From an uncultured Spirochaetota bacterium (GTDB lineage Bacteria > Spirochaetota > Brevinematia > Brevinematales > JAOACQ01): a stretch of 64,000 bases of DNA. The first letter of the stretch is position 1. Every line of letters begins with the position of its first letter. The position numbers were made by a program, and so were the translations under genes. Positions 1 through 64,000 of the stretch are shown piece by piece. The DNA lies in NCBI GenBank assembly GCA_963783575.1, contig CAWAOD010000005.1:192001-256000 (forward strand), written 5' to 3'. The notes beneath the pieces are model-generated. The model saw only the letters and a list, made by a program, of their open reading frames with translations. It ran no database searches and was not told the DNA's origin.

Positions 1-1
1 G

Positions 2-1381
2 CGATTTGGCTGTATTGATATCGTTTACGCCATTAATAAGATTCTTGAGCTCGCTTTCGCGGTTTGTCCAGATGATATCACTTTCACCGCACTGCAAATC
101 ATTTCTGGCAAGCAAAGTCGGGGAATAATTGTATCCCAGAATGTATCGGGATGTCACCATACCAGTGTCATATTCTGTTGATTGTCCTTTGGGGAGAGTT
201 GTTACTGAATAAGGACCACCCCAGGACTTTAACAAAATGAAATTCTTGTATGACATGTCCACAAGACCGATCTCGCCGGTGTTTGCATTTACCAACATGT
301 ATGCGTTCATATAGGTTCCGGTGTTATCCAGCGAAATGTACTGGAAGAATTCGTCCAGTGATTCGGAAAATTCTTCAGCCAGGGCTGAACGCCAGAAGAT
401 GAATATGCCGTCAGTCTTAGTCTGGGTGTAGTTATATCTACTGGTTGTTTCATTGAACATCAGTCCCTTGTTGTTGAATCCGAAATCCGTTTGGGATCCG
501 ATCTGACCGGGACCGTAAGTGTTTACGCTCACCATGTCACCGTTGACATTGATAGTCATTGACATGGTCATAGAGAGATACCAGGCCCAGGTATTGTGTG
601 CCATAACTATGTCTCCATCGATCCGTTTAACGAAAGCTGAACACCTTAAAGGGTTCATGTTTCTCCTTTTCGTCCACGGGGACGCCTTCTTAGTGGCTTT
701 CGTAGTACTTAAAGAAGCGGATACGGACGGTAAATTATAGAAAACATCCCAGAAATCCATTACCGCATTTATGAAATAGACATCCATGAACGTGAGGCTT
801 GTACCATAACCGGTCTGCAATTCAGCAGCTTTGAAGTATTTGGAATCCGGCAGGAACCTGCCTGAAAAATCCAGATTCTCGGGATGTACACGTGTGGCTC
901 CGTGATAGATGCCCAGCATTCGGAATAAGAGCCGTTTGAGACCATACACCGCTTTGGGATTCGAACTTGTTTTCAGGTATTCTATGAAGTAATTGAAGTT
1001 CTGGTTCATAATGGAATTTGCTGCAGCAAGTTCATCACTGGAAGGACCTGGAGACCACTGGTTGTCTCGAGCTGAGGCAATCGTGCTTCCTTGCAAGTGT
1101 CCCTGGATGAAACCTGCCTGATACTCTGCTTTGAACACATTGTCATCCCTGGAGACCACAGTCAGGTTGGCGATGTTGTTAACCATCTCCAGGACACCCG
1201 ATGCCCCGGGATTCAAGACATAGTTGACAAGACCGGACTTGTTTGGTACATTGATTACATTTTCAAGTTGTAAAGTCGTGTCTGACTTTCCTTCTTTATT
1301 ATCGCTGCCTACCGTCAGCGAACAACTGAAAATTAAGCTTAAAATTACTAAGCTTAAAACCGTCAAAAAAACTTTTCTCAT
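2..1381 (-). CDS. Phospholipase B-like Ntn-hydrolase lipoprotein (partial, runs off the window start; absent from the ORF track)
   Basis: Minus-strand segments translated by hand from ATG 1381 (RBS GGAGG): MRKVFLTVLSLVILSLIFSC lipobox; YQAGFIQGHLQ; RCSAFVKRIDGDIVMAHNTW with candidate nucleophile Cys at 641-643; GFNNKGLMFNETT. These match phospholipase B family motifs. Confidence 0.75.
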   Translation of the reverse strand, partial: MRKVFLTVLSLVILSLIFSCSLTVGSDNKEGKSDTTLQLENVINVPNKSGLVNYVLNPGASGVLEMVNNIANLTVVSRDDNVFKAEYQAGFIQGHLQGSTIASARDNQWSPGPSSDELAAANSIMNQNFNYFIEYLKTSSNPKAVYGLKRLLFRMLGIYHGATRVHPENLDFSGRFLPDSKYFKAAELQTGYGTSLTFMDVYFINAVMDFWDVFYNLPSVSASLSTTKATKKASPWTKRRNMNPLRCSAFVKRIDGDIVMAHNTWAWYLSMTMSMTINVNGDMVSVNTYGPGQIGSQTDFGFNNKGLMFNETTSRYNYTQTKTDGIFIFWRSALAEEFSESLDEFFQYISLDNTGTYMNAYMLVNANTGEIGLVDMSYKNFILLKSWGGPYSVTTLPKGQSTEYDTGMVTSRYILGYNYSPTLLARNDLQCGESDIIWTNRESELKNLINGVNDINTAKS

Positions 1382-1797
1382 TTTATCCTCCATAAATTTA
1401 TTGTAAAAAGGCTGTGTGGACCTTTCGTTACCTCTGTATCAACCGATAAATTTTTGGTTTATCGATATACAATTTGTTTTTATGGTTTCTTGGTTTACTA
1501 ATAGGAAAAATTATAATCAGAAGCTGGTAAAAACTCAAAAAAAGATGAGATAGGAAGATTCGACGAAACAACTTGCGTAAATGAAAATTTGTGGCTACAA
1601 TATTTCAGTTCGGAGAAACATTCTTTAAGCGTTCGGTCCAGACTGGTCCTTTTCAGAAACACCGGTGCAGGATAAATTCAGCTGGTATTGCTAAAGTTCT
1701 GCACCACTAAACATACTTTGATATTTTTCAAATAATTTCCTGATGTTATTCCGAGCATTCCTGAAGTAGACAATCAAAGAAGCAGTATCAACTCCCA

Positions 1798-1826
1798 TTG
1801 ACTTTGGAGGATATTAAATATAAAAT
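1798..1826 (+). promoter_or_regulatory. Putative sigma70 promoter of regulator copy A, possibly leaderless
   Basis: TTGACT-17 nt-TAAAAT ending 5 nt before ATG 1832. Confidence 0.5.
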
Positions 1827-1831
1827 TTCTT

Positions 1832-4800
1832 ATGGAAAATAAAATGATAAATAATCGTTATGAGATTGTCAGGCAGATCGATGAAGGGGGGATATCGAAG
1901 GTATACCTGGCGAGGGATATTGAGACGAAGGGCGAGGTAGTGGTCAGGACGCTGAAGAAGGAAATAATATCGAGCAGGATAGAAGATATCATTCGTTTCC
2001 GGAATGAAGCTGCGATATTATCCCGGCTGGACCATCCGAATATTGTCAAGTTATATGAAACCGCTGAATTTGAAGGACAGAATTATATAGTAATGGAGTA
2101 TATTCCCGGGGAAAGTTTGTATAAAATCATTAAAAGCGGGAAAAAGTTTCTGGAGAGAGAAATAATAGAAATGACGATCCAGATATGCAGTTCTCTGGAT
2201 TATATACACCCGATGAGCATAATTCATAGGGATTTGAAGCCTGGCAATATTATGGTGCATACCGATATGAAAGGTGAGCTTCATATTAAAACTATTGATT
2301 TTGGCCTGGCATTTTTAAAGGAATACTCCTCAATAAAAGGCATAGAAGATATAGCCGGGACCTTCTGTTACATGCCGCCGGAACAGTTCGGGGTCATCAG
2401 TGGAGGCGTGGACGAGAGGAGCGACCTATACTCGCTGGGGATTATCTTATACCAGCTGTTAACGGGGGTCCTGCCTTTTGAGGGAGAAACCCCGGGCTCT
2501 ATTATCCACCGGCAGATCGCGATGATTCCGGAGACCCCTTCTTATTATAATAAATCCATATCGGAAACTCTTGATAAAATTGTATTGAAGCTCCTGGAGA
2601 AGGAGCCGGACAGGCGTTACCAATCGGCGAAAGGCCTGCTCTTCGACCTGGAAAAGTACAAAAAAGGGGAGCGGAATTTCCATCCGGGCATACATGACAA
2701 GCATATAAAATTGACATTTAAAACGGGGCTGATATCGCGGGAGGAAGAATTCAGCGCCATAAAGGAATTATACGATAAAGCCCGGAAAGGTGAGGGGAGT
2801 GTCTGTTTTATCAGCGGGGAAGCGGGGAAAGGTAAGACCAGGCTGGCTGAAGAGTTGAGGAGCCATGTCTATACTGAAGGCGGCGTTTTTATAGATGGGA
2901 AATGCTTTGCCGGGAAGAGCAAGACGCCATACGGTCCATTTAAGGACGCCCTCAACATTTATTTAAAGATATACCAGGGTTATCAGGAAGAAAAAAAGCA
3001 GGATATTAAGAATAAGTTAAACGAGATGACGGGTGATCTCTGCGGCCTGATCCTGCAGCTTAACCCGTCATTTTCAGTGATTTTTAATAAAAGACCGGAA
3101 TTGGTAAGGCTTGAGATTGACAGGGAAAAGAAGAGATTTTTAATGGTTGTGGGGCAATTTTTCCTGAATCTCAGCAGTGTTGACAATAAGATGGTCATAT
3201 TCCTTGATGATTTACAGTGGGCGGATGAAGGCAGCATGGACCTGTTAACCGAAATATCGGGGGAATTGAGTAAATATCCGCTATTCATCATCGGGACATA
3301 CCGCAATGATGAAATAAGTTCGGACCATAAGCTTATCTCATATAAAGAAAAAGCCGCAATAAATCAATATCCGTATCATGAAATATACCTTGAAGAGTTT
3401 AGTAGGGTGGTTGTCAAGAAATTAGTTATCTCATTACTTTACGCGAAGGTGGAGAATATAGAAGAGATATCTGATGTGATCCATAAGAAGAGTAAGGGGA
3501 ACCCGTTCTTTGCGATAGAGATCCTCAAACAGTTCGTGAGTGAGAATATCTTATACTATAAAGAGAATTCCTGGGTAATTGACGCTGGCAAACTGAGGGG
3601 AGTGGAGATAGCGTCGACGATAGTTGATATAGTGATGAAGAGAATATCACTGTTAAGTGATGAGGAAACGAAGGTCCTTTCCTATGCTGCGGTGATAGGA
3701 AGAAGGTTTGACGCCGGGATATTGTTCCGCCTGCTGGACTATGAAGCGCCGGAGATCATCCGGATAGTGGACCGGGCGATCAAGCTGCAGCTCCTGGAGG
3801 AAGACATACAGGAAAAAGGGAAGATATTATTTGCGCATGACCGGATCAAAGAGGCTTTTTATAAAAAGTGCGGGGAGGGAGAGAGAAAACTGCTGCACAG
3901 GCGGATAGGCAAAACGATGGAGGAGATGAACCGGGGTGATAAAGAGAAAGTGATCTTTGATCTGGCATATCATTATATAGAGGGTGAAGAAGAAGAGAAG
4001 ATTCTGGAATACGCTTACCCCGCCGGGATCAAAGCGAAAGAAAATTACGCTTATGAAGAAGCGATAAGGTGTTTATCTTTCATAAACAGAATAACGGAAG
4101 GAAAAGGAGAGGAAGGTAAGGAACTATGGATAAATACGAACAGGAATATTATTGAAATCTACCTGGTAATCGGAAAAAATGATGAGGCGATAGAAATCAG
4201 CGGTAAAATATTACCATTTATCGCGGATAAGTTAAACAAAGCGGAAATATGTAAGCAAATAAGCACAGCTTATTTTAAAAAAGGAGACTGGAGGAACTGT
4301 GAAGAATACGGAAGAAAAGGTTTATCATTGCTGGGAGAAAAGCTGCCAGTTGAAAATGTCGCAATAATATTTAGAATCATAAATGACTCTTAAAGCATAT
4401 TTTACATCAGTTGTTTCCAAAAATATTTATAAAAAATATTGGGAATCGCGATATTGAGAAATATAAATTAATAGTATGGTTTTATATAACATTAAACTGG
4501 ATGTATTCATTAAGCGATATTGTCAAAATGGTAGGGAATCAATTGAGGATGTTAAATATTTCAGAAAGCAAGATCGGAAAATCACGAGAATTGGGATTGA
4601 GTATGGGAGCATATGCCGGAATATGCATGGCAATCCCGCTATTTCGCCATTCAATCGAGTTTCATGAAAAAGCCCTTCAGTTAAGAAAAGAAATGAACGA
4701 TCAATGGGGTATTGCGCAGTCATTGCAATTGCTTGGATTTTGTTATCAATGGAAAGGAGATTATGAGAAGAGTAATAATTATTTTTTAGAAAGTTATGAC

Positions 4801-7244
4801 AAATTCAAAAAAATGGGCGATTTATGGGAAGTTAAAATGGTTTTACAGGGGATGGATTTGAATTATTTATGGTTAGGCGATTATAAAAAAAGCCTGGAAT
4901 TAATTGATCAATACCTGAAAATAAGTGAACAGTTGAATGATAATTATGGAATATGCAGCGCTATGAGCGACTACGCCTTAGTCAATTATCAAAGAGGGAA
5001 TTACGATCAGGCGTTGAAATACGCCGAAAAATCATTAATCATATCGGAAGAACATAAGATAGTATTAATCGATTGTCTTGTTAATATTTATATGGGAAAT
5101 GTATTAAATGAGTTTGGTGATTATAAAAAAAGCATTGAACACCTTGAAAGAGCATATGAATTATATGAGAATAATAACCTGCTGGAATATTACTCGGTCT
5201 TTATTTATTCTTATCTTGCGGAAGCATATTTAATTGAATTTACCAATTTGTATTCTCATAAAATCAAAGGCAAGAAAAAAGAGTTAAATAAGATAAAAAA
5301 ATTATGTAAAAAGGCCCTATTAAAAACCAGGCCATGGAAAGCCCATTATAGTGAAACGTTGCGGATTAGCGCCAGATATTACAGCTTTATCGGTAAAACA
5401 AAAAAAGCCGAGCGTTTGCTTTTGCAGAGTATAAATATAAACACCAAATTAGGGAAACCACATGATCTTGCACTGGGGCTTTATGAGTATGGTAAGCTTT
5501 TAAAAGAAACAGGACGTGCGGAGGAAGCGAAAAAGCGTATTGAGTCTTCTTATATAATATTGAAAGAGATTGACTCTAAAGTCTACTTGAAGAGAGTATC
5601 GGATATGCTCGGAATAAACGAAAAAGAGGAGAAGGACGATATGGATTCTATTCAAAAGCTTAAGTACAGGGAAAGATTATCATCCATAATAAAAGTCAGC
5701 CAGACAATCAGTTCGATACTCAACCTGGACCTTCTGCTGAAAAATATTGTCACACTGGCCATGGAAATTACCGGAGCCCAGAGGGGTTATCTTTTCATAA
5801 AAGACGAGGTTTCAGGGGAACTTGTCCTGAAAGTTAAGAAATTCATAAACGAGGGGAAAATCGATTCCAGGCCGTCTGTTATATATTCCGGAAATATCGT
5901 TAAAGCAGTTTTTAAAACCGGGGAGGCTGTTCTCTTAAACGACGCGGAACAGGATGCCGATTATTCAAAATATAACAGTGTAGTCCTGCACAGGCTGAAA
6001 TCCATTCTCTGTGTTCCCATTAAACATCAAAACACGATCCTGGGTGTATGCTATTTTGATAACCCGCTCTCCTCATCCGTTTTTTCCGCTGAAGATCAAG
6101 AAATCCTGGAAGCCATAATGACGCAGGCCGCCATATCCATAGAAAACGCCAGACTCTATGAAATAACGAAAATAATGAAAGAGAAAGCCGAGAATGAAGT
6201 GGAAAAACTGACCATTCATATTTTACAGAAGCAGGAAAAACAGCTTGACGAAAAAAGCTCCCTGGTCTATCAGAGCCCCCAGATGCAGGAGGTTGTCGGT
6301 AAGGTCAGCCAGGCCGTAAAAATATCCAGACCGATTTTGATCACGGGTGAGACAGGCACGGGAAAGGAACTTATAGCAAAACTCATTCATTATTCGGGAA
6401 AATATCAAAATGAGCCATTCATTGCTTTAAACTGTGCGACTATTCCCCCAGCTATCTGGGAAGCGGAGCTGTTCGGTCATGTCAAAGGGTCATTTACCGA
6501 CGCGAAAGCGAACCGTGAAGGCCGGGTTACGGCGGTGAGAAAGGGACTCTCTTTTTTGACGAAATCGGTGAAATGCCTCTAGACATTCAATCCAAAATTC
6601 TTCGTCTTCTGCAGGAAAATCAATACAGTCCCATCGGGAGCAATAAAGTATTGACTTCTAACTGCCGGTTTGTTTTTGCCACGAACAGGAAAGTGGAGGA
6701 AATGATCAATGAGGGGAAATTCAGGAAAGACCTTTATTACAGGATCAATGTCTTTAATATTCATATACCGCCGTTAAGGGAAAGAAAAGAAGACATTCCC
6801 GTTTTGCTGGATTATTTTGTTAAGCAGTATTCCAGTGAGTTCGGTCTTCCTGGAAATCTTGAAGTTGAAAAGAAAGCGATGAATAAGATTATTAATTACA
6901 GTTGGCCTGGAAACATCAGGGAAATGGAAAACTTTGTCATCCGCGCACTGGCTCTTTTATCCGACTCGGAAAACGATAAAAACGTATTGAAGTTAAATCA
7001 CTTCCCGTCCAGTATTGAAGCTGTTTTTCAGAATGATGAAATAAAAAAGGAAGTAAAAGCGGCCGGAGAGGATCAGGAGGTCATAATTAACGGAAATTAT
7101 GACGAGCTTGTCAACCAGTATTCAAAATTTCTGATCCAGCAGGCGCTCAAGCGGTCATTCGGAAACATCAGGATTGCCGCCGAAATACTGGGCGTTAAGC
7201 GGACTACTCTGAATGATAAGATAAAAATCCTTAATATAAAATGA
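1832..7244 (+). pseudogene. Kinase-like/AAA(STAND)/TPR/GAF/sigma54 activator, copy A, split by two frameshifts (~4387, ~6535); pseudogene or sequencing error
   Basis: ORFs 1832-4393, 4411-6582 and 6573-7244 are colinear with intact 17691-23099. Motifs HRDLKPGN, DFG, GEAGKGKT, LDDLQWAD, GETGTGKE, GSFTDA, WPGNIRE and a Fis-type HTH. AATGACTCTT here versus AATGAGCTCTT in copy B. Confidence 0.85.
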
Positions 7245-7339
7245 ATAAATCCGTATTTGAGCGCTTGTGCACATTCGATCCTGCTTCATAATTATTCATA
7301 ATAATCAGCCTGCCCGGTTTTATAAATAATACGGCAGGA

Positions 7340-7374
7340 GACGTTTAAACGTCCAAATCAGACGGTTTTCCGTC
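7340..7374 (+). promoter_or_regulatory. Putative upstream activator sequence, type A
   Basis: GACGTTTAAACGTC and GACGGTTTTCCGTC, starts 21 bp apart, ~135 bp upstream of a -24/-12 promoter. Confidence 0.7.
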
Positions 7375-7509
7375 ATCTTTATCCCCAAAAAAGCGAATGA
7401 TTCTAAACAAAAAAACATTTATCTTGGGAATTTATTAATTTCTCAATTTCATATAATGCAAAGAATTATCCTCATCTGGCATATTCAAATCACAATTCCG
7501 AATCTTATC

Positions 7510-7526
7510 CTGGCATACGATTTGCT
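7510..7526 (+). promoter_or_regulatory. sigma54 (-24/-12) promoter P1
   Basis: CTGGCATACGATTTGCT fits the YTGGCACGRNNNTTGCW spacing. Confidence 0.85.
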
Positions 7527-7633
7527 TATAATCACTATAAATATGAGTTGAAAAAAATGGATCGCTGTAAAAATAGAAAATAGCTTTTTTATAGTTAATT
7601 TGATTGAAGCATACTTCTATTGAAAAGAAATAA

Positions 7634-7838
7634 TTCACAGGAAGATTAGAAGCGATGCCCTAAGTATGTCGAAGGGTCGGGTATTGGAAGTAGGCAAAAA
7701 TTATATTTTAATTTCAATCCAAATCCAAAACATATTGATAAGTAGCCACTAATTACACTAAAACGAATAAATAATAATTAGTGTAAATTCGTTCAATTAG
7801 CGGCTAAGATTCTTTATCACTTCCCGTCTTCCTGTGAA
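7634..7838. repeat. Nested palindromic leader element; related copies ~9488-9730 and ~26172-28006 (IS-interrupted)
   Basis: Outer imperfect inverted repeat TTCACAGGAAGA...TCTTCCTGTGAA encloses CCCTAAGTATGTCGAAGGG and an AGCCACTAATT...AATTAGCGGCT hairpin (7744-7805). Confidence 0.7.
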
Positions 7839-7928
7839 AAAAATTTATACCGACTGAAATAGTATTAAGTTATAAACTTATAATAACAAAACTTTTGACA
7901 TTACAATAATCTATAAAAGGAGGATTTT

Positions 7929-8972
7929 ATGAAGAAAGTGTTGGCAATAATCATTGAAATAATGATTATTACGTGTGTTTTCGTTTTATCAGGCTGCAAT
8001 TTATCGCCTGGACCGGGCAATGATAAAAAATCCGGATCCAGTGCCAATGAGCCTATTTCCACAAGCAGCGGGCCAAAAAGGGCAGTTACGGCCAGTCAGG
8101 TACAACAGCTGGCGTATCCTTATGCTGGCTACCCTTTCATAAGCGGGGCGCAGGGCGAAATCTGCAAAGATCCGAACAATCCGCTTAAGCCAACATATGA
8201 TATCGGCTACATGCAAGACGGAGCTGTTTGCAATTATCCGAATGTAAGCTTTCCTTACGGAATGGTAAATTTTACTGCCAGTGTAGCAAGCGGGGGAAGC
8301 GGCGGAACCATCGAAGTATGGGGAGGATATCCCTCTACAAAGTTGTTCCAAATCAGTGTTAATAATACCGGTGGATGGCAGAATTGGACTACTGTAAGTT
8401 GCCATATTCCCAATTACGCAGGCCTGAATCTGGGTAACACAGGTTTTACTCTTATATTTCACGGTGTATCAGGCAACATGTTCAACATTGACTCGGTTAC
8501 ATTTCAAGGACTAGCTACTCCTACTTCCGGTGGAGCAATTTTCAACAAAATGTCCATCCAACAGTTTAAAAACAAAATGATGGCTATGCCAGATTATCAA
8601 AAGGGTACGCAAGCCCAAATAACGGCTCTGGCTAGTGGCGCATACGGAATATGGGCTTATCCATTTGGAGGACATTATCAGCTAGTTAGCCCTTATACTT
8701 ATAACAACCAAGGGGTCACAACTTTAGTATTAGGAGTAGATGCCGGTTCAACGGACGATGGCGCCAGGATTATTCAATGGACTATTGATAATCCTGAGAC
8801 CGCTAATCAGTTATGGGATTTTGTGCCTGTCGGCGACGGAAGCTACAAAATTCAAAACGTTGGCAGCGGTAAGTTCATAGGCGTTGATGCCTGTATAATT
8901 GCCGATGGCAGACCGTTAATTCAATGGCATGATGATGGATTCTCTGATAAGCAGTGGATATTCATGGATTGA
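7929..8972 (+). CDS. Non-catalytic lipoprotein with CBM6 and ricin-type beta-trefoil
   Basis: LSGC lipobox; TGGWQNWTTV CBM6 motif; QxW repeats (IIQW, QLW, LIQW); no GH43 domain. Confidence 0.85.
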   Translation: MKKVLAIIIEIMIITCVFVLSGCNLSPGPGNDKKSGSSANEPISTSSGPKRAVTASQVQQLAYPYAGYPFISGAQGEICKDPNNPLKPTYDIGYMQDGAVCNYPNVSFPYGMVNFTASVASGGSGGTIEVWGGYPSTKLFQISVNNTGGWQNWTTVSCHIPNYAGLNLGNTGFTLIFHGVSGNMFNIDSVTFQGLATPTSGGAIFNKMSIQQFKNKMMAMPDYQKGTQAQITALASGAYGIWAYPFGGHYQLVSPYTYNNQGVTTLVLGVDAGSTDDGARIIQWTIDNPETANQLWDFVPVGDGSYKIQNVGSGKFIGVDACIIADGRPLIQWHDDGFSDKQWIFMD

Positions 8973-9010
8973 TCTTAATCTTGACTGTTAAAAAGATCCA
9001 TAAATAAACA

Positions 9011-9052
9011 GGGGGCAAGGAAGCGTTTTAGGCAATCCTTGCCCCTCTCTTT
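9011..9052 (+). terminator. Intrinsic terminator, copied with each cassette
   Basis: GGGGCAAGGA...TCCTTGCCCC hairpin with pyrimidine tail. Confidence 0.65.
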
Positions 9053-9198
9053 GATCTCATTTGTTACCTATCAACTTTTTCAGGAATTAAAATATATGGA
9101 ACAGCGATTTTGAAAAATATTACCAAACCTTATGCACACTGTTTCATAATCATCCATGATAATAATCACCCTGCCCGGTTTTATAAATATTATGGCAA

Positions 9199-9233
9199 GA
9201 CGTTTAAACGTCCAAATCAGACGGTTTTCCGTC
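9199..9233 (+). promoter_or_regulatory. Putative upstream activator sequence, type A
   Basis: Identical to 7340-7374. Confidence 0.7.
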
Positions 9234-9365
9234 TTATTTATCTTCAAAAAAGCAAACGATACTATACAAAAAAATTTTGCCATGGAATTTTTTAATTTCT
9301 CATTTTCAGATAATGCAAGGAATTATCCTCATTCGGCATATTCAAATCACAATTCCTGACCCATC

Positions 9366-9382
9366 CTGGCATACGGTTTGCG
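9366..9382 (+). promoter_or_regulatory. sigma54 promoter P2
   Basis: CTGGCATACGGTTTGCG. Confidence 0.8.
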
Positions 9383-9821
9383 TATAAACTTTTTAATAAG
9401 AGTGAGAAAAATGGATCACTGTAAAAATAGAAAATAGCTTTTTTATATTTAATCCGATTGAAGCATACTTCAATTGAAAAGAAATAATTCACAGAAAGAC
9501 TGGAAGCGATGTACTGAGTATGATGTACTGAGTATATTGAAAGGTCAGGAAGCTTATCTTGAGCTGAGTCTGTTGAAGTATCGAAGGGTCAGGTATTGGG
9601 GTTGGGTGATCACAATCAAAGACGGACGGATATATAGCCACTAATTGCACTAAAACGAATAAATAATAATTAGTGTAAATTCCTACAATTAGAGGCTAAG
9701 ATTCTTCATCACTTCCCGTCTTCCTGTGAAAACAAATTTATGCCGACTGAAATAGTATTAAGTTATCAGCTTATATTAGCAATACTTTTGACATTACCTT
9801 AATCCAAAAGAGGAGGATTTT

Positions 9822-11783
9822 ATGAAGCCAGTGTTGGCAATAATCATTGAAATGATGATTATTTCGTGTATTTTCGTTTTATCAGGCTGCAGTTTGACAC
9901 CTCAAGAGAAAAATGCATCCAAATCCGCATCAGCAGGGCCCGTAAATAACGCACCGTTATTACACACAGGCCCGAACTTTAGTGTCGGTACCCCATCCAC
10001 TTACGGAACACCTTTATTTACGTACCGTAATTCTTCAGACCCCCATTCATACGTCTTCAATGGAGTGCTTTACCTTTACACTTCGTGCGATTTAAACGGG
10101 CAGGGTGCGCCGACATATCCGATGAATACCACATATTGTTATTCGACTTCCGATTTGATTAACTGGACTGATAATGGTGCAATGGTAACAGAAAGTCAAC
10201 TTCCATGGGCTTCGCAGGTCAATGGGATGTGGGCGCCTTGCGCTGCTTACAAAAACGGAACATATTATCTTTATGTACCTGAGAAAATAAATCAGGATGG
10301 ATCCCAAATGAGAATCGGTGTATGCACTGGCAGTACTCCAACGGGCACATTTGCACCTCCGCAGAATTATATGACAATACCAACCGTAGCGAACGCCCCC
10401 CAGGGGGATTTTAATTCCGACCCCTATGTGTTTATTGATACCGGCGGCACTCCATATATGCTATATTGCGACGGGAATAACCCGCAAGGGAGGGTATGCA
10501 TAGTACAGATGGACAACATGACAACAATAACTAAAACGCCTGTTACAATAGATTCAAGAATAACTGGCGGTAACCCGCCTCAGAATCAATTTGAGGAAGG
10601 CGCAAGATTAATTTTAACTAACGGCACATACTACCTGTACTATCCGGCTTCCGTTAACTCCGTCAACGAATACCTGGTTTATGCTACATCCACTACCGGC
10701 CCGATGGGGCCATATACTTACAAGGGCCAATTTATGAAGGCAAACCAAGGTGAATGGACTATTCAGGGCGATATTGTTAATTATGATAATAAATGGGTAC
10801 TCTTTTATCACGATACCCCGATGACACCTCAATACGCAAGAATGGTGTGCGCGGAATATTTTAACTTTAATAGCGATTATTCTATTCCTCAGATCAACAG
10901 GACTGTGCAGGGGCTTACGGTAGACCCGACCAATCAGATACAGGCTGCTACTTACTTCAGTCAAGCCGGAGGTCTGCAGACCGAAGCAACCAGTGATCCG
11001 GGCAGCACTCTGGATGTAGGATTTATTCAAAACGGAAGTTATTGTTATTATAGCGGAATTAACTTTATGGCTAATAATGGAACGGGACTCACAGGGTTCA
11101 CTGCACGCGTAGCGAGCGCGACAAGCGGCGGATACATTAAGATATATCAGTACGACCCTTCTAGTGGTATTTTGCTGGGAACCGTATCGGTTCCAGGAAC
11201 CGGGGGCTGGCAGAACTGGGTTACAGTATCATGCTCCTTCGTTAATCCTTCTCCGGGACCGAGAATGAATCAAATTTGTCTTGTGTTTACCGGTCAATCG
11301 GGTTACCTGTTCAACATAGACCGGTTTCAATTTTCGTACAACGGAGGCGTAACTCCCGGTGTTTATACAATTAAGAACAGGAATAGCGGCACCGTGATGG
11401 ATATGCCCCAACCGTATACCAAGGGTACGCAAGCTGATATCCACTCTTATCTTGGTTATAACAATCGGCAGTGGATCATTCAAAATTCAGGGCCCTATAT
11501 TACCATACAGAATAATTACACCAAATTTGTATTAGGAGTAGATGCTGATTCAACGGGGCAGGGCGCTCGCATTATTCAATGGGATGCTAACAGTAAACCT
11601 TCTCAGCAATGGACTCTGGTGCCTGTAACTGGCCAAGGCGTCTCCGGATATTTCTACATTCAAAATGTTAACAGCGGTATGAATATAGGCTGTGATGGCG
11701 GGAAAATTGCCGATGGTACACCGTTAATCCAATGGCCGTATGATGGATCCTTGAATCAGCAGTGGTCATTCCAGGCTCCGTAA
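9822..11783 (+). CDS. GH43 glycoside hydrolase-CBM6-ricin beta-trefoil lipoprotein
   Basis: LSGC lipobox; SSDP, MWAP, NSDP and FEEG GH43 motifs; TGGWQNW CBM6; QxW repeats. Confidence 0.9.
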   Translation: MKPVLAIIIEMMIISCIFVLSGCSLTPQEKNASKSASAGPVNNAPLLHTGPNFSVGTPSTYGTPLFTYRNSSDPHSYVFNGVLYLYTSCDLNGQGAPTYPMNTTYCYSTSDLINWTDNGAMVTESQLPWASQVNGMWAPCAAYKNGTYYLYVPEKINQDGSQMRIGVCTGSTPTGTFAPPQNYMTIPTVANAPQGDFNSDPYVFIDTGGTPYMLYCDGNNPQGRVCIVQMDNMTTITKTPVTIDSRITGGNPPQNQFEEGARLILTNGTYYLYYPASVNSVNEYLVYATSTTGPMGPYTYKGQFMKANQGEWTIQGDIVNYDNKWVLFYHDTPMTPQYARMVCAEYFNFNSDYSIPQINRTVQGLTVDPTNQIQAATYFSQAGGLQTEATSDPGSTLDVGFIQNGSYCYYSGINFMANNGTGLTGFTARVASATSGGYIKIYQYDPSSGILLGTVSVPGTGGWQNWVTVSCSFVNPSPGPRMNQICLVFTGQSGYLFNIDRFQFSYNGGVTPGVYTIKNRNSGTVMDMPQPYTKGTQADIHSYLGYNNRQWIIQNSGPYITIQNNYTKFVLGVDADSTGQGARIIQWDANSKPSQQWTLVPVTGQGVSGYFYIQNVNSGMNIGCDGGKIADGTPLIQWPYDGSLNQQWSFQAP

Positions 11784-11824
11784 TTTTATACGGACTATTA
11801 TTAAAAAAGATTAATAAATAAAAC

Positions 11825-11865
11825 GGGGCAAGGAAGGGTTTTACATCTTCCTTGCCCCTTCCTTT
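11825..11865 (+). terminator. Intrinsic terminator
   Basis: GGGGCAAGGAAG...CTTCCTTGCCCC. Confidence 0.65.
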
Positions 11866-11945
11866 GATCTCATCTGTTTTATCACGTTTTTACCCGCCTA
11901 GGTATTACATGAAAAAAATCTATATGGAACAAAATTACGTCAGGA

Positions 11946-11980
11946 GACATTTAAACGTCCAAATCAGACGGTTTTTCGTC
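11946..11980 (+). promoter_or_regulatory. Putative upstream activator sequence, type A
   Basis: GACATTTAAACGTC and GACGGTTTTTCGTC. Confidence 0.65.
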
Positions 11981-12113
11981 TTCTTTATCATCAAAAAAGC
12001 GAATGATCCTATACAAAAACATTTACTTTGGGAATCTTTTAATTTCTCATCTTCATATAATATAAGGAATTATCCTCACCCGGCATATTCAAATCACAAT
12101 TCCGGACTCCATC

Positions 12114-12130
12114 CTGGCATACGATTTGCT
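12114..12130 (+). promoter_or_regulatory. sigma54 promoter P3
   Basis: CTGGCATACGATTTGCT. Confidence 0.85.
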
Positions 12131-12147
12131 TATAAGCATATTGGTGA

Positions 12148-12317
12148 TGTCAAAAGTTTTACCTGCCTGGCCTGCCTATAACGGGATCTCCGGCAGGAAG
12201 GTGGCAGACAGGTGGGGGGTAGGGGGATTTATTCCTTGAAAGGGGGAGTGAGGTAATTATGAAGTAATTTTATTTATTATAAATAGTTATAAGTTTTAAC
12301 TAATAAAACTTTTGACA
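12148..12317. mobile_element. 170-bp MITE-like element
   Basis: Perfect 14-bp terminal inverted repeat TGTCAAAAGTTTTA / TAAAACTTTTGACA; non-coding G-rich interior. Confidence 0.5.
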
Positions 12318-12344
12318 CTGCAGAATATCAACAAGGGGGATAAA

Positions 12345-12699
12345 ATGAAAGAAAAAAAATGGATCGCTGTAAAAATAGAAAAGAGCTTTTTTATTGTACA
12401 TATAGTCACAAAAAGCGGGGTGCACAAAATCCAGAAAATATTCCTTGAAAAAAGACGGGATCGGTGAATTTATAAATGAACTGGATTTTGATACGGTTAT
12501 TAATATAGAAAAAAGCGATAACGCACAGAAACTTATAGAAAATATCAAAGGGCTGATAAAAGACTGTTTCGTGTTGAATAAAGTGGAATTGCTTGAATTC
12601 AACGGTTATTTTGATGAAAATAATATGGACTCGATATACGATATTGAAAGTATAACAGCTGATAATATTAAAGGGGAGAATCAGGAAAGTTTACGTTAA
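12345..12699 (+). CDS. Small protein, paralog of 30693-31046, with a +1 frameshift in an A-run near 12435
   Basis: RBS AAGGGGGA and ATG 12345; MKEKKWIAVKIEKSFFIVHIVTKSGVHKIQ, then shifts into ORF 12445-12699. Confidence 0.75.
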
Positions 12700-12719
12700 A
12701 TAAACATAAGGAGGAATAT

Positions 12720-14924
12720 ATGTTTAAGAAATTAACCCTTTGCGGGTTACTTGGAGCCCTGGTACTTGGCTTCATGATGTCCGGATGTTCTCTAAAGCCG
12801 GGTAGTGATACTGCCGCGAAAAAGCCGGCTGATAATTTAGGGAATGGGGCACTGGTTGAAAAGTCTATAGGCGGTTATGTATACGGCCAGCCTTATATCT
12901 CAACAGCGGCGCGTGATTATGATTTTACGGCCGATTATAACAAGTGGAAATCCACATATGTGACAAGTTCCGGCGCCAATGGAAATCTAAGGGTACAGAG
13001 AGACCTTTCTTCAGCTTATGATACCGTTTCCGAAGGCATAGGCTACGGAATGCTGCTTGCCGTTTATTTTGGCGACCAGGCGACATTTGACAAATTATAT
13101 AATTATTGTCAGGCGCATTTCATATCATCATCCATTCCGCTTATGCACTGGAAAGTGGACAGCAGCGGCAACAATGTAAGTGAATTCGCCGATTATAAAA
13201 TTGATCCTACAGGCATAGTTGTAACACTCTCTTATGGCATACCAGGATATCTGTACTCCGCAACCGCAAATGTTCCTCATGGTATTGTTTATGGTAATTT
13301 GAAAGACGGATCAATCTGGATATTACCGGAACCATCAACTACTTATGTTACAGCTGCGCAAAATTATCTTGATAACAGTTCGGATTATTACCCGATGGAC
13401 AAATTTACCAGAGGTTTAAGCAGCGCGGCCGATGCCGATCAGGACATTGCGGCCGCCTTATGTTTTGCGTGCAAAGTATGGCCTAATAATTCATTATTTT
13501 ATGGTAATCAAGCAAAAGCTATGATTACTGCCATTAAACAAAATGATTTCGGAAATCCGGCCGGAGGTAAAAACAATACTTATGGTAAATATGGCTTTAT
13601 AATGAACGGCAGTGGATGGGGAGGAAATACGGGATGGAATCCGAGTTATTTTGCCCCGGCGTATTATATTAATGTATTTGCCATGATGTGTCCCGATCAG
13701 TATGATTTTTGGACCAATGCATATAACACAATGTACGCTGAAATGAAAAAAATTTCTGATTATGTTTATTCTACCGGGAAATCGGCCGTTTTTTATCCTG
13801 ACTGGTGTAATACATCGTCCGGAAAACCTGTCCAGGCGACAACAATGAGCGACAGATATTATTACAATAATGGAACCGCCGGAACCGGTCCGTCTATGAT
13901 ATATCCCCAGAGCGCGATGTGGACAACGGGAACAAAAAAGGGAGATTATACTAAATCATGTATGAGTTTTAACCAGTACTATGATGGTATAAGAGTGCCG
14001 TGGAGAATAGCTTTAGATGTCGCCTGGGATATGACGGGCGCTTCTCAAACTGGTAATACCTGGGCACAAGGTTGCTTACTCAGTTCATATAAGGCGTATA
14101 AACCCATATTATCAACAATTGTGGATGGTTATCAAATTACCGGAGATCCATGGAATTGGGATTATAGGGACGGGTTCAATAATTCAGTGGGCGGAAAAGC
14201 GCATTCAACGACGTTTATAGCCATGGGCGCATGCGCTTTAATAGGAGTGCCTGGTGTCGATATGTCAAGCCATTGGAATGAGGTTGTGAATGCGAATGAT
14301 TATGGCAACGCCGACTATAATTATTATGGAAACACATTAAGACTGCTTTCCATGCTGTTTTTGTCCGGCAAGTTCGAGAATCTTTACAATTCCCCGCCTC
14401 CTTCGGGAACTATAGTGAGAATCAGAAATTACTGGAAGGGAACCTATATGAATATCGAACATACAATACCCCATATTGTAGAATGCAGCAGTATCAGTTC
14501 AGATTGGACCAGTGCAAAATGGATCATTCAAAGAACCAGCGACGGTTATTATACATTTGCAATGTGTTGGTCACCGCCGGCACCGAATAATTATAAAATT
14601 TATCTTCATGAGGAAGATAATAATGCGGTAACTGCCGAATGGGATAAACCAACCACCGGTAATAATATTGGTGTTGTTCCTAACACGGGCTGGTGGAGTT
14701 CGCAATGGATACTGGAACAGACGGATGCAGCGGGTTATTATAGATTTAAGAACCGCTGGACAGGCACTTATCTTTACATTGAACATCAATATCCTACTGG
14801 TAAAACGGGTAATAATGGTGATAATTCAGTAGAAGTAGAAAATGGGAATGCTTGTTCTTCCCAACCGCTCTATGGCAATTCTTGCTGGTTTAGCTCCAGA
14901 TGGGGATTTGAAATAGTCCAGTAA
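12720..14924 (+). CDS. GH8 glycoside hydrolase (CelA-like) lipoprotein with C-terminal beta-trefoil module
   Basis: MSGC lipobox; TVSEGIGYGML, SAADADQDIA and YDGIRVPWR GH8 motifs; WWSSQWILE and RFKNRW trefoil-like repeats. Confidence 0.9.
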   Translation: MFKKLTLCGLLGALVLGFMMSGCSLKPGSDTAAKKPADNLGNGALVEKSIGGYVYGQPYISTAARDYDFTADYNKWKSTYVTSSGANGNLRVQRDLSSAYDTVSEGIGYGMLLAVYFGDQATFDKLYNYCQAHFISSSIPLMHWKVDSSGNNVSEFADYKIDPTGIVVTLSYGIPGYLYSATANVPHGIVYGNLKDGSIWILPEPSTTYVTAAQNYLDNSSDYYPMDKFTRGLSSAADADQDIAAALCFACKVWPNNSLFYGNQAKAMITAIKQNDFGNPAGGKNNTYGKYGFIMNGSGWGGNTGWNPSYFAPAYYINVFAMMCPDQYDFWTNAYNTMYAEMKKISDYVYSTGKSAVFYPDWCNTSSGKPVQATTMSDRYYYNNGTAGTGPSMIYPQSAMWTTGTKKGDYTKSCMSFNQYYDGIRVPWRIALDVAWDMTGASQTGNTWAQGCLLSSYKAYKPILSTIVDGYQITGDPWNWDYRDGFNNSVGGKAHSTTFIAMGACALIGVPGVDMSSHWNEVVNANDYGNADYNYYGNTLRLLSMLFLSGKFENLYNSPPPSGTIVRIRNYWKGTYMNIEHTIPHIVECSSISSDWTSAKWIIQRTSDGYYTFAMCWSPPAPNNYKIYLHEEDNNAVTAEWDKPTTGNNIGVVPNTGWWSSQWILEQTDAAGYYRFKNRWTGTYLYIEHQYPTGKTGNNGDNSVEVENGNACSSQPLYGNSCWFSSRWGFEIVQ

Positions 14925-14943
14925 TCAAATTTCAAACCAGTTT

Positions 14944-14979
14944 AACCCTGATGATGTTTTATTCATCAGGGTTTTTTTT
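14944..14979 (+). terminator. Intrinsic terminator
   Basis: AACCCTGATGA...TCATCAGGGTT followed by a T-run. Confidence 0.8.
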
Positions 14980-15112
14980 GGGGTGGCGTTTTATACAGGT
15001 TTTTTTTGTATTTTTATTGTAATTTTTCCTGCCTACGATTATAATTCTTCCTATCAGTTATCAATTTGCCTGTTCTAAATATTAATTAATTGGAAGCCAT
15101 CAAGGAGGATTT

Positions 15113-15889
15113 CTGGATATTGAAATCTTGAAGAAGATCCCTTCTTCTGCCTCCCATTCAAACCCGGTTTTGTTCGTACATGGAATGTGGCATGCAGCCT
15201 GGTGCTGGGAAGAGCACTTCCTGGATTATTTTGCCCGGCATGGTTATGAAGCTTATGCTCTCAGCATGAGAGGACATGGGGCAAGCGGCTGCGATAAAAT
15301 CATTCGCCGTATTACCCTTGCCGATTATGTATCCGACATTGATCAAGTTGTGAAACAACTAAAAAAACCTCCGTTTCTGGTAGGTCATTCAATGGGAGGA
15401 ATGATAATCCAGAAATACCTGGAAACACATCAAGTACCGGCGGCAGTTATGCTTGCATCTATTCCGCCAAATGGCCTCATCCCGGCCACGTTGAGGACCT
15501 TTCTTAAACATCCTTTGAAAATTATGCAAATTAATCTGAAATTAAGCACTTTCCCGATTATTAGTACGCCCCGGTTGACACGGGAAGCGTTTTTTTCCAG
15601 CATTATGCCTGAAGAAATGGTTATAAATTATTTTTCCCGGATGCAGGATGAATCATACCATGCATATTGGGATATGATGGTTTTTAACTTACCCCGTGTG
15701 AGGCTGGTTAAAACACCGATGCTGGTATTAGGCGCCGAAAATGACAGTCTGATTACCAAACGAGAAGTTGAAAATACCGCTAAAACATATGGCGTAAAAG
15801 CCGAGTTTTTTCCATCGGCTCACGACATGATGCTTGAGCCCGCCTGGGAAAGTGTTGCTGAACTGATATTAAATTTCTTCGAATCCTGA
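15113..15889 (+). CDS. Alpha/beta hydrolase, copy 1 (CTG where the paralog has ATG)
   Basis: HG oxyanion motif, GHSMGG nucleophile, Asp/His; near-identical to 16840-17616; RBS AAGGAGGA before CTG 15113. Confidence 0.85.
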   Translation: MDIEILKKIPSSASHSNPVLFVHGMWHAAWCWEEHFLDYFARHGYEAYALSMRGHGASGCDKIIRRITLADYVSDIDQVVKQLKKPPFLVGHSMGGMIIQKYLETHQVPAAVMLASIPPNGLIPATLRTFLKHPLKIMQINLKLSTFPIISTPRLTREAFFSSIMPEEMVINYFSRMQDESYHAYWDMMVFNLPRVRLVKTPMLVLGAENDSLITKREVENTAKTYGVKAEFFPSAHDMMLEPAWESVAELILNFFES

Positions 15890-15987
15890 CATCGGAATAC
15901 TTAAAATCCTAAAGTCCGATTTACCAAGAATGGTAGCAAGGATAAGATTACCTCATTATTGAAAGAGAGAGACAAAAAGAAGCCGTT

Positions 15988-16049
15988 TTAAGCGGACTAC
16001 CCTGAATGATAAGATAAAATTTCTTAATATAAAATGAACAAATCCATAT
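15988..16049 (+). repeat. Remnant of the 3' end of regulator copy A
   Basis: TTAAGCGGACTACCCTGAATGATAAGATAAAA... matches ~7195-7256. Confidence 0.75.
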
Positions 16050-16071
16050 CACTCCCAAAACCAGAAACATT

Positions 16072-16374
16072 GTGCAGGATATTCTCAAAGACTATTTTCC
16101 TGCCTTCGAGGCAGCTTATGATACATATTATTCCGCTCATTACGGAAAATTCAACATGGAGCGGATTTCCGAATCAGTAGAAAAATTTATCGATTGCGGC
16201 GACTACAGCAAAGGCATTGCGCGAATCCAGTGCACAAACAAGGACTGTGATCACGAATACTTCCTGCCATTTTGGTTTCGACAGGCTCACCACAAGTACT
16301 GCAAGCAATGGTATCTCTGTCCATCTTGTCACCAGAAGCGACTTACCGGGAAAGGTTTGTTGACAGGAAAATAA
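16072..16374 (+). pseudogene. Truncated IS91-family transposase, zinc-binding domain only
   Basis: FIDCGD..G.ARIQC....C.HE...PF..CK...CPSC motif; stops before the Y2 catalytic domain; 24-nt in-frame insert. Confidence 0.8.
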
Positions 16375-16839
16375 AGTCGATTTTTTGCAGTTTTATTTTC
16401 CCCAATGTACAATATCTCGCTGTAGGAATTATAAATTCTTCTATCAGTCATTTTTTATTTTTTGCGCTATTCTACAAATAAAATGCAGAAATTTACTATA
16501 CTGATTAAGTCATTTAAACCTAAAATCTATACACATTCTTTTATAAAAGAGTTAATAACAGAGAAGAAGAACTATATTAAGTAACATAAGATTATAAATA
16601 AATATTATTATAATACTCAATCTATAAAATTCTACCACGGATTTAATGGCCGGAGGGTCAAAAGTTTAATAATATAAATATTATTAAATATTTTCAGTTT
16701 TCTTTGTCCCAATGTACAATATTTCGTGTTAGAAATTATAATTCTTCCTATCAGTTATCAATTTGCCTCTTCTAAAATATCAATTTAATAGAAATTAATA
16801 ATTATTGGATATAAAAATTAATGCTTTCAAGGAGGATTT

Positions 16840-17616
16840 ATGGATATTGAAATCTTGAAGAAGATCCCTTCTTCTGCCTCCCATTCAAACCCGGTTTTGT
16901 TCGTACATGGAATGTGGCATGCAGCCTGGTGCTGGGAAGAGCACTTCCTGGATTATTTTGCCCGGCATGGTTATGAAGCTTATGCTCTCAGCATGAGAGG
17001 ACATGGGGCAAGCGGCTGCGATAAAATCATTCGCCGTATTACCCTTGCCGATTATGTATCCGATATTGATCAAGTTGTGAAACAACTAAAAAAGCCTCCG
17101 TTTCTGGTAGGTCATTCAATGGGAGGAATGATAATTCAGAAATACCTGGAAACACATCAAGTACCGGCGGCAGTTATGCTTGCATCTATTCCGCCAAATG
17201 GCCTCATCCCGGCCACGTTGAGGACCTTTCTTAAACATCCTTTGAAAATTATGCAAATTAATCTGAAATTAAGCACTTTCCCGATTATTAGTACGCCCCG
17301 GTTGACACGGGAAGCGTTTTTTTCCAGCATTATGCCTGAAGAAATGGTTATAAATTATTTTTCCCGGATGCAGGATGAATCATACCATGCATATTGGGAT
17401 ATGATGGTTTTTAACTTACCCCGTGTGAGGCTGGTTAAAACACCGATGCTGGTATTAGGCGCCGAAAATGACAGTCTGATTACCAAACGAGAAGTTGAAA
17501 AAACCGCTAAAACATATGGCGTAAAAGCCGAGTTTTTTCCATCTTCTCACGACATGATGCTTGAGCCCGCCTGGGAAAGTGTTGCTGAACGGATATTAAA
17601 TTTCTTCGAATCCTGA
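16840..17616 (+). CDS. Alpha/beta hydrolase, copy 2
   Basis: GHSMGG; RBS AGGAGGA and ATG. Confidence 0.9.
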   Translation: MDIEILKKIPSSASHSNPVLFVHGMWHAAWCWEEHFLDYFARHGYEAYALSMRGHGASGCDKIIRRITLADYVSDIDQVVKQLKKPPFLVGHSMGGMIIQKYLETHQVPAAVMLASIPPNGLIPATLRTFLKHPLKIMQINLKLSTFPIISTPRLTREAFFSSIMPEEMVINYFSRMQDESYHAYWDMMVFNLPRVRLVKTPMLVLGAENDSLITKREVEKTAKTYGVKAEFFPSSHDMMLEPAWESVAERILNFFES

Positions 17617-17690
17617 CATCGGAATACTTAAAATCCTAAAGTCCGATTTACCAAGAATGGTAGCAATATATAGATCAAAGGAAAAATAAA

Positions 17691-20600
17691 ATGATAAATA
17701 ATCGTTATGAGATTGTCAGGCAGATCGATGAAGGGGGGATATCGAAGGTATACCTGGCGAGGGATATTGAGACGAAGGGCGAGGTAGTGGTCAGGACACT
17801 GAAGAAGGAAATAATATCAAGCCGGATAGAAGATATCATCCGTTTCCGGAATGAAGCTGCGATATTATCCCGGCTGGACCATCCGAATATTGTCAAGTTA
17901 TATGAAACCGCTGAATTTGAAGGACAGAATTATATAGTAATGGAGTATATTCCCGGGGAAAGTTTGTATAAAATCATTAAAAGCGGGAAAAAGTTTCTGG
18001 AGAGAGAAATAATAGAAATGACGATCCAGATATGCAGTTCTCTGGATTATATACACCCGATGAGCATAATTCATAGGGATTTGAAGCCTGGCAATATTAT
18101 GGTGCATACCGATATGAAAGGTGAGCTTCATATTAAAACTATTGATTTTGGCCTGGCATTTTTAAAGGAATACTCCTCAATAAAAGGCATAGAAGATATA
18201 GCCGGGACCTTCTGTTACATGCCGCCGGAACAGTTCGGGGTCATCAGTGGAGGCGTGGACGAGAGGAGCGACCTATACTCGCTGGGGATTATCTTATACC
18301 AGCTGTTAACGGGGGTCCTGCCTTTTGAGGGAGAAACCCCGGGCTCCATTATCCACAGGCAGATCGCGATGATTCCGGAGACCCCCTCTCATTATAATAA
18401 ATCCATATCGGAAACTCTTGATAAAATCGTATTGAAGCTCCTGGAGAAGGAGCCGGACAGGCGTTACCAATCGGCGAAAGGCCTGCTCTTCGACCTGGAA
18501 AAGTACAAAAAAGGGGAGCGGAATTTCCATCCGGGAATGCATGACAAGCATATAAAATTGACATTTAAAACGGGGCTGATATCGCGGGAGGAAGAATTCA
18601 GCGCCATAAAGGAATTATACGATAAAGCCCGGAAAGGTGAGGGGAGTGTCTGTTTTATCAGCGGGGAAGCGGGGAAAGGTAAGACCAGGCTGGCTGAAGA
18701 GTTGAGGAGCCATGTCTATACTGAAGGCGGCGTTTTTATAGATGGGAAATGCTTTGCCGGGAAGAGCAAGACGCCATACGGTCCATTTAAGGACGCCCTC
18801 AACATTTATTTAAAGATATACCAGGGTTATCAGGAAGAAAAAAAGCAGGATATCAAGAATAAGTTAAACGAGATGACGGGTGATCTCTGCGGCCTGATCC
18901 TGCAGCTTAACCCGTCATTTTCAGTGATTTTTAATAAAAGACCGGAATTGGTAAGGCTTGAGATTGACAGGGAAAAGAAGAGATTTTTAATGGTTGTGGG
19001 GCAATTTTTCCTGAATCTCAGCAGTGTTGACAATAAGATGGTCATATTCCTTGATGATTTACAGTGGGCGGATGAAGGCAGCATGGACCTGTTAACCGAA
19101 ATATCGGGGGAATTGAGTAAATATCCGCTATTCATCATCGGGACATACCGCAATGATGAAATAAGTTCGGACCATAAGCTTATCTCATATAAAGAAAAAG
19201 CCGCAATAAATCAATATCCCTATCATGAAATATACCTTGAAGAGTTTAGCAGGGTGGTTGTCAAGAAATTAGTTATCTCATTACTTTACGCGAAGGTGGA
19301 GAATATAGAAGAGATATCTGATGTGATCCATAAGAAGAGTAAGGGGAACCCGTTCTTTGCGATAGAGATCCTCAAACAGTTCGTGAGTGAGAATATCTTA
19401 TACTATAAAGAGAATTCCTGGGTAATTGACGCTGGCAAACTGAGGGGAGTGGAGATAGCGTCGACGATAGTTGATATAGTGATGAAGAGAATATCACTGT
19501 TAAGTGATGAGGAAACGAAGGTCCTTTCCTATGCTGCGGTGATAGGAAGAAGGTTTGACGCCGGGATATTGTTCCGCCTGCTGGACTATGAAGCGCCGGA
19601 GATCATCCGGATAGTGGACCGGGCGATCAAGCTGCAGCTCCTGGAGGAAGACATACAGGAAAAAGGGAAGATATTATTTGCGCATGACCGGATCAAAGAG
19701 GCTTTTTATAAAAAGTGCGGGGAGGGAGAGAGAAAACTGCTGCACAGGCGGATAGGCAAAACGATAGAGGAGATGAACAGGGGTGATAAAGAGAAAGTGA
19801 TCTTTGATCTGGCATATCATTATATAGAGGGTGAAGAAGAAGAAAAGATTCTGGAATACGCTTACCCCGCCGGGATCAAAGCGAAAGAAAATTACGCGTA
19901 TGAAGAAGCGATAAGGTGTTTCTCATTCATAAACAGAATAACGGAAGGAAAAGGAGAGGAAGGTAAGGAACTATGGATAAATACGAACAGGAATATCATT
20001 GAAATCTACCTGGTAATCGGAAAAAATGATGAGGCAATAGAAATCAGCGGTAAAATATTACCATTCATCGAGGATAAGTTAAACAAAGCGAATATATGTA
20101 AGCAAATCAGCGCAGCTTATTTTAAAAAAGGAGACTGGAAGAACTGCGAAGAATACGGGAGAAAAGGTTTATCATTGCTGGGAGAAAAGCTGCCAGTTGA
20201 AAATATCGCAATAATATTTAGAATCATAAATGAGCTCTTAAAGCATATTTTACATCAATTATTTCCAAAATTATTTATAAAAAATAAAGGGGATCGTGAT
20301 ATTGAAAAATATAAATTAATCGTGTGGTTTTATATAACATTAAACTGGATGTATATATTAAACGACAACGTCAAAATGATAGGAAATCAATTGAGGATGT
20401 TAAATATTTCCGAAAGCAGGATCGGTAAATCACGAGAGCTTGGAATGAGTATGGGAGCATATGCCGGAGTATGTATGGCAATCCCGCTATTTAACCGTTC
20501 AATCGAGTTTCATGAAAAAGCCCTTCAGTTGAGAAAAGAGATGAACGATCAATGGGGTATTGCGCAGTCCTTACAATTGCTCGGATATTGTTATCACTGG

Positions 20601-23099
20601 AAAGGGGATTATAAGAAGAGCAATTATTATTTTTTAGAAAGTTATGACAAATTCAAAAAAATGGGCGATTTATGGGAAGTTAAAATGGTTTTACAGGGGA
20701 TGGATTTGAATTATTTATTATTATCTGATCATACTAAAAGCCTTGAATTAATCGATCAATACCTGAAAATAAGTGAACAGTTAAATGATAATTATGGAAT
20801 ATGCAGCGCCATGAGCGACTACGCTTTAGTCAATTATCAAAGAGGGAATTACGATCAGGCGATGAAATACGCCGAAAAGTCATTGATCATATCAGAAGAA
20901 AATAAAATATTATTAATCGATTGTCTCGTAAATATTTATTTGGGGATTATATTCAATGAATTTGGTGATTATAAAAAAAGCATTGAATACCTTTCAAGCG
21001 CATATAAGTTATATGAGAATAATAACCTGCTGGAATATTACACGGTTTTTATGTATTCATATCTTGCGGAAGCATATTTAATCGAATTTATCAATTTGTA
21101 TCCTCATAAAATCAAAGGCAGGAAAAAAGAGCTAAATAAGATAAAAAAAGCCTGTGCAAAGGCCCTATTAAAAACCAGGCCATGGAAAGCCCATTTCAGT
21201 GAAGCGTTGCGGATTAGTGCCAGGTATTACAGCTTTATCGGTAAAACAAAAAAAGCCGAGCATTTGCTTTTACAGAGTATAAGCATAAACTCCAAATTGG
21301 GAAAACCATTTGATCTTGCATTGGGGTATTATGAGTATGGTAAGTTTTTAAAAGAAACGGGAAGGATTGAGGAAGCAAAAAAGCGTCTTGAGTCCTCCTT
21401 TATTATATTGAAAGAGTTAGACTCTAAAGTCTACTTGAAGAGAGTATCGGATATGCTCGGAATAAATGAAAAAGAGGAGAAGGATGATATGGATTCTATT
21501 CAAAAGTTTAAGTACAGGGAAAGATTATCATCCATAATAAAAGTCAGCCAGACAATCAGTTCGATACTCAACCTGGACCTTCTGCTGAAAAATATTGTCA
21601 CACTGGCCATGGAAATTACCGGTGCCCAGAGGGGTTATCTTTTCATAAAAGACGAGGTTTCAGGGGAACTTGTCCTGAAAGTTAAGAAATTCATAAACGA
21701 GGGGAAAAGCGATTCCAGGCCGTCTGTTTTATATTCCGGAAATATCGTTAAAGCAGTTTTTAAAACCGGGGAGGCTGTTCTCTTAAACGACGCAGAACAG
21801 GATACCGATTACTCAAAATATGATAGTGTAGTCCTGCACAGGCTGAAATCCATTCTCTGTGTTCCCATTAAACATCAAAACACGATCCTGGGAGCATGCT
21901 ATTTTGATAACCCGCTTTCCTCATCAGTTTTTTCCGCTGAAGATCAAGAAATCCTGGAAGCCATAATGACGCAGGCCGCCATATCCATAGAAAACGCCAG
22001 ACTTTATGAGATAACGAAAATAATGAAAGAGAAAGCCGAGAATGAAGTGGAAAAACTAACCATTCATATTTTACAGAAGCAGGAAAAACAGCTTGACGAA
22101 AAAAGCTCCCTGGTCTATCAGAGCCCCCAGATGCAGGAGGTTGTCGGTAAGGTCAGCCAGGCCGTAAAAATATCCAGACCGATTTTGATCACTGGCGAAA
22201 CAGGCACGGGGAAGGAGCTTATAGCCAAACTTATTCATAACTCGAGTAACCATCAAGACGAGCCTTTTATAGCTATAAACTGTGCCGCTATACCTGAAGC
22301 CCTCTGGGAGGCGGAAATGTTCGGGCATATGAAGGGGGCCTTTACCGATGCAAAAACCGGCCGGGAAGGCAGCATCGCCACCGCCGGGCAGGGCACACTG
22401 TTTTTTGACGAGATAGGGAACATGCCCCTGGACATACAATCCAAGCTTCTACGGCTGCTCCAGGATAATCAATACAGGCCGATAGGCAGCAATAGAGCGC
22501 TGAATTCAAAATGCCGTTTTCTTTTTGCAACAAACGGGGAAGTGGAAGAAATGATTAAAAAGGGGACATTCAGGGAAGATCTTTACTACAGGATCAATGT
22601 CTTTAATATTCATATACCGCCGTTAAGGGAAAGGAAGGAAGATATCCCCGTCTTGCTGGATTATTTTATTGAAAAATTTGTGCGGGAATTCAGCCTGCCG
22701 GAAAACCTGGAAGTAGAAAAGAAAGCAATGGATAAGATTATTAATTACAGTTGGCCCGGAAATGTCAGGGAAATGGAAAACTTTGTCATCCGCGCGCTGG
22801 CGCTTTTATCCGAATCGGAGGGAAACAGGAGCGTTTTGAAATTAATGCACCTGCCTTCCAATATCGATACCTTTATTGAGCCGGTTAAAACATTACAAGA
22901 AGAGAAAGAAAAGATTGTAAAAGAGGAAATCGTCGTAGATGGTAATTATGAAGATATACTCAATCAGCATTCAAAGAAAATGATCGAATGGGCCCTTAAT
23001 AAATCAAAGGGCAATATAAAGAAAGCGGCCGAAATACTGGGTATAAAGCGAACGACTCTGAATTATAAAGTCAAAGAACTTAAAATAGATATAGAGTAA
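17691..23099 (+). CDS. 1802-aa Ser/Thr-kinase-like/AAA(STAND)/TPR/GAF/sigma54 enhancer-binding protein, copy B (intact)
   Basis: HRDLKPGN and DFG; GEAGKGKT, LDDLQWAD and GNPFF; TPR helices; GAF (AISIENARL); GETGTGKE, GAFTDA, FFDEIG, LYYRINV, WPGNVRE; C-terminal HTH. Confidence 0.95.
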   Translation: MINNRYEIVRQIDEGGISKVYLARDIETKGEVVVRTLKKEIISSRIEDIIRFRNEAAILSRLDHPNIVKLYETAEFEGQNYIVMEYIPGESLYKIIKSGKKFLEREIIEMTIQICSSLDYIHPMSIIHRDLKPGNIMVHTDMKGELHIKTIDFGLAFLKEYSSIKGIEDIAGTFCYMPPEQFGVISGGVDERSDLYSLGIILYQLLTGVLPFEGETPGSIIHRQIAMIPETPSHYNKSISETLDKIVLKLLEKEPDRRYQSAKGLLFDLEKYKKGERNFHPGMHDKHIKLTFKTGLISREEEFSAIKELYDKARKGEGSVCFISGEAGKGKTRLAEELRSHVYTEGGVFIDGKCFAGKSKTPYGPFKDALNIYLKIYQGYQEEKKQDIKNKLNEMTGDLCGLILQLNPSFSVIFNKRPELVRLEIDREKKRFLMVVGQFFLNLSSVDNKMVIFLDDLQWADEGSMDLLTEISGELSKYPLFIIGTYRNDEISSDHKLISYKEKAAINQYPYHEIYLEEFSRVVVKKLVISLLYAKVENIEEISDVIHKKSKGNPFFAIEILKQFVSENILYYKENSWVIDAGKLRGVEIASTIVDIVMKRISLLSDEETKVLSYAAVIGRRFDAGILFRLLDYEAPEIIRIVDRAIKLQLLEEDIQEKGKILFAHDRIKEAFYKKCGEGERKLLHRRIGKTIEEMNRGDKEKVIFDLAYHYIEGEEEEKILEYAYPAGIKAKENYAYEEAIRCFSFINRITEGKGEEGKELWINTNRNIIEIYLVIGKNDEAIEISGKILPFIEDKLNKANICKQISAAYFKKGDWKNCEEYGRKGLSLLGEKLPVENIAIIFRIINELLKHILHQLFPKLFIKNKGDRDIEKYKLIVWFYITLNWMYILNDNVKMIGNQLRMLNISESRIGKSRELGMSMGAYAGVCMAIPLFNRSIEFHEKALQLRKEMNDQWGIAQSLQLLGYCYHWKGDYKKSNYYFLESYDKFKKMGDLWEVKMVLQGMDLNYLLLSDHTKSLELIDQYLKISEQLNDNYGICSAMSDYALVNYQRGNYDQAMKYAEKSLIISEENKILLIDCLVNIYLGIIFNEFGDYKKSIEYLSSAYKLYENNNLLEYYTVFMYSYLAEAYLIEFINLYPHKIKGRKKELNKIKKACAKALLKTRPWKAHFSEALRISARYYSFIGKTKKAEHLLLQSISINSKLGKPFDLALGYYEYGKFLKETGRIEEAKKRLESSFIILKELDSKVYLKRVSDMLGINEKEEKDDMDSIQKFKYRERLSSIIKVSQTISSILNLDLLLKNIVTLAMEITGAQRGYLFIKDEVSGELVLKVKKFINEGKSDSRPSVLYSGNIVKAVFKTGEAVLLNDAEQDTDYSKYDSVVLHRLKSILCVPIKHQNTILGACYFDNPLSSSVFSAEDQEILEAIMTQAAISIENARLYEITKIMKEKAENEVEKLTIHILQKQEKQLDEKSSLVYQSPQMQEVVGKVSQAVKISRPILITGETGTGKELIAKLIHNSSNHQDEPFIAINCAAIPEALWEAEMFGHMKGAFTDAKTGREGSIATAGQGTLFFDEIGNMPLDIQSKLLRLLQDNQYRPIGSNRALNSKCRFLFATNGEVEEMIKKGTFREDLYYRINVFNIHIPPLRERKEDIPVLLDYFIEKFVREFSLPENLEVEKKAMDKIINYSWPGNVREMENFVIRALALLSESEGNRSVLKLMHLPSNIDTFIEPVKTLQEEKEKIVKEEIVVDGNYEDILNQHSKKMIEWALNKSKGNIKKAAEILGIKRTTLNYKVKELKIDIE

Positions 23100-23145
23100 A
23101 CCTTTCAAAAAAACCTTAATCACCCGGTGATATTATTTTGTCATA

Positions 23146-23181
23146 GACAAAATTCAGTCACTTTTAAGACAAATTTTTGTC
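23146..23181 (+). promoter_or_regulatory. Putative upstream activator sequence, type B
   Basis: GACAAAATTCAGTC and GACAAATTTTTGTC, starts 22 bp apart. Confidence 0.7.
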
Positions 23182-23312
23182 TCTTTTCGTCTTATTTGAA
23201 ACGGCCGCATAATTGTAAATAAATCTTTATTTAACATATTTAATCCATTAAATTATATATAGCAAGGAATTATCTCATTCTGCATATTCAAATCACAATT
23301 CCGGACCCCATC

Positions 23313-23329
23313 CTGGCATATAGTTTGCA
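23313..23329 (+). promoter_or_regulatory. sigma54 promoter P4
   Basis: CTGGCATATAGTTTGCA. Confidence 0.85.
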
Positions 23330-23477
23330 TATAAGCATATAAATAAGAGTGGAAAAAACGGATCGCTGTATTATCTGGCCTAGTTGGGCTGGGCAGTCGA
23401 ATCGCTTAAAGTTTGCAAATCAGGGATATATAATATGTTATATAAAAATATTAGTTAATCCAAAAAAGGAGGATTTT

Positions 23478-25455
23478 ATGAAGAAAGTGTTGGCAATAAT
23501 CATTGAATTGATGATTATTATGTGTATTTTCGTTTTATCAGGATGCAATTTATCGCCTGGGCCGGGAAAAGAAGCATCCAAATCCGTATCGCCGGTATCG
23601 CCCGCAGGTCCGAAGTTTAGCATCGGTACCCAGCAGGTTTCAGGGACAGTTACCAATATCGGCAGGCCTTTATTTTCGTTCCGTAGTTCCTCGGATCCAC
23701 ATGCCCGCGTATTCAACGGACAGGTTTACATTTACTGTTCACAAGATATGTACGGCAACAGCGGCGGCGGTATTTATCCGATGAACACTACTTACTGCTA
23801 TTCATCAGCCGATCTGGTAAACTGGAAGGATAACGGCGCGGTAATGACGGAAAACCAACTTCCCTGGGCAGCCCATGGATCCAACGAGCTTTGGGCGCCA
23901 TGCTGTGTCCAGAACCCGAACAATGGGCAATATTACCTTTATGAACCTGATGAACCTAATAACGGTGCCAACTCCTATGACAAGAGGATCGGGGTAAGTG
24001 TAGCATCCAGCCCGACGGGTCCTTTTACCCCATTGCAGAATTATATAAGCATTCCAAGAGTTGCGAACGCCCCCCAGGGAGACTTCAATTGCGATCCTTT
24101 CGTGTTTATTGACACGGCAAACGGCAACACACCGTATCTTTTATATTGCGACGGAAATAACCCAAATGGTAGGGACTGTATCGTACAGATGAACAGCGAC
24201 TTTGAGACAGTAAGCAAACAGCCAGTAACGGTAGATTCATTGATGGCTAACGGAGTGCCGGCAAATCAGTTCGAGGAAGGCCCGAGGCTTTTCTACATCA
24301 ATAGCAAGTACTACCTGATTATGCCTGTTTCTTACGGCGGATCTGAATATCTGGCTTACGCCATATCAACCCAAGGGCCGATGGGTCCTTATACTTTCAA
24401 GGGTAATTTTATGTCGCAGAACCAGGCGGAATGGACTATCCAGGGAGACATCGTTCAGTTTGACAACAAGAACGTACTGTTTTATCATGATGTTCAGCAG
24501 CCCCAGATAAAAGGTTTTTACAGACAGGTGTGCGGGGAATATTTTTATTTTAACAGCGACGGGTTACTTCCCCAGATCTCAAGAACCCAGCAGGGGCTCA
24601 CTATTGACACCACCAATATAGTACAGGCAGCTAGCTACTTCACAGCCTCCAGCGGCGTACAGACAGAATCAACCGGTGATCCGGGCAGCGGTCTGGATGT
24701 TGGATGGATTCAAAATGGAAGCTGGATTGAATACAGCGGGATGAACTTTGCCAATCTTAACATTACCGGTTTTACCATTAGCGTAGCGAGTGCGACAAGC
24801 GGCGGTAATATTTATATAATGGCGCCGAGCACAGGCGGTCTCGGCTGGGTTGAAATCGGACAGGTCAGCGTTCCTTCCACTGGAGGCTGGCAGAACTGGA
24901 CGACGGTAACATGCCCCATTAATTACAATTCACTGCCTGGACCTCAAACCATTGAACTTCAATTTTCCGGCGGTTCGGGTTACCTGTTAAACATAGACCA
25001 GTTCCAGTTTTCCGGTAACGGAGGAATCGCCCCGGGTACTTACAAAATTATTAACAGGAATAGCGGCACAGCTATGGACATGACCGGGTTTTCAACGAGT
25101 GCAGGCACCCAGGCCCAGATATGGGCTTATGGCGGAGGCGCCAACCAGAAGTGGACCCTTCAGCCCTCTGGGCCCTGACTATTACATCATAAATGTCAAC
25201 AGCGGTCTGGTACTGGGAGTAACTTCCGCTTCATTGAATGAAGGCACTTCCATCGTTCAATGGCAGCAAATCAGCGGCCATCCCGATCAACTGTGGATCC
25301 TGCAGCCTGTCTATAATTATTACTATATTAAAAATTTGAACAGCGGACAGGTAATAGGATGTTGTAACGGAACAACTACCAACGGCACACCGCTGGTCCA
25401 GTGGCCAGCCATTTCAGGAGATCTGGACCAGGAGTGGTCATTCCAGAATCCGTAG
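23478..25455 (+). CDS. GH43-CBM6-ricin lipoprotein, frameshift near 25172
   Basis: RBS AGGAGG and ATG 23478; SSDP, LWAP, CDP, FEEGP; CBM6; trefoil continues in ORF 25099-25455. Confidence 0.85.
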
Positions 25456-25474
25456 ACTAATCCTTAATAAAACT

Positions 25475-25514
25475 GGGCGAGGAAGCGTTTTACGCTTTCC
25501 TTGCCCCTTTCTTT
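25475..25514 (+). terminator. Intrinsic terminator
   Basis: GGGCGAGGAAGCG...CGCTTTCCTTGCCC plus T-rich tail. Confidence 0.6.
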
Positions 25515-25571
25515 GTTCTCATCTGTTTTTTTTTGTTTTTACCCGCCCAGGTAGTTCCTGAACGAAAATTT

Positions 25572-25837
25572 GTTTTGAAATTAATGCGCCTGCCTTCCAA
25601 TATTAATACCTTTATTAAACCGGTTAAAATATTACAGGAAGAGAAAAAAAGATTGTAAAAGAGGAAATCGTTGTAGATGGTAATTATGAAGATATACTCA
25701 ATCAGCATTCAAAGAAAATGATCGAATGGGCCCTTAATAAATCAAAGGGCAATATAAAGAAAACGGCCGAAATACTGGGTATAAAGCGAACGACTATGAA
25801 TTATAAAGTCAAAGAACTTAAAATAGATATAGAGTAA
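25572..25837 (+). repeat. Decayed copy of the last ~265 nt (HTH region) of regulator copy B
   Basis: Matches ~22833-23099 with indels. Confidence 0.9.
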
Positions 25838-25882
25838 ACTTTTCAAAAAACCTTAATCACCCGGTGATATTATTTTGTCATA

Positions 25883-25918
25883 GACAAAATTCAGTCACTT
25901 TTAAGACAAATTTTTGTC
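25883..25918 (+). promoter_or_regulatory. Putative upstream activator sequence, type B
   Basis: Identical to 23146-23181. Confidence 0.7.
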
Positions 25919-26049
25919 TCTTTTCGTCTTATTTGAAACGGCCGTATAATTATAAATAAATCTTTATTTAACATATTTAATCCATTAAATTATATATAGC
26001 AAGGAATTATCTCATTCTGCATATTCAAATCACAATTCCGGACCCCATC

Positions 26050-26066
26050 CTGGCATATAGTTTGCA
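26050..26066 (+). promoter_or_regulatory. sigma54 promoter P5, separated from its gene by the IS
   Basis: CTGGCATATAGTTTGCA. Confidence 0.85.
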
Positions 26067-26206
26067 TATAAGCATATAAATAAGAGTGGAAAAAAAGGAT
26101 CACTGTAAAAATTAGGAAAGAGCTTTTATGGTTAATCCAATTGAAGCTTACTTCTATTTGAAAAGAAATAATTCACAGGAAGACTAGAAGCGATGCCCTG
26201 AGTATA

Positions 26207-27825
26207 CAGACTGTGTGAAAACTCAGTAAAATTTTATAGTAAAATCGATTAATTATACAAAAACTCCATTTTTTGATATATTTTTCAAGCTAAAAAAATC
26301 TTAGTTTAAAAAATCTATCCGAATACGATAAACGATGGTTTATTAGCATCAAACCAGAGTCATAAGTCTCTTTATTCCCAATATATTCAATACTTTTATT
26401 AAATTATGAATGAATCCTGCCAAACTGGATTCCGTCAGAACGCCATCCTTTCCCTTCATTAAAAAATAACTGTAACCCATATTCCTTTTTATCGATCCAA
26501 ATGGATGTTCACATATCTCTTTCCTTTTCTCTATGATCTTTTTCCCGGCTTCAGAACGAATTTTCCTCTTGAAGTTCTCAATTTCTTCTTTTCTAACTGG
26601 TACTTTGATACTTCGTCCTTCCACGCTTTCAGTACACTTATTTCTTACTTCACATTGGCTGCATAAGCCGCACTTGTACCTGACTATCTCTTTTCCTCCA
26701 TTGACCTTCTCTACTTTTTTCCCATTTCTCACTAATGGGTTTCCCTCCGGACAATAATAAACATTTTGTCCCGGATCATATTTGAATTTATCAACCTGGT
26801 ATTCTTCAGCAGGTACTCCTTTATTATCTTCTTTGCCTCGAATCCTTGCCTTATGTCCGTCATCCGGATTCGGCATATATACGTTATGTCCCTTATCTAT
26901 ACATTCCAGTATCTGCGGTTCGCTGTAATAACCGGCATCCGATACTTTGACCGTTTCAGTCTCTACCTTAAGCTCGTCCTTTATTTCTTCTACTCGGTCA
27001 CACATTCCTGCCATCTGCAGATTATATGCAATGTCGGATTTCCCTTTATCATTCATAAACCGGCTTTCCGGGTCATTTGAATAATATTTCTCCATTTCAG
27101 GATTTCCCTCAAAAATCTTTTTAATAGCCTCAACTTTATCCTTTTTTGTTTTCATTTTCTTTAAACGTTCCGCTATCTTTCCGGAAAGAAATTCAAATTC
27201 ATTCTTTTCTTCCTTATCGTTCTTATCCATCTCATTCAAATATTCTTCGATCTTTTGATCTATTCTATGTATGATTTCTTCTATGTTTTTCCTATGATAA
27301 ACATTGTTATTGTGGTTTTGCGCACTGATCTTGGTTCCATCAATTCCAACAACGTCAAATGATAAAAGCCCGGCTTTATGACATATCTTCAAAAATTCTC
27401 TGAATATCGACTGTATTCCCTTCTTATTATCTTTCCTGAAGTCGGCAATCGTCTTGAAATCCGGCGCTAGTCGTCCAGTCAGCCACATCAACTCTGTGTT
27501 TCTTCGGCACTCTCTCTCTAATTTCCTGCTTGTCCTGATTTTATTCAAATATCCGTAAATATAGATTTTTAAAAGTATTTCGGATTTATATGAACTTCTG
27601 CCGGTTGATGCTTCTTTTACTTTAAAACCAACTCCTTTCATATTTAGCTTATCAACAAAAATATCTATAAACCTTACCGGATCTTCTTCTCCTAACAGAT
27701 CTTCCAGTGTTTCATTGAACAGAACTATCTGATCCCTTGATTCTCCCTCAATATGCTTCATCTTTTACTCCGATTATTTTTGTTCTAATAATTATAGCAT
27801 ATTTACTGAGTTTTCACACAGTCTG
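26207..27825 (-). mobile_element. IS1182-family insertion sequence, 1619 bp
   Basis: Perfect 24-bp inverted repeats CAGACTGTGTGAAAACTCAGTAAA / TTTACTGAGTTTTCACACAGTCTG; 3-bp direct repeat ATA. Confidence 0.92.
26349..27761 (-). CDS. IS1182-family DDE transposase
   Basis: IYGYLNKIRTSRKLE, PDFKTIADFR, IDGTKI, SDAGYYS, EHPFGSIK. Confidence 0.92.
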   Translation of the reverse strand: MKHIEGESRDQIVLFNETLEDLLGEEDPVRFIDIFVDKLNMKGVGFKVKEASTGRSSYKSEILLKIYIYGYLNKIRTSRKLERECRRNTELMWLTGRLAPDFKTIADFRKDNKKGIQSIFREFLKICHKAGLLSFDVVGIDGTKISAQNHNNNVYHRKNIEEIIHRIDQKIEEYLNEMDKNDKEEKNEFEFLSGKIAERLKKMKTKKDKVEAIKKIFEGNPEMEKYYSNDPESRFMNDKGKSDIAYNLQMAGMCDRVEEIKDELKVETETVKVSDAGYYSEPQILECIDKGHNVYMPNPDDGHKARIRGKEDNKGVPAEEYQVDKFKYDPGQNVYYCPEGNPLVRNGKKVEKVNGGKEIVRYKCGLCSQCEVRNKCTESVEGRSIKVPVRKEEIENFKRKIRSEAGKKIIEKRKEICEHPFGSIKRNMGYSYFLMKGKDGVLTESSLAGFIHNLIKVLNILGIKRLMTLV

Positions 27826-28096
27826 ATATCGAAGGGCCGGGAAGTCAGGTATTGGAAGTAGGCGAAAATTATATTTTAATTTCAATCCAAATCCAATACA
27901 TATTGATAAGTAGCCAATAATTTCACTAAAACGAATAAATAATAATTAGTGTAAATTCGTGCAATTAACGGCTAAGATTCTTCATCACTTCCCGTCTTCC
28001 TGTGAAAAAAATTTATGCTGACGGAAATAGTATTAAGTTATCAACTTTTACTAACAAAACTTTTGACAATATGTTAATCCAAAAAAGGAGGATTTT

Positions 28097-30047
28097 ATGA
28101 AGCCAGTGTTGGCAATAATCATTGAAATGATGATTATTACGTATATTCTCGTTTTATCAGGCTGCAGTTTATCGCCTGGACCGGGTAAAGAAGCATCCAA
28201 ATCCGCATCAGTAGGGCCTGTAAATAACGCGCCGGAATCACACACAGGTACGGAGTTTAACATCGGTACCCCAGCTACTTACGGGACACCTTTATTTACT
28301 ACGCGTAATTCTTCAGACCCCCATTCCAGTATCTTCAATGGTGTGCTTTACCTTTACACTTCGAGCGATATGGGCATTACAGGCTCATATCCAATGAGTA
28401 CGACATATTGTTATTCAACTTCCGATTTGATCAACTGGACAGATAATGGCGCAATGATCAATGAAAACTCGCTTCCATGGGCTTATCATAACACCAACCA
28501 GTTATGGGCCCCAGACTGCGTTTACGCAAACGGTCAATATTACCTTTATACGCCAGACGACGCTGCTGATGCAACCGGGAATGATATAGGCAAGAGGATC
28601 GGAGTATCCATTTCAACCAGCCCTACGGGCCCGTTTATTCCTCAGAATGATTATATCCATATCCCTACAGTAGCGGGCGCCCCCCAGGGAGATTTTGCAA
28701 GCGACCCCGATGTTTTTATTGATACCAACGGTACTCCATATATGCTATATTGCGATGGAAATGCCCCGAAAGGGAGGGTCTGCATTATAAAATTAGACCC
28801 AAGCATGACAAAGACAGCGGCAAACGCAACGCCTGTACTAATAGAATCATTAGGCAACGGCACTTTTCCTAATCAGTTCGAGGAAGGCGCGAGGTTAAGC
28901 CTTATTAATGGCATATACTACCTGTACTATCCGGTTTCCATTGGGAGTCGAGAATTCATTGTTTATGCTATGGCAAGAAATGTGATGGGCCCTTATACTT
29001 ACCATGACAAATTTATGTCGGCAAACCAAACTGAATGGACTGTTCAGGGCGATATAGCTAATTATGATAATAAATGGATACTCTTTTATCATGATACCCC
29101 GATGGTATCCCAGGGATATAAAAGAATGGTGTGCGGAGAATATTTTACCTTTAACTCCGATGGAACTATTCCTACAATCAGCAGGACAGTAGAAGGGCTT
29201 ACGGTAAACCCGAACAATCAGATACAGGCGGCTACTTACTTCAGTCAATCCGGGGGTCTGCAGACCGAACCGACCAGCGATCCGGGAAGCAGTCTGGATG
29301 TCAGGATGGATTCGAAATGGAAGTTATTGCTATTATAGCGGAATAAACTTTAACAATGCTAACTACATAGAGTTTTTTGCGAGCGTAGCGAGTCCAAGTA
29401 ACGGCGGAACCATCTCATTATATCAGTGGGACCCTAGCAGAGGTATTTTGCTGGGAACATGCGCTGTTCCAAACACCGGAGGCTATCGGAAATGGGTTAC
29501 AGTATCATGCAACATAGCCAGTCCATCTCCGGGACCTTTCATGAAACAACTTTGTCTTAAGTTTACCGGCGGACCGGGTTACATGTTCAACATAGACCGG
29601 TTTACATTTACAACTGACAGTTTTCCCGGTATTTATAAAATTATCAACAGGAATAGCGGCACAGCGATAGATATGCCGGGATCTTCAAAGGGTACTCAGG
29701 CCCAGATATGGACTTGGGGGCAAACAGCCAATCAAAGATGGACCGTTCAATTTTCCGGAAGCTATTTTTACATGATGAACAATTATAGTAGTTTGGTATT
29801 AGGCGTATTAAGTGCTTCACTGAACCCGGGCGCAAAGATTGTTCAATGGTCTCATAACACTTCCAGTGATCAGCAATGGGAGCTGGTGCCAACCGGTGAC
29901 GGATATTACTATATTCAAGACGTTAACAGCGGATGCGTTATAGACTGTCAAGGCGGGGCAACTGCCGATGGCACCCAATTAATCCAATGGCCGAATGATG
30001 GAGCCAATAGTCAACAGTGGTCATTACAGGATGCCGCCAATAATTGA
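28097..30047 (+). CDS. GH43-CBM6-ricin lipoprotein, frameshift near 29302
   Basis: ORFs 28097-29338 and 29298-30047 are colinear with 9822-11783; GATGTCAGGATGG versus GATGTTGGATGG in the paralog. Confidence 0.85.
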
Positions 30048-30068
30048 AAAAAGTTTCATTAATAAAAC

Positions 30069-30104
30069 GGGTAAGGAAGCGTTTACGCTTTCCTTGCCCC
30101 TTCC
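30069..30104 (+). terminator. Intrinsic terminator, same family as the other cassettes
   Basis: GGGTAAGGAAGCG...CGCTTTCCTTGCCC. Confidence 0.55.
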
Positions 30105-30164
30105 ATTGATCTTATCTGTTTTATTTCGTTTTTACCCGCCTAAGAAGTTCCTGAACGAAAATTT

Positions 30165-30433
30165 GTTTTGAAATTGATGCACCTGCCTTCCAAATATCTG
30201 TATCTTTATTAAGCCGGTTAAAATATTACAGGAAGAGAAAGAAAAGATTGTAAAAGAGGAATTGTCGTTGATGGTAAATATGAAGATATACTTAATCAGC
30301 ATTCAAAGAGAAAATGATCGAATGGACCCTTAATGAATCAAAGGTTAATATAAAGAAAGTAACCGAAATATTGGGTATAAAGCGAACGATCCTGAATTAT
30401 AAAGTCAAAGAACTTAAAATAAATATAAAGTAA
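30165..30433 (+). repeat. Second, more decayed copy of the regulator B 3' end
   Basis: Homologous to ~22833-23099 and 25572-25837. Confidence 0.85.
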
Positions 30434-30478
30434 ACCTTTCAAAAAACCTTAATCACCCGGCGGCATTATTTTGTCATA

Positions 30479-30514
30479 GACAAATTTCAGTCACTTTTAA
30501 GACAAAATTTTGTC
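30479..30514 (+). promoter_or_regulatory. Putative upstream activator sequence, type B
   Basis: GACAAATTTCAGTC and GACAAAATTTTGTC. Confidence 0.7.
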
Positions 30515-30646
30515 TATTTTCGTCTTATTTGAAATGGCCGCATAATCGTGAATAAATCTTTATTTAACATATTTAATCCATTAAATTATATATGGCAAGG
30601 AATTATCCTAATCTGTCATATTCAAATCACAATACCGGACCACATC

Positions 30647-30663
30647 CTGGCATATGGTTTGCA
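30647..30663 (+). promoter_or_regulatory. sigma54 promoter P6
   Basis: CTGGCATATGGTTTGCA. Confidence 0.85.
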
Positions 30664-30692
30664 CATAAACATATAAACAAGAGTGGGAAAAA

Positions 30693-31046
30693 ATGAAAGA
30701 AAAAAAATGGATCGCTGTAAAAATAGAAAAGAGCTTTTTTATTGTTCATATTGTCACAAAAAGTGGAGTGCACAAAATACAGAGGTATTCATTGAAAAAA
30801 TCCGGGATCAGTGAATTTATGAAGGAACTGGATTATGATACGGTTATTAACATAGAAAAAAACGATAACATACAGAAATTTATAGAAAAAATCAAAGGGC
30901 TGATAAAAGACTGTTCCGTGTTGAATAAATTGGAATTGCTGGAATTCAACGGTTATTTTGATGAAAGTAATATGGATGCAGCATATGATATTGAAAGTAA
31001 AATAACAGATAATATCGAAACGGAAAATCAGGTAAGTTTAAAATAG
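30693..31046 (+). CDS. 117-aa protein resembling a degenerate IS110 RuvC-like (DEDD) N-terminal domain
   Basis: First ORF after P6; paralog at 12345; pattern WIAVKIEKSFFIVHIV...G..EF...L...TVINIE...VLN. Confidence applies to the CDS; the family call is weaker. Confidence 0.7.
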   Translation: MKEKKWIAVKIEKSFFIVHIVTKSGVHKIQRYSLKKSGISEFMKELDYDTVINIEKNDNIQKFIEKIKGLIKDCSVLNKLELLEFNGYFDESNMDAAYDIESKITDNIETENQVSLK

Positions 31047-31186
31047 CTTTATCTTGATAAAACTTTTGACATTAGGCTAATAAATATAGGGGGGTACTTA
31101 TGTAATAATTAACTTTAAAAAGTTTTTAGAATAGTTACGAAAGTGAAAAAAAAGCGCAAAGCCAGTAAAAAAGGAGGATTTTCATC

Positions 31187-32384
31187 GTGAAAACAAAAAT
31201 TTCGTTAGTGTTAATGTTTTTAGTAATTGGACTTTCCGGATGCAGTCTTGATATCCAACAGCATCCTAGTGATACACAGAACAAGAGTTTGGATTCTGGA
31301 AACTTAACAAGATCGGTGTCAGCTGCGATACCTATATCAACTACTTATACCACTTCAGATCCAACGGGGCGTGTTATGCCTGATGATAACTGTGTCTATG
31401 TGTATACATCAAGTGACTTAGATCAGTCTGGCAGCTGGCCAATGAATCAAACACGTGCTTTTCGTGCACCAAATACAGCAGATCCAGCCAGTTTTGTTTT
31501 TCAGCCTGTTAATGATAATGGCGGGGTGATACTTAATGAAAGTCAAATACCCTGGGTAACAGGGTCGCCTAATCACTTATGGGCTCCGGATTGTGTATAT
31601 GAATTTGATAATTATTGGGATAAAAGTTATTATTTATATTTTCCGGACATAATAAATAATAATGGTACGCAATCCAGGATCGGTGTAGCGACTGCCTCAA
31701 CCCCTGATGCTGCTGCTGGTTATGGTACTGCCGGCGGTTTTTACCCAGAGGCCAATTATATACAAGGTATTGGTACTACGGCAAATAGCGGCTATGCAAG
31801 TGATCCGTGTATATTTCAAAGTTATCCGGGTGGTCCTTCCTGGCTGGTATATTGTACCGGAGATTGGAATACTACTCAAACAAAAGGGATGCTTGCCATG
31901 GCAAAATTGAATAGTGATATGAAAACCGTACGTTCAGGATCAGATAAAGCAATAACTATAACTGGCTTACCCAGCAAGTATGTTTATTTAGAAGGACCAT
32001 ATTTAATTGAATCTTATATAGCCGGAAAAAATAGATTTTATCTGATGTTCTCCGCTAAAGCGAATGACAATAATCAACAGGACCTTTGTTATGCTATGGC
32101 TGATGATTCCTACCCGCCTATTTGGGTACCGCCATATACCTTCACATACAAAGGCGTTATTATGCCGGGTAAAACTGGTGTAGCGAGCAGTAACTGGACC
32201 GATCATGGTTCTATTTGTATGACTTATGCTAATGGTGTTATGAAATATGTTTTATTCTATCATGAAGGTGATCAGACACCGGCAAATGGTCATGCCGGGA
32301 AATCTAAGGCATGCATATATGAAGGTTAGTGACCCATTTTTTAATACTACTGATGGAACAATAAATGTCCCGATAAATCCTTAA
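31187..32384 (+). CDS. GH43 catalytic-domain lipoprotein; ORF stops at 32329, probable frameshift extends it to 32384
   Basis: RBS AGGAGG, GTG start, LSGC; TSDP, LWAPD, ASDP, LEGP; shifted frame reads VSDPFFNTTDGTINVP, like paralog FNSDGTIP. Confidence 0.85.
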
Positions 32385-32421
32385 AAGTTGTATCAATAAC
32401 CTTTTTATTAACCAACCCGGA

Positions 32422-32449
32422 AGTTCATGCGGTTCCGGACGCATGAACT
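32422..32449. terminator. Hairpin after the GH43 gene
   Basis: AGTTCATGCG-8 nt-CGCATGAACT, no clear T-tail. Confidence 0.4.
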
Positions 32450-32697
32450 ATCTACATTGGTGCTTTACATATGGGTGATTTAATATTGCAGCTGAATATG
32501 GGAAAGCAAGTGAATAATTTGTATTAATCACTCTTATTTTTATGCTCTTAAAATTATTCGGATAATTGTCTTATTAGATGATTATTTTATGGAAAGTGAT
32601 ATATAAGAAAAACCGGATGATTTTTAATAAAAGGCTTTAGTTTAAAAAAGTCATGATCAGGCTATATATTACCACCAATTTCTATAGGAGGAAAGTT

Positions 32698-33756
32698 ATG
32701 AAAAAATCTAGGTTGATTTCGTTTGGCGGTTTTATCTTGATTTTAGCTCTCATAGTAGGGTGCAGTATTTTTAACCAAAGTGTGAGCAACCAGAGTGCGA
32801 AAGAATATTCGAATGGAAACATGCGCGCCGGTTCCATAACCACATACGGTAAACCGTTATTTCCTTACCCAAATTCTTCAGACCCGTCGGTAAGGCACTT
32901 TTATTATTTACACCCCAAAACCGGCGGCGAGCTTTATCTTTACACTACAAGCGATTTAAACGGCCACGCCTTTCCGATTAGCAATATTTATGTTTATGAT
33001 ACTGTTGATGAGGTCTGGTGGTATTATCTCGGTACTCCGGTGTTGACCGAAACAGATTTCAAATGGTGTTTGCCACAAAAGCACTTATGGGCTCCCGATT
33101 GTTACCAGAATCCTCATAATGGTATCTATTATCTGTTTGTACCCGCAATGGACTCAAACGGAGTGTCGAGAATAGGTATTGCTACAAACAACAACCCCTT
33201 GACCCATTTTACAGCTCTTCCGAATTACCTCCAGGGTATAGAAGGCTATGCCAGCGATCCGGGAATATTCTATGACTATTATAGCGCCAGCGACTACATA
33301 GTTTATAATACCGGCCCTGCTCCCTATGGAACAATTGCCATGGCAGTATTAAGCCTGGATTATCAAAGCGCAACTCAGATTGAATTAACGATAAACGGTG
33401 CTCCTGACACATACATGGAAGGCCCGGCACTGGGTTCATTCGTTGGTAATACCTACTGTTTATACTTCGCAATGTATACCAATGCCCCCTTCAACAAAGA
33501 ATGTATAGCCTATGCGACGGCCGACAAAGTCACAGGCCCCTATACCTATCAAGGTGTGATCATGGATCCGAATGCCAAAGAAGGGTCCATTCAGGCCTCC
33601 ATTATGTGGTGGAACAATCACTGGTCCTTCTACTATCATGATAATCAGGGCTCAAGCCCCGGATACAACAGGAAAGTATGCGCCGAATATCTGACCATTA
33701 ATCCCGATGGCACAATTCCAAAAATTTACAGAACAACATTAGGGCTTACAAATTAA
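32698..33756 (+). CDS. GH43 catalytic-domain lipoprotein
   Basis: RBS AGGAGG and ATG 32698; IVGC lipobox; SSDP, LWAPD, ASDP, MEGP. Confidence 0.9.
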   Translation: MKKSRLISFGGFILILALIVGCSIFNQSVSNQSAKEYSNGNMRAGSITTYGKPLFPYPNSSDPSVRHFYYLHPKTGGELYLYTTSDLNGHAFPISNIYVYDTVDEVWWYYLGTPVLTETDFKWCLPQKHLWAPDCYQNPHNGIYYLFVPAMDSNGVSRIGIATNNNPLTHFTALPNYLQGIEGYASDPGIFYDYYSASDYIVYNTGPAPYGTIAMAVLSLDYQSATQIELTINGAPDTYMEGPALGSFVGNTYCLYFAMYTNAPFNKECIAYATADKVTGPYTYQGVIMDPNAKEGSIQASIMWWNNHWSFYYHDNQGSSPGYNRKVCAEYLTINPDGTIPKIYRTTLGLTN

Positions 33757-33778
33757 GCTCTTATAACCAAATAAATAT

Positions 33779-33812
33779 GCGGCTCTTGCGGTAATGCAAG
33801 CGCCGCTTTTTT
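33779..33812 (+). terminator. Intrinsic terminator
   Basis: GCGGCTCTTGC...GCAAGCGCCGC followed by T6. Confidence 0.7.
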
Positions 33813-34160
33813 AAGATCTTTAAACAGGGAATAATGATAACATAGTCTGGCATGTCGGCTAAAAAAGTCAATAAATAACCCTTTCAGCCGCTGCCTATCA
33901 CCTGCCAAATGCTGGCAGGGACATAAAAAAACCATAAAGTACGGATTGATATACGCCGATCCTTTTATAAGCAAGCGTATGAATCCTATGCAATAATGGC
34001 CAATTTTCACATTTCATCTGCTATAAATTGGACAGCGGTTATTACACCAGGCTGCAATCAAAAATTTGATACTGGTATGGACTTTAGCTATACGCTTTTC
34101 TAAATGGCCGTGTACCTTTTTTTATATTTTCTTAAGAAAAATAAATAGCTGGTATTAAGA

Positions 34161-34778
34161 ATGAATGACATTGATTATAATAATTATTTTCCCGGATTAA
34201 ATAGCCTTTTTCTTGTATATGATGAATTGGACAGTTTGATAAATACTTATCATAATGGAACCGGTTTGAATTGCAGCTCCGGGTGTGATAAATGCTGCTT
34301 GAAACCCCAGGAAAATATAGAAGCGTCGGTTTATGAACTTTTACCGTTAGGGATTCATCTATGGCGGAACGGTAAAGCTGATGATATTTTGAAGTCTATA
34401 GATGGTGATAATAATGAATTCTGCTCTTTATACAATCCTTCTCCTGGAAATGAAAAAGGCGGCTGCCGGTATTATTGTTTCAGGCCGCTGGTTTGCAGGC
34501 TATTCGGGATATACGGTTTTTATAATAAATTCGGTGTCCTGAAAACCTCTATCTGTAAATATATTAAACCTGACAATAATGTAAATTCCTTATGTAATAA
34601 AATTGAAAACTTCCCTCCCGTCAATACATATTTTTATCAAAAAATATCATCCCTTAATCCCTATCTAACGGCTAATATGTATCCAATTAACCAGGCAATA
34701 AAGCAGGCAATTGAAAAAACATGGATTTTTAACCGCCTGACTTCTCAAAACAGGAATGAAATATTAACGACAATTTAA
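34161..34778 (+). CDS. YkgJ-family cysteine-cluster protein
   Basis: CSSGCDKCC and GCRYYCFRPLVCRLFG. Confidence 0.85.
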   Translation: MNDIDYNNYFPGLNSLFLVYDELDSLINTYHNGTGLNCSSGCDKCCLKPQENIEASVYELLPLGIHLWRNGKADDILKSIDGDNNEFCSLYNPSPGNEKGGCRYYCFRPLVCRLFGIYGFYNKFGVLKTSICKYIKPDNNVNSLCNKIENFPPVNTYFYQKISSLNPYLTANMYPINQAIKQAIEKTWIFNRLTSQNRNEILTTI

Positions 34779-35161
34779 GATTATAATTTTATTATTCGGA
34801 TGCACAACATTATAATATTGGATAAGATGAGACTAAACTAGGCATTTCTTATTGAGATATAATAAATTATAATACAATATGTTAATATTTAAAATATATA
34901 ATCAGATATAATATGATATATAACAGTATAAATATTTTAAATGTTAAATTAATAGGGATTAATCATTAATTTTATCAATATAATATTTGCGTTTTTTTAT
35001 TTTTCATAGTAATCTTTATCAGGGTGGGATTTATCTTTTTCTCTTCTATTCCCGGAATATTTTTTAAACAGTTGTGATGTCTGTCGAATATCTGTCCTTA
35101 ATAGTGTTTTATCAAGAAAGAAGGTTTTTATTGATAAAATTTTTATAGGAGGATCATAGAT

Positions 35162-37045
35162 ATGAACAGGATTGTTTTTGCGGCTGTTTTTCTGGCTTAT
35201 ATTATCTCTGGATGCAGTACAACACCTTCATCAGCATCAAATTCTTCCAGTTCGAGCCAGAATATCTCAAGCTCCGCAAATTCGAGTAGTGCAAATTCGA
35301 GTAGTGCGAATTCTAGCACAGCATCTTCAATCTCGGGGGCTGGCTTTACGGTGGCTTTCATTACAAACAATGGAAGCAGTGTTACAAACCTGACGGTTGC
35401 CAGTAATTCGCTATTGGCGGAACCGGTTCCGCCGTTATATTACTGCCATGCCCTCCAGGGATGGTATAAAGACTCCGCTTTCACCACCACCTGGAATTTT
35501 ACAAGCGATACCGTTATATCCAACGTCACAATTTACGCGAAATGGCTTGTTTCAACACCGGGCCTTGCTTTCACATCTATCAATAACATGAACGCATACA
35601 GCGTTTCATGCGGAACAGCGGGCATTAGTAATTCAATTATCGTTCCGGCATACTGGGCGGGCAGAAAAGTAATGGCGATTGAATCAGTGGGATTTACAAA
35701 CGATATGACGCTTAATAACATTACTCTACCGGACAATATTACGGATATCGGCAGTTACGCTTTTCAAAACTGCTCCAATCTGGCCGGCATCACAATTCCT
35801 GCCGGGGTTACCTATCTTGAAGATTACACTTTCTATAACTGTGTAAGTTTAGCCTATGTTTCAAATTTATCATGGGTAGACTCCATAGGAACATCTGCTT
35901 TTAACGGATGCGGAAATTTAACAAATGTGATACTTTCCGGCACTCTGACGAATATCGGTAATAGCGCCTTCAGCGGATGCAGCAGTCTTACCAATATAAC
36001 CATTCCATCAATGGTCCTAAACATAGGGGATTATCTGTTTGAAGGATGCAGCAAACTTGCCAAAGTTTCAATCATGGGAGCTGTTACAAATATCGGAACC
36101 AGCGTATTTCAAGAATGCAGCAATATTTCTAGCCTGACTATTCCGAACAGCGTTCAAAAAATCGGCGGTGGTTTGTTTTGGGACTGCACTAGCCTTACTA
36201 ATGTGGTTCTTCCCTCCGGCATTTCTGACATAGGTTACGGTACATTTTTTTCATGTAGCAGTCTTATGAATATTTCCATTCCGGCCGGTGTCCAGAGTAT
36301 TGGTATTGACGCGTTCGGCTTATGCATTAGGCTGACTAATGTAGCCATTTCTGGCAGTGCTTTGACCAACATCGGCGAGAACGCGTTTTTAAATTGCAGT
36401 AATCTGATCAATATCATGCTTCCGGCATCTGTTTCAAGTATAGGAGGATATGCATTTGATAAATGTGCAGGCTTAACAAACTTTACCCTACCCGCCAGCC
36501 TTAGAATAATCGGGACCTATGCCTTTAATTACTGCAGTAACATCATCAGTTTATCCATCCCCGGAACTGTTGCAAAAATTGAGGAAATGGCTTTTTTTGG
36601 CTGCTATGGACTTACCAATCTTCAAATCGGTTACGGGGTTTCAGAAATAGGTTCAAATTCATTTTCATTGTGCACCAATATTAAAAATTTAGTCATCCCG
36701 AATTCCGTAATGAGCATCGATTACGAAGCGTTCAACCAATGCATCAGCCTTACCAATCTCCAGCTCAGCACAGTAATTACTAATATTGGCGATAGCGCTT
36801 TCGGTGTCTGCCGCAATATTTCAAACCTGATATTGCCGGCAAGCCTTCGAAGCATGGGGAATTATACCTTTGACGGCTGCGGAGGTCTGACAAATGTTAC
36901 TGTTCTTGCAACCACGCCGCCTGTTATCGGAAGTTCCAACTTTGCTTCCAGCTTCGGTCTAATCTCCATTCATGTACCATCAGGGAGTTTACCGGCATAT
37001 ACAAACGCTCCGGGATGGAACATCTATTCAAACATAATACAATAA
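35162..37045 (+). CDS. BspA-type leucine-rich-repeat surface lipoprotein with an InlB B-repeat-like domain
   Basis: ISGC lipobox; Ser-rich linker; GWYKDSAFTTTWNF..D.V..N.TIYAKW; many IG..AF..C..L..I.LP repeats. Confidence 0.9.
   Translation: MNRIVFAAVFLAYIISGCSTTPSSASNSSSSSQNISSSANSSSANSSSANSSTASSISGAGFTVAFITNNGSSVTNLTVASNSLLAEPVPPLYYCHALQGWYKDSAFTTTWNFTSDTVISNVTIYAKWLVSTPGLAFTSINNMNAYSVSCGTAGISNSIIVPAYWAGRKVMAIESVGFTNDMTLNNITLPDNITDIGSYAFQNCSNLAGITIPAGVTYLEDYTFYNCVSLAYVSNLSWVDSIGTSAFNGCGNLTNVILSGTLTNIGNSAFSGCSSLTNITIPSMVLNIGDYLFEGCSKLAKVSIMGAVTNIGTSVFQECSNISSLTIPNSVQKIGGGLFWDCTSLTNVVLPSGISDIGYGTFFSCSSLMNISIPAGVQSIGIDAFGLCIRLTNVAISGSALTNIGENAFLNCSNLINIMLPASVSSIGGYAFDKCAGLTNFTLPASLRIIGTYAFNYCSNIISLSIPGTVAKIEEMAFFGCYGLTNLQIGYGVSEIGSNSFSLCTNIKNLVIPNSVMSIDYEAFNQCISLTNLQLSTVITNIGDSAFGVCRNISNLILPASLRSMGNYTFDGCGGLTNVTVLATTPPVIGSSNFASSFGLISIHVPSGSLPAYTNAPGWNIYSNIIQ
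35276..35320 (+). repeat. 15-bp tandem repeat encoding the ANSSS linker
   Basis: GCAAATTCGAGTAGT twice plus a degenerate third copy. Confidence 0.8.
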
Positions 37046-37064
37046 TAACGGAAATTATAACCGG

Positions 37065-37093
37065 GGGGCTGTCTTTATGACAGCCCCTTTTTT
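37065..37093 (+). terminator. Intrinsic terminator
   Basis: GGGGCTGTC-TTTAT-GACAGCCCC followed by T6. Confidence 0.8.
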
Positions 37094-37195
37094 CTATTTG
37101 TACAAGCCGATTTTCTAACAATATTTTTTTTATTTCCGATAAATTTATATACTGCCTTAATCTGATTTTCAATGATTTTTTATAAAGGAATTGAT

Positions 37196-38386
37196 ATGAA
37201 GAAAACCGGATTTATCCTTTTATTATTGATCTCGGGCTCGTTTCTTTATTCACAAGTCGCCACCCGAAACGACCCTCAGGCTTATATTGTATATAAACAG
37301 GGTAATGAAATGTACAAGGTCAAAAAATATGATGACGCGAAGAATTATTATCTTCAGTTAATCAACGAGTACCCGGATTCCAAATTTGTTCCATATTCAA
37401 TCTATATGCTTTCATTTATGGAGACTGATTATATAAAAATCATAGATTATCTAAGTCTTATAAAAGATAAGTATCCTGAATTCAGGTATTGGACAAACTC
37501 GGTTGAAAAACTGGCTGATATTTTTTATGTGATGGGTAATCATGTCGCCGCCATCGATCAATACAAAATGATAAACACAGATAAAGCTTATTATATGCTT
37601 TCCCTGATTTATTCCGCGAACGGATACCAGGATCTTGCGTTATCAAATGTTAACAAGCTTCTTATTCAGACTAAAGATAACAGCCTTGCTTATAAGGGAT
37701 TTATAATCGAATCCAAAATTTACCTTGATACAAAAAAATATACGGAAGTTTATCCGATCCTTCAGCAGGCTTTGAAATTACGTAAATGGGCATTTGACAA
37801 TGGGTCGAGAATACTTTTTTATGCGGGGAAATACTATTTTTACAGGAACGAGATTGAGAACCATTTTGAAAAATCACTGTATATATTTTCACTTCTGAAG
37901 ACTAAATTCCCCCTTTCGGTTGAGGCATCGCTGGTAAATCCTTATATTGATTATTTTAATAAGAATAATATTGTAAAAATTGATTATGTCCGCTGGATTA
38001 ATGATGAATTTGCCGCACCAGCTGAGGTGCCGTATCAAAATCAGACGGTAAGCGTACTTGATGAACTGGAGAATAAAGCGGAAAAAGTTTCCTCTGCTGC
38101 GGAGGGAGCCGAGGGTAATATGATAAAAGCCGGCATTCTTGAATATGCTGTCCGAATCGGCGAATATAAAGATTTAAGCGTCGCCAATCTTGTAGCCAAA
38201 GACATTGTTCGCAGCGGTTACAATTTCCCACTCGGTATTTATTATCGCAATGATATGTATTATGCCGAAATCAGGGGGATCAATAAGGTTGATGAAGCTA
38301 AAGATATTGCAAAAAAAATGATCGCTATGGGCTATACTGATACAAAAGTGATTGAATTTACCAAGGTTGTGGAATATAATAAATAG
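37196..38386 (+). CDS. Secreted TPR protein with a C-terminal SPOR-like domain
   Basis: Signal peptide; BamD-like TPR (YLQLINEYPDSK); YAVRIGEYK...A. Confidence 0.7.
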   Translation: MKKTGFILLLLISGSFLYSQVATRNDPQAYIVYKQGNEMYKVKKYDDAKNYYLQLINEYPDSKFVPYSIYMLSFMETDYIKIIDYLSLIKDKYPEFRYWTNSVEKLADIFYVMGNHVAAIDQYKMINTDKAYYMLSLIYSANGYQDLALSNVNKLLIQTKDNSLAYKGFIIESKIYLDTKKYTEVYPILQQALKLRKWAFDNGSRILFYAGKYYFYRNEIENHFEKSLYIFSLLKTKFPLSVEASLVNPYIDYFNKNNIVKIDYVRWINDEFAAPAEVPYQNQTVSVLDELENKAEKVSSAAEGAEGNMIKAGILEYAVRIGEYKDLSVANLVAKDIVRSGYNFPLGIYYRNDMYYAEIRGINKVDEAKDIAKKMIAMGYTDTKVIEFTKVVEYNK

Positions 38387-38397
38387 AAGCGGTCAAA

Positions 38398-39144
38398 TTA
38401 TCCGATGTCATTTATTAATGACAACGATGACAATTCTTTTCCAGTATGATCCGTGATTATAATTGCTATTAATTTCATAAGATCGGCTAAAACAGAATCG
38501 GAAAGCTTTTTACTTTCCAATTGTTCAGGATCGCTCATTTCCTCAATATCATACAAAAAACGCATTGTACCGCTACCAAGCTTTAACCTGAATTTTTCAT
38601 AACCGGTTCTATAATGATTTTGCGGATTGTTATTTTCGAGTCTTTGATAATATGGAAGAATCCCTTCATTTTTAATAATTTTCAGGGAAAGATAAAAAAC
38701 ATATTTTTTAAAATCTTCGCATTTTTCCATTTTGTCCATTACGGATAATAGTTTTCCAAATAATGTAAAGTTCGATTCATTAATCAGCAATTTATCAATA
38801 ATTTCAAAGATAAGATATAAATATGAGATTTTATCCAGACGGGAAGTGATTGATGTGTATGATTTGACTATGTTTACTTCTTTTAAAGAAAAGTAATTTA
38901 AATCATTGTTCCTGTACAGAATTCCCGAAACAAGATTTGATATGATTAGCGAGCTTCTCTTTCTGCTGTTTTCTTTATTCGAACCGAATGACGAAAACTC
39001 GATTTTTCCTTTTTCCCTGTCAATTGCCGTAAGGACTGCATTCCCCTCACCGAAGTCATTTTTTTTGATAATTATTCCGAAAAGAGGGATAAACCGGCTG
39101 TTTACCGGTAGTGGATTCCTTATACTTCCATTATGACCGGTCAT
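38398..39144 (-). CDS. recO: DNA repair protein RecO
   Basis: N-terminal GIIIKKNDFGEGNAVLTAIDREKGKI OB-fold pattern; size; C-terminal GKELSSL. Confidence 0.75.
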   Translation of the reverse strand: MTGHNGSIRNPLPVNSRFIPLFGIIIKKNDFGEGNAVLTAIDREKGKIEFSSFGSNKENSRKRSSLIISNLVSGILYRNNDLNYFSLKEVNIVKSYTSITSRLDKISYLYLIFEIIDKLLINESNFTLFGKLLSVMDKMEKCEDFKKYVFYLSLKIIKNEGILPYYQRLENNNPQNHYRTGYEKFRLKLGSGTMRFLYDIEEMSDPEQLESKKLSDSVLADLMKLIAIIITDHTGKELSSLSLINDIG

Positions 39145-39710
39145 TTTTCCCTTATTTCATAACTGATTTTTTCGACAATCTCATAATTTTTTAAATGTCC
39201 CCTTTTATCATAAAATTCTTTTACAATTGCAAAATTTCCTGCTCCTATATAATAGATCTTTCTGAATCTTCCGAGTTTTGAATAGTATTCTCTGGAAAGT
39301 TCGCGGATAACACAGTCAAAATGAACAGGCGAACCGGAAATTTTATGATGTACGGAAGTATATTGGTTACGTATAGGCATATTACAGATTTCACAGACAA
39401 AAATACCGCCCGCAATATTTTGATTTCCGCTTAATTCCTTTGTCGCTATTGATGAATTTACGTTTGCCTGATCCTTATTAATGCTGGCTTCCCCGTTAAA
39501 GATTATTTCTTCAGGTATAGGCGAATTAATTTCACTATCTTCAAAATCAGAAACGGGTCCGTTAAAGTCATTCTCCGCATGATTAACTATTGAATTATCA
39601 TCATTCTGATTACCAGACTGAAAATTTTGCGGCATGGGATTTACATCGTTTGGCCCTCTTTTATAATGAGGTTTTGTATTAAACCATTTTTTCTTTTTTT
39701 TATTAAACAT
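39141..39710 (-). CDS. Conserved hypothetical protein with CxxC...HFDC, resembling spirochaete proteins
   Basis: CEICNMPI...GSPVHFDCV...IYYIGAGNFAIV; RBS GGAGG; overlaps the recO start. Confidence 0.7.
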   Translation of the reverse strand: MFNKKKKKWFNTKPHYKRGPNDVNPMPQNFQSGNQNDDNSIVNHAENDFNGPVSDFEDSEINSPIPEEIIFNGEASINKDQANVNSSIATKELSGNQNIAGGIFVCEICNMPIRNQYTSVHHKISGSPVHFDCVIRELSREYYSKLGRFRKIYYIGAGNFAIVKEFYDKRGHLKNYEIVEKISYEIREK

Positions 39711-40127
39711 AACAACCTCCTGTAAAAATGTGTAAACCTATTTTAAAAACAAAGGATTTTTATGTGCTACATTGTCAATTTATTAAATATTATTTTATAA
39801 TAATATTTAATAAATTGATAATATTTAAATACAAACAAAAATTAAAATAATTAAATTTAATTTATAACCAAACTGATGATTTTTTATATTGTTTTTATTT
39901 GATAACAAGTGATTTCCTTGCATATGCTCAGCCGAAAGTCGGTTAGCCGGTTAGTCGTTAAAATAAAATATTGCTTAACTAAAAAACTAACAAACTAACT
40001 GACTGATAATACAAGGCTTTAGACATTGGTGATTGAATAAATTTTGTGAAAATTGCTCAGTTTAGGTTATATTTTAACCGATATTTTCTTATGATATCAA
40101 ATGTTATCAATATGTGAGGTAAATAAT

Positions 40128-41357
40128 ATGCCGGTACCTATCGAAAGGGATCTAAAAAAAATAAAACAGTTGCTGCAGATTACAGAGAATCTGAATCATA
40201 TCAAGGATATAGATTCGTTGCTGGATAATATTTTATTAGAAGCCAGGCTTTTTACAAAAGCCGATGCGGGTACAATATATCTTATTGAGGGCAATAAGCT
40301 TAAATACAGTTATGTTCAGAACGATTCGCTTGCTAAAACGGATGAGGCCAATAATAAATACATCTATTCCATTTTTGAGCTTGAGATCAATGATAAAACA
40401 ATGGCGGGATACGTTGCTTCAACCGGGCAGTCTCTCCTGATTGATGATGTTTATCATATTGAAAAAAATGAATCCTATTCCTTTAACTCGACATTTGATT
40501 CCATTTCATCCTACCGGACAAAATCGGCCTTAACGGTACCGCTGGTAACAAGCCGGCAGAATATTATCGGTGTTATGCAGATCATTAATGCTAAAGACAG
40601 CAAGGGAAATATCGTTTCTTTTACTGATGACGATAAAATTTATGTAACCTTTTTTGCGAACAATGCTTCAGTTGCTATAGAAAGGGCTAAAATGACCCGT
40701 GAAATAGTTCTCAGGATGATTAAAATGACGGAACTGCGCGATCCAAAAGAAACAGGCAATCATGTAAACAGGGTTGGAAGCTACAGCATTGAAATTTATG
40801 AAAAATGGGCAAAAAATAAAGGAATACCTATGCTGGAAATAAAGAAGATGAAAGATAACTTAAGAATTGCCGCAATGTTGCATGATGCCGGTAAGATTGC
40901 GATTTCAGACCTGATACTTAAAAAGCCTGCAAAACTTAATGATGAAGAGTTTGAAACAATGAAGCTGCATACTATTTTCGGGGCAAAATTATTTGAGAAT
41001 GCGGTTTCAGATTGGGACGCCCTGTCGGCTGAAATAGCGCTCCATCATCATGAAAAATGGGATGGCAGCGGTTACATGGGAAAAATAAAAAACATGAATC
41101 CCGATAAAATTAAGCCTGGAAAGGGAAGAAAAGGTGAGGAGATTCCAATCAGCGGCAGGATTGTTGCTCTTGCCGATGTTTATGACGCCTTGATTTCCAG
41201 AAGAGTGTATAAAGAGGCCTGGGATGAGGCTGACGTTTTGAAATACATTAATGATCAGTCAGGAAAGCATTTTGATCCGGAAGTTGTTAAAGCATTTTTT
41301 TCCATATATGATGTAATAAAAGCAATCCGTACGAAATATGCGGAACAAAATAATTGA
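40128..41357 (+). CDS. GAF + HD-GYP phosphodiesterase
   Basis: GAF; RDPKETGNHVNRV, LHDAGK, HHHEKWDGSGY, IVALADVYDAL; RBS GAGG before ATG 40128. Confidence 0.9.
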   Translation: MPVPIERDLKKIKQLLQITENLNHIKDIDSLLDNILLEARLFTKADAGTIYLIEGNKLKYSYVQNDSLAKTDEANNKYIYSIFELEINDKTMAGYVASTGQSLLIDDVYHIEKNESYSFNSTFDSISSYRTKSALTVPLVTSRQNIIGVMQIINAKDSKGNIVSFTDDDKIYVTFFANNASVAIERAKMTREIVLRMIKMTELRDPKETGNHVNRVGSYSIEIYEKWAKNKGIPMLEIKKMKDNLRIAAMLHDAGKIAISDLILKKPAKLNDEEFETMKLHTIFGAKLFENAVSDWDALSAEIALHHHEKWDGSGYMGKIKNMNPDKIKPGKGRKGEEIPISGRIVALADVYDALISRRVYKEAWDEADVLKYINDQSGKHFDPEVVKAFFSIYDVIKAIRTKYAEQNN

Positions 41358-41369
41358 TAAGGACTATTT

Positions 41370-43541
41370 ATGAAAAAAATAACAAGCCTGAAACAGTTAT
41401 CCGGGATTATAACCGAATTACCGAGGGGCGGGTATCTTGTCGATACATCAGCCGGGTATATACAATTCGGATCACCGCCGGAGACGCTTAAAGATACTAT
41501 CTTTCTTCCGAAAGGAGTTCCTACAATATTCGTGCTTCCTATGGAACATTTTGATACGAAGCAGGGTATGAGTGTTGCCGAAATTGAATTTCCCATCTAT
41601 TTTAATTATTTTTTAAAAAAGAAAAAAACCAGGATATTTGTTAACCCCGATCATATAAATAATATGAAGATCGTGCTTCAGGAGGCTGTTTTCGGCCCGG
41701 TAGAGGTTGATGTTAAAAATGAGGTTGAAAAAGTCGAAGGCTATCATGTTCCCGATCTTATGTCAGAAATGAGATACTTCCGTGCCGGAAGAGTGCTTGA
41801 AGATCTGGTTGATCTTAGTGAACTTAATACAAAAGGTTTCAATATTGAAAATGTTAAAATTACCCAGAATGATGACGGTTCGTTTAATGTTATTGATAAT
41901 GATAAATTTCTTGTAAAAGTACCCGCAAAAATCAGCTTCAAAGCTCTTTACGACCTTGGTACGACATTATCCGAACCTTTCATTCCGCCCGAATTCGGCA
42001 TTACATGCCTTGGGCCTTCTCATGGCTTTGATCCCGAACAGAATACATCCGGCTTTATTTTATGGATCAATAAAGCCGGGATTATGGTTGACCCGCCGGC
42101 GAATTCAACTCTCTGGCTGAAGGATTCCAATGTAAATCCGAAGCTTATAGACAGCATTATTTTCACACACTGCCATGCCGATCATGATGCGGGGACTTTC
42201 CAGAAAATCCTGGAAGAAACAAAAATAACGATTTATACAACGCCGACTGTTATGCAGAGCTTTCTCCGGAAATATTCCGCCCTGACAAGAATACCTGCAG
42301 CGACCCTTCTTGATATGTTCAATTTTTATCCGGTTAAAATGAACGGAGTTTATAATATTCATGGAGCGCTTTTCAAGTTTTATTATTCTCTTCATTCCAT
42401 ACCGACGGTCGGTTTTCACTTCAGTTACCGGAACAGGACTTTTATTTATTCTTCGGATCATTTGAATGAACCAAATATTATAAGAAAATTGCATGAGGAT
42501 GGGGTTCTTAAAAAAGAAAGGATGGAACATCTTGTGAATTTCCCATGGAATTACGATATTATATACCATGAAGCCGGCATACCGCCTCTTCACACACCGG
42601 TTAGTTTTTTAAATTCACTGCCCGAGGATGTCCAAAAAAGAATAACTGTATACCATATCGCAGAAAAAGATTTTCCCAGGGAAACCAATCTTAAACTGGC
42701 AAAGTTTGGAATAGGTGAAACGTTTTATCCGGATATAGAAAAGCACCAGTTTGAGGAACCGTATCAAATCCTTGATGTTTTCAGCCGTATTGAGGTATTC
42801 AAAGATCTTACCTTTGACAAGATAAAAGATCTTCTGCTGATAGTGAAAAAAGAAAACTTTAAAAAAGGGGACTTTATTATACGTAAAGATACTCCGGGAG
42901 ATAAATTCTATGTTATCATATCAGGGAATGTGAGCGTCAGCGGCCTTGATAACAGGGAGATTCAGGATAAGGTTTATACGACATTTGAATACTTCGGCGA
43001 AGCTTCGATAGTTCTTGGCGTTCCAAGAAAGGCTGATGTGACGGCCCTGACAAATGTTGAGGCTTATTCCATTGACAAGTATTCATTTCTCAGGCTTATC
43101 AATAACACCAAGGTTGAAAAAAATATAAAACAGCTCGCAAGCACTAGAAATGAAAGTTCCTGGATAGCTATCAAGTCGAATCCTTTCTTTAAAAATCTAT
43201 CCTCATTCCAGGTAACTCAGCTTGAATCCATTTTAACCCAGGTTAATTTCAATAAAGATACTGTTTTGTTCGAGGAAGGGGAAAAGACCGACCATATTTT
43301 TATATTGATCGAAGGCTGTATAGACATTATGGAAAAGGGTAAACACAGCAGGAATTGCGAAAAGGGTGAAATTGTCGGCGATATATTTGCAATAAAGAAT
43401 AATCAGCCTATCGGCAGGACATACAAGGCAAGCGCAGGTTCCAATCTCTATAAAATCAACGGAAAAGATATAATCGCTTTCCTTGAAGAAAACCCGGGTG
43501 TTTTCATAAATATGATGTTTGAGAAAGGGGCTGCTAAATAG
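41370..43541 (+). CDS. Metallo-beta-lactamase-fold protein with two cNMP-binding domains (putative cyclic nucleotide phosphodiesterase)
   Basis: THCHADHD; FGEASIVLGVPRKADV phosphate-binding cassette; second, degenerate cNMP domain. Confidence 0.85.
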   Translation: MKKITSLKQLSGIITELPRGGYLVDTSAGYIQFGSPPETLKDTIFLPKGVPTIFVLPMEHFDTKQGMSVAEIEFPIYFNYFLKKKKTRIFVNPDHINNMKIVLQEAVFGPVEVDVKNEVEKVEGYHVPDLMSEMRYFRAGRVLEDLVDLSELNTKGFNIENVKITQNDDGSFNVIDNDKFLVKVPAKISFKALYDLGTTLSEPFIPPEFGITCLGPSHGFDPEQNTSGFILWINKAGIMVDPPANSTLWLKDSNVNPKLIDSIIFTHCHADHDAGTFQKILEETKITIYTTPTVMQSFLRKYSALTRIPAATLLDMFNFYPVKMNGVYNIHGALFKFYYSLHSIPTVGFHFSYRNRTFIYSSDHLNEPNIIRKLHEDGVLKKERMEHLVNFPWNYDIIYHEAGIPPLHTPVSFLNSLPEDVQKRITVYHIAEKDFPRETNLKLAKFGIGETFYPDIEKHQFEEPYQILDVFSRIEVFKDLTFDKIKDLLLIVKKENFKKGDFIIRKDTPGDKFYVIISGNVSVSGLDNREIQDKVYTTFEYFGEASIVLGVPRKADVTALTNVEAYSIDKYSFLRLINNTKVEKNIKQLASTRNESSWIAIKSNPFFKNLSSFQVTQLESILTQVNFNKDTVLFEEGEKTDHIFILIEGCIDIMEKGKHSRNCEKGEIVGDIFAIKNNQPIGRTYKASAGSNLYKINGKDIIAFLEENPGVFINMMFEKGAAK

Positions 43542-43555
43542 CCGACAGTATAACG

Positions 43556-44335
43556 TCAGCGTTTTGTCGGCTTTTGTACAACCCAGAAACGGTTTTCATG
43601 AGAAATGCTTTTTACCTTGGCTGATTCCACGCATATTTTATTCCGTAAAGTGTTTTCAACCAGAGTAAAACCGGATTTATTTATACAATCCTTAACCTCG
43701 TCCTGTGTCGGAAAGTGAAGATATAATTCAACTCCCTTATCGATTATCATACGGTCACCGAAATCCAGGAGCCTTTTATCCTGCTCATTATTATTCCATA
43801 TTTTTTTTTCACTTTCCCAATAATTCTGCCATTTATTTTTATCGCGGTCATTGTGGGTTGTGAAAATAAAAACGCCTCCCGGTTTCAATATCCTGCGGAT
43901 TTCCATCATTGCTTTTGTCCGGTTGTCTATTCCCGGGATCTGCATAATGCCGTTAAAGGAAAAAAGAGCTCCATCAAAAGTATTATCCCGGAATTGAAGA
44001 TTAAGTACGTTTCCCTGGATAAAATTGATATTTAAACCGTATTTTTCCGACAGTTCACACGCTTTCCCGATCATTTTCTCAGAAAGGTCAAGCCCGGTTA
44101 TGCGATTATATCCAAGGCGGTAAAGGCCAATAGTAGTCCTGCCGGCACCGCACCCGATATCAAGTATATAACCGTCTTTCCGGAAATACTTGTTTGCCAT
44201 TATCGCTTCTGATTTCCATAATTTAATTTCAACAGCCTGCTTTCCGTATTCTTCTACGACTTTAGGCGTTAAGTAGGCTTTTTTTATATCCTCAATGCTG
44301 ATTTTATTATAACCGGACATAAATTGCTCCAGCAA
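43556..44335 (-). CDS. Class I SAM-dependent methyltransferase
   Basis: ILDIGCGAG; RILKPGG. Confidence 0.9.
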   Translation of the reverse strand: MLEQFMSGYNKISIEDIKKAYLTPKVVEEYGKQAVEIKLWKSEAIMANKYFRKDGYILDIGCGAGRTTIGLYRLGYNRITGLDLSEKMIGKACELSEKYGLNINFIQGNVLNLQFRDNTFDGALFSFNGIMQIPGIDNRTKAMMEIRRILKPGGVFIFTTHNDRDKNKWQNYWESEKKIWNNNEQDKRLLDFGDRMIIDKGVELYLHFPTQDEVKDCINKSGFTLVENTLRNKICVESAKVKSISHENRFWVVQKPTKR

Positions 44336-44480
44336 TGCAATGCTAAAGTTTAAATTCTCTAATTATCTACTGCGTTAACACCAGCCACGTTTAAATATTA
44401 AAAAAGCGCGCCAGCATCAAAAGTGTCCATTTATAAAATTAAGTAAATCTTTTTTAATTTTTGTATATAGAAAATAAGCT

Positions 44481-44729
44481 TTATATTTCCATACTTTTAA
44501 CCCTTACTCCCTTACATTCGAGAAGAGCGGTTTCAAGATTTTTTATTTCATCATTAGTTCCATATAAATGGAGCAGAATCAAGCCGCCCTCAGAGCAGTT
44601 CTTTTCAACTTCATGAATGCCAAGTCTGACTTTTATTATGCAGCCATGGTTTGTAAGAACTTCCTGAACTTTTAATGCTTCCTCACGCCTTCTGTCCAGA
44701 AGTACTGCCATTATAACAGTTTGGTTCAT
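44481..44729 (-). CDS. TM1266/NikR-C-like small protein
   Basis: VQEVLTNHGCIIKVRLGIHE. Confidence 0.7.
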   Translation of the reverse strand: MNQTVIMAVLLDRRREEALKVQEVLTNHGCIIKVRLGIHEVEKNCSEGGLILLHLYGTNDEIKNLETALLECKGVRVKSMEI

Positions 44730-44893
44730 AAATTCCTCTTATTTATTATTTGTTAAGCTTTGTTTATAAGTAAAATTTTAATTTATGATCTGTAATTCTG
44801 CAAAATAATAAAGGGTATGCAATTTCATATTTTCTAGAAAAGTTTACCGCAAAATAACTAAGGAAATTGTTGATCAAATCGGTATACCAGGTT

Positions 44894-46021
44894 TTATATT
44901 CCCAGGTCCAGCTTAATCGAAATGAATTTCATTATATCCTTTAGGGTTAAAATACCCATCAGCTTTTCACCTTCAACAACCAAAAGCCTGCTGTTGCCTG
45001 TTTTCTGCATCAGCAGGAGAGCCTTACCGGCGTCAGTATCGGGAGTAATTGTATTAACGGGTGATAAAGCGCCTGCTGTTTCGCCGACGGTTTTTGTTTT
45101 CCATTCGTCGCGCGGGATAGATTTTAACATTCGTGTTGTTATAATACCGGCTACTCGGTCATCTGTAACAACCGGAAACATTTTATAATGGTACTCATAA
45201 ATAAAGTTTTCAACCAGCTGCTCAAGGGTTAATGACTGGCTGACTGTAACTGGGTCTTTTTTCATAAACCTTTCTATTTTCTCGCCTGCAAGGGCATCGC
45301 GGGCCAGAAGTTGCTGATATGAAGATCTGGCGGCGTTCTGAAGGAACATTCCTATCAATACCCACCATAATCCGTTGATAAAGTTGGACATAATGATCTG
45401 CACAATTCCAAAAGCTATGAGTAAAATGCCGAAAACCGACCCAATCCTGGAAGAAATCTTTGTGGCCCATTTTATATTTTTTTTCCATTGCCATAATGCT
45501 GACCTGAGCACTCGCCCTCCATCCAGGGGAAACGCGGGGACAAGATTGAAAGCCGCCAGAGTCCAGTTAATGAATGAAAGATAACCGATGATTCCTTTGA
45601 CCGGATCCGGCCAATTGAGATAATTCCCCCCCATAAGAAAACAGTAAAATATTAATCCCAGTATTATACTGGAAACCGGGCCTGCTATTGCCATTAGAAA
45701 TTCAGTTTTTGCGTTCGGCGGTTCATCCTCCATCTGAGCTACTCCGCCGAAAATAAACAATGTTATGCCTTTAATTTGAAGCCCGTATCTTCTGGCTACA
45801 AGAGAATGGCTCATCTCATGGAAAACGATCGAAAAAAACAGGCCTAAGGCGCCAGCTAAGCCCATCCACCAGTATGTAAACATTGAAAGATTTTTTATAT
45901 AATAAGGGAAAAGCCCCATCGCGAGGGACCAAGTAATGAGAACAGCTATAATTAACCAGCTTGCGTCTATTTTAACCTCAAACCCAAAGATGCTGAATAA
46001 TCTGATTGATTTACCGAACAT
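44894..46021 (-). CDS. Site-2 protease (M50) with CBS pair
   Basis: HEMSH; FNLVPAFPLDGGR; C-terminal CBS domains. Confidence 0.93.
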   Translation of the reverse strand: MFGKSIRLFSIFGFEVKIDASWLIIAVLITWSLAMGLFPYYIKNLSMFTYWWMGLAGALGLFFSIVFHEMSHSLVARRYGLQIKGITLFIFGGVAQMEDEPPNAKTEFLMAIAGPVSSIILGLIFYCFLMGGNYLNWPDPVKGIIGYLSFINWTLAAFNLVPAFPLDGGRVLRSALWQWKKNIKWATKISSRIGSVFGILLIAFGIVQIIMSNFINGLWWVLIGMFLQNAARSSYQQLLARDALAGEKIERFMKKDPVTVSQSLTLEQLVENFIYEYHYKMFPVVTDDRVAGIITTRMLKSIPRDEWKTKTVGETAGALSPVNTITPDTDAGKALLLMQKTGNSRLLVVEGEKLMGILTLKDIMKFISIKLDLGI

Positions 46022-46118
46022 AAAAATCCTCCTGCATACTAAATATTAATAATGAAAAACATTTTTGACAAATCGCTTGTCGAATATACAAAAAATCAGT
46101 TAACTGTGTAATCGATAT

Positions 46119-46895
46119 TCATTTTATAACGAATGATCTCATTGATACCGATCCGTTTTGTATGCCTTCATGAAAGAAAGTTACGGTTTCTGATTTTTCC
46201 TTCAACGCAAGCGCATAAAGCATCGGCAGATAATGATCGTTTGTTGGTACGGCGAGTCTGGCCGGTTCTCCCAATTTTTGATAATCGATGAGCTTTTTAT
46301 GTTCATCAGCAAGAATCAGCTTTTTAACCGTTGAATCGAATTCTAATGTCCAGTCAAAAGGCGCTGCCTCGGTTTCATATTTAATCATTCGGAGATTATG
46401 GACAATATTTCCGCTTCCTATGATTAAAATTCCATTTTCCCTCAGGGGCTTTAATGCTTTTCCCATTTCATAATGAAAATCCGCCGGAGCCCCGACGCAT
46501 AGCGAAAGTTCAATTACGGGGATACCGGCACCAGGGTACATATGGTGCAGCACTGCCCAGGATGCATGGTCCAGACCCCATTTGCCGCATTGTGCATTAT
46601 ATTTTTTGAGCGATTCGATGGCCTCTTCCGAGACTTCTTTTGATCCTTTTGCCGGGTATCTGCACTGGTAGAGCTCCTGCGGAAAACCGTAAAAATCATA
46701 AATCTGCTCAGGAGATTTGTCGCAGGTTACAAATGTTCCTTCGGTTAACCAATGAGCCGAAATAACAGCAATAGCACGAGGTCTGGAAAGTTCCATCCCG
46801 ATTTTTTTTAACGATCTGGTAAAATCGTTATCCAAAATAATATTCATCGGCGATCCATGCCCGATAAATAATACAGGCATCTTTTCATAATCCAT
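46119..46895 (-). CDS. ygiD: 4,5-DOPA extradiol dioxygenase (LigB family)
   Basis: FIGHGSPMN, ISAHW, GLDHASW, SGNIVHNL, DHYLP. Confidence 0.9.
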   Translation of the reverse strand: MDYEKMPVLFIGHGSPMNIILDNDFTRSLKKIGMELSRPRAIAVISAHWLTEGTFVTCDKSPEQIYDFYGFPQELYQCRYPAKGSKEVSEEAIESLKKYNAQCGKWGLDHASWAVLHHMYPGAGIPVIELSLCVGAPADFHYEMGKALKPLRENGILIIGSGNIVHNLRMIKYETEAAPFDWTLEFDSTVKKLILADEHKKLIDYQKLGEPARLAVPTNDHYLPMLYALALKEKSETVTFFHEGIQNGSVSMRSFVIK

Positions 46896-47106
46896 AAAAC
46901 CCCCTTATACTAAGGCATATCAATAAAATAATGATTATACATAAAAAGGTAAAGTTTTCCTTGACGAAAATACATTGTTATTATTAAACTTTTAAAGAGT
47001 ATTGTATTGATTTCAGTAATCCTGGAGCTGATGATATTAGCAGGTTATTCAATTTACAGGCTGAAATGAAAATCAGGTGAAATAAAGTTTATATTAAGGG
47101 GGTTTT

Positions 47107-47749
47107 ATGAATCTAGTTTTAATCGGCGCAACCGGATACGTTGGAGGTTTTGTTTTGAAGGAGGCATTGGATAGGGGGCATACTATAACCGCTGTATCCC
47201 GGCATATTGAAAAATTGATACCGCATCCTAATCAAAAAGCCGCTAATTGCGATATTTTTAATGAAGATGAATTGGCTGCGATCATATCAGGGGCATGAGG
47301 CCGTTATTAGTTCGTATAACCCGGGATGGAGCAATCCCGATATCCGAAGCCTTTTTGTTAAAGGCTCAAAAGCAATAATCGGCAGCGTTAAACAATCCGG
47401 AATCAAACGTTTGATTGTTATCGGCGGGGCAGGTAGCCTTTATGTCAAACCCGGATTGCAGCTTGTGGATACAAAGGATTTTCCTAATGAGTATAAGGAT
47501 GGTGCGCTTGGCGCCAGGGAAGTGCTTGATATTTTAAAAAATGAAACGGATTTGGACTGGACGTTTGTAAGCCCATCCACAATTCTTGCGCCGGGTGAAA
47601 GAACGGGAAAATTCAGAATTGGAAATGATCAACTGCTTCTTGATGAAAATGGGGAAAGCAGAATTTCGACTCAGGATCTTGCTATGGCAATTATTAACGA
47701 GATTGAAACTCCTAAATTTATAAAAGAACGATTTACTGTAGGTTACTGA
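47107..47749 (+). CDS. NAD(P)H-binding oxidoreductase (flavin reductase-like), +1 frameshift in a G-run at ~47290
   Basis: IGATGYVG in 47107-47298; GGAGSL, DWTFVSP and ERFTVGY in 47261-47749. Confidence 0.85.
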
Positions 47750-47776
47750 TAATTATTTTTTACAAAGAATAAAAAG

Positions 47777-47809
47777 GAAGGGATTTAACCCTAATGACTA
47801 AATCCCTTC
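47777..47809. terminator. Probable bidirectional terminator between convergent genes
   Basis: GAAGGGATTTA...TAAATCCCTTC. Confidence 0.6.
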
Positions 47810-47843
47810 TATTAAGCTTTGAACGGGTTAAATAAATTTATGT

Positions 47844-48728
47844 TTATGCGGCTTTCTTTATCCCGGATTTCTGCCAGCCATGCTTTTTAAGCCAGCTTTC
47901 AAGAGTCATTAATCCCTTATACATCCTGTGAAGTGATTTAATATCAGCCTTATATCCGTAATTATTCAGCCATTCCGACATTTTAAACATCTCATAACTC
48001 AGGCTTTTAATTTGTTCTGCAGGAATTTCTTGATATATTACCTTTCTGCCGGTCACTTTTGAAAAAATCCTTGCTGCTTCAATCATTGTGAATTCATCTC
48101 CTGCCAATTCAATCTCTAAGCCGTTAAAGTCCTCAGGTTTGTCAAATGCCATGTTAACGAAAGCGCCAAGATCTTCCGGCGCTATATATTGAACCTTTTT
48201 ATCCGGATGTGTGTATGATTTAAGGACTCCGTTCAATATGGATTCACGGCTGTCAGGCCTTTCAAAGTTGTACATATAAGAGACCGGTCTGAAGATTGTG
48301 TATTTTAAACCGGAATCCCGAATGTAGAACTCAATTTCCCTTTTACTTTCAAAATGAGGGATTTTTGTATTCCTTTCTGCAGCACCGACCGATGTAAAAA
48401 TTAAATGTGAAATTCCGGCATCTTTTGCGGCATCAACCAGATTTTTTCCCTGGCGGATTTCACCTTCGGTTCCCTTTTCCATAAAAGTTGTAACAAGAAA
48501 AGCCCCATAAACATCCTTTATTGATTTATCAAGAGAACTTTTATCGAAGAGATCGCCGATTACTACTTCGGCTCCCCTTTTTTCCAATGATTTTATTATA
48601 TCATCGGAATTTTTCCGCGTAAGCGCTCTTACAGACCAGCCGTTTTTTATCAGGCTATCCAGAACAGCTCTGCCCTGGTGACCTGTAGCTCCTGTGACCA
48701 ATATGGTTTTATCTTTTTTCCCGGTCAT
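47844..48728 (-). CDS. NmrA/HSCARG family protein
   Basis: VTGATGHQG; PHFESK; IFRP. Confidence 0.9.
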   Translation of the reverse strand: MTGKKDKTILVTGATGHQGRAVLDSLIKNGWSVRALTRKNSDDIIKSLEKRGAEVVIGDLFDKSSLDKSIKDVYGAFLVTTFMEKGTEGEIRQGKNLVDAAKDAGISHLIFTSVGAAERNTKIPHFESKREIEFYIRDSGLKYTIFRPVSYMYNFERPDSRESILNGVLKSYTHPDKKVQYIAPEDLGAFVNMAFDKPEDFNGLEIELAGDEFTMIEAARIFSKVTGRKVIYQEIPAEQIKSLSYEMFKMSEWLNNYGYKADIKSLHRMYKGLMTLESWLKKHGWQKSGIKKAA

Positions 48729-48896
48729 ATAGACCCCCTATACAAAATTGCATGTTTAAGATATTATTCATTCTTAATTAAAAATAATAAAATCCGATGA
48801 AAAGTCAAATTCGGTATAAATTAATTCATTATATACTTGACCTTTATTCCAATTATTTTTATATATAATTATATGACTATGCTTTCGGAGGTTTAT

Positions 48897-49781
48897 ATGA
48901 TTGATATAAAAAATAAAACTATTCTTGTAACCGGGGCTTCCGGTAATCAGGGAATGGCTGTGGTTGATAATCTTCTGAGAGTCGGCTGGAAGGTTAAGGC
49001 TTTGACCAGAGGCGGTTCTAGAGAATCTGTCAATAAACTCAGACAAATGGGCGCAGGTATTTATATTGCGGATTTGAATGACCGTTTAACAATCAACAAG
49101 TTAATGAAAAACATTTATGGAGTTTTTGCTCTTACAACATCTCAGGAGCAGGGAACAGCAGGCGAGATTTTCCGTGGAAAGAATCTTGCCGATTCTGCAT
49201 TAAAAGCCGGTGTAAAGCATTTTGTCTATTCATCGGTAGCCGGTTCGGATCAAAATACCAGAATCCTCCAGTATAAAAGTAAAAGGGTTATCGAACAATA
49301 TATCAAGGATATAGGATTGAATTATACTATTTTCAGACCGGTATTTTTTATGTATAATTTCAATATGCCTGAACTAAAGAAATCAATCAGTGAAGGTATT
49401 CTGCGCCTTCCGTTAAAACCGGGTAAACTTTTGCAAATGATTGCTCCTGATGATCTTGGAATTTTTGTAAGAATGGCCTTTGAATCGCCGGAAATGTTTT
49501 TGGATAAATCAATTGACATAGCCGGTGATGAAATGACTTTAAGAGAAGCTGCCGGGATTTTTACTGCCAGGATAGGCTGCAGAGTTGTTTACGAAGAAAT
49601 CCCGATCGAAATGATACAAAATGAGAGTAAGGATGATGCTTTAATGTTCGAATGGCTGAATGACAGTAATTTTAAAGTTGATATAAAATCATTAAAAACC
49701 ATTCATCCTGGTTTGATGACACTTGACAACTGGTTATATAATAATGGCTGGAGCAAGAGTTGCATTATGAAAGCCGCTTAA
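48897..49781 (+). CDS. NmrA/HSCARG family protein, divergent paralog
   Basis: VTGASGNQG; RBS GGAGG before ATG 48897. Confidence 0.9.
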   Translation: MIDIKNKTILVTGASGNQGMAVVDNLLRVGWKVKALTRGGSRESVNKLRQMGAGIYIADLNDRLTINKLMKNIYGVFALTTSQEQGTAGEIFRGKNLADSALKAGVKHFVYSSVAGSDQNTRILQYKSKRVIEQYIKDIGLNYTIFRPVFFMYNFNMPELKKSISEGILRLPLKPGKLLQMIAPDDLGIFVRMAFESPEMFLDKSIDIAGDEMTLREAAGIFTARIGCRVVYEEIPIEMIQNESKDDALMFEWLNDSNFKVDIKSLKTIHPGLMTLDNWLYNNGWSKSCIMKAA

Positions 49782-49873
49782 CAAGCGTTCTCCTTTAGTT
49801 CGGCCTGTCTGCTGCCAGGCAGGCAGGCTTCTTGACTATGAGATATATATTAGAATTTATATGTGAGGTTTTT

Positions 49874-50581
49874 ATGAACAAACTTCTGAATGACAAATGG
49901 GCTTTTGTTACAGGATCGAGCCGCGGGATAGGACAGCAGATTGCTCTGGGTCTGGCTCAATACGGATGCAATATTGTGCTTCATGGGAGGGTAAAAAATA
50001 ATGCTTTAAAAACCAAAATGCTGCTCAAAGATTATGATGTTAAAACTGAGATGGTAGAAGGTGAGCTTAGGGATGAAAAAAAAATCCTGAATATGTGCGA
50101 TGAGGCATATAAAGCGGTGGGGCATATCGATATTCTTTATAATAACGCCGCTGTAATGAGCAAATACGATAAAATCTGGAATATACCAATGGCTGAATGG
50201 AAAAGGGTGTTTGAAATCAATGTTTTTGCAATGATTACAATCTGTAATTATTTTATTCCCAGGATGGTTGAAAAAGGTTACGGCCGTATTATAAACATTA
50301 CTTCCGGTATCAAAGACCAGCCTGAACTTTCACCGTACAGCGTATCAAAGGCAGCCGTTGATAAGTATACACTTGATGTTGCGGCTGAATTAAAAGGGAC
50401 AAACGTACTGATATCATATCTCGATCCGGGCTGGCTCCGGACGGATCTCGGATCGGAAAGAGCGCCTTATTCAGTCGAGACTGTTATTCCAGGCGCGATT
50501 GTCCCGGCCCTGCTTGAAGACTTCGGTCCGAACGGCGAGCGGTTCTATGCCCAGGATTATAAGAATCTCAAACTGCAATAA
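49874..50581 (+). CDS. Short-chain dehydrogenase/reductase
   Basis: TGSSRGIG; NNAA; YSVSK; PGWLRTD. Confidence 0.9.
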   Translation: MNKLLNDKWAFVTGSSRGIGQQIALGLAQYGCNIVLHGRVKNNALKTKMLLKDYDVKTEMVEGELRDEKKILNMCDEAYKAVGHIDILYNNAAVMSKYDKIWNIPMAEWKRVFEINVFAMITICNYFIPRMVEKGYGRIINITSGIKDQPELSPYSVSKAAVDKYTLDVAAELKGTNVLISYLDPGWLRTDLGSERAPYSVETVIPGAIVPALLEDFGPNGERFYAQDYKNLKLQ

Positions 50582-50583
50582 TA

Positions 50584-51237
50584 TCACATTGGTTTATTAT
50601 GCTTCACGACTTTCCCTTCCTTTATGTAAATTACTTCCTCACATATATTTGTTGAAACATCTGCTATTTTCTCGAGACTTCGTGCAACCCTCAGTAAATA
50701 AAGAGAGCGTTCGATTGTCGACGCATCCGACAGCATAAAAGTAATGAGTTCCCTCGTTATCTGATCCCTTAAATCGTCTACAACATCATCCCGTTTGCAT
50801 ACATTTAATGCAAGATCAGAATCTTCATTTACAATAGAAGTTATACTGTCGTCAAGCATCTTGAGTGTTTCTTCCGTCATCCTGGGAATATCAATAAAAG
50901 GTTTAACTTTTGGCTTATCGCATAAATATAAAGCGCTTTCCGCGATATTCACTGCGTTGTCGCCCATCCTCTCCAGGTCAGAGACCATTTTCGCTATCAT
51001 CATCACTATTCTTAAAAATTTGGCTTCAGGGTGATAAAGAGCTATTACATGGATGCATTCGTCATCCAGGGTAATTTCCTCTTCGTTTACTCTCGGCTCA
51101 TAAACATCAATTACCTCCCTCGCGAGAGCCTCGTCTCTTTTAATTACCGATTCCACGGATAACTCAATCATTTTTTTTACAAGTGTTGCGTATTGAATGA
51201 TCTTTTCCTTAAGTTCTATTATTTTTCCTTCAAGCAT
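50584..51237 (-). CDS. phoU: Phosphate signalling protein PhoU
   Basis: DLERMGD, DDVVD and LEKIAD PhoU repeats. Confidence 0.95.
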   Translation of the reverse strand: MLEGKIIELKEKIIQYATLVKKMIELSVESVIKRDEALAREVIDVYEPRVNEEEITLDDECIHVIALYHPEAKFLRIVMMIAKMVSDLERMGDNAVNIAESALYLCDKPKVKPFIDIPRMTEETLKMLDDSITSIVNEDSDLALNVCKRDDVVDDLRDQITRELITFMLSDASTIERSLYLLRVARSLEKIADVSTNICEEVIYIKEGKVVKHNKPM

Positions 51238-51246
51238 TATATTCTC

Positions 51247-52038
51247 CTATCCGAATTTTCCAGTAAGATATTCTTCCGTCCTTTTGTCCTGAGGAACAGT
51301 AAAAAGCTTTTCCGAGGGCCCATATTCGATCAGTTCTCCTAGGTACATAAATGCAGTATAATCGGAAACCCTTCCAGCCTGAGCAATGTTATGCGTTACC
51401 AGAATGATCGAGACATTGTTCTTAAGCTCTACAATCAATTCCTCAATATATGAAGTCGCCTTAGGGTCAAGAGCCGAAGTCGGTTCGTCAAGAAGAAGAA
51501 CAGCCGGGTTCATTGCAAGTGCCCTTGCTATGCAGAGTCTCTGCTGCTGGCCTCCGGAAAGGAATGTTCCCCTTCTGTGCAGTTTGTCCTTGACCTCATT
51601 CCATAAAGCGGATTTTAATAGAGATTCCTCCACTATTTTATCGGATTCATCCCTGCGAAGCCTGAACCCGTTTAGTTTATAACCGGAAATGACATTATCG
51701 TAAATACTCATAGTCGGGAAAGGGTTCGGCCTCTGGAAGACCATACCTGTGCTTCTTCTTACGATTATAGGATCAATTGACAACAGATCATCCCCGTTCA
51801 ATAAAATTCTTCCGGTAACTCTTGTCCCGGGCGTAAGCTCATGCATCCTGTTAAAACATCGTATCAGCGTAGATTTTCCACAGCCTGACGGGCCCATAAC
51901 AGCATGCACTTTATTTTGATAATAATCCATGTTTACATTTTTCAAAGCCTGATTATCCCCGTAATAGACATTAAGTTCCTGCACGCTTAAAACAACCGAT
52001 TCGGTTAAATCACCACCGGTTAAAACTTGACTTTCCAT
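51247..52038 (-). CDS. pstB: Phosphate ABC transporter ATPase
   Basis: [37 protein letters not shown]. Confidence 0.96.
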
Positions 52039-52868
52039 CTGCTGACTACCGCCTTAGCAATTAGATTTAATAATAAAACAAAAACAACTAGAATAAAAGA
52101 TGCCCCCCATGCTATATTCTGCAGGTCTTGATATGGGCCTGTCGCATATTTGAAAATAATGTGGGGTATTGTATCTATGGATTTAAACAAATTGAAGCTC
52201 ATATATGGATTACCGAAAGCAGTGAATAATAGAGGCGCCGTTTCTCCGGCTATCCTTGCTATGCTAACAAGAATCCCGGTTATTACTCCGCTAAGTCCGG
52301 CCGGTAATATTACTTTCAAAACCACCCTGTGATAAGGCACTCCTAAGGCATAAGCCGCTTCAACAAGAGCCGATGGTATCATTTTTAATGTCTCTTCGGT
52401 GCTTTTTATCACAACTGGCAGCATCATTATCGACAGTGCTATGCCTCCTGAAAGCGCGGAAAACCCGCCGAATGGCAGAACAACCCAGACATAAGCTATA
52501 ATGCCGATAACAATAGACGGAACGCCCTGTAGAACATCAACGGTTATTCTTGCGAAATCCCCCAGTTTACCGCCCTTGTTTTCAGAAAGATATATTCCGC
52601 ACAAAATCCCGATTGGAATTGCAAGGACACTAGCCGTAATTACAACAATTAAACTTCCTACTATCGCATTCGCTATTCCTCCCCCCAATTCTCCTGTCGG
52701 TTTTGGGAGGCTGAAGAAAAGATCCCAGTTAAGATACGCGATCCCGTTTTTAAATATATAAAAGAGTATAAAAACCAGCGGAAGGAGCGTAATTACTGAA
52801 AGCAGCATTATTGCTGCTATAAAAAGCCTATCCTTTAATATGTTCCAAAAGACTGATTTTTTTATCAT
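52020..52868 (-). CDS. pstA: Phosphate ABC transporter permease
   Basis: [13 protein letters not shown]; operon position. Confidence 0.95.
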
Positions 52869-52892
52869 AAATTAACCCATCACAATAATTTT

Positions 52893-53936
52893 TCATTTAA
52901 TAATCATTTTATTGATTAAATACCTTCCAAGAATACCAAAAACAATTGTTATCAAAAATAAAACAAGCCCCATTTCTATCAGTGATGAAAGATACAGCTT
53001 ATCTGTCGCCTCCGCAAACTCATTTGCGATAAGGCTGGATATTGTATGCCCGGGGCCGAAAAGATTCGTGGGAATATCGTAAGCGTTTCCAATGACCATT
53101 GTTACTGCCATTGTTTCTCCAAGCGCCCTGCCGAAAGATAAAAGGATACCGGCCATTACGCCTGAGCTAGCATAAGGAAAAACAACTTTTTTGATGACTT
53201 CATACCTTGTAGCTCCGAGGGAATATGCAGCTTCCTTCAGCTCATTCGGGACCAACGTTATCACTTCCCTCGCAATTGATGCTGCATAAGGTATAATCAT
53301 TATAGCTAAAAGCAGTGATGCGGCAAAAATTCCAACCCCAAGCGGAATAATATGCATTCTAATTTCAAAAGCACGGATGATCGGAACAAGAATAAAAAGG
53401 CCCCACATACCGTAAATTATTGATGGAATCCCGGCAAGCAGTTCTATTGCCGAATTAAATACAGCCGAGAAAAGGCCGGAAGGAAAATATTCTCCAAGCA
53501 GAACTGCAATGGAAAATGAAAAAGGCAGTGAAATCGCTAGCGCCAGTAATGAAGAAATCAATGTGCCCATTATAAAAGGGAGGGCGCCGAACGTTCCGGT
53601 AAAAGGCTCCCAGGTCCTTCCCGTAAAAAATTCTAAACCGAATTTGATTATCGAAGGAACTGCTGAAATAATCAGACTGATGAACATTGCTAATAGCAAA
53701 GCACATACAATAACTACCGATATTAGGATCAGTCCTTTGAAACTCTTAACAAAATAATAAGTACTATGGGGCGCGTTAATAGCGCCCCTTTGAATTTCTA
53801 ACTTTTTTGATATTATAGTTTTTTTAATACCGCTGTTAATAATACTACTGTTTAAAGCCGTATCGGCTGCTATGCTGTTACCGGCAACAGTATTGCCGCT
53901 ACCTGTTGTATTATTTCCTGACCTTTTTGCCATCAT
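52893..53936 (-). CDS. pstC: Phosphate ABC transporter permease (start uncertain)
   Basis: ELLAGIPSIIYG; GRALGETMAV; IANEFAEA. Confidence 0.95.
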   Translation of the reverse strand: MMAKRSGNNTTGSGNTVAGNSIAADTALNSSIINSGIKKTIISKKLEIQRGAINAPHSTYYFVKSFKGLILISVVIVCALLLAMFISLIISAVPSIIKFGLEFFTGRTWEPFTGTFGALPFIMGTLISSLLALAISLPFSFSIAVLLGEYFPSGLFSAVFNSAIELLAGIPSIIYGMWGLFILVPIIRAFEIRMHIIPLGVGIFAASLLLAIMIIPYAASIAREVITLVPNELKEAAYSLGATRYEVIKKVVFPYASSGVMAGILLSFGRALGETMAVTMVIGNAYDIPTNLFGPGHTISSLIANEFAEATDKLYLSSLIEMGLVLFLITIVFGILGRYLINKMIIK

Positions 53937-54948
53937 AAACCACCGAATTCAAAATATCTTCCGCCAGAACAACAACACCTTTCGGTAAAACACCGTAATC
54001 TTTACCCTCGTTCAGTTTCTGCCCATCATGGATCATATACCACATAGCTTCAACCATGGCCTGTACCCTTTTCAGGGGCTTTCCGCCGTAACTCTGTTCT
54101 TTATAAAGCAGTATCCAGGTCATAGTTACTATTGGGTAACCGTCTTTAGCATCGGTATTGACCAGGGAGACTTTTGTGTCTGCCGGGATTTTAACATCGG
54201 CCGCGGCAGATGTAGATTGTAAATTAGGTTCGATAAAATTTCCACTTTTGTTCTGTATCAATGCCGCCGGCATTTTATTCTGCTTGGCGTAAGCAAGTTC
54301 AACATAGCCGATTGAACCGGGAACCTGCTTTACATACTGAGCTACACCCGGATTTCCTTTACCGCCGACTCCGGTCGGCCAGTTGATAACTTTATTTGCT
54401 CCGAATTTTTCCTTCCATTCGGGATTGACTGACGAAAGATAATCGGTAAAAACAAATGTTGTTCCGCTTCCGTCTGTTCTGTGAACAACAATTATGTTCA
54501 TATCAGGCAGCGTGATATCGGCATTTGCAGCCGCTATTTTCGGGTCGTTCCATTTTACAATCTTTCCCAGAAAGATGTCTGCTATTACATCCGGAGTAAA
54601 CTTCAATGTTTTGTCCACACCGGGAATATTGTAGGTCAATACGACCGCGCCCAGGCAGGTAGGAAAGTGAAGCACTTCAGCTTTCGCTGCGGCTGATTCC
54701 TTCTCATTCATTGGAGCGTCAGAAGCACCGAAATCAACTGTTTTACTGATCAGTTGCTGAATTCCGCCCCCGGATCCTATACCCTGGTAATTAACTTTAA
54801 CCCCGGTTTTTGCATTATAATCCGCGAACATCGCTGAATACAGCGGTTCGGGAAATGTAGCCCCGGCTGCCGATAATTCCATGCCTTCCGTAAATCCTAT
54901 AGCGCTGAATGCTATAATCATCAAAGCTGCCAATAGTACTTTCTTCAT
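53911..54948 (-). CDS. pstS: Phosphate-binding protein
   Basis: GATFPEPLY, GSGGG, DFGASD, RTDGSGTT. Confidence 0.96.
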   Translation of the reverse strand: MKKVLLAALMIIAFSAIGFTEGMELSAAGATFPEPLYSAMFADYNAKTGVKVNYQGIGSGGGIQQLISKTVDFGASDAPMNEKESAAAKAEVLHFPTCLGAVVLTYNIPGVDKTLKFTPDVIADIFLGKIVKWNDPKIAAANADITLPDMNIIVVHRTDGSGTTFVFTDYLSSVNPEWKEKFGANKVINWPTGVGGKGNPGVAQYVKQVPGSIGYVELAYAKQNKMPAALIQNKSGNFIEPNLQSTSAAADVKIPADTKVSLVNTDAKDGYPIVTMTWILLYKEQSYGGKPLKRVQAMVEAMWYMIHDGQKLNEGKDYGVLPKGVVVLAEDILNSVVYDGKKVRK

Positions 54949-55203
54949 TTTATTCTCCTCCTACAAAAAATTTCGATTCCCCCGCGTCATTCCGATTCCT
55001 TCTTCTTGATTTTCTTATGAATCTCCTTTAATCAATAGGTTTTTTTAATGAGATTCCATATAAGAATAAACCGGAGTTAGAATCGGAATACCATTTTGGT
55101 GTTCCCTTTTCATATTAATATAAAAATAAACAAATTCTATTAATAATCAAAATATTATAAACAATAATAATTAATATAAGGTAAGTGAATTGTTAATTTT
55201 GGG

Positions 55204-56457
55204 TTAAGACGGAAAATAATCGAGTATAACAACCGTCATATCGTCGGTTTGGGTTTGGGAACCTCTGTATTTATATATATCAGATAAAATCTTATTCTTT
55301 AACTCCTTTATGCTGACGGCATGATTGATAATTCTAACAATGTTTGCAAATCTCCATTCGCCGAATTCTTCTCCTGCGCTATTTGTTTGTTCAATAATAC
55401 CGTCGGTAATCAGAAAAAGCCTTTCTCCCTTTTTAAGCTTAACCCTGCTTTCAACAGGTATAACCGGCCGTGTAATACCAATCGGAACATTTTCTCCTTT
55501 TGTTTTAAGCCTGAACAATTGTTCTTTTTTCTCAATATAAATATAAGAATGTCCCATATCAAGAACTTTCAGGTCTCCTGTTTCTTCGTTAAAATCAATG
55601 AAAATGCCTGTAACAAATCTCTCGGCTTCAAATGAATTAAAAATATAATCATTTAATTTTATAATATAATCCTGCAGTCCCTTTTTAAAATCATAAATGC
55701 TGGTAATCCCGCTGATACAGGTTGTCAAGAGCGAAGCCGAAATCCCTTTTCCTGATACGTCGCAAACACAGATCATCCAGCGGCAATCCTCATAATTGTT
55801 TATATAATAAAAATCCCCGCCGACTCCTTTTGCCATTGTTGATGCACCTATAATATCGAAGTTTTTGTTATTTATCAGGACTTCATCTTTGACTATACTT
55901 TTTTGAATATTTCTAGCGAGGTTTATGTCAGCCTGGGTAATATTGGAAAGATAAACCAGAATGTCACGTGTTGAAAATATTCCTGCAAAATATTTTTCTT
56001 CAAATGTCAGGGCAAAATATTCGGTTTTTGAATTCTGCATGAATTGACCGATTTCATCCGAAATTGAAAAAATATTACGGTCATAGCCGAATGAAATCAC
56101 TTTTCTCATAACACGGTCCGATTTTTTATGTTTTAAAATATCGCTTCCGTAAGGTCTGCCGAAAATGTCAAAAAGATCTTTTCTGACAATGATCCCTGCC
56201 AGTTCATTTTCATCATTCACAACTCCTACGGCAAGAATTGTTTTATCAATATCAAAATCATACGCCAGATCGCTGATAAGTGTTTTTCTATGAACATAAT
56301 AGCGGCTGCTAACCAGTTTCCCAATAATTTCACCATGAACAGTTCCGAATTTTACTGATTTTAAAACACGAAAACTTTCCGGCACCACCGAAACCTGATT
56401 TTCAGAAATAAAATAATTCAAAGATAATGCAGATTCTTTCATAATTTGAGTCATCAA
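55204..56457 (-). CDS. CBS-like domains + SpoIIE/PP2C phosphatase
   Basis: VGGDFY, DVSGKG, TDGIIE, DDMT; N-terminal CBS-like region. Confidence 0.88.
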   Translation of the reverse strand: MMTQIMKESALSLNYFISENQVSVVPESFRVLKSVKFGTVHGEIIGKLVSSRYYVHRKTLISDLAYDFDIDKTILAVGVVNDENELAGIIVRKDLFDIFGRPYGSDILKHKKSDRVMRKVISFGYDRNIFSISDEIGQFMQNSKTEYFALTFEEKYFAGIFSTRDILVYLSNITQADINLARNIQKSIVKDEVLINNKNFDIIGASTMAKGVGGDFYYINNYEDCRWMICVCDVSGKGISASLLTTCISGITSIYDFKKGLQDYIIKLNDYIFNSFEAERFVTGIFIDFNEETGDLKVLDMGHSYIYIEKKEQLFRLKTKGENVPIGITRPVIPVESRVKLKKGERLFLITDGIIEQTNSAGEEFGEWRFANIVRIINHAVSIKELKNKILSDIYKYRGSQTQTDDMTVVILDYFPS

Positions 56458-56522
56458 GGCTCCTTTAAGCGATTATCATGACAGCTGAAACAGGTTAAAA
56501 TTAAGGCGGACTTCAGGAAACC

Positions 56523-56756
56523 TTATTTTTTTTCAGAAATGATAAAAATAAAGAAATAGGTTAAACTGCTTATTATGGATATAATAGAGAATACTCTGCT
56601 GGTAATAATAAATTCATATCCTTTAATAAAATTTAAGGCAATGCTAGCTATCCAGAAAAGTATTCCAAAAACAAAAAGAAACTGAAATTTTTCCGCTTTG
56701 TCCATACCTGATATTCTTCCTCCCGTTAAAACATCAAAACTCATTTGATCCTCCAT
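56523..56756 (-). CDS. Small two-TM membrane protein
   Basis: Two hydrophobic segments; GGAGGA precedes the second Met. Confidence 0.5.
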   Translation of the reverse strand: MEDQMSFDVLTGGRISGMDKAEKFQFLFVFGILFWIASIALNFIKGYEFIITSRVFSIISIISSLTYFFIFIISEKK

Positions 56757-56942
56757 AAAATTTTAATGATATATTATCCTTTGCAAATGTGAATAAATGA
56801 TTTGAATTGATTTAATTTTATGTTAATAAGTGGCCGTGAAACAGCCGATCGAACTGCTCAAATTATATTTATGAATATTCATTCTTTCTTTAATAAAACT
56901 TAACAAATATACTTTATCATTATCCTAAATTGGAAGGAAACA

Positions 56943-58709
56943 GTGAGTAAAAAGAAAAAGAAATGGCTGGATATCATCTCAAGTCTGGATTATTCATTTC
57001 AACCGATCATAAATACCTATACCGGTAAATTATATGGACTTGAAGCTCTGCTTATATACTATTGCAAAGCCGGATTTGATAATATATGGGATGTATTTGA
57101 CGCCGCATACAATGATGATTATCTTTCACAGCTTGAATTGTTGCTTATGGAAAAAGCCGTAACAAAATTTTCCCAACTAAATATCCGGGAACCGTTTAAA
57201 CTTTTTTTCAATCTTGACAACAGGAATATTCAGTCCGATAAGCACAATCCGGAAGAATTCGCAGACCTTTTAAAGTCTTATCAAATTGAACCGAATCAGT
57301 TATGCCTGGAAATTTCGGAACGTCATTCTTTCAATGCCTTTGATGAAATTAAAAGTATATTTAACAGCTATAAAAAGCAATCGTTTAAAACCGCAATCGA
57401 TGATTTTGGGACCGGTTTTTCGGGGTTGGAGTTCTTCTACCATTTTGAACCGGATTTTATTAAAATAGACCGTTTTTTTATTTCCAATATCCATACCGAT
57501 CCAAAAAAAAGGTTATTTTTGTCATATCTTGTTAATATTTCACATATGCTTGGGATTTTAATAATAGCGGAAGGAGTAGAATCGGAATTCGAGTATTATT
57601 TCTGTAAAAGCATAGGCTGCGATTTAATCCAGGGTTATTTAGTAGAAAAACCTTACAAAAACTTATCGCTTTTTAAAATTAAATATGATTATATCGAATA
57701 CCTTAATAATATTGATAAAAGAAAGAAAACGGTTGATGATCTTCTTATATACAAGCAGATGGAATGGATAGAACCGATACCGGTCGATAGGCAAATTATA
57801 GAAATATTCGATATTTTTAAAAATAATAAAAAAAATTCTTTCTTTCCGGTTGTTAATAAAGAACTTGAGCCGTTGGGGATAATCCATGAAGAGAGCCTTA
57901 AAGATTATACATATTCTCCATACGGTAAAGAAATACTTATGAATAAGTCATTGAAGATTAATCTAAAACATTTTATTATGAAAAACCCGGTTTCTGAAAT
58001 CAATGCCAGGATTGAAAAAATCCTCGAACTTTTTACGATGGATGAGAATTCCGACGGTATTATAATCACAAAAGAAGGAAGATATATCGGGTTTTTAGGG
58101 GCAAAAGCTCTTTTGAAGGCAATTCATGAAAAGAACATTGAATTGGCGTCTAACCAGAATCCTCTTTCAAAACTTCCCGGGAATAATTCCATCTATCAAT
58201 ATTTATCCCGGGTTCTTGAAGAAACTGATTCGGATCATTTTATTATTCATTTTGACCTGAATTTTTTCAAGCCGTTCAATGACAAATATGGATTCAGACA
58301 GGGCGACAGGGCCCTTTTAATGTTTTCCGAAATTTTAAAAAAACATTCGAAAGAACTTTATGTAGGGCATATAGGCGGTGATGACTTCTTTGCCGGATTT
58401 AAATCAAAAGGATACGATTTTGACACAATTGAAAAAATAGTCATGCTTATACTTGATGAGTTCTCGTCGGAAGCAATGCACTTATATAATGAGGAAGACA
58501 AGCGAAATGCTTGTATTATTGCAGTCAACAGGGAAGGTAAACTGCAGAATTTTCAGCTTTTATCGGCAAGCGCCGTTGTACTTCATATACCTCCCCGTCC
58601 AATTCCTATAACCATTGATGATATCAGCATTATTATGGCTGAAATGAAAAAAAATGTGAAAAATGACCGTGAAAAAATGTTATCAATGTCTGTTTTAAAA
58701 AAATTTTAA
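56943..58709 (+). CDS. EAL-CBS-GGDEF c-di-GMP enzyme
   Basis: FQPI, EAL, DDFGTGFS, IKIDR, AEGVE, QGY; NPLSKLPGN, FKPFNDKYG, GGDDF. Confidence 0.92.
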   Translation: MSKKKKKWLDIISSLDYSFQPIINTYTGKLYGLEALLIYYCKAGFDNIWDVFDAAYNDDYLSQLELLLMEKAVTKFSQLNIREPFKLFFNLDNRNIQSDKHNPEEFADLLKSYQIEPNQLCLEISERHSFNAFDEIKSIFNSYKKQSFKTAIDDFGTGFSGLEFFYHFEPDFIKIDRFFISNIHTDPKKRLFLSYLVNISHMLGILIIAEGVESEFEYYFCKSIGCDLIQGYLVEKPYKNLSLFKIKYDYIEYLNNIDKRKKTVDDLLIYKQMEWIEPIPVDRQIIEIFDIFKNNKKNSFFPVVNKELEPLGIIHEESLKDYTYSPYGKEILMNKSLKINLKHFIMKNPVSEINARIEKILELFTMDENSDGIIITKEGRYIGFLGAKALLKAIHEKNIELASNQNPLSKLPGNNSIYQYLSRVLEETDSDHFIIHFDLNFFKPFNDKYGFRQGDRALLMFSEILKKHSKELYVGHIGGDDFFAGFKSKGYDFDTIEKIVMLILDEFSSEAMHLYNEEDKRNACIIAVNREGKLQNFQLLSASAVVLHIPPRPIPITIDDISIIMAEMKKNVKNDREKMLSMSVLKKF

Positions 58710-58798
58710 GATTATTTATCGATTATTTGTACAATTATTTTTTATTTTATGTTATATTATTATATTAAAAAGTAAATAAATAATTCAGGGAGCTTATT

Positions 58799-59482
58799 AT
58801 GAATAAAAAATTCGTATTTACAGTAATGGTTGGATTATCAGTTATTTTAACCCAAAGCGCTGCGTTTTCCAAACAGGCTTCCAATACCGGGAAACAACTT
58901 ATTATTGTTGGATTTATCGGCAAAGCGGAAATTAAAACCGGCAAAAATAAATGGAAAGTCCTTAATATTGAAGATAAAGTCAGCGAAAACAGCGAAGTAA
59001 GGGTCCTGAAAAAAGACGATTACCTTGAGCTTAGCTCCGATGATACAGTTTATAAAATTACCGGAGGTTCATTAATAAAAATAGAAGATTTATTAAAAAA
59101 ACAGGATTCAAATAAAATGAGAACCGTTAATAACGACGACGTGTTCAAAGTTGAGACTTCTGCAGAAGTCGCCGGCGTCAGGGGTGGGGTAACAAAGAAT
59201 AAGAGCGCCGCGGCTCAGGCAGTCATCCTGCCGGCTGAACTGTCATTCGCAGTAACCGGTATTTATCAGGGAGTATGTCAATTCAGAACCGGTGATACAA
59301 ACAATACCAACTGGCAGGCGATCGAATATGGAATAAGGCTGCACTCCGAAGCTGAAATCTTAATACCCGGAACAAACAGCAGCATCCAGCTGAGATTTTT
59401 CGATAGATCCTCAACCAATCTCACGGGCCCGATCCAGGTAAAGCTTTATGATATACTTCTGGAAAAATTGAACTCATTGTGA
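58799..59482 (+). CDS. Secreted protein with FecR-like beta repeats
   Basis: Signal peptide; G.AEIKT..W..L...D pattern twice; TSAEVAGVRG. Confidence 0.6.
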   Translation: MNKKFVFTVMVGLSVILTQSAAFSKQASNTGKQLIIVGFIGKAEIKTGKNKWKVLNIEDKVSENSEVRVLKKDDYLELSSDDTVYKITGGSLIKIEDLLKKQDSNKMRTVNNDDVFKVETSAEVAGVRGGVTKNKSAAAQAVILPAELSFAVTGIYQGVCQFRTGDTNNTNWQAIEYGIRLHSEAEILIPGTNSSIQLRFFDRSSTNLTGPIQVKLYDILLEKLNSL

Positions 59483-59533
59483 TATTCCCGGTTTTGTTTT
59501 AAATAATTCATTTCCTTCCAAAGGAGACAAATT

Positions 59534-61375
59534 ATGAACAAATTTAAATCTATATTTTTTATTTCAGCAGTTTTTTCAGTAATTGTATTATTTTCGGGAT
59601 GTCAGGTTGCCGCAAATCAGAACAGCAGCTCCCAGTCGTCCGAAAACTATACCGGAACACTTATAATTACTGAAGTTGGGAGCTCATATACTAATGGCTC
59701 ACGCTGGTTTGAAGTCTACAACAACTCAACCAATAATGTGCAGCTTTCCATTTATTCCCTCCGCTGCTATGTAATGGATGCGTCATCATATTCAGTCCAG
59801 GGAATCCAGACTTTCAGCCTGCCGGACACTTTGATTTATCCGGGCTCATACCTAGTAATACGCGGTAAGATTAATGAGGTTAACTATAACACAGGACAGA
59901 TAGTGTATATTGCGAACGGACAAAATATGGTTCCTTACTGGGATTCAAGCGGTTTTATTGAGCTTGTTAATAACGGAAATACTGGGGACTTTGTCAGCTT
60001 CGGCTCCGACAGTACAGCCCCTTTAACCGGAGGATGGAATGGAGGAGACGCGCCTGCCCTTCCTTATACAGCGGCAGGTTTTGGAAACAGCATCGTGAGG
60101 AACGGCGCCAATTCAGACTCAGACAGCGCGTCGGATTGGAGTTTGCATAGTTTTTCAACACCCGGAGGTCCTAATGACGTAACTTCGGATGCCGATTCGG
60201 ACGGCGACGGCATACCGGATTCCTGCGAACAGCCGGGAAGCACCTTTGCCGGCCTTCCTCTTTATGATTGGGGCGCGAGAGCGGGAACAAAAGACATCTT
60301 CATCTATATCGATTATATGGATACAGCCGATCCGGGCGTCATACCTCAAAAGGCAGCCCTGGACAAAGTTGTTGCGGCTTTCGCGGCTCATAATATTGCC
60401 GTTCACTTTGATATCGGCGATCTTTACGGTTCGGGGGTCAACAATTACAACCTGGATAAAAAAAGCCACCGGGTTCCATTTGCTCAAAGCATTGCTTTTG
60501 GAATATATTCCGGATACGCTAATCTTTATGATTACAAATTAAACTACATGGACCTTGCTAAAAAGCAGATTTTTCATTACCTGCTGTTCGCTTTCTCACA
60601 AAATCAAGATGGGTCGGAAGGATCGTCCGGCGTTGCGGAGCTGCCCGGGAATGATTTTATAGTTACTTTTGGTAATTGGGGATTGACAACATCTCCTGCT
60701 TCCGAATTAAACAGGCTGATAAATTATCAGGCTGCTACAATAATGCACGAATTAGGCCATAATCTTGGATTACATCATGGCGGAAATATCGACCTCAACT
60801 ATAAGCCGAATTTTTATAGTATAATGAACTATGAGTATCAGCTTGAAGGCCTCTCAAAAATCGGTGATGCTAGCGAGGGGGACCGGTATTATTTTTATCA
60901 ATATGTATGGGTAGACAGACAGACTAATACATCTTTATTTAAACAGTATTTTCCAGATCCGGACCCGGAAGCCGACTTATATAATGGCCCGACAGGAGAT
61001 CCCAGTCTATGCAAGATAGATTATTCCGACGGTACTGGGGCCGATATCGATGAGACTAATATATCGGAATCGGCCGGTCTCGTAAGATCAGGAAGTCATT
61101 GGGTGGATTACGACGGGAACGGAGCCTTAACAAGCACTAATTTTGCAAAAATTTTAAATAAGTTCCAATACAGCGGTTCCGGAGGGACTATATTAACAAA
61201 AGGCGTTCTTTCTGATTATGACGATTGGTCAAATCTTGACCTCTTCTTTACACGAAATACGAATGGAGATAACACAGGTGTGAAACCGCGTTTTGCATTA
61301 AACATCCGGCAGGACAAAATATTGGATGACCATCAGAATATTATCGTTGAAACCCTTACCCGGCCGGGAAGATGA
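59534..61375 (+). CDS. Lipoprotein with lamin-tail domain and zinc metalloprotease domain
   Basis: FSGC lipobox; LIITEV...WFEVYN...STPGGPN; DSDGDGIPD; HELGHNLGLHH and SIMNY Met-turn. Confidence 0.85.
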   Translation: MNKFKSIFFISAVFSVIVLFSGCQVAANQNSSSQSSENYTGTLIITEVGSSYTNGSRWFEVYNNSTNNVQLSIYSLRCYVMDASSYSVQGIQTFSLPDTLIYPGSYLVIRGKINEVNYNTGQIVYIANGQNMVPYWDSSGFIELVNNGNTGDFVSFGSDSTAPLTGGWNGGDAPALPYTAAGFGNSIVRNGANSDSDSASDWSLHSFSTPGGPNDVTSDADSDGDGIPDSCEQPGSTFAGLPLYDWGARAGTKDIFIYIDYMDTADPGVIPQKAALDKVVAAFAAHNIAVHFDIGDLYGSGVNNYNLDKKSHRVPFAQSIAFGIYSGYANLYDYKLNYMDLAKKQIFHYLLFAFSQNQDGSEGSSGVAELPGNDFIVTFGNWGLTTSPASELNRLINYQAATIMHELGHNLGLHHGGNIDLNYKPNFYSIMNYEYQLEGLSKIGDASEGDRYYFYQYVWVDRQTNTSLFKQYFPDPDPEADLYNGPTGDPSLCKIDYSDGTGADIDETNISESAGLVRSGSHWVDYDGNGALTSTNFAKILNKFQYSGSGGTILTKGVLSDYDDWSNLDLFFTRNTNGDNTGVKPRFALNIRQDKILDDHQNIIVETLTRPGR

Positions 61376-62110
61376 ATGGAGTTAAAGATGAAGATACTTG
61401 GAATTATTATTTTTATATTAACCTCGGTTGGTTATTTGCAGGCACGGGAACCAGCCAATTTTAAGTTTACCGGGTTGCCTTCCTTCTTAAACAATGTAGA
61501 AATCCTAGACTGCAAGGATGAACATGATTCAATTTCAATTAAAGTGATGATTGAGTCTGATGATAAAGCATCTTCGAGCAATAACCGTGGAGAAGCATCC
61601 TCTGAAATTTCCTCGGAAGGGCCCGGGATAAACCCCGGCACGCTTGTTAATTTCAGCATCAGCCCCTGGCCCGATAATGAGAAGCTGAAAAAAAGAATTA
61701 TCGGCAGTAAACTGAAATCATCAGTGATCTATAATCCCACCGGACCTTCAAGGACTCTTGAATTTTCAAAGGATGGGAAACTTTTTTTAATAATAAAAAG
61801 CAGGGCTTTATACGGCTTTGAAGTTCTAAAAGGTATCTCAATCGAACCGGGCGGAAAGATCAAGCGTATAGGAAACCGCTTCTGGATCAACACGAAATTA
61901 AATTCTGCCGAAGGCAAAAATTATACCGCAAAGCACGGTGAACAGCTGGCGGTTTTTTCAGAAGGCAAAAAATGGCAGTTTTTATTATTCGGTGCTTCCG
62001 TTCCTGAAAGCTTTTTCACCGGAACAAACGGCATAGATTCAAATAATGGCATTGCAAAAGAGGAACCGGGGTTTATAGCAGATTTTATAGTTTATAACGA
62101 AGATTGGTGA
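61376..62110 (+). CDS. Hypothetical secreted protein
   Basis: Signal peptide; abuts the upstream gene. Confidence 0.65.
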   Translation: MELKMKILGIIIFILTSVGYLQAREPANFKFTGLPSFLNNVEILDCKDEHDSISIKVMIESDDKASSSNNRGEASSEISSEGPGINPGTLVNFSISPWPDNEKLKKRIIGSKLKSSVIYNPTGPSRTLEFSKDGKLFLIIKSRALYGFEVLKGISIEPGGKIKRIGNRFWINTKLNSAEGKNYTAKHGEQLAVFSEGKKWQFLLFGASVPESFFTGTNGIDSNNGIAKEEPGFIADFIVYNEDW

Positions 62111-62182
62111 GGTAATTTCTATGAATAAATTATCCCCACAGCAAATAGAAAATACTCAGGAAAATTTATATCCGGATACATC

Positions 62183-62917
62183 ATGCTTGTAAAAATCCTG
62201 GGTAATGGAGGAGCAGTCTGCGACGGCCTGCCGTATAATTCCTTTTTGATCGGTGGTTATTTTCTTGCTGAAACTCCGCCTGACGTTATAAATAGCCTTT
62301 TCAGGGAATCAGTCGATATTTCGGAGTTGAGGGTAATTTTCATCTCGCATTTCCATGCAGACCATTACTTCGGTTTTCCACTTCTGGCACTCCGGCTTTT
62401 TTTCAACCGGATCGATAATAAAATCAGGCTGATCGGTCCGCATGGATTAAAGTCTAAAATTGAAGAAATCTGCAGAACGGCATTCGGGGCCGATCATCCT
62501 TATATCAAATGGGTTGAGGATCATATTTTGTTTTTTGAGATAGGCCCGAATGAAAAATTTGAACTTAATAAAAATCTGGTTTTAGAAACTATTCCAATGT
62601 TTCATTTTACTGAGGCACTTGGATTTTCTCTTTATGAAAACGGCCGGATAATTTTCTCATATTTCGCTGATACCCTCTGGAATGACAATCTTTTAGAAGT
62701 CATCAAACAAAAGCCTGGAGTGATTTTAACCGATCTAAACGGCGAGATTGATGATCCTGCGCCAATCCACATATCCGAAGCTGATCTGATAAAAAATGCC
62801 CTGCCTTGCTGCGATAATACAACAGCATTTTACGGCACACATCTAAAAAAGCAAAAAGATTCAATTCAGGAAAGAATAAAATATGTACGTCCTGGTGAAA
62901 TTATTAAAATAGGTTAG
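62183..62917 (+). CDS. MBL-fold hydrolase, RNase Z-like
   Basis: ILGNGG; FISHFHADHYFG; ADT; GTH. Confidence 0.85.
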   Translation: MLVKILGNGGAVCDGLPYNSFLIGGYFLAETPPDVINSLFRESVDISELRVIFISHFHADHYFGFPLLALRLFFNRIDNKIRLIGPHGLKSKIEEICRTAFGADHPYIKWVEDHILFFEIGPNEKFELNKNLVLETIPMFHFTEALGFSLYENGRIIFSYFADTLWNDNLLEVIKQKPGVILTDLNGEIDDPAPIHISEADLIKNALPCCDNTTAFYGTHLKKQKDSIQERIKYVRPGEIIKIG

Positions 62918-62934
62918 GAATACAATTCTCATTA

Positions 62935-63119
62935 CTTCCCGCCTTTATGCCTTCCTGTGGAAAATAAAATTCACAGGAAGGTGGTAAGGAGGGAAGAACC
63001 GCTCAACCGCATAAATATTTTATAAGCAGAGTCAATATTTTGTTTGTTTTCAGCCACTAATTACGCTAATTGACACGAATAAATAATAAATTAGTGATAA
63101 TTCGTGCAATTAGTGGCTG
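62935..63119. repeat. Dispersed palindromic repeats of the same families as in the GH43 leaders
   Basis: CTTCCTGTG...CACAGGAAG hairpin (62935-62996); CAGCCACTAATT...AATTAGTGGCTG hairpin (63051-63119). Confidence 0.75.
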
Positions 63120-63262
63120 ATAATTATGCCTGTTAATTTTGCTTTGATAATTATTTTATCATTTCACAAAAAAAACTACAATTTTACTATTGACAATATA
63201 CCGTCACATGACATAAAATAAATCATTATATTGTGTAAGGGCATAATGGAGGTCATATATTT

Positions 63263-63934
63263 ATGAAAAAAATATTGTCTTTATTAGTTTTTTTATTCAT
63301 ACTATCATTCATACCGGATTTTGCGGAAGAGTACAAAATCTGGAAGGTTAAACCCGTAAAAATCGACAGGAATAAGGCGGCTGAAAAGATGGCCGGTCAC
63401 TACCGCAGCGAGAATAAGGAAACAAAAAACGGTGTGAAAATCTACCGCTACAACGGCCTGGACGGTTCAAGGGTCAGGATCGGCGATGACGGGTCTATAC
63501 AGGTTGTTCAAACCGCCGGGGTTAAGGAAATAAACCAGGAGCTTTTATACAGTAAGATTTCGGATATGCTGGACAGGCTGGAACTGAAAGTGAAGATCCT
63601 CACAAATCAAATCAAATGGACATACCGGGACTACACAAATCTCGTCAGCCTCACCGGTATAAAGCTTGTGGAGGGGCTGGAGGTTGTGAACGGCGACAGG
63701 GTGGAAATCAACGCGATGAGGACGGGGCCTAAAAACGCGGAATTCGATTTAAAGGTGAGATGGTATGAGACGGGCAAAATGACAATTACAAATATTAACT
63801 TAGATCAAAAATCAAAAAATATTGTCAGGAGTATTACAAATACTGACAATAATAAAATCGATAAAAATAAACAAAGTAATTATGTATATAAAAATGGATA
63901 TTATTATCCGGTGATGAGGTTGATTAAGAAATAA
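63263..63934 (+). CDS. Hypothetical secreted protein
   Basis: RBS GGAGG; signal peptide; upstream TTGACA-18 nt-TAAAAT. Confidence 0.7.
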   Translation: MKKILSLLVFLFILSFIPDFAEEYKIWKVKPVKIDRNKAAEKMAGHYRSENKETKNGVKIYRYNGLDGSRVRIGDDGSIQVVQTAGVKEINQELLYSKISDMLDRLELKVKILTNQIKWTYRDYTNLVSLTGIKLVEGLEVVNGDRVEINAMRTGPKNAEFDLKVRWYETGKMTITNINLDQKSKNIVRSITNTDNNKIDKNKQSNYVYKNGYYYPVMRLIKK

Positions 63935-64000
63935 TAGTTTTTGTTTATATTAAATTGTATTTTTTGGGAGTTCACTATGTGGAAAAATTTGAAATTATTT

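Follow-up and report, generated by a model that had tools for sequence, protein, structure and literature searches.

A candidate portable sigma54 switch in front of xylan-type lipoprotein genes of a spirochaete

The window, a stretch of 64,000 nucleotides, carries two copies of a giant regulator gene, each located 5' of three enhancer-promoter units with mostly one GH43, GH8 or CBM6 lipoprotein gene apiece. Considering the evidence as a whole, we read the locus as a portable, self-contained sigma54 switch that was copied in front of xylan lipoprotein genes and answers a general cue, and we give this reading a probability of about 0.6. The sigma54 wiring is well supported at the level of sequence: the bEBP motifs, an intact rpoN, the enhancer position and the recurrence of the promoter in the clade all speak for a regulon under the adjacent giant enhancer-binding protein (bEBP), as the preliminary description had proposed.

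Regulator copy 2 (17691..23099; genes and promoters lie on the plus strand unless stated otherwise) is intact and encodes 1802 aa, with Pkinase at residues 6-260, AAA_16 at 296-483, TPR, GAF at 1294-1433, Sigma54_activat at 1475-1641 and HTH_8 at 1762-1796. Copy 1 (1832..7244), with the same kinase-STAND-TPR-GAF-AAA+-HTH order and 92.5% DNA identity to copy 2, is split into three ORFs by 1-base gaps near 4387 and about 6528. The two regulators of ~1800 aa described beforehand were thus recovered intact for copy 2 only, and the splitting of copy 1 had gone unmentioned. Between the copies, pS was 0.02-0.05 in the kinase/STAND part and 0.53-0.68 in AAA+/HTH; the activator loop reads GSFTDA in copy 1 and GAFTDA in copy 2, and the helix KRTTLNDKIK and KRTTLNYKVK, respectively. 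A near-identical sensor is common to both copies, whereas their HTH and enhancer are unlike.

The kinase domain of copy 2 retains the alphaC E55, HRDLKPGN at 128, DFG at 152 and MPPE at 177, but the beta3 (VAIK) Lys is replaced by Arg35, which sits on the modeled strand beta3. Arg occupies this position in the window protein, in P0001-P0006 and in all paralogs of the genome, and Lys in 39 of 47 kinase-bearing matches. The GxGxxG loop reads DEGGIS in the window copies and GEGGIS in the C14 paralog, and Ser replaces its third Gly in 28 of the 47 matches. Judged from the Lys-to-Arg exchange, the domain is probably a docking or nucleotide-binding module and not an active kinase. The STAND NOD follows, with Walker A GEAGKGKT at 325 and Walker B hhhhDD at 452 (AAA_16, E 1.9e-27). 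The model of residues 1-1195 (pLDDT 87.9) resembles PknB-type kinases and the STAND-TPR structure 6MFV (E 1.7e-14); motifs and fold match together reveal the NOD, the helical and winged-helix domains and the repeat sensor of a STAND protein with a TPR sensor. The regulator is expected to be free of transmembrane helices, with a maximum 19-residue hydropathy of 1.8, located within a TPR helix.

The C-terminal part of copy 2 carries the bEBP motifs GETGTGKE at 1502 (Walker A), GAFTDA at 1549, LFFDEIG at 1570 (Walker B), FREDLYYR at 1627 and WPGNVRE at 1688; Walker A and B, the R-finger and sensor II are all present, and the protein ends in a Fis-type HTH (HTH_8, E 1.4e-10). The F and T of the GAFTGA loop are retained in both copies, and the variants G5-to-D (FlgR) and A2-to-S (LevR) have been found in validated activators (PMC3162934, section 6). 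The best NCBIfam scores of the regulator were nifA and NorR, both under the cut-off. The rpoN gene, which the preliminary description had wanted confirmed, is intact, RpoN box included, and the genome also holds two HU/IHF genes.

Unit 1 has two GACG-N6-CGTC palindromes with 21 bp spacing (7340..7374; GAC-N8-GTC at 7340/7361), a conserved block (7460..7500) of which one copy stands just 5' of each window promoter, and a -24/-12 promoter (TGGCAT-N5-TTGC, 7511..7525). It precedes a CBM6-ricin lipoprotein gene without a catalytic domain (7929..8972) and a hairpin at about 9011-9045. Unit 2 (9199..9381; enhancer 9199-9233, pair 9199/9220; promoter 9367-9381) is followed by a GH43-CBM6-ricin lipoprotein gene (9822..11783), whose product has beta-xylosidases/arabinofuranosidases as its closest solved relatives, and by a terminator-like hairpin (11825-11858). 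Behind unit 3 (11946..12129; enhancer 11946-11980, pair 11946/11967; promoter 12115-12129) lies a GH8 (CelA-like) lipoprotein gene with retained catalytic motifs and a C-terminal trefoil (12720..14924; terminator-like hairpin 14944-14973). Two near-identical alpha/beta-hydrolase genes (15128..17616; 15128-15889 and 16840-17616) enclose a 62-nt remnant of the copy 1 tail (15988-16049) and an IS91-like fragment (16072-16374).

Downstream of copy 2, unit 4 (23146..23328) has a GACA-N6-[AT]GTC pair with 22 bp spacing (23146-23181; 23146/23168) and a promoter at 23314-23328, and its GH43-CBM6-ricin gene (23478..25455) is frameshifted near 25175. Unit 5 (25572..26065) starts with a duplicate of the copy 2 3' tail, is 96.8% identical to 22833-23370 and contains the pair 25883/25905 (enhancer 25883-25918) and a promoter at 26051-26065. 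An IS1182 element on the minus strand (26207..27825, transposase 26349-27761) is inserted between this promoter and the unit 5 gene, a GH43-CBM6-ricin gene (28097..30047) with a frameshift near 29302. Unit 6 (30165..30662, 90.8% identical) also carries the duplicated tail, with the pair 30479/30501 (enhancer 30479-30514) and a promoter at 30648-30662, and precedes a GH43 lipoprotein gene (31187..32329) with a probable frameshift near its C-terminus. The seventh lipoprotein gene, again GH43 (32698..33756), has no enhancer/promoter module of its own. As assembled here, copy 1, unit 5 and three of the GH43 genes all carry an interruption.

The seven lipoproteins are five GH43, one GH8 and one CBM6-ricin protein, each with a Cys lipobox-like N-terminus, in agreement with the earlier count. 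All five GH43 proteins keep the two catalytic Asp and one Glu in DP, DP and EG motifs, and the nearest solved structures are 8HCJ, 9X3M, 4NOV and 3C7G. The lipoproteins are predicted to act on xylan/arabinoxylan. Genes for xylA, araA and GH10 are present elsewhere in the genome.

Across the 4.9-Mb genome there are six exact tandem GAC-N8-GTC pairs 20-23 bp apart, every one of them in the window, among 259 single sites. TGGCAY-N5-TTGC occurs 31 times, compared with 11, 7, 20, 7 and 10 times for spacers of 3, 4, 6, 7 and 8. Each enhancer precedes its -24 box by 140-165 nt, and palindromes and boxes are retained in all six window units while the flanks diverge. A -24/-12 box was found within 400 nt 3' of the stop codon in 8 of 10 activator-clade members and in 14 of 2016 long ORFs of the genome, a contrast that is overstated because the pattern was relaxed after the sites were seen and four of the ten members come from this one genome. 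The remaining two, P0002 and P0006, have no adjacent promoter, and the loop of P0006 is GAYTDA.

The three modules per copy, with palindromes, block and promoter, were all seen as previously described, but they are duplicates and not independent sites. The units have spread by duplication, and three of the nine in this genome (units 5 and 6 and the second C14 unit) still carry the regulator 3' tail. Altogether, the genome has nine candidate promoters and three paralog-specific enhancers. The conserved block has no close copy beyond the six window units, and a role as a global operator was rejected; compared with lac, CRP, Rex or IHF sites, only half-sites fit. The 600 nt upstream of xylA, araA and the two solitary GH43 genes contained neither a -24/-12 box nor an N8 palindrome.

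Structured RNA in the leaders was rejected as well, since Rfam gave nothing at E<=1 across 1-36000 and the leaders are largely remnants of an IS110-derived ORF. The first ORF after promoter 6 (30693..31046, 117 aa) is a truncated IS110 RuvC-like domain without the first catalytic Asp, and a frameshifted copy lies at 12345..12696 (end approximate). This small ORF is 30% identical over 97 aa to an IS110 of this genome (E 2e-13), and its fold matches include IS621/ISCro4. For the C15 copy, the atlas score was 0.93. The first catalytic Asp is Lys or Ser in all six copies, which are 91-117 aa long and lack the C-terminal Tnp domain. No Pfam family scored above cut-off, and the protein database gave this genome's own two products only. 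By its sequence, the small ORF is a dead IS110 fragment.

Two further paralogs in the genome (on C14 and C15) are arranged in the same way, but their enhancer differs, containing no exact N8 palindrome but only repeated GTC-N9-[AT]AC. Palindromes 5' of a promoter also occur at the orthologous loci L105, L102 and L103, and L105 shares with copy 2 the helix start TTLNYK and the GACA-N6-TGTC sites. The cargo is non-CAZyme at L102, L103, L105 and C15; in other spirochaetes, the switch stands before unrelated genes. A related-locus search with the single regulator protein found nothing, and a metagenome scan with alignment A1 returned generic bEBPs only (34-46%).

In a quickly built, midpoint-rooted tree of 96 of the 121 rows, without an AU test, the window protein falls within a 37-row clade; at least eight sigma54 proteins lie outside it, and the 30 nearest STAND relatives are without a sigma54 domain. 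From these sequences, the spirochaete clade appears to have acquired its sigma54 output independently; in other proteins with this sensor chassis, the output is a GGDEF, histidine-kinase or phosphatase domain. The identical domain string is common in databases, for example in kinase-STAND-TPR-GAF-sigma54 proteins of Acidobacteriota, Zixiibacteriota, Myxococcota and others, all unstudied. Because these are just 26-31% identical to the window protein over the region searched and lie outside the 37-row clade, their fusion is probably separate. Such kinase-STAND-sigma54 fusions are frequent among uncultured bacteria, and a literature search found none that is characterized.

Type Ib bEBPs (NifA, NorR, FhlA) share GAF-AAA+-HTH, palindromic enhancers and the -24/-12 promoter with the window regulator, which differs in its 1270 extra N-terminal residues (kinase, STAND, TPR), CAZyme cargo and unit-duplication regulon. 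The NOD with its Walker A and B motifs, the winged helix and the TPR array are also found in MalT (E. coli) and PknK (M. tuberculosis). MalT, which is not known to carry a kinase domain, acts with sigma70 via a LuxR HTH, and PknK is an active kinase with no known bEBP output; in the window regulator, by contrast, a second AAA+ module is the effector. With its kinase, it is also not of the MalT family proper: no LuxR HTH was found among the 25 of 27 families in the domain listing, and MalT is absent from its 28 solved-structure matches. Polysaccharide utilization loci cluster surface lipoprotein CAZymes beside a regulator, as the island does, but the island has no SusCD/ABC transporter and consists of separate sigma54 units instead of one operon. 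Anabaena HstK/Pkn41 and relatives with GGDEF, SpoIIE or LuxR outputs share the kinase-(STAND)-GAF chassis (parts of PMC1262709 and PMC2176072), but keep the beta3 Lys where the window regulator has Arg and lack its sigma54 activator output. MalT and PknK have been placed in one STAND subfamily (part of PMC4381067). A regulator gene adjoining its target is a feature shared with the one-component EBPs of D. vulgaris, where this holds for 10 of 13 (part of PMC4641369). Sigma54 control of spirochaete lipoproteins by Rrp2 (Borrelia) and of saccharide degradation and uptake by CelR/LevR (PMC3162934, section 6) involves receiver-domain or PTS-phosphorylated activators, unlike the window regulator.

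In the favored reading, each regulator gene is directly followed by its own enhancer and -24/-12 promoter, with varying cargo behind them. At rest, the closed STAND would block assembly of the AAA+ output, as in MalT-type STANDs, and binding of a cytoplasmic cue to the TPR/GAF region would open it. STAND oligomerization might then drive an AAA+ ring on the tandem palindromes, which, by analogy with known bEBPs, would open the sigma54 holoenzyme. Repeated duplication of the enhancer-promoter unit, often with the regulator tail, would have produced the mostly monocistronic units. Most likely, copy 1 acts on units 1-3 and copy 2 on units 4-6, via different HTH-enhancer pairs, and the cue is most likely general (nutrient, stress or partner protein) and not a xylan-specific sugar.

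The nature of the cue is where the strongest alternative departs: with the same sigma54 wiring, the TPR could be a MalT-like sensor of a xylan/arabinoxylan breakdown product, making the locus a substrate-induced one-component CAZyme system. MalT binds maltotriose through its arm and sensor (part of PMC4381067). Seven of the nine GH43 homologues, and all CBM6 and ricin matches of these queries, sit behind a regulator copy, and a third paralog, with an enhancer of its own, has gained GH43 cargo. In sequence, the TPR varies more than any other part of the protein (35-69% identity vs 58-83% elsewhere) and comes in two types, as expected for a swappable sensor. Moreover, the L105 ortholog has genes for GH10-CBM9 and LacI on its upstream side, and members of the same AAA+ clade also exist as fusions to a LacI-type sugar-binding domain. 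However, P0001, whose TPR belongs to the same type as that of the window protein (51-54%; P0002 and P0003 likewise), precedes a radical-SAM cluster. CAZyme-like neighbors were found at only 4 of 15 loci with the same chassis and other outputs, none of them GH43, GH8 or CBM6 (77 of 103 ORFs scanned). The lack of MalT among the structure matches also counts against this alternative, as does the island itself, where no sugar transporter is encoded; the reported lack of SusCD, ABC and two-component genes holds for the ORFs of 1832-33812. The earlier proposal of MalT-like glycan sensing by the STAND/TPR is conjectural. Downstream of the L105 ortholog, with the same layout, lies an epimerase/radical-SAM/aminotransferase cluster, downstream of the L102 ortholog a PBP-AraC regulator and radical SAM, and downstream of the C15 paralog a lipoprotein without a family match. 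We consider a sugar cue possible but doubtful.

A more elaborate combination seems unlikely. There, an NLR-like STAND ring would directly template the sigma54 activator ring under a pseudokinase cap, within a portable regulator, enhancer and promoter cassette. The sensor would be homogenized between paralogs and the HTH-enhancer pair swapped (recognition-helix Asn with GAC-N8-GTC, Tyr/Ile with GTC-N8-GAC), so that the channels would be insulated from one another; a TPR-bound sugar would induce a transporter-free xylan regulon, and the IS110 fragment would be a domesticated leader gene.

It is very improbable that the locus is a decaying duplication relic. On that view, copy 1 and a number of the GH43 genes would be true pseudogenes, IS1182 would have silenced unit 5, and the modules would simply have been carried along in tandem duplications. 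The island genes have at least five frameshifts over about 25 kb, against four in 71 kb of conserved genes (4 of 57 loci), which would fit this, as would the IS1182, the IS91-like fragment and the leader remnants. But where contig ends overlap over the same paralog, they disagree by 8 gaps in 3.9 kb and by 6 in 4.1 kb; indel errors are thus common in the regulator repeats, and the gaps of copy 1 are probably assembly errors. In addition, copy 1 has a dN/dS of 0.03-0.26 against copy 2 and no in-frame stop, copy 2 is intact, and the six units keep palindromes and boxes between diverging flanks. Finally, because the genome contains about 15 bEBP loci, a different activator might drive the promoters while the giant proteins act elsewhere, as one of two co-localized EBPs in Desulfovibrio failed to bind its predicted site (part of PMC4641369), but this is hardly credible given that the enhancer type shifts with the adjacent paralog, the tandem pairs occur nowhere else in the genome and the layout recurs in other genomes.

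The locus could show how a STAND protein is coupled to a bEBP ring and how a regulon grows by copying its enhancer-promoter unit. It offers assayable cargo, and its paired HTH-enhancer variants could serve as orthogonal sigma54 parts. It could also show how plant-glycan enzymes are controlled in a free-living spirochaete without Sus or two-component genes.

The six enhancer-promoter modules and seven lipoproteins of the window were found at the positions given in the preliminary description, and rpoN, which that description had left to be confirmed in the genome (4.9 Mb in 18 contigs; the window is C5:192001-256000), was intact, including its RpoN box. Exact tandem GAC-N8-GTC pairs occurred six times genome-wide, each within one of the six modules, and were centred 140-165 nt 5' of the -24 box. 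The strict -24/-12 pattern gave 31 matches in the whole genome, versus 7-20 with wrong spacers. Regulator copy 2 (17691-23099), which precedes units 4-6, is a single ORF of 1802 aa with Pkinase, AAA_16, TPR, GAF, Sigma54_activat, and HTH_8 domains. Copy 1 (1832-7244), which precedes units 1-3, is 92.5% identical to it and is interrupted by two 1-base gaps. The regulator belongs to the bEBP and STAND-TPR classes, and its closest full-length homologues among the matches listed are labelled Spirochaetales/Spirochaetaceae, which points to a spirochaete as the host. The anatomy of the switch, its motifs, the uniqueness and position of its sites, and its duplication history are direct observations. 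We put the probability that the regulators wire the units through sigma54 at about 85%. The STAND module would open upon a cytoplasmic cue, the AAA+ ring would assemble on the enhancer, and the regulator would activate sigma54 at the adjacent units, which would be shared out between the regulator paralogs.

Two more regulator paralogs were located where contigs break (C5 end/C14 start and C3 start/C15 end), each preceding TGGAAT-N5-TTGC and another repeated element, GTC-N9-[AT]AC. Behind the C14 paralog, a GH43-CBM6-ricin lipoprotein is followed by a second GH43 with its own module copy, which retains the last codons of the regulator; the C15 paralog precedes a lipoprotein without a family match. 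With the queries of this study, seven of the nine GH43 homologues in the genome and every CBM6 and ricin match were located behind a regulator copy. The GH43s retain their catalytic motifs, with xylosidases/arabinofuranosidases as the nearest solved structures, and the GH8 is CelA-like with its motifs retained. Elsewhere, the genome carries xylA, araA, and two GH10 genes. Two near-identical alpha/beta-hydrolase genes with a GHSMG motif (15128-17616), the second of which stops 75 nt before copy 2, could encode a putative esterase acting on xylan side groups. A lipoprotein with a phospholipase B/Ntn-hydrolase-like domain (194-1381, minus strand) is divergent from copy 1, and a BspA-type leucine-rich-repeat lipoprotein (35162-37045) lies immediately outside the island.

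The preliminary description proposed a sigma54 CAZyme regulon under a MalT-like STAND/TPR sensor. Its observations were confirmed and its interpretation was supported in part: the sigma54 wiring is retained, and a general cue is somewhat favoured as the signal. A xylan-derived sugar is a tentative, rather doubtful candidate; GH10-CBM9 and LacI genes upstream of the regulator at a locus in another genome (L105) speak for it. Where the kinase-STAND-TPR-GAF sensor part carries other outputs, a CAZyme-like neighbour was present at 4 of 15 loci and GH43, GH8, or CBM6 at none (77 of 103 ORFs scanned, the remainder being left out as housekeeping-like or syntenic repeats). The regulator falls outside MalT proper, and the island does not qualify as a PUL.

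A decayed island, to which the gaps in copy 1 might point, is unlikely. The dN/dS between the two copies was 0.03-0.26 across all nine segments, with zero in-frame stops in copy 1. Among conserved genes, 4 of 57 loci were broken, a background of 0.56 shifts per 10 kb, and where contig ends overlap across the same paralog, they disagreed at 8 gaps over 3909 nt in one case and at 6 over 4124 nt in the other. The 1-base breaks in the island genes are probably not real mutations. The IS1182 that separates promoter 5 from its gene is a genuine insertion, with terminal repeats at ~26207-27825.

Region 22833-23370, which includes the last ~88 codons of copy 2, is repeated at 25572 (96.8%) and 30165 (90.8%), and GH43 genes and terminators were duplicated along with the modules. 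Judged from these repeats, the six modules are copies of one another, so conservation among the six units is no independent evidence; the informative feature is their split into two enhancer types. Units 1-3 carry GACG-N6-CGTC pairs at 21 bp spacing (one site being GACA), and units 4-6 carry GACA-N6-[AT]GTC pairs at 22 bp spacing together with an overlapping GTC-N8-GAC. The kinase and STAND parts of the two copies are near-identical (pS 0.02-0.05), whereas AAA+ and HTH have diverged (pS 0.53-0.68), and the HTH helix reads TTLNDK versus TTLNYK. We infer one sensor that serves two DNA-binding outputs and was homogenised through conversion or duplication in the recent past. Enhancer type appears to track the HTH helix in a small sample: the TTLN helices of copy 1, copy 2, and L105 are paired with GAC-N8-GTC, and the T[TS]L[YI] helices of loci L102 and L103 of other genomes with GTC-N8-GAC; L104 has only a single imperfect palindromic site. 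PMC4641369 cautions that similar HTHs do not in every case go with similar motifs. That another activator drives the units is very improbable. The unit-3 leader also contains a ~70-nt REP- or MITE-like repeat (12140-12215) with ~20 further genomic sites.

In a quick STAND-domain tree of 96 rows, seven spirochaete sigma54 proteins formed one group (support 100) nested in a 37-row clade (support 99). The remaining 30 rows of this clade had no sigma54 domain listed and carried GGDEF, histidine kinase, SpoIIE, LuxR, or LytTR outputs or were partial, and other sigma54 fusions were placed outside it, which suggests that the sigma54 output of the spirochaete group arose by a separate fusion event. 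All seven proteins and the regulator's own paralogs have Arg in place of the beta3 lysine, which is kept in 39 of 47 kinase-bearing matches; HRD, DFG, and the alphaC Glu are retained. A structure model (pLDDT 87.9) with fold matches to PknB and to 6MFV, a STAND-TPR structure, puts the Arg on beta3. Since a Lys-to-Arg change at this position usually abolishes kinase activity, the domain is likely a pseudokinase, although an invariant Lys38 might compensate for the missing lysine. A literature search, with subscription journals mostly outside its reach, found no study of a kinase-STAND-sigma54 protein and no sigma54 CAZyme regulon in spirochaetes; the family may already be listed in the STAND clade tables of PMC13581612 or the EBP list of PMC3162934.

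The unit-6 promoter is followed first by an intact ORF of 117 aa (30693-31046). Its product shares 30% identity (E 2e-13) with the N-terminal domain of an IS110 transposase encoded in the same genome; the C-terminal domain is missing, as is the first catalytic Asp. In unit 3 the ORF is frameshifted, in units 1, 2, 4, and 5 it is reduced to remnants, and at C15:232740-233009 it is intact. Two further genomes from the family together encode four relatives of 91-94 aa (L183, L184, L189, and L192), one directly after a clade bEBP and promoter and two after radical-SAM-like genes. This 91-117-aa family, derived from the IS110 RuvC-like domain and predicted from its residues to be catalytically dead, has frames open across two genera; because they stay open at 39-44% identity, domestication is suggested. 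The genome also holds six near-identical IS110 copies (C9:167926, C14:299981, C16:218142, C12:18889, C11:181325, and C11:125288); three more genomes from the family contain relatives. All six start at AGGAGG, as though inserted in ribosome-binding sites, and have a ~240-nt non-coding left end with a repeated motif, bridge-RNA-like by position.

Several further genes and contigs were recorded. At 40101-43541, a GAF-HD-GYP-like gene precedes one whose product has a metallo-beta-lactamase fold and two cNMP-binding domains, a possible cyclic-nucleotide signalling pair. The small contigs C7 and C17 (49-52% GC versus 37% for the genome) are possibly contamination or mobile DNA. The genome also encodes a distant, split kinase-STAND-GAF-histidine kinase and an adenylate-cyclase-like STAND protein (C3:47318-51686 and C11:188870-192226). 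One genome of the phylum (L202-L207) has at least eight kinase-STAND-TPR-GAF proteins, some as tandem pairs; relatives of such length have GGDEF outputs.

Among the best 120 of 750 matches, the kinase-STAND-TPR-GAF-sigma54 domain string is frequent and spans several phyla. Close relatives are scarce (six proteins, 50-60% identity), and of 401 genomes from the phylum, three, this one included, have the output clade at a score above E 1e-190. A -24/-12 box lies 166-271 nt past the stop in 8 of 10 clade members examined versus 14 of 2016 long ORFs of the own genome, a contrast that is overstated since the pattern was loosened after the sites were known and the members are related by descent; two relatives, P0002 and P0006, have no such box. 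At L103 (8261-11086) and L104 (8249-11065), kinase-STAND is replaced by a LacI-type sugar-binding N-terminus in bEBPs that belong to this AAA+ clade. The acyl carrier, radical SAM, and glycosyltransferase genes after the L103 protein are predicted to form a biosynthetic cluster. The relative at L102 (P0005) is followed by a PBP-AraC regulator and a radical SAM. Behind that at L105 (P0001), the sigma54 promoter is followed at 11587-21074 by an epimerase, three radical SAMs, a DegT-type aminotransferase, a flavin oxidoreductase, and a methyltransferase-like gene, a candidate biosynthetic cluster in a spirochaete. Because the cargo varies in this way between genomes, the conserved entity is the switch, not the CAZymes.
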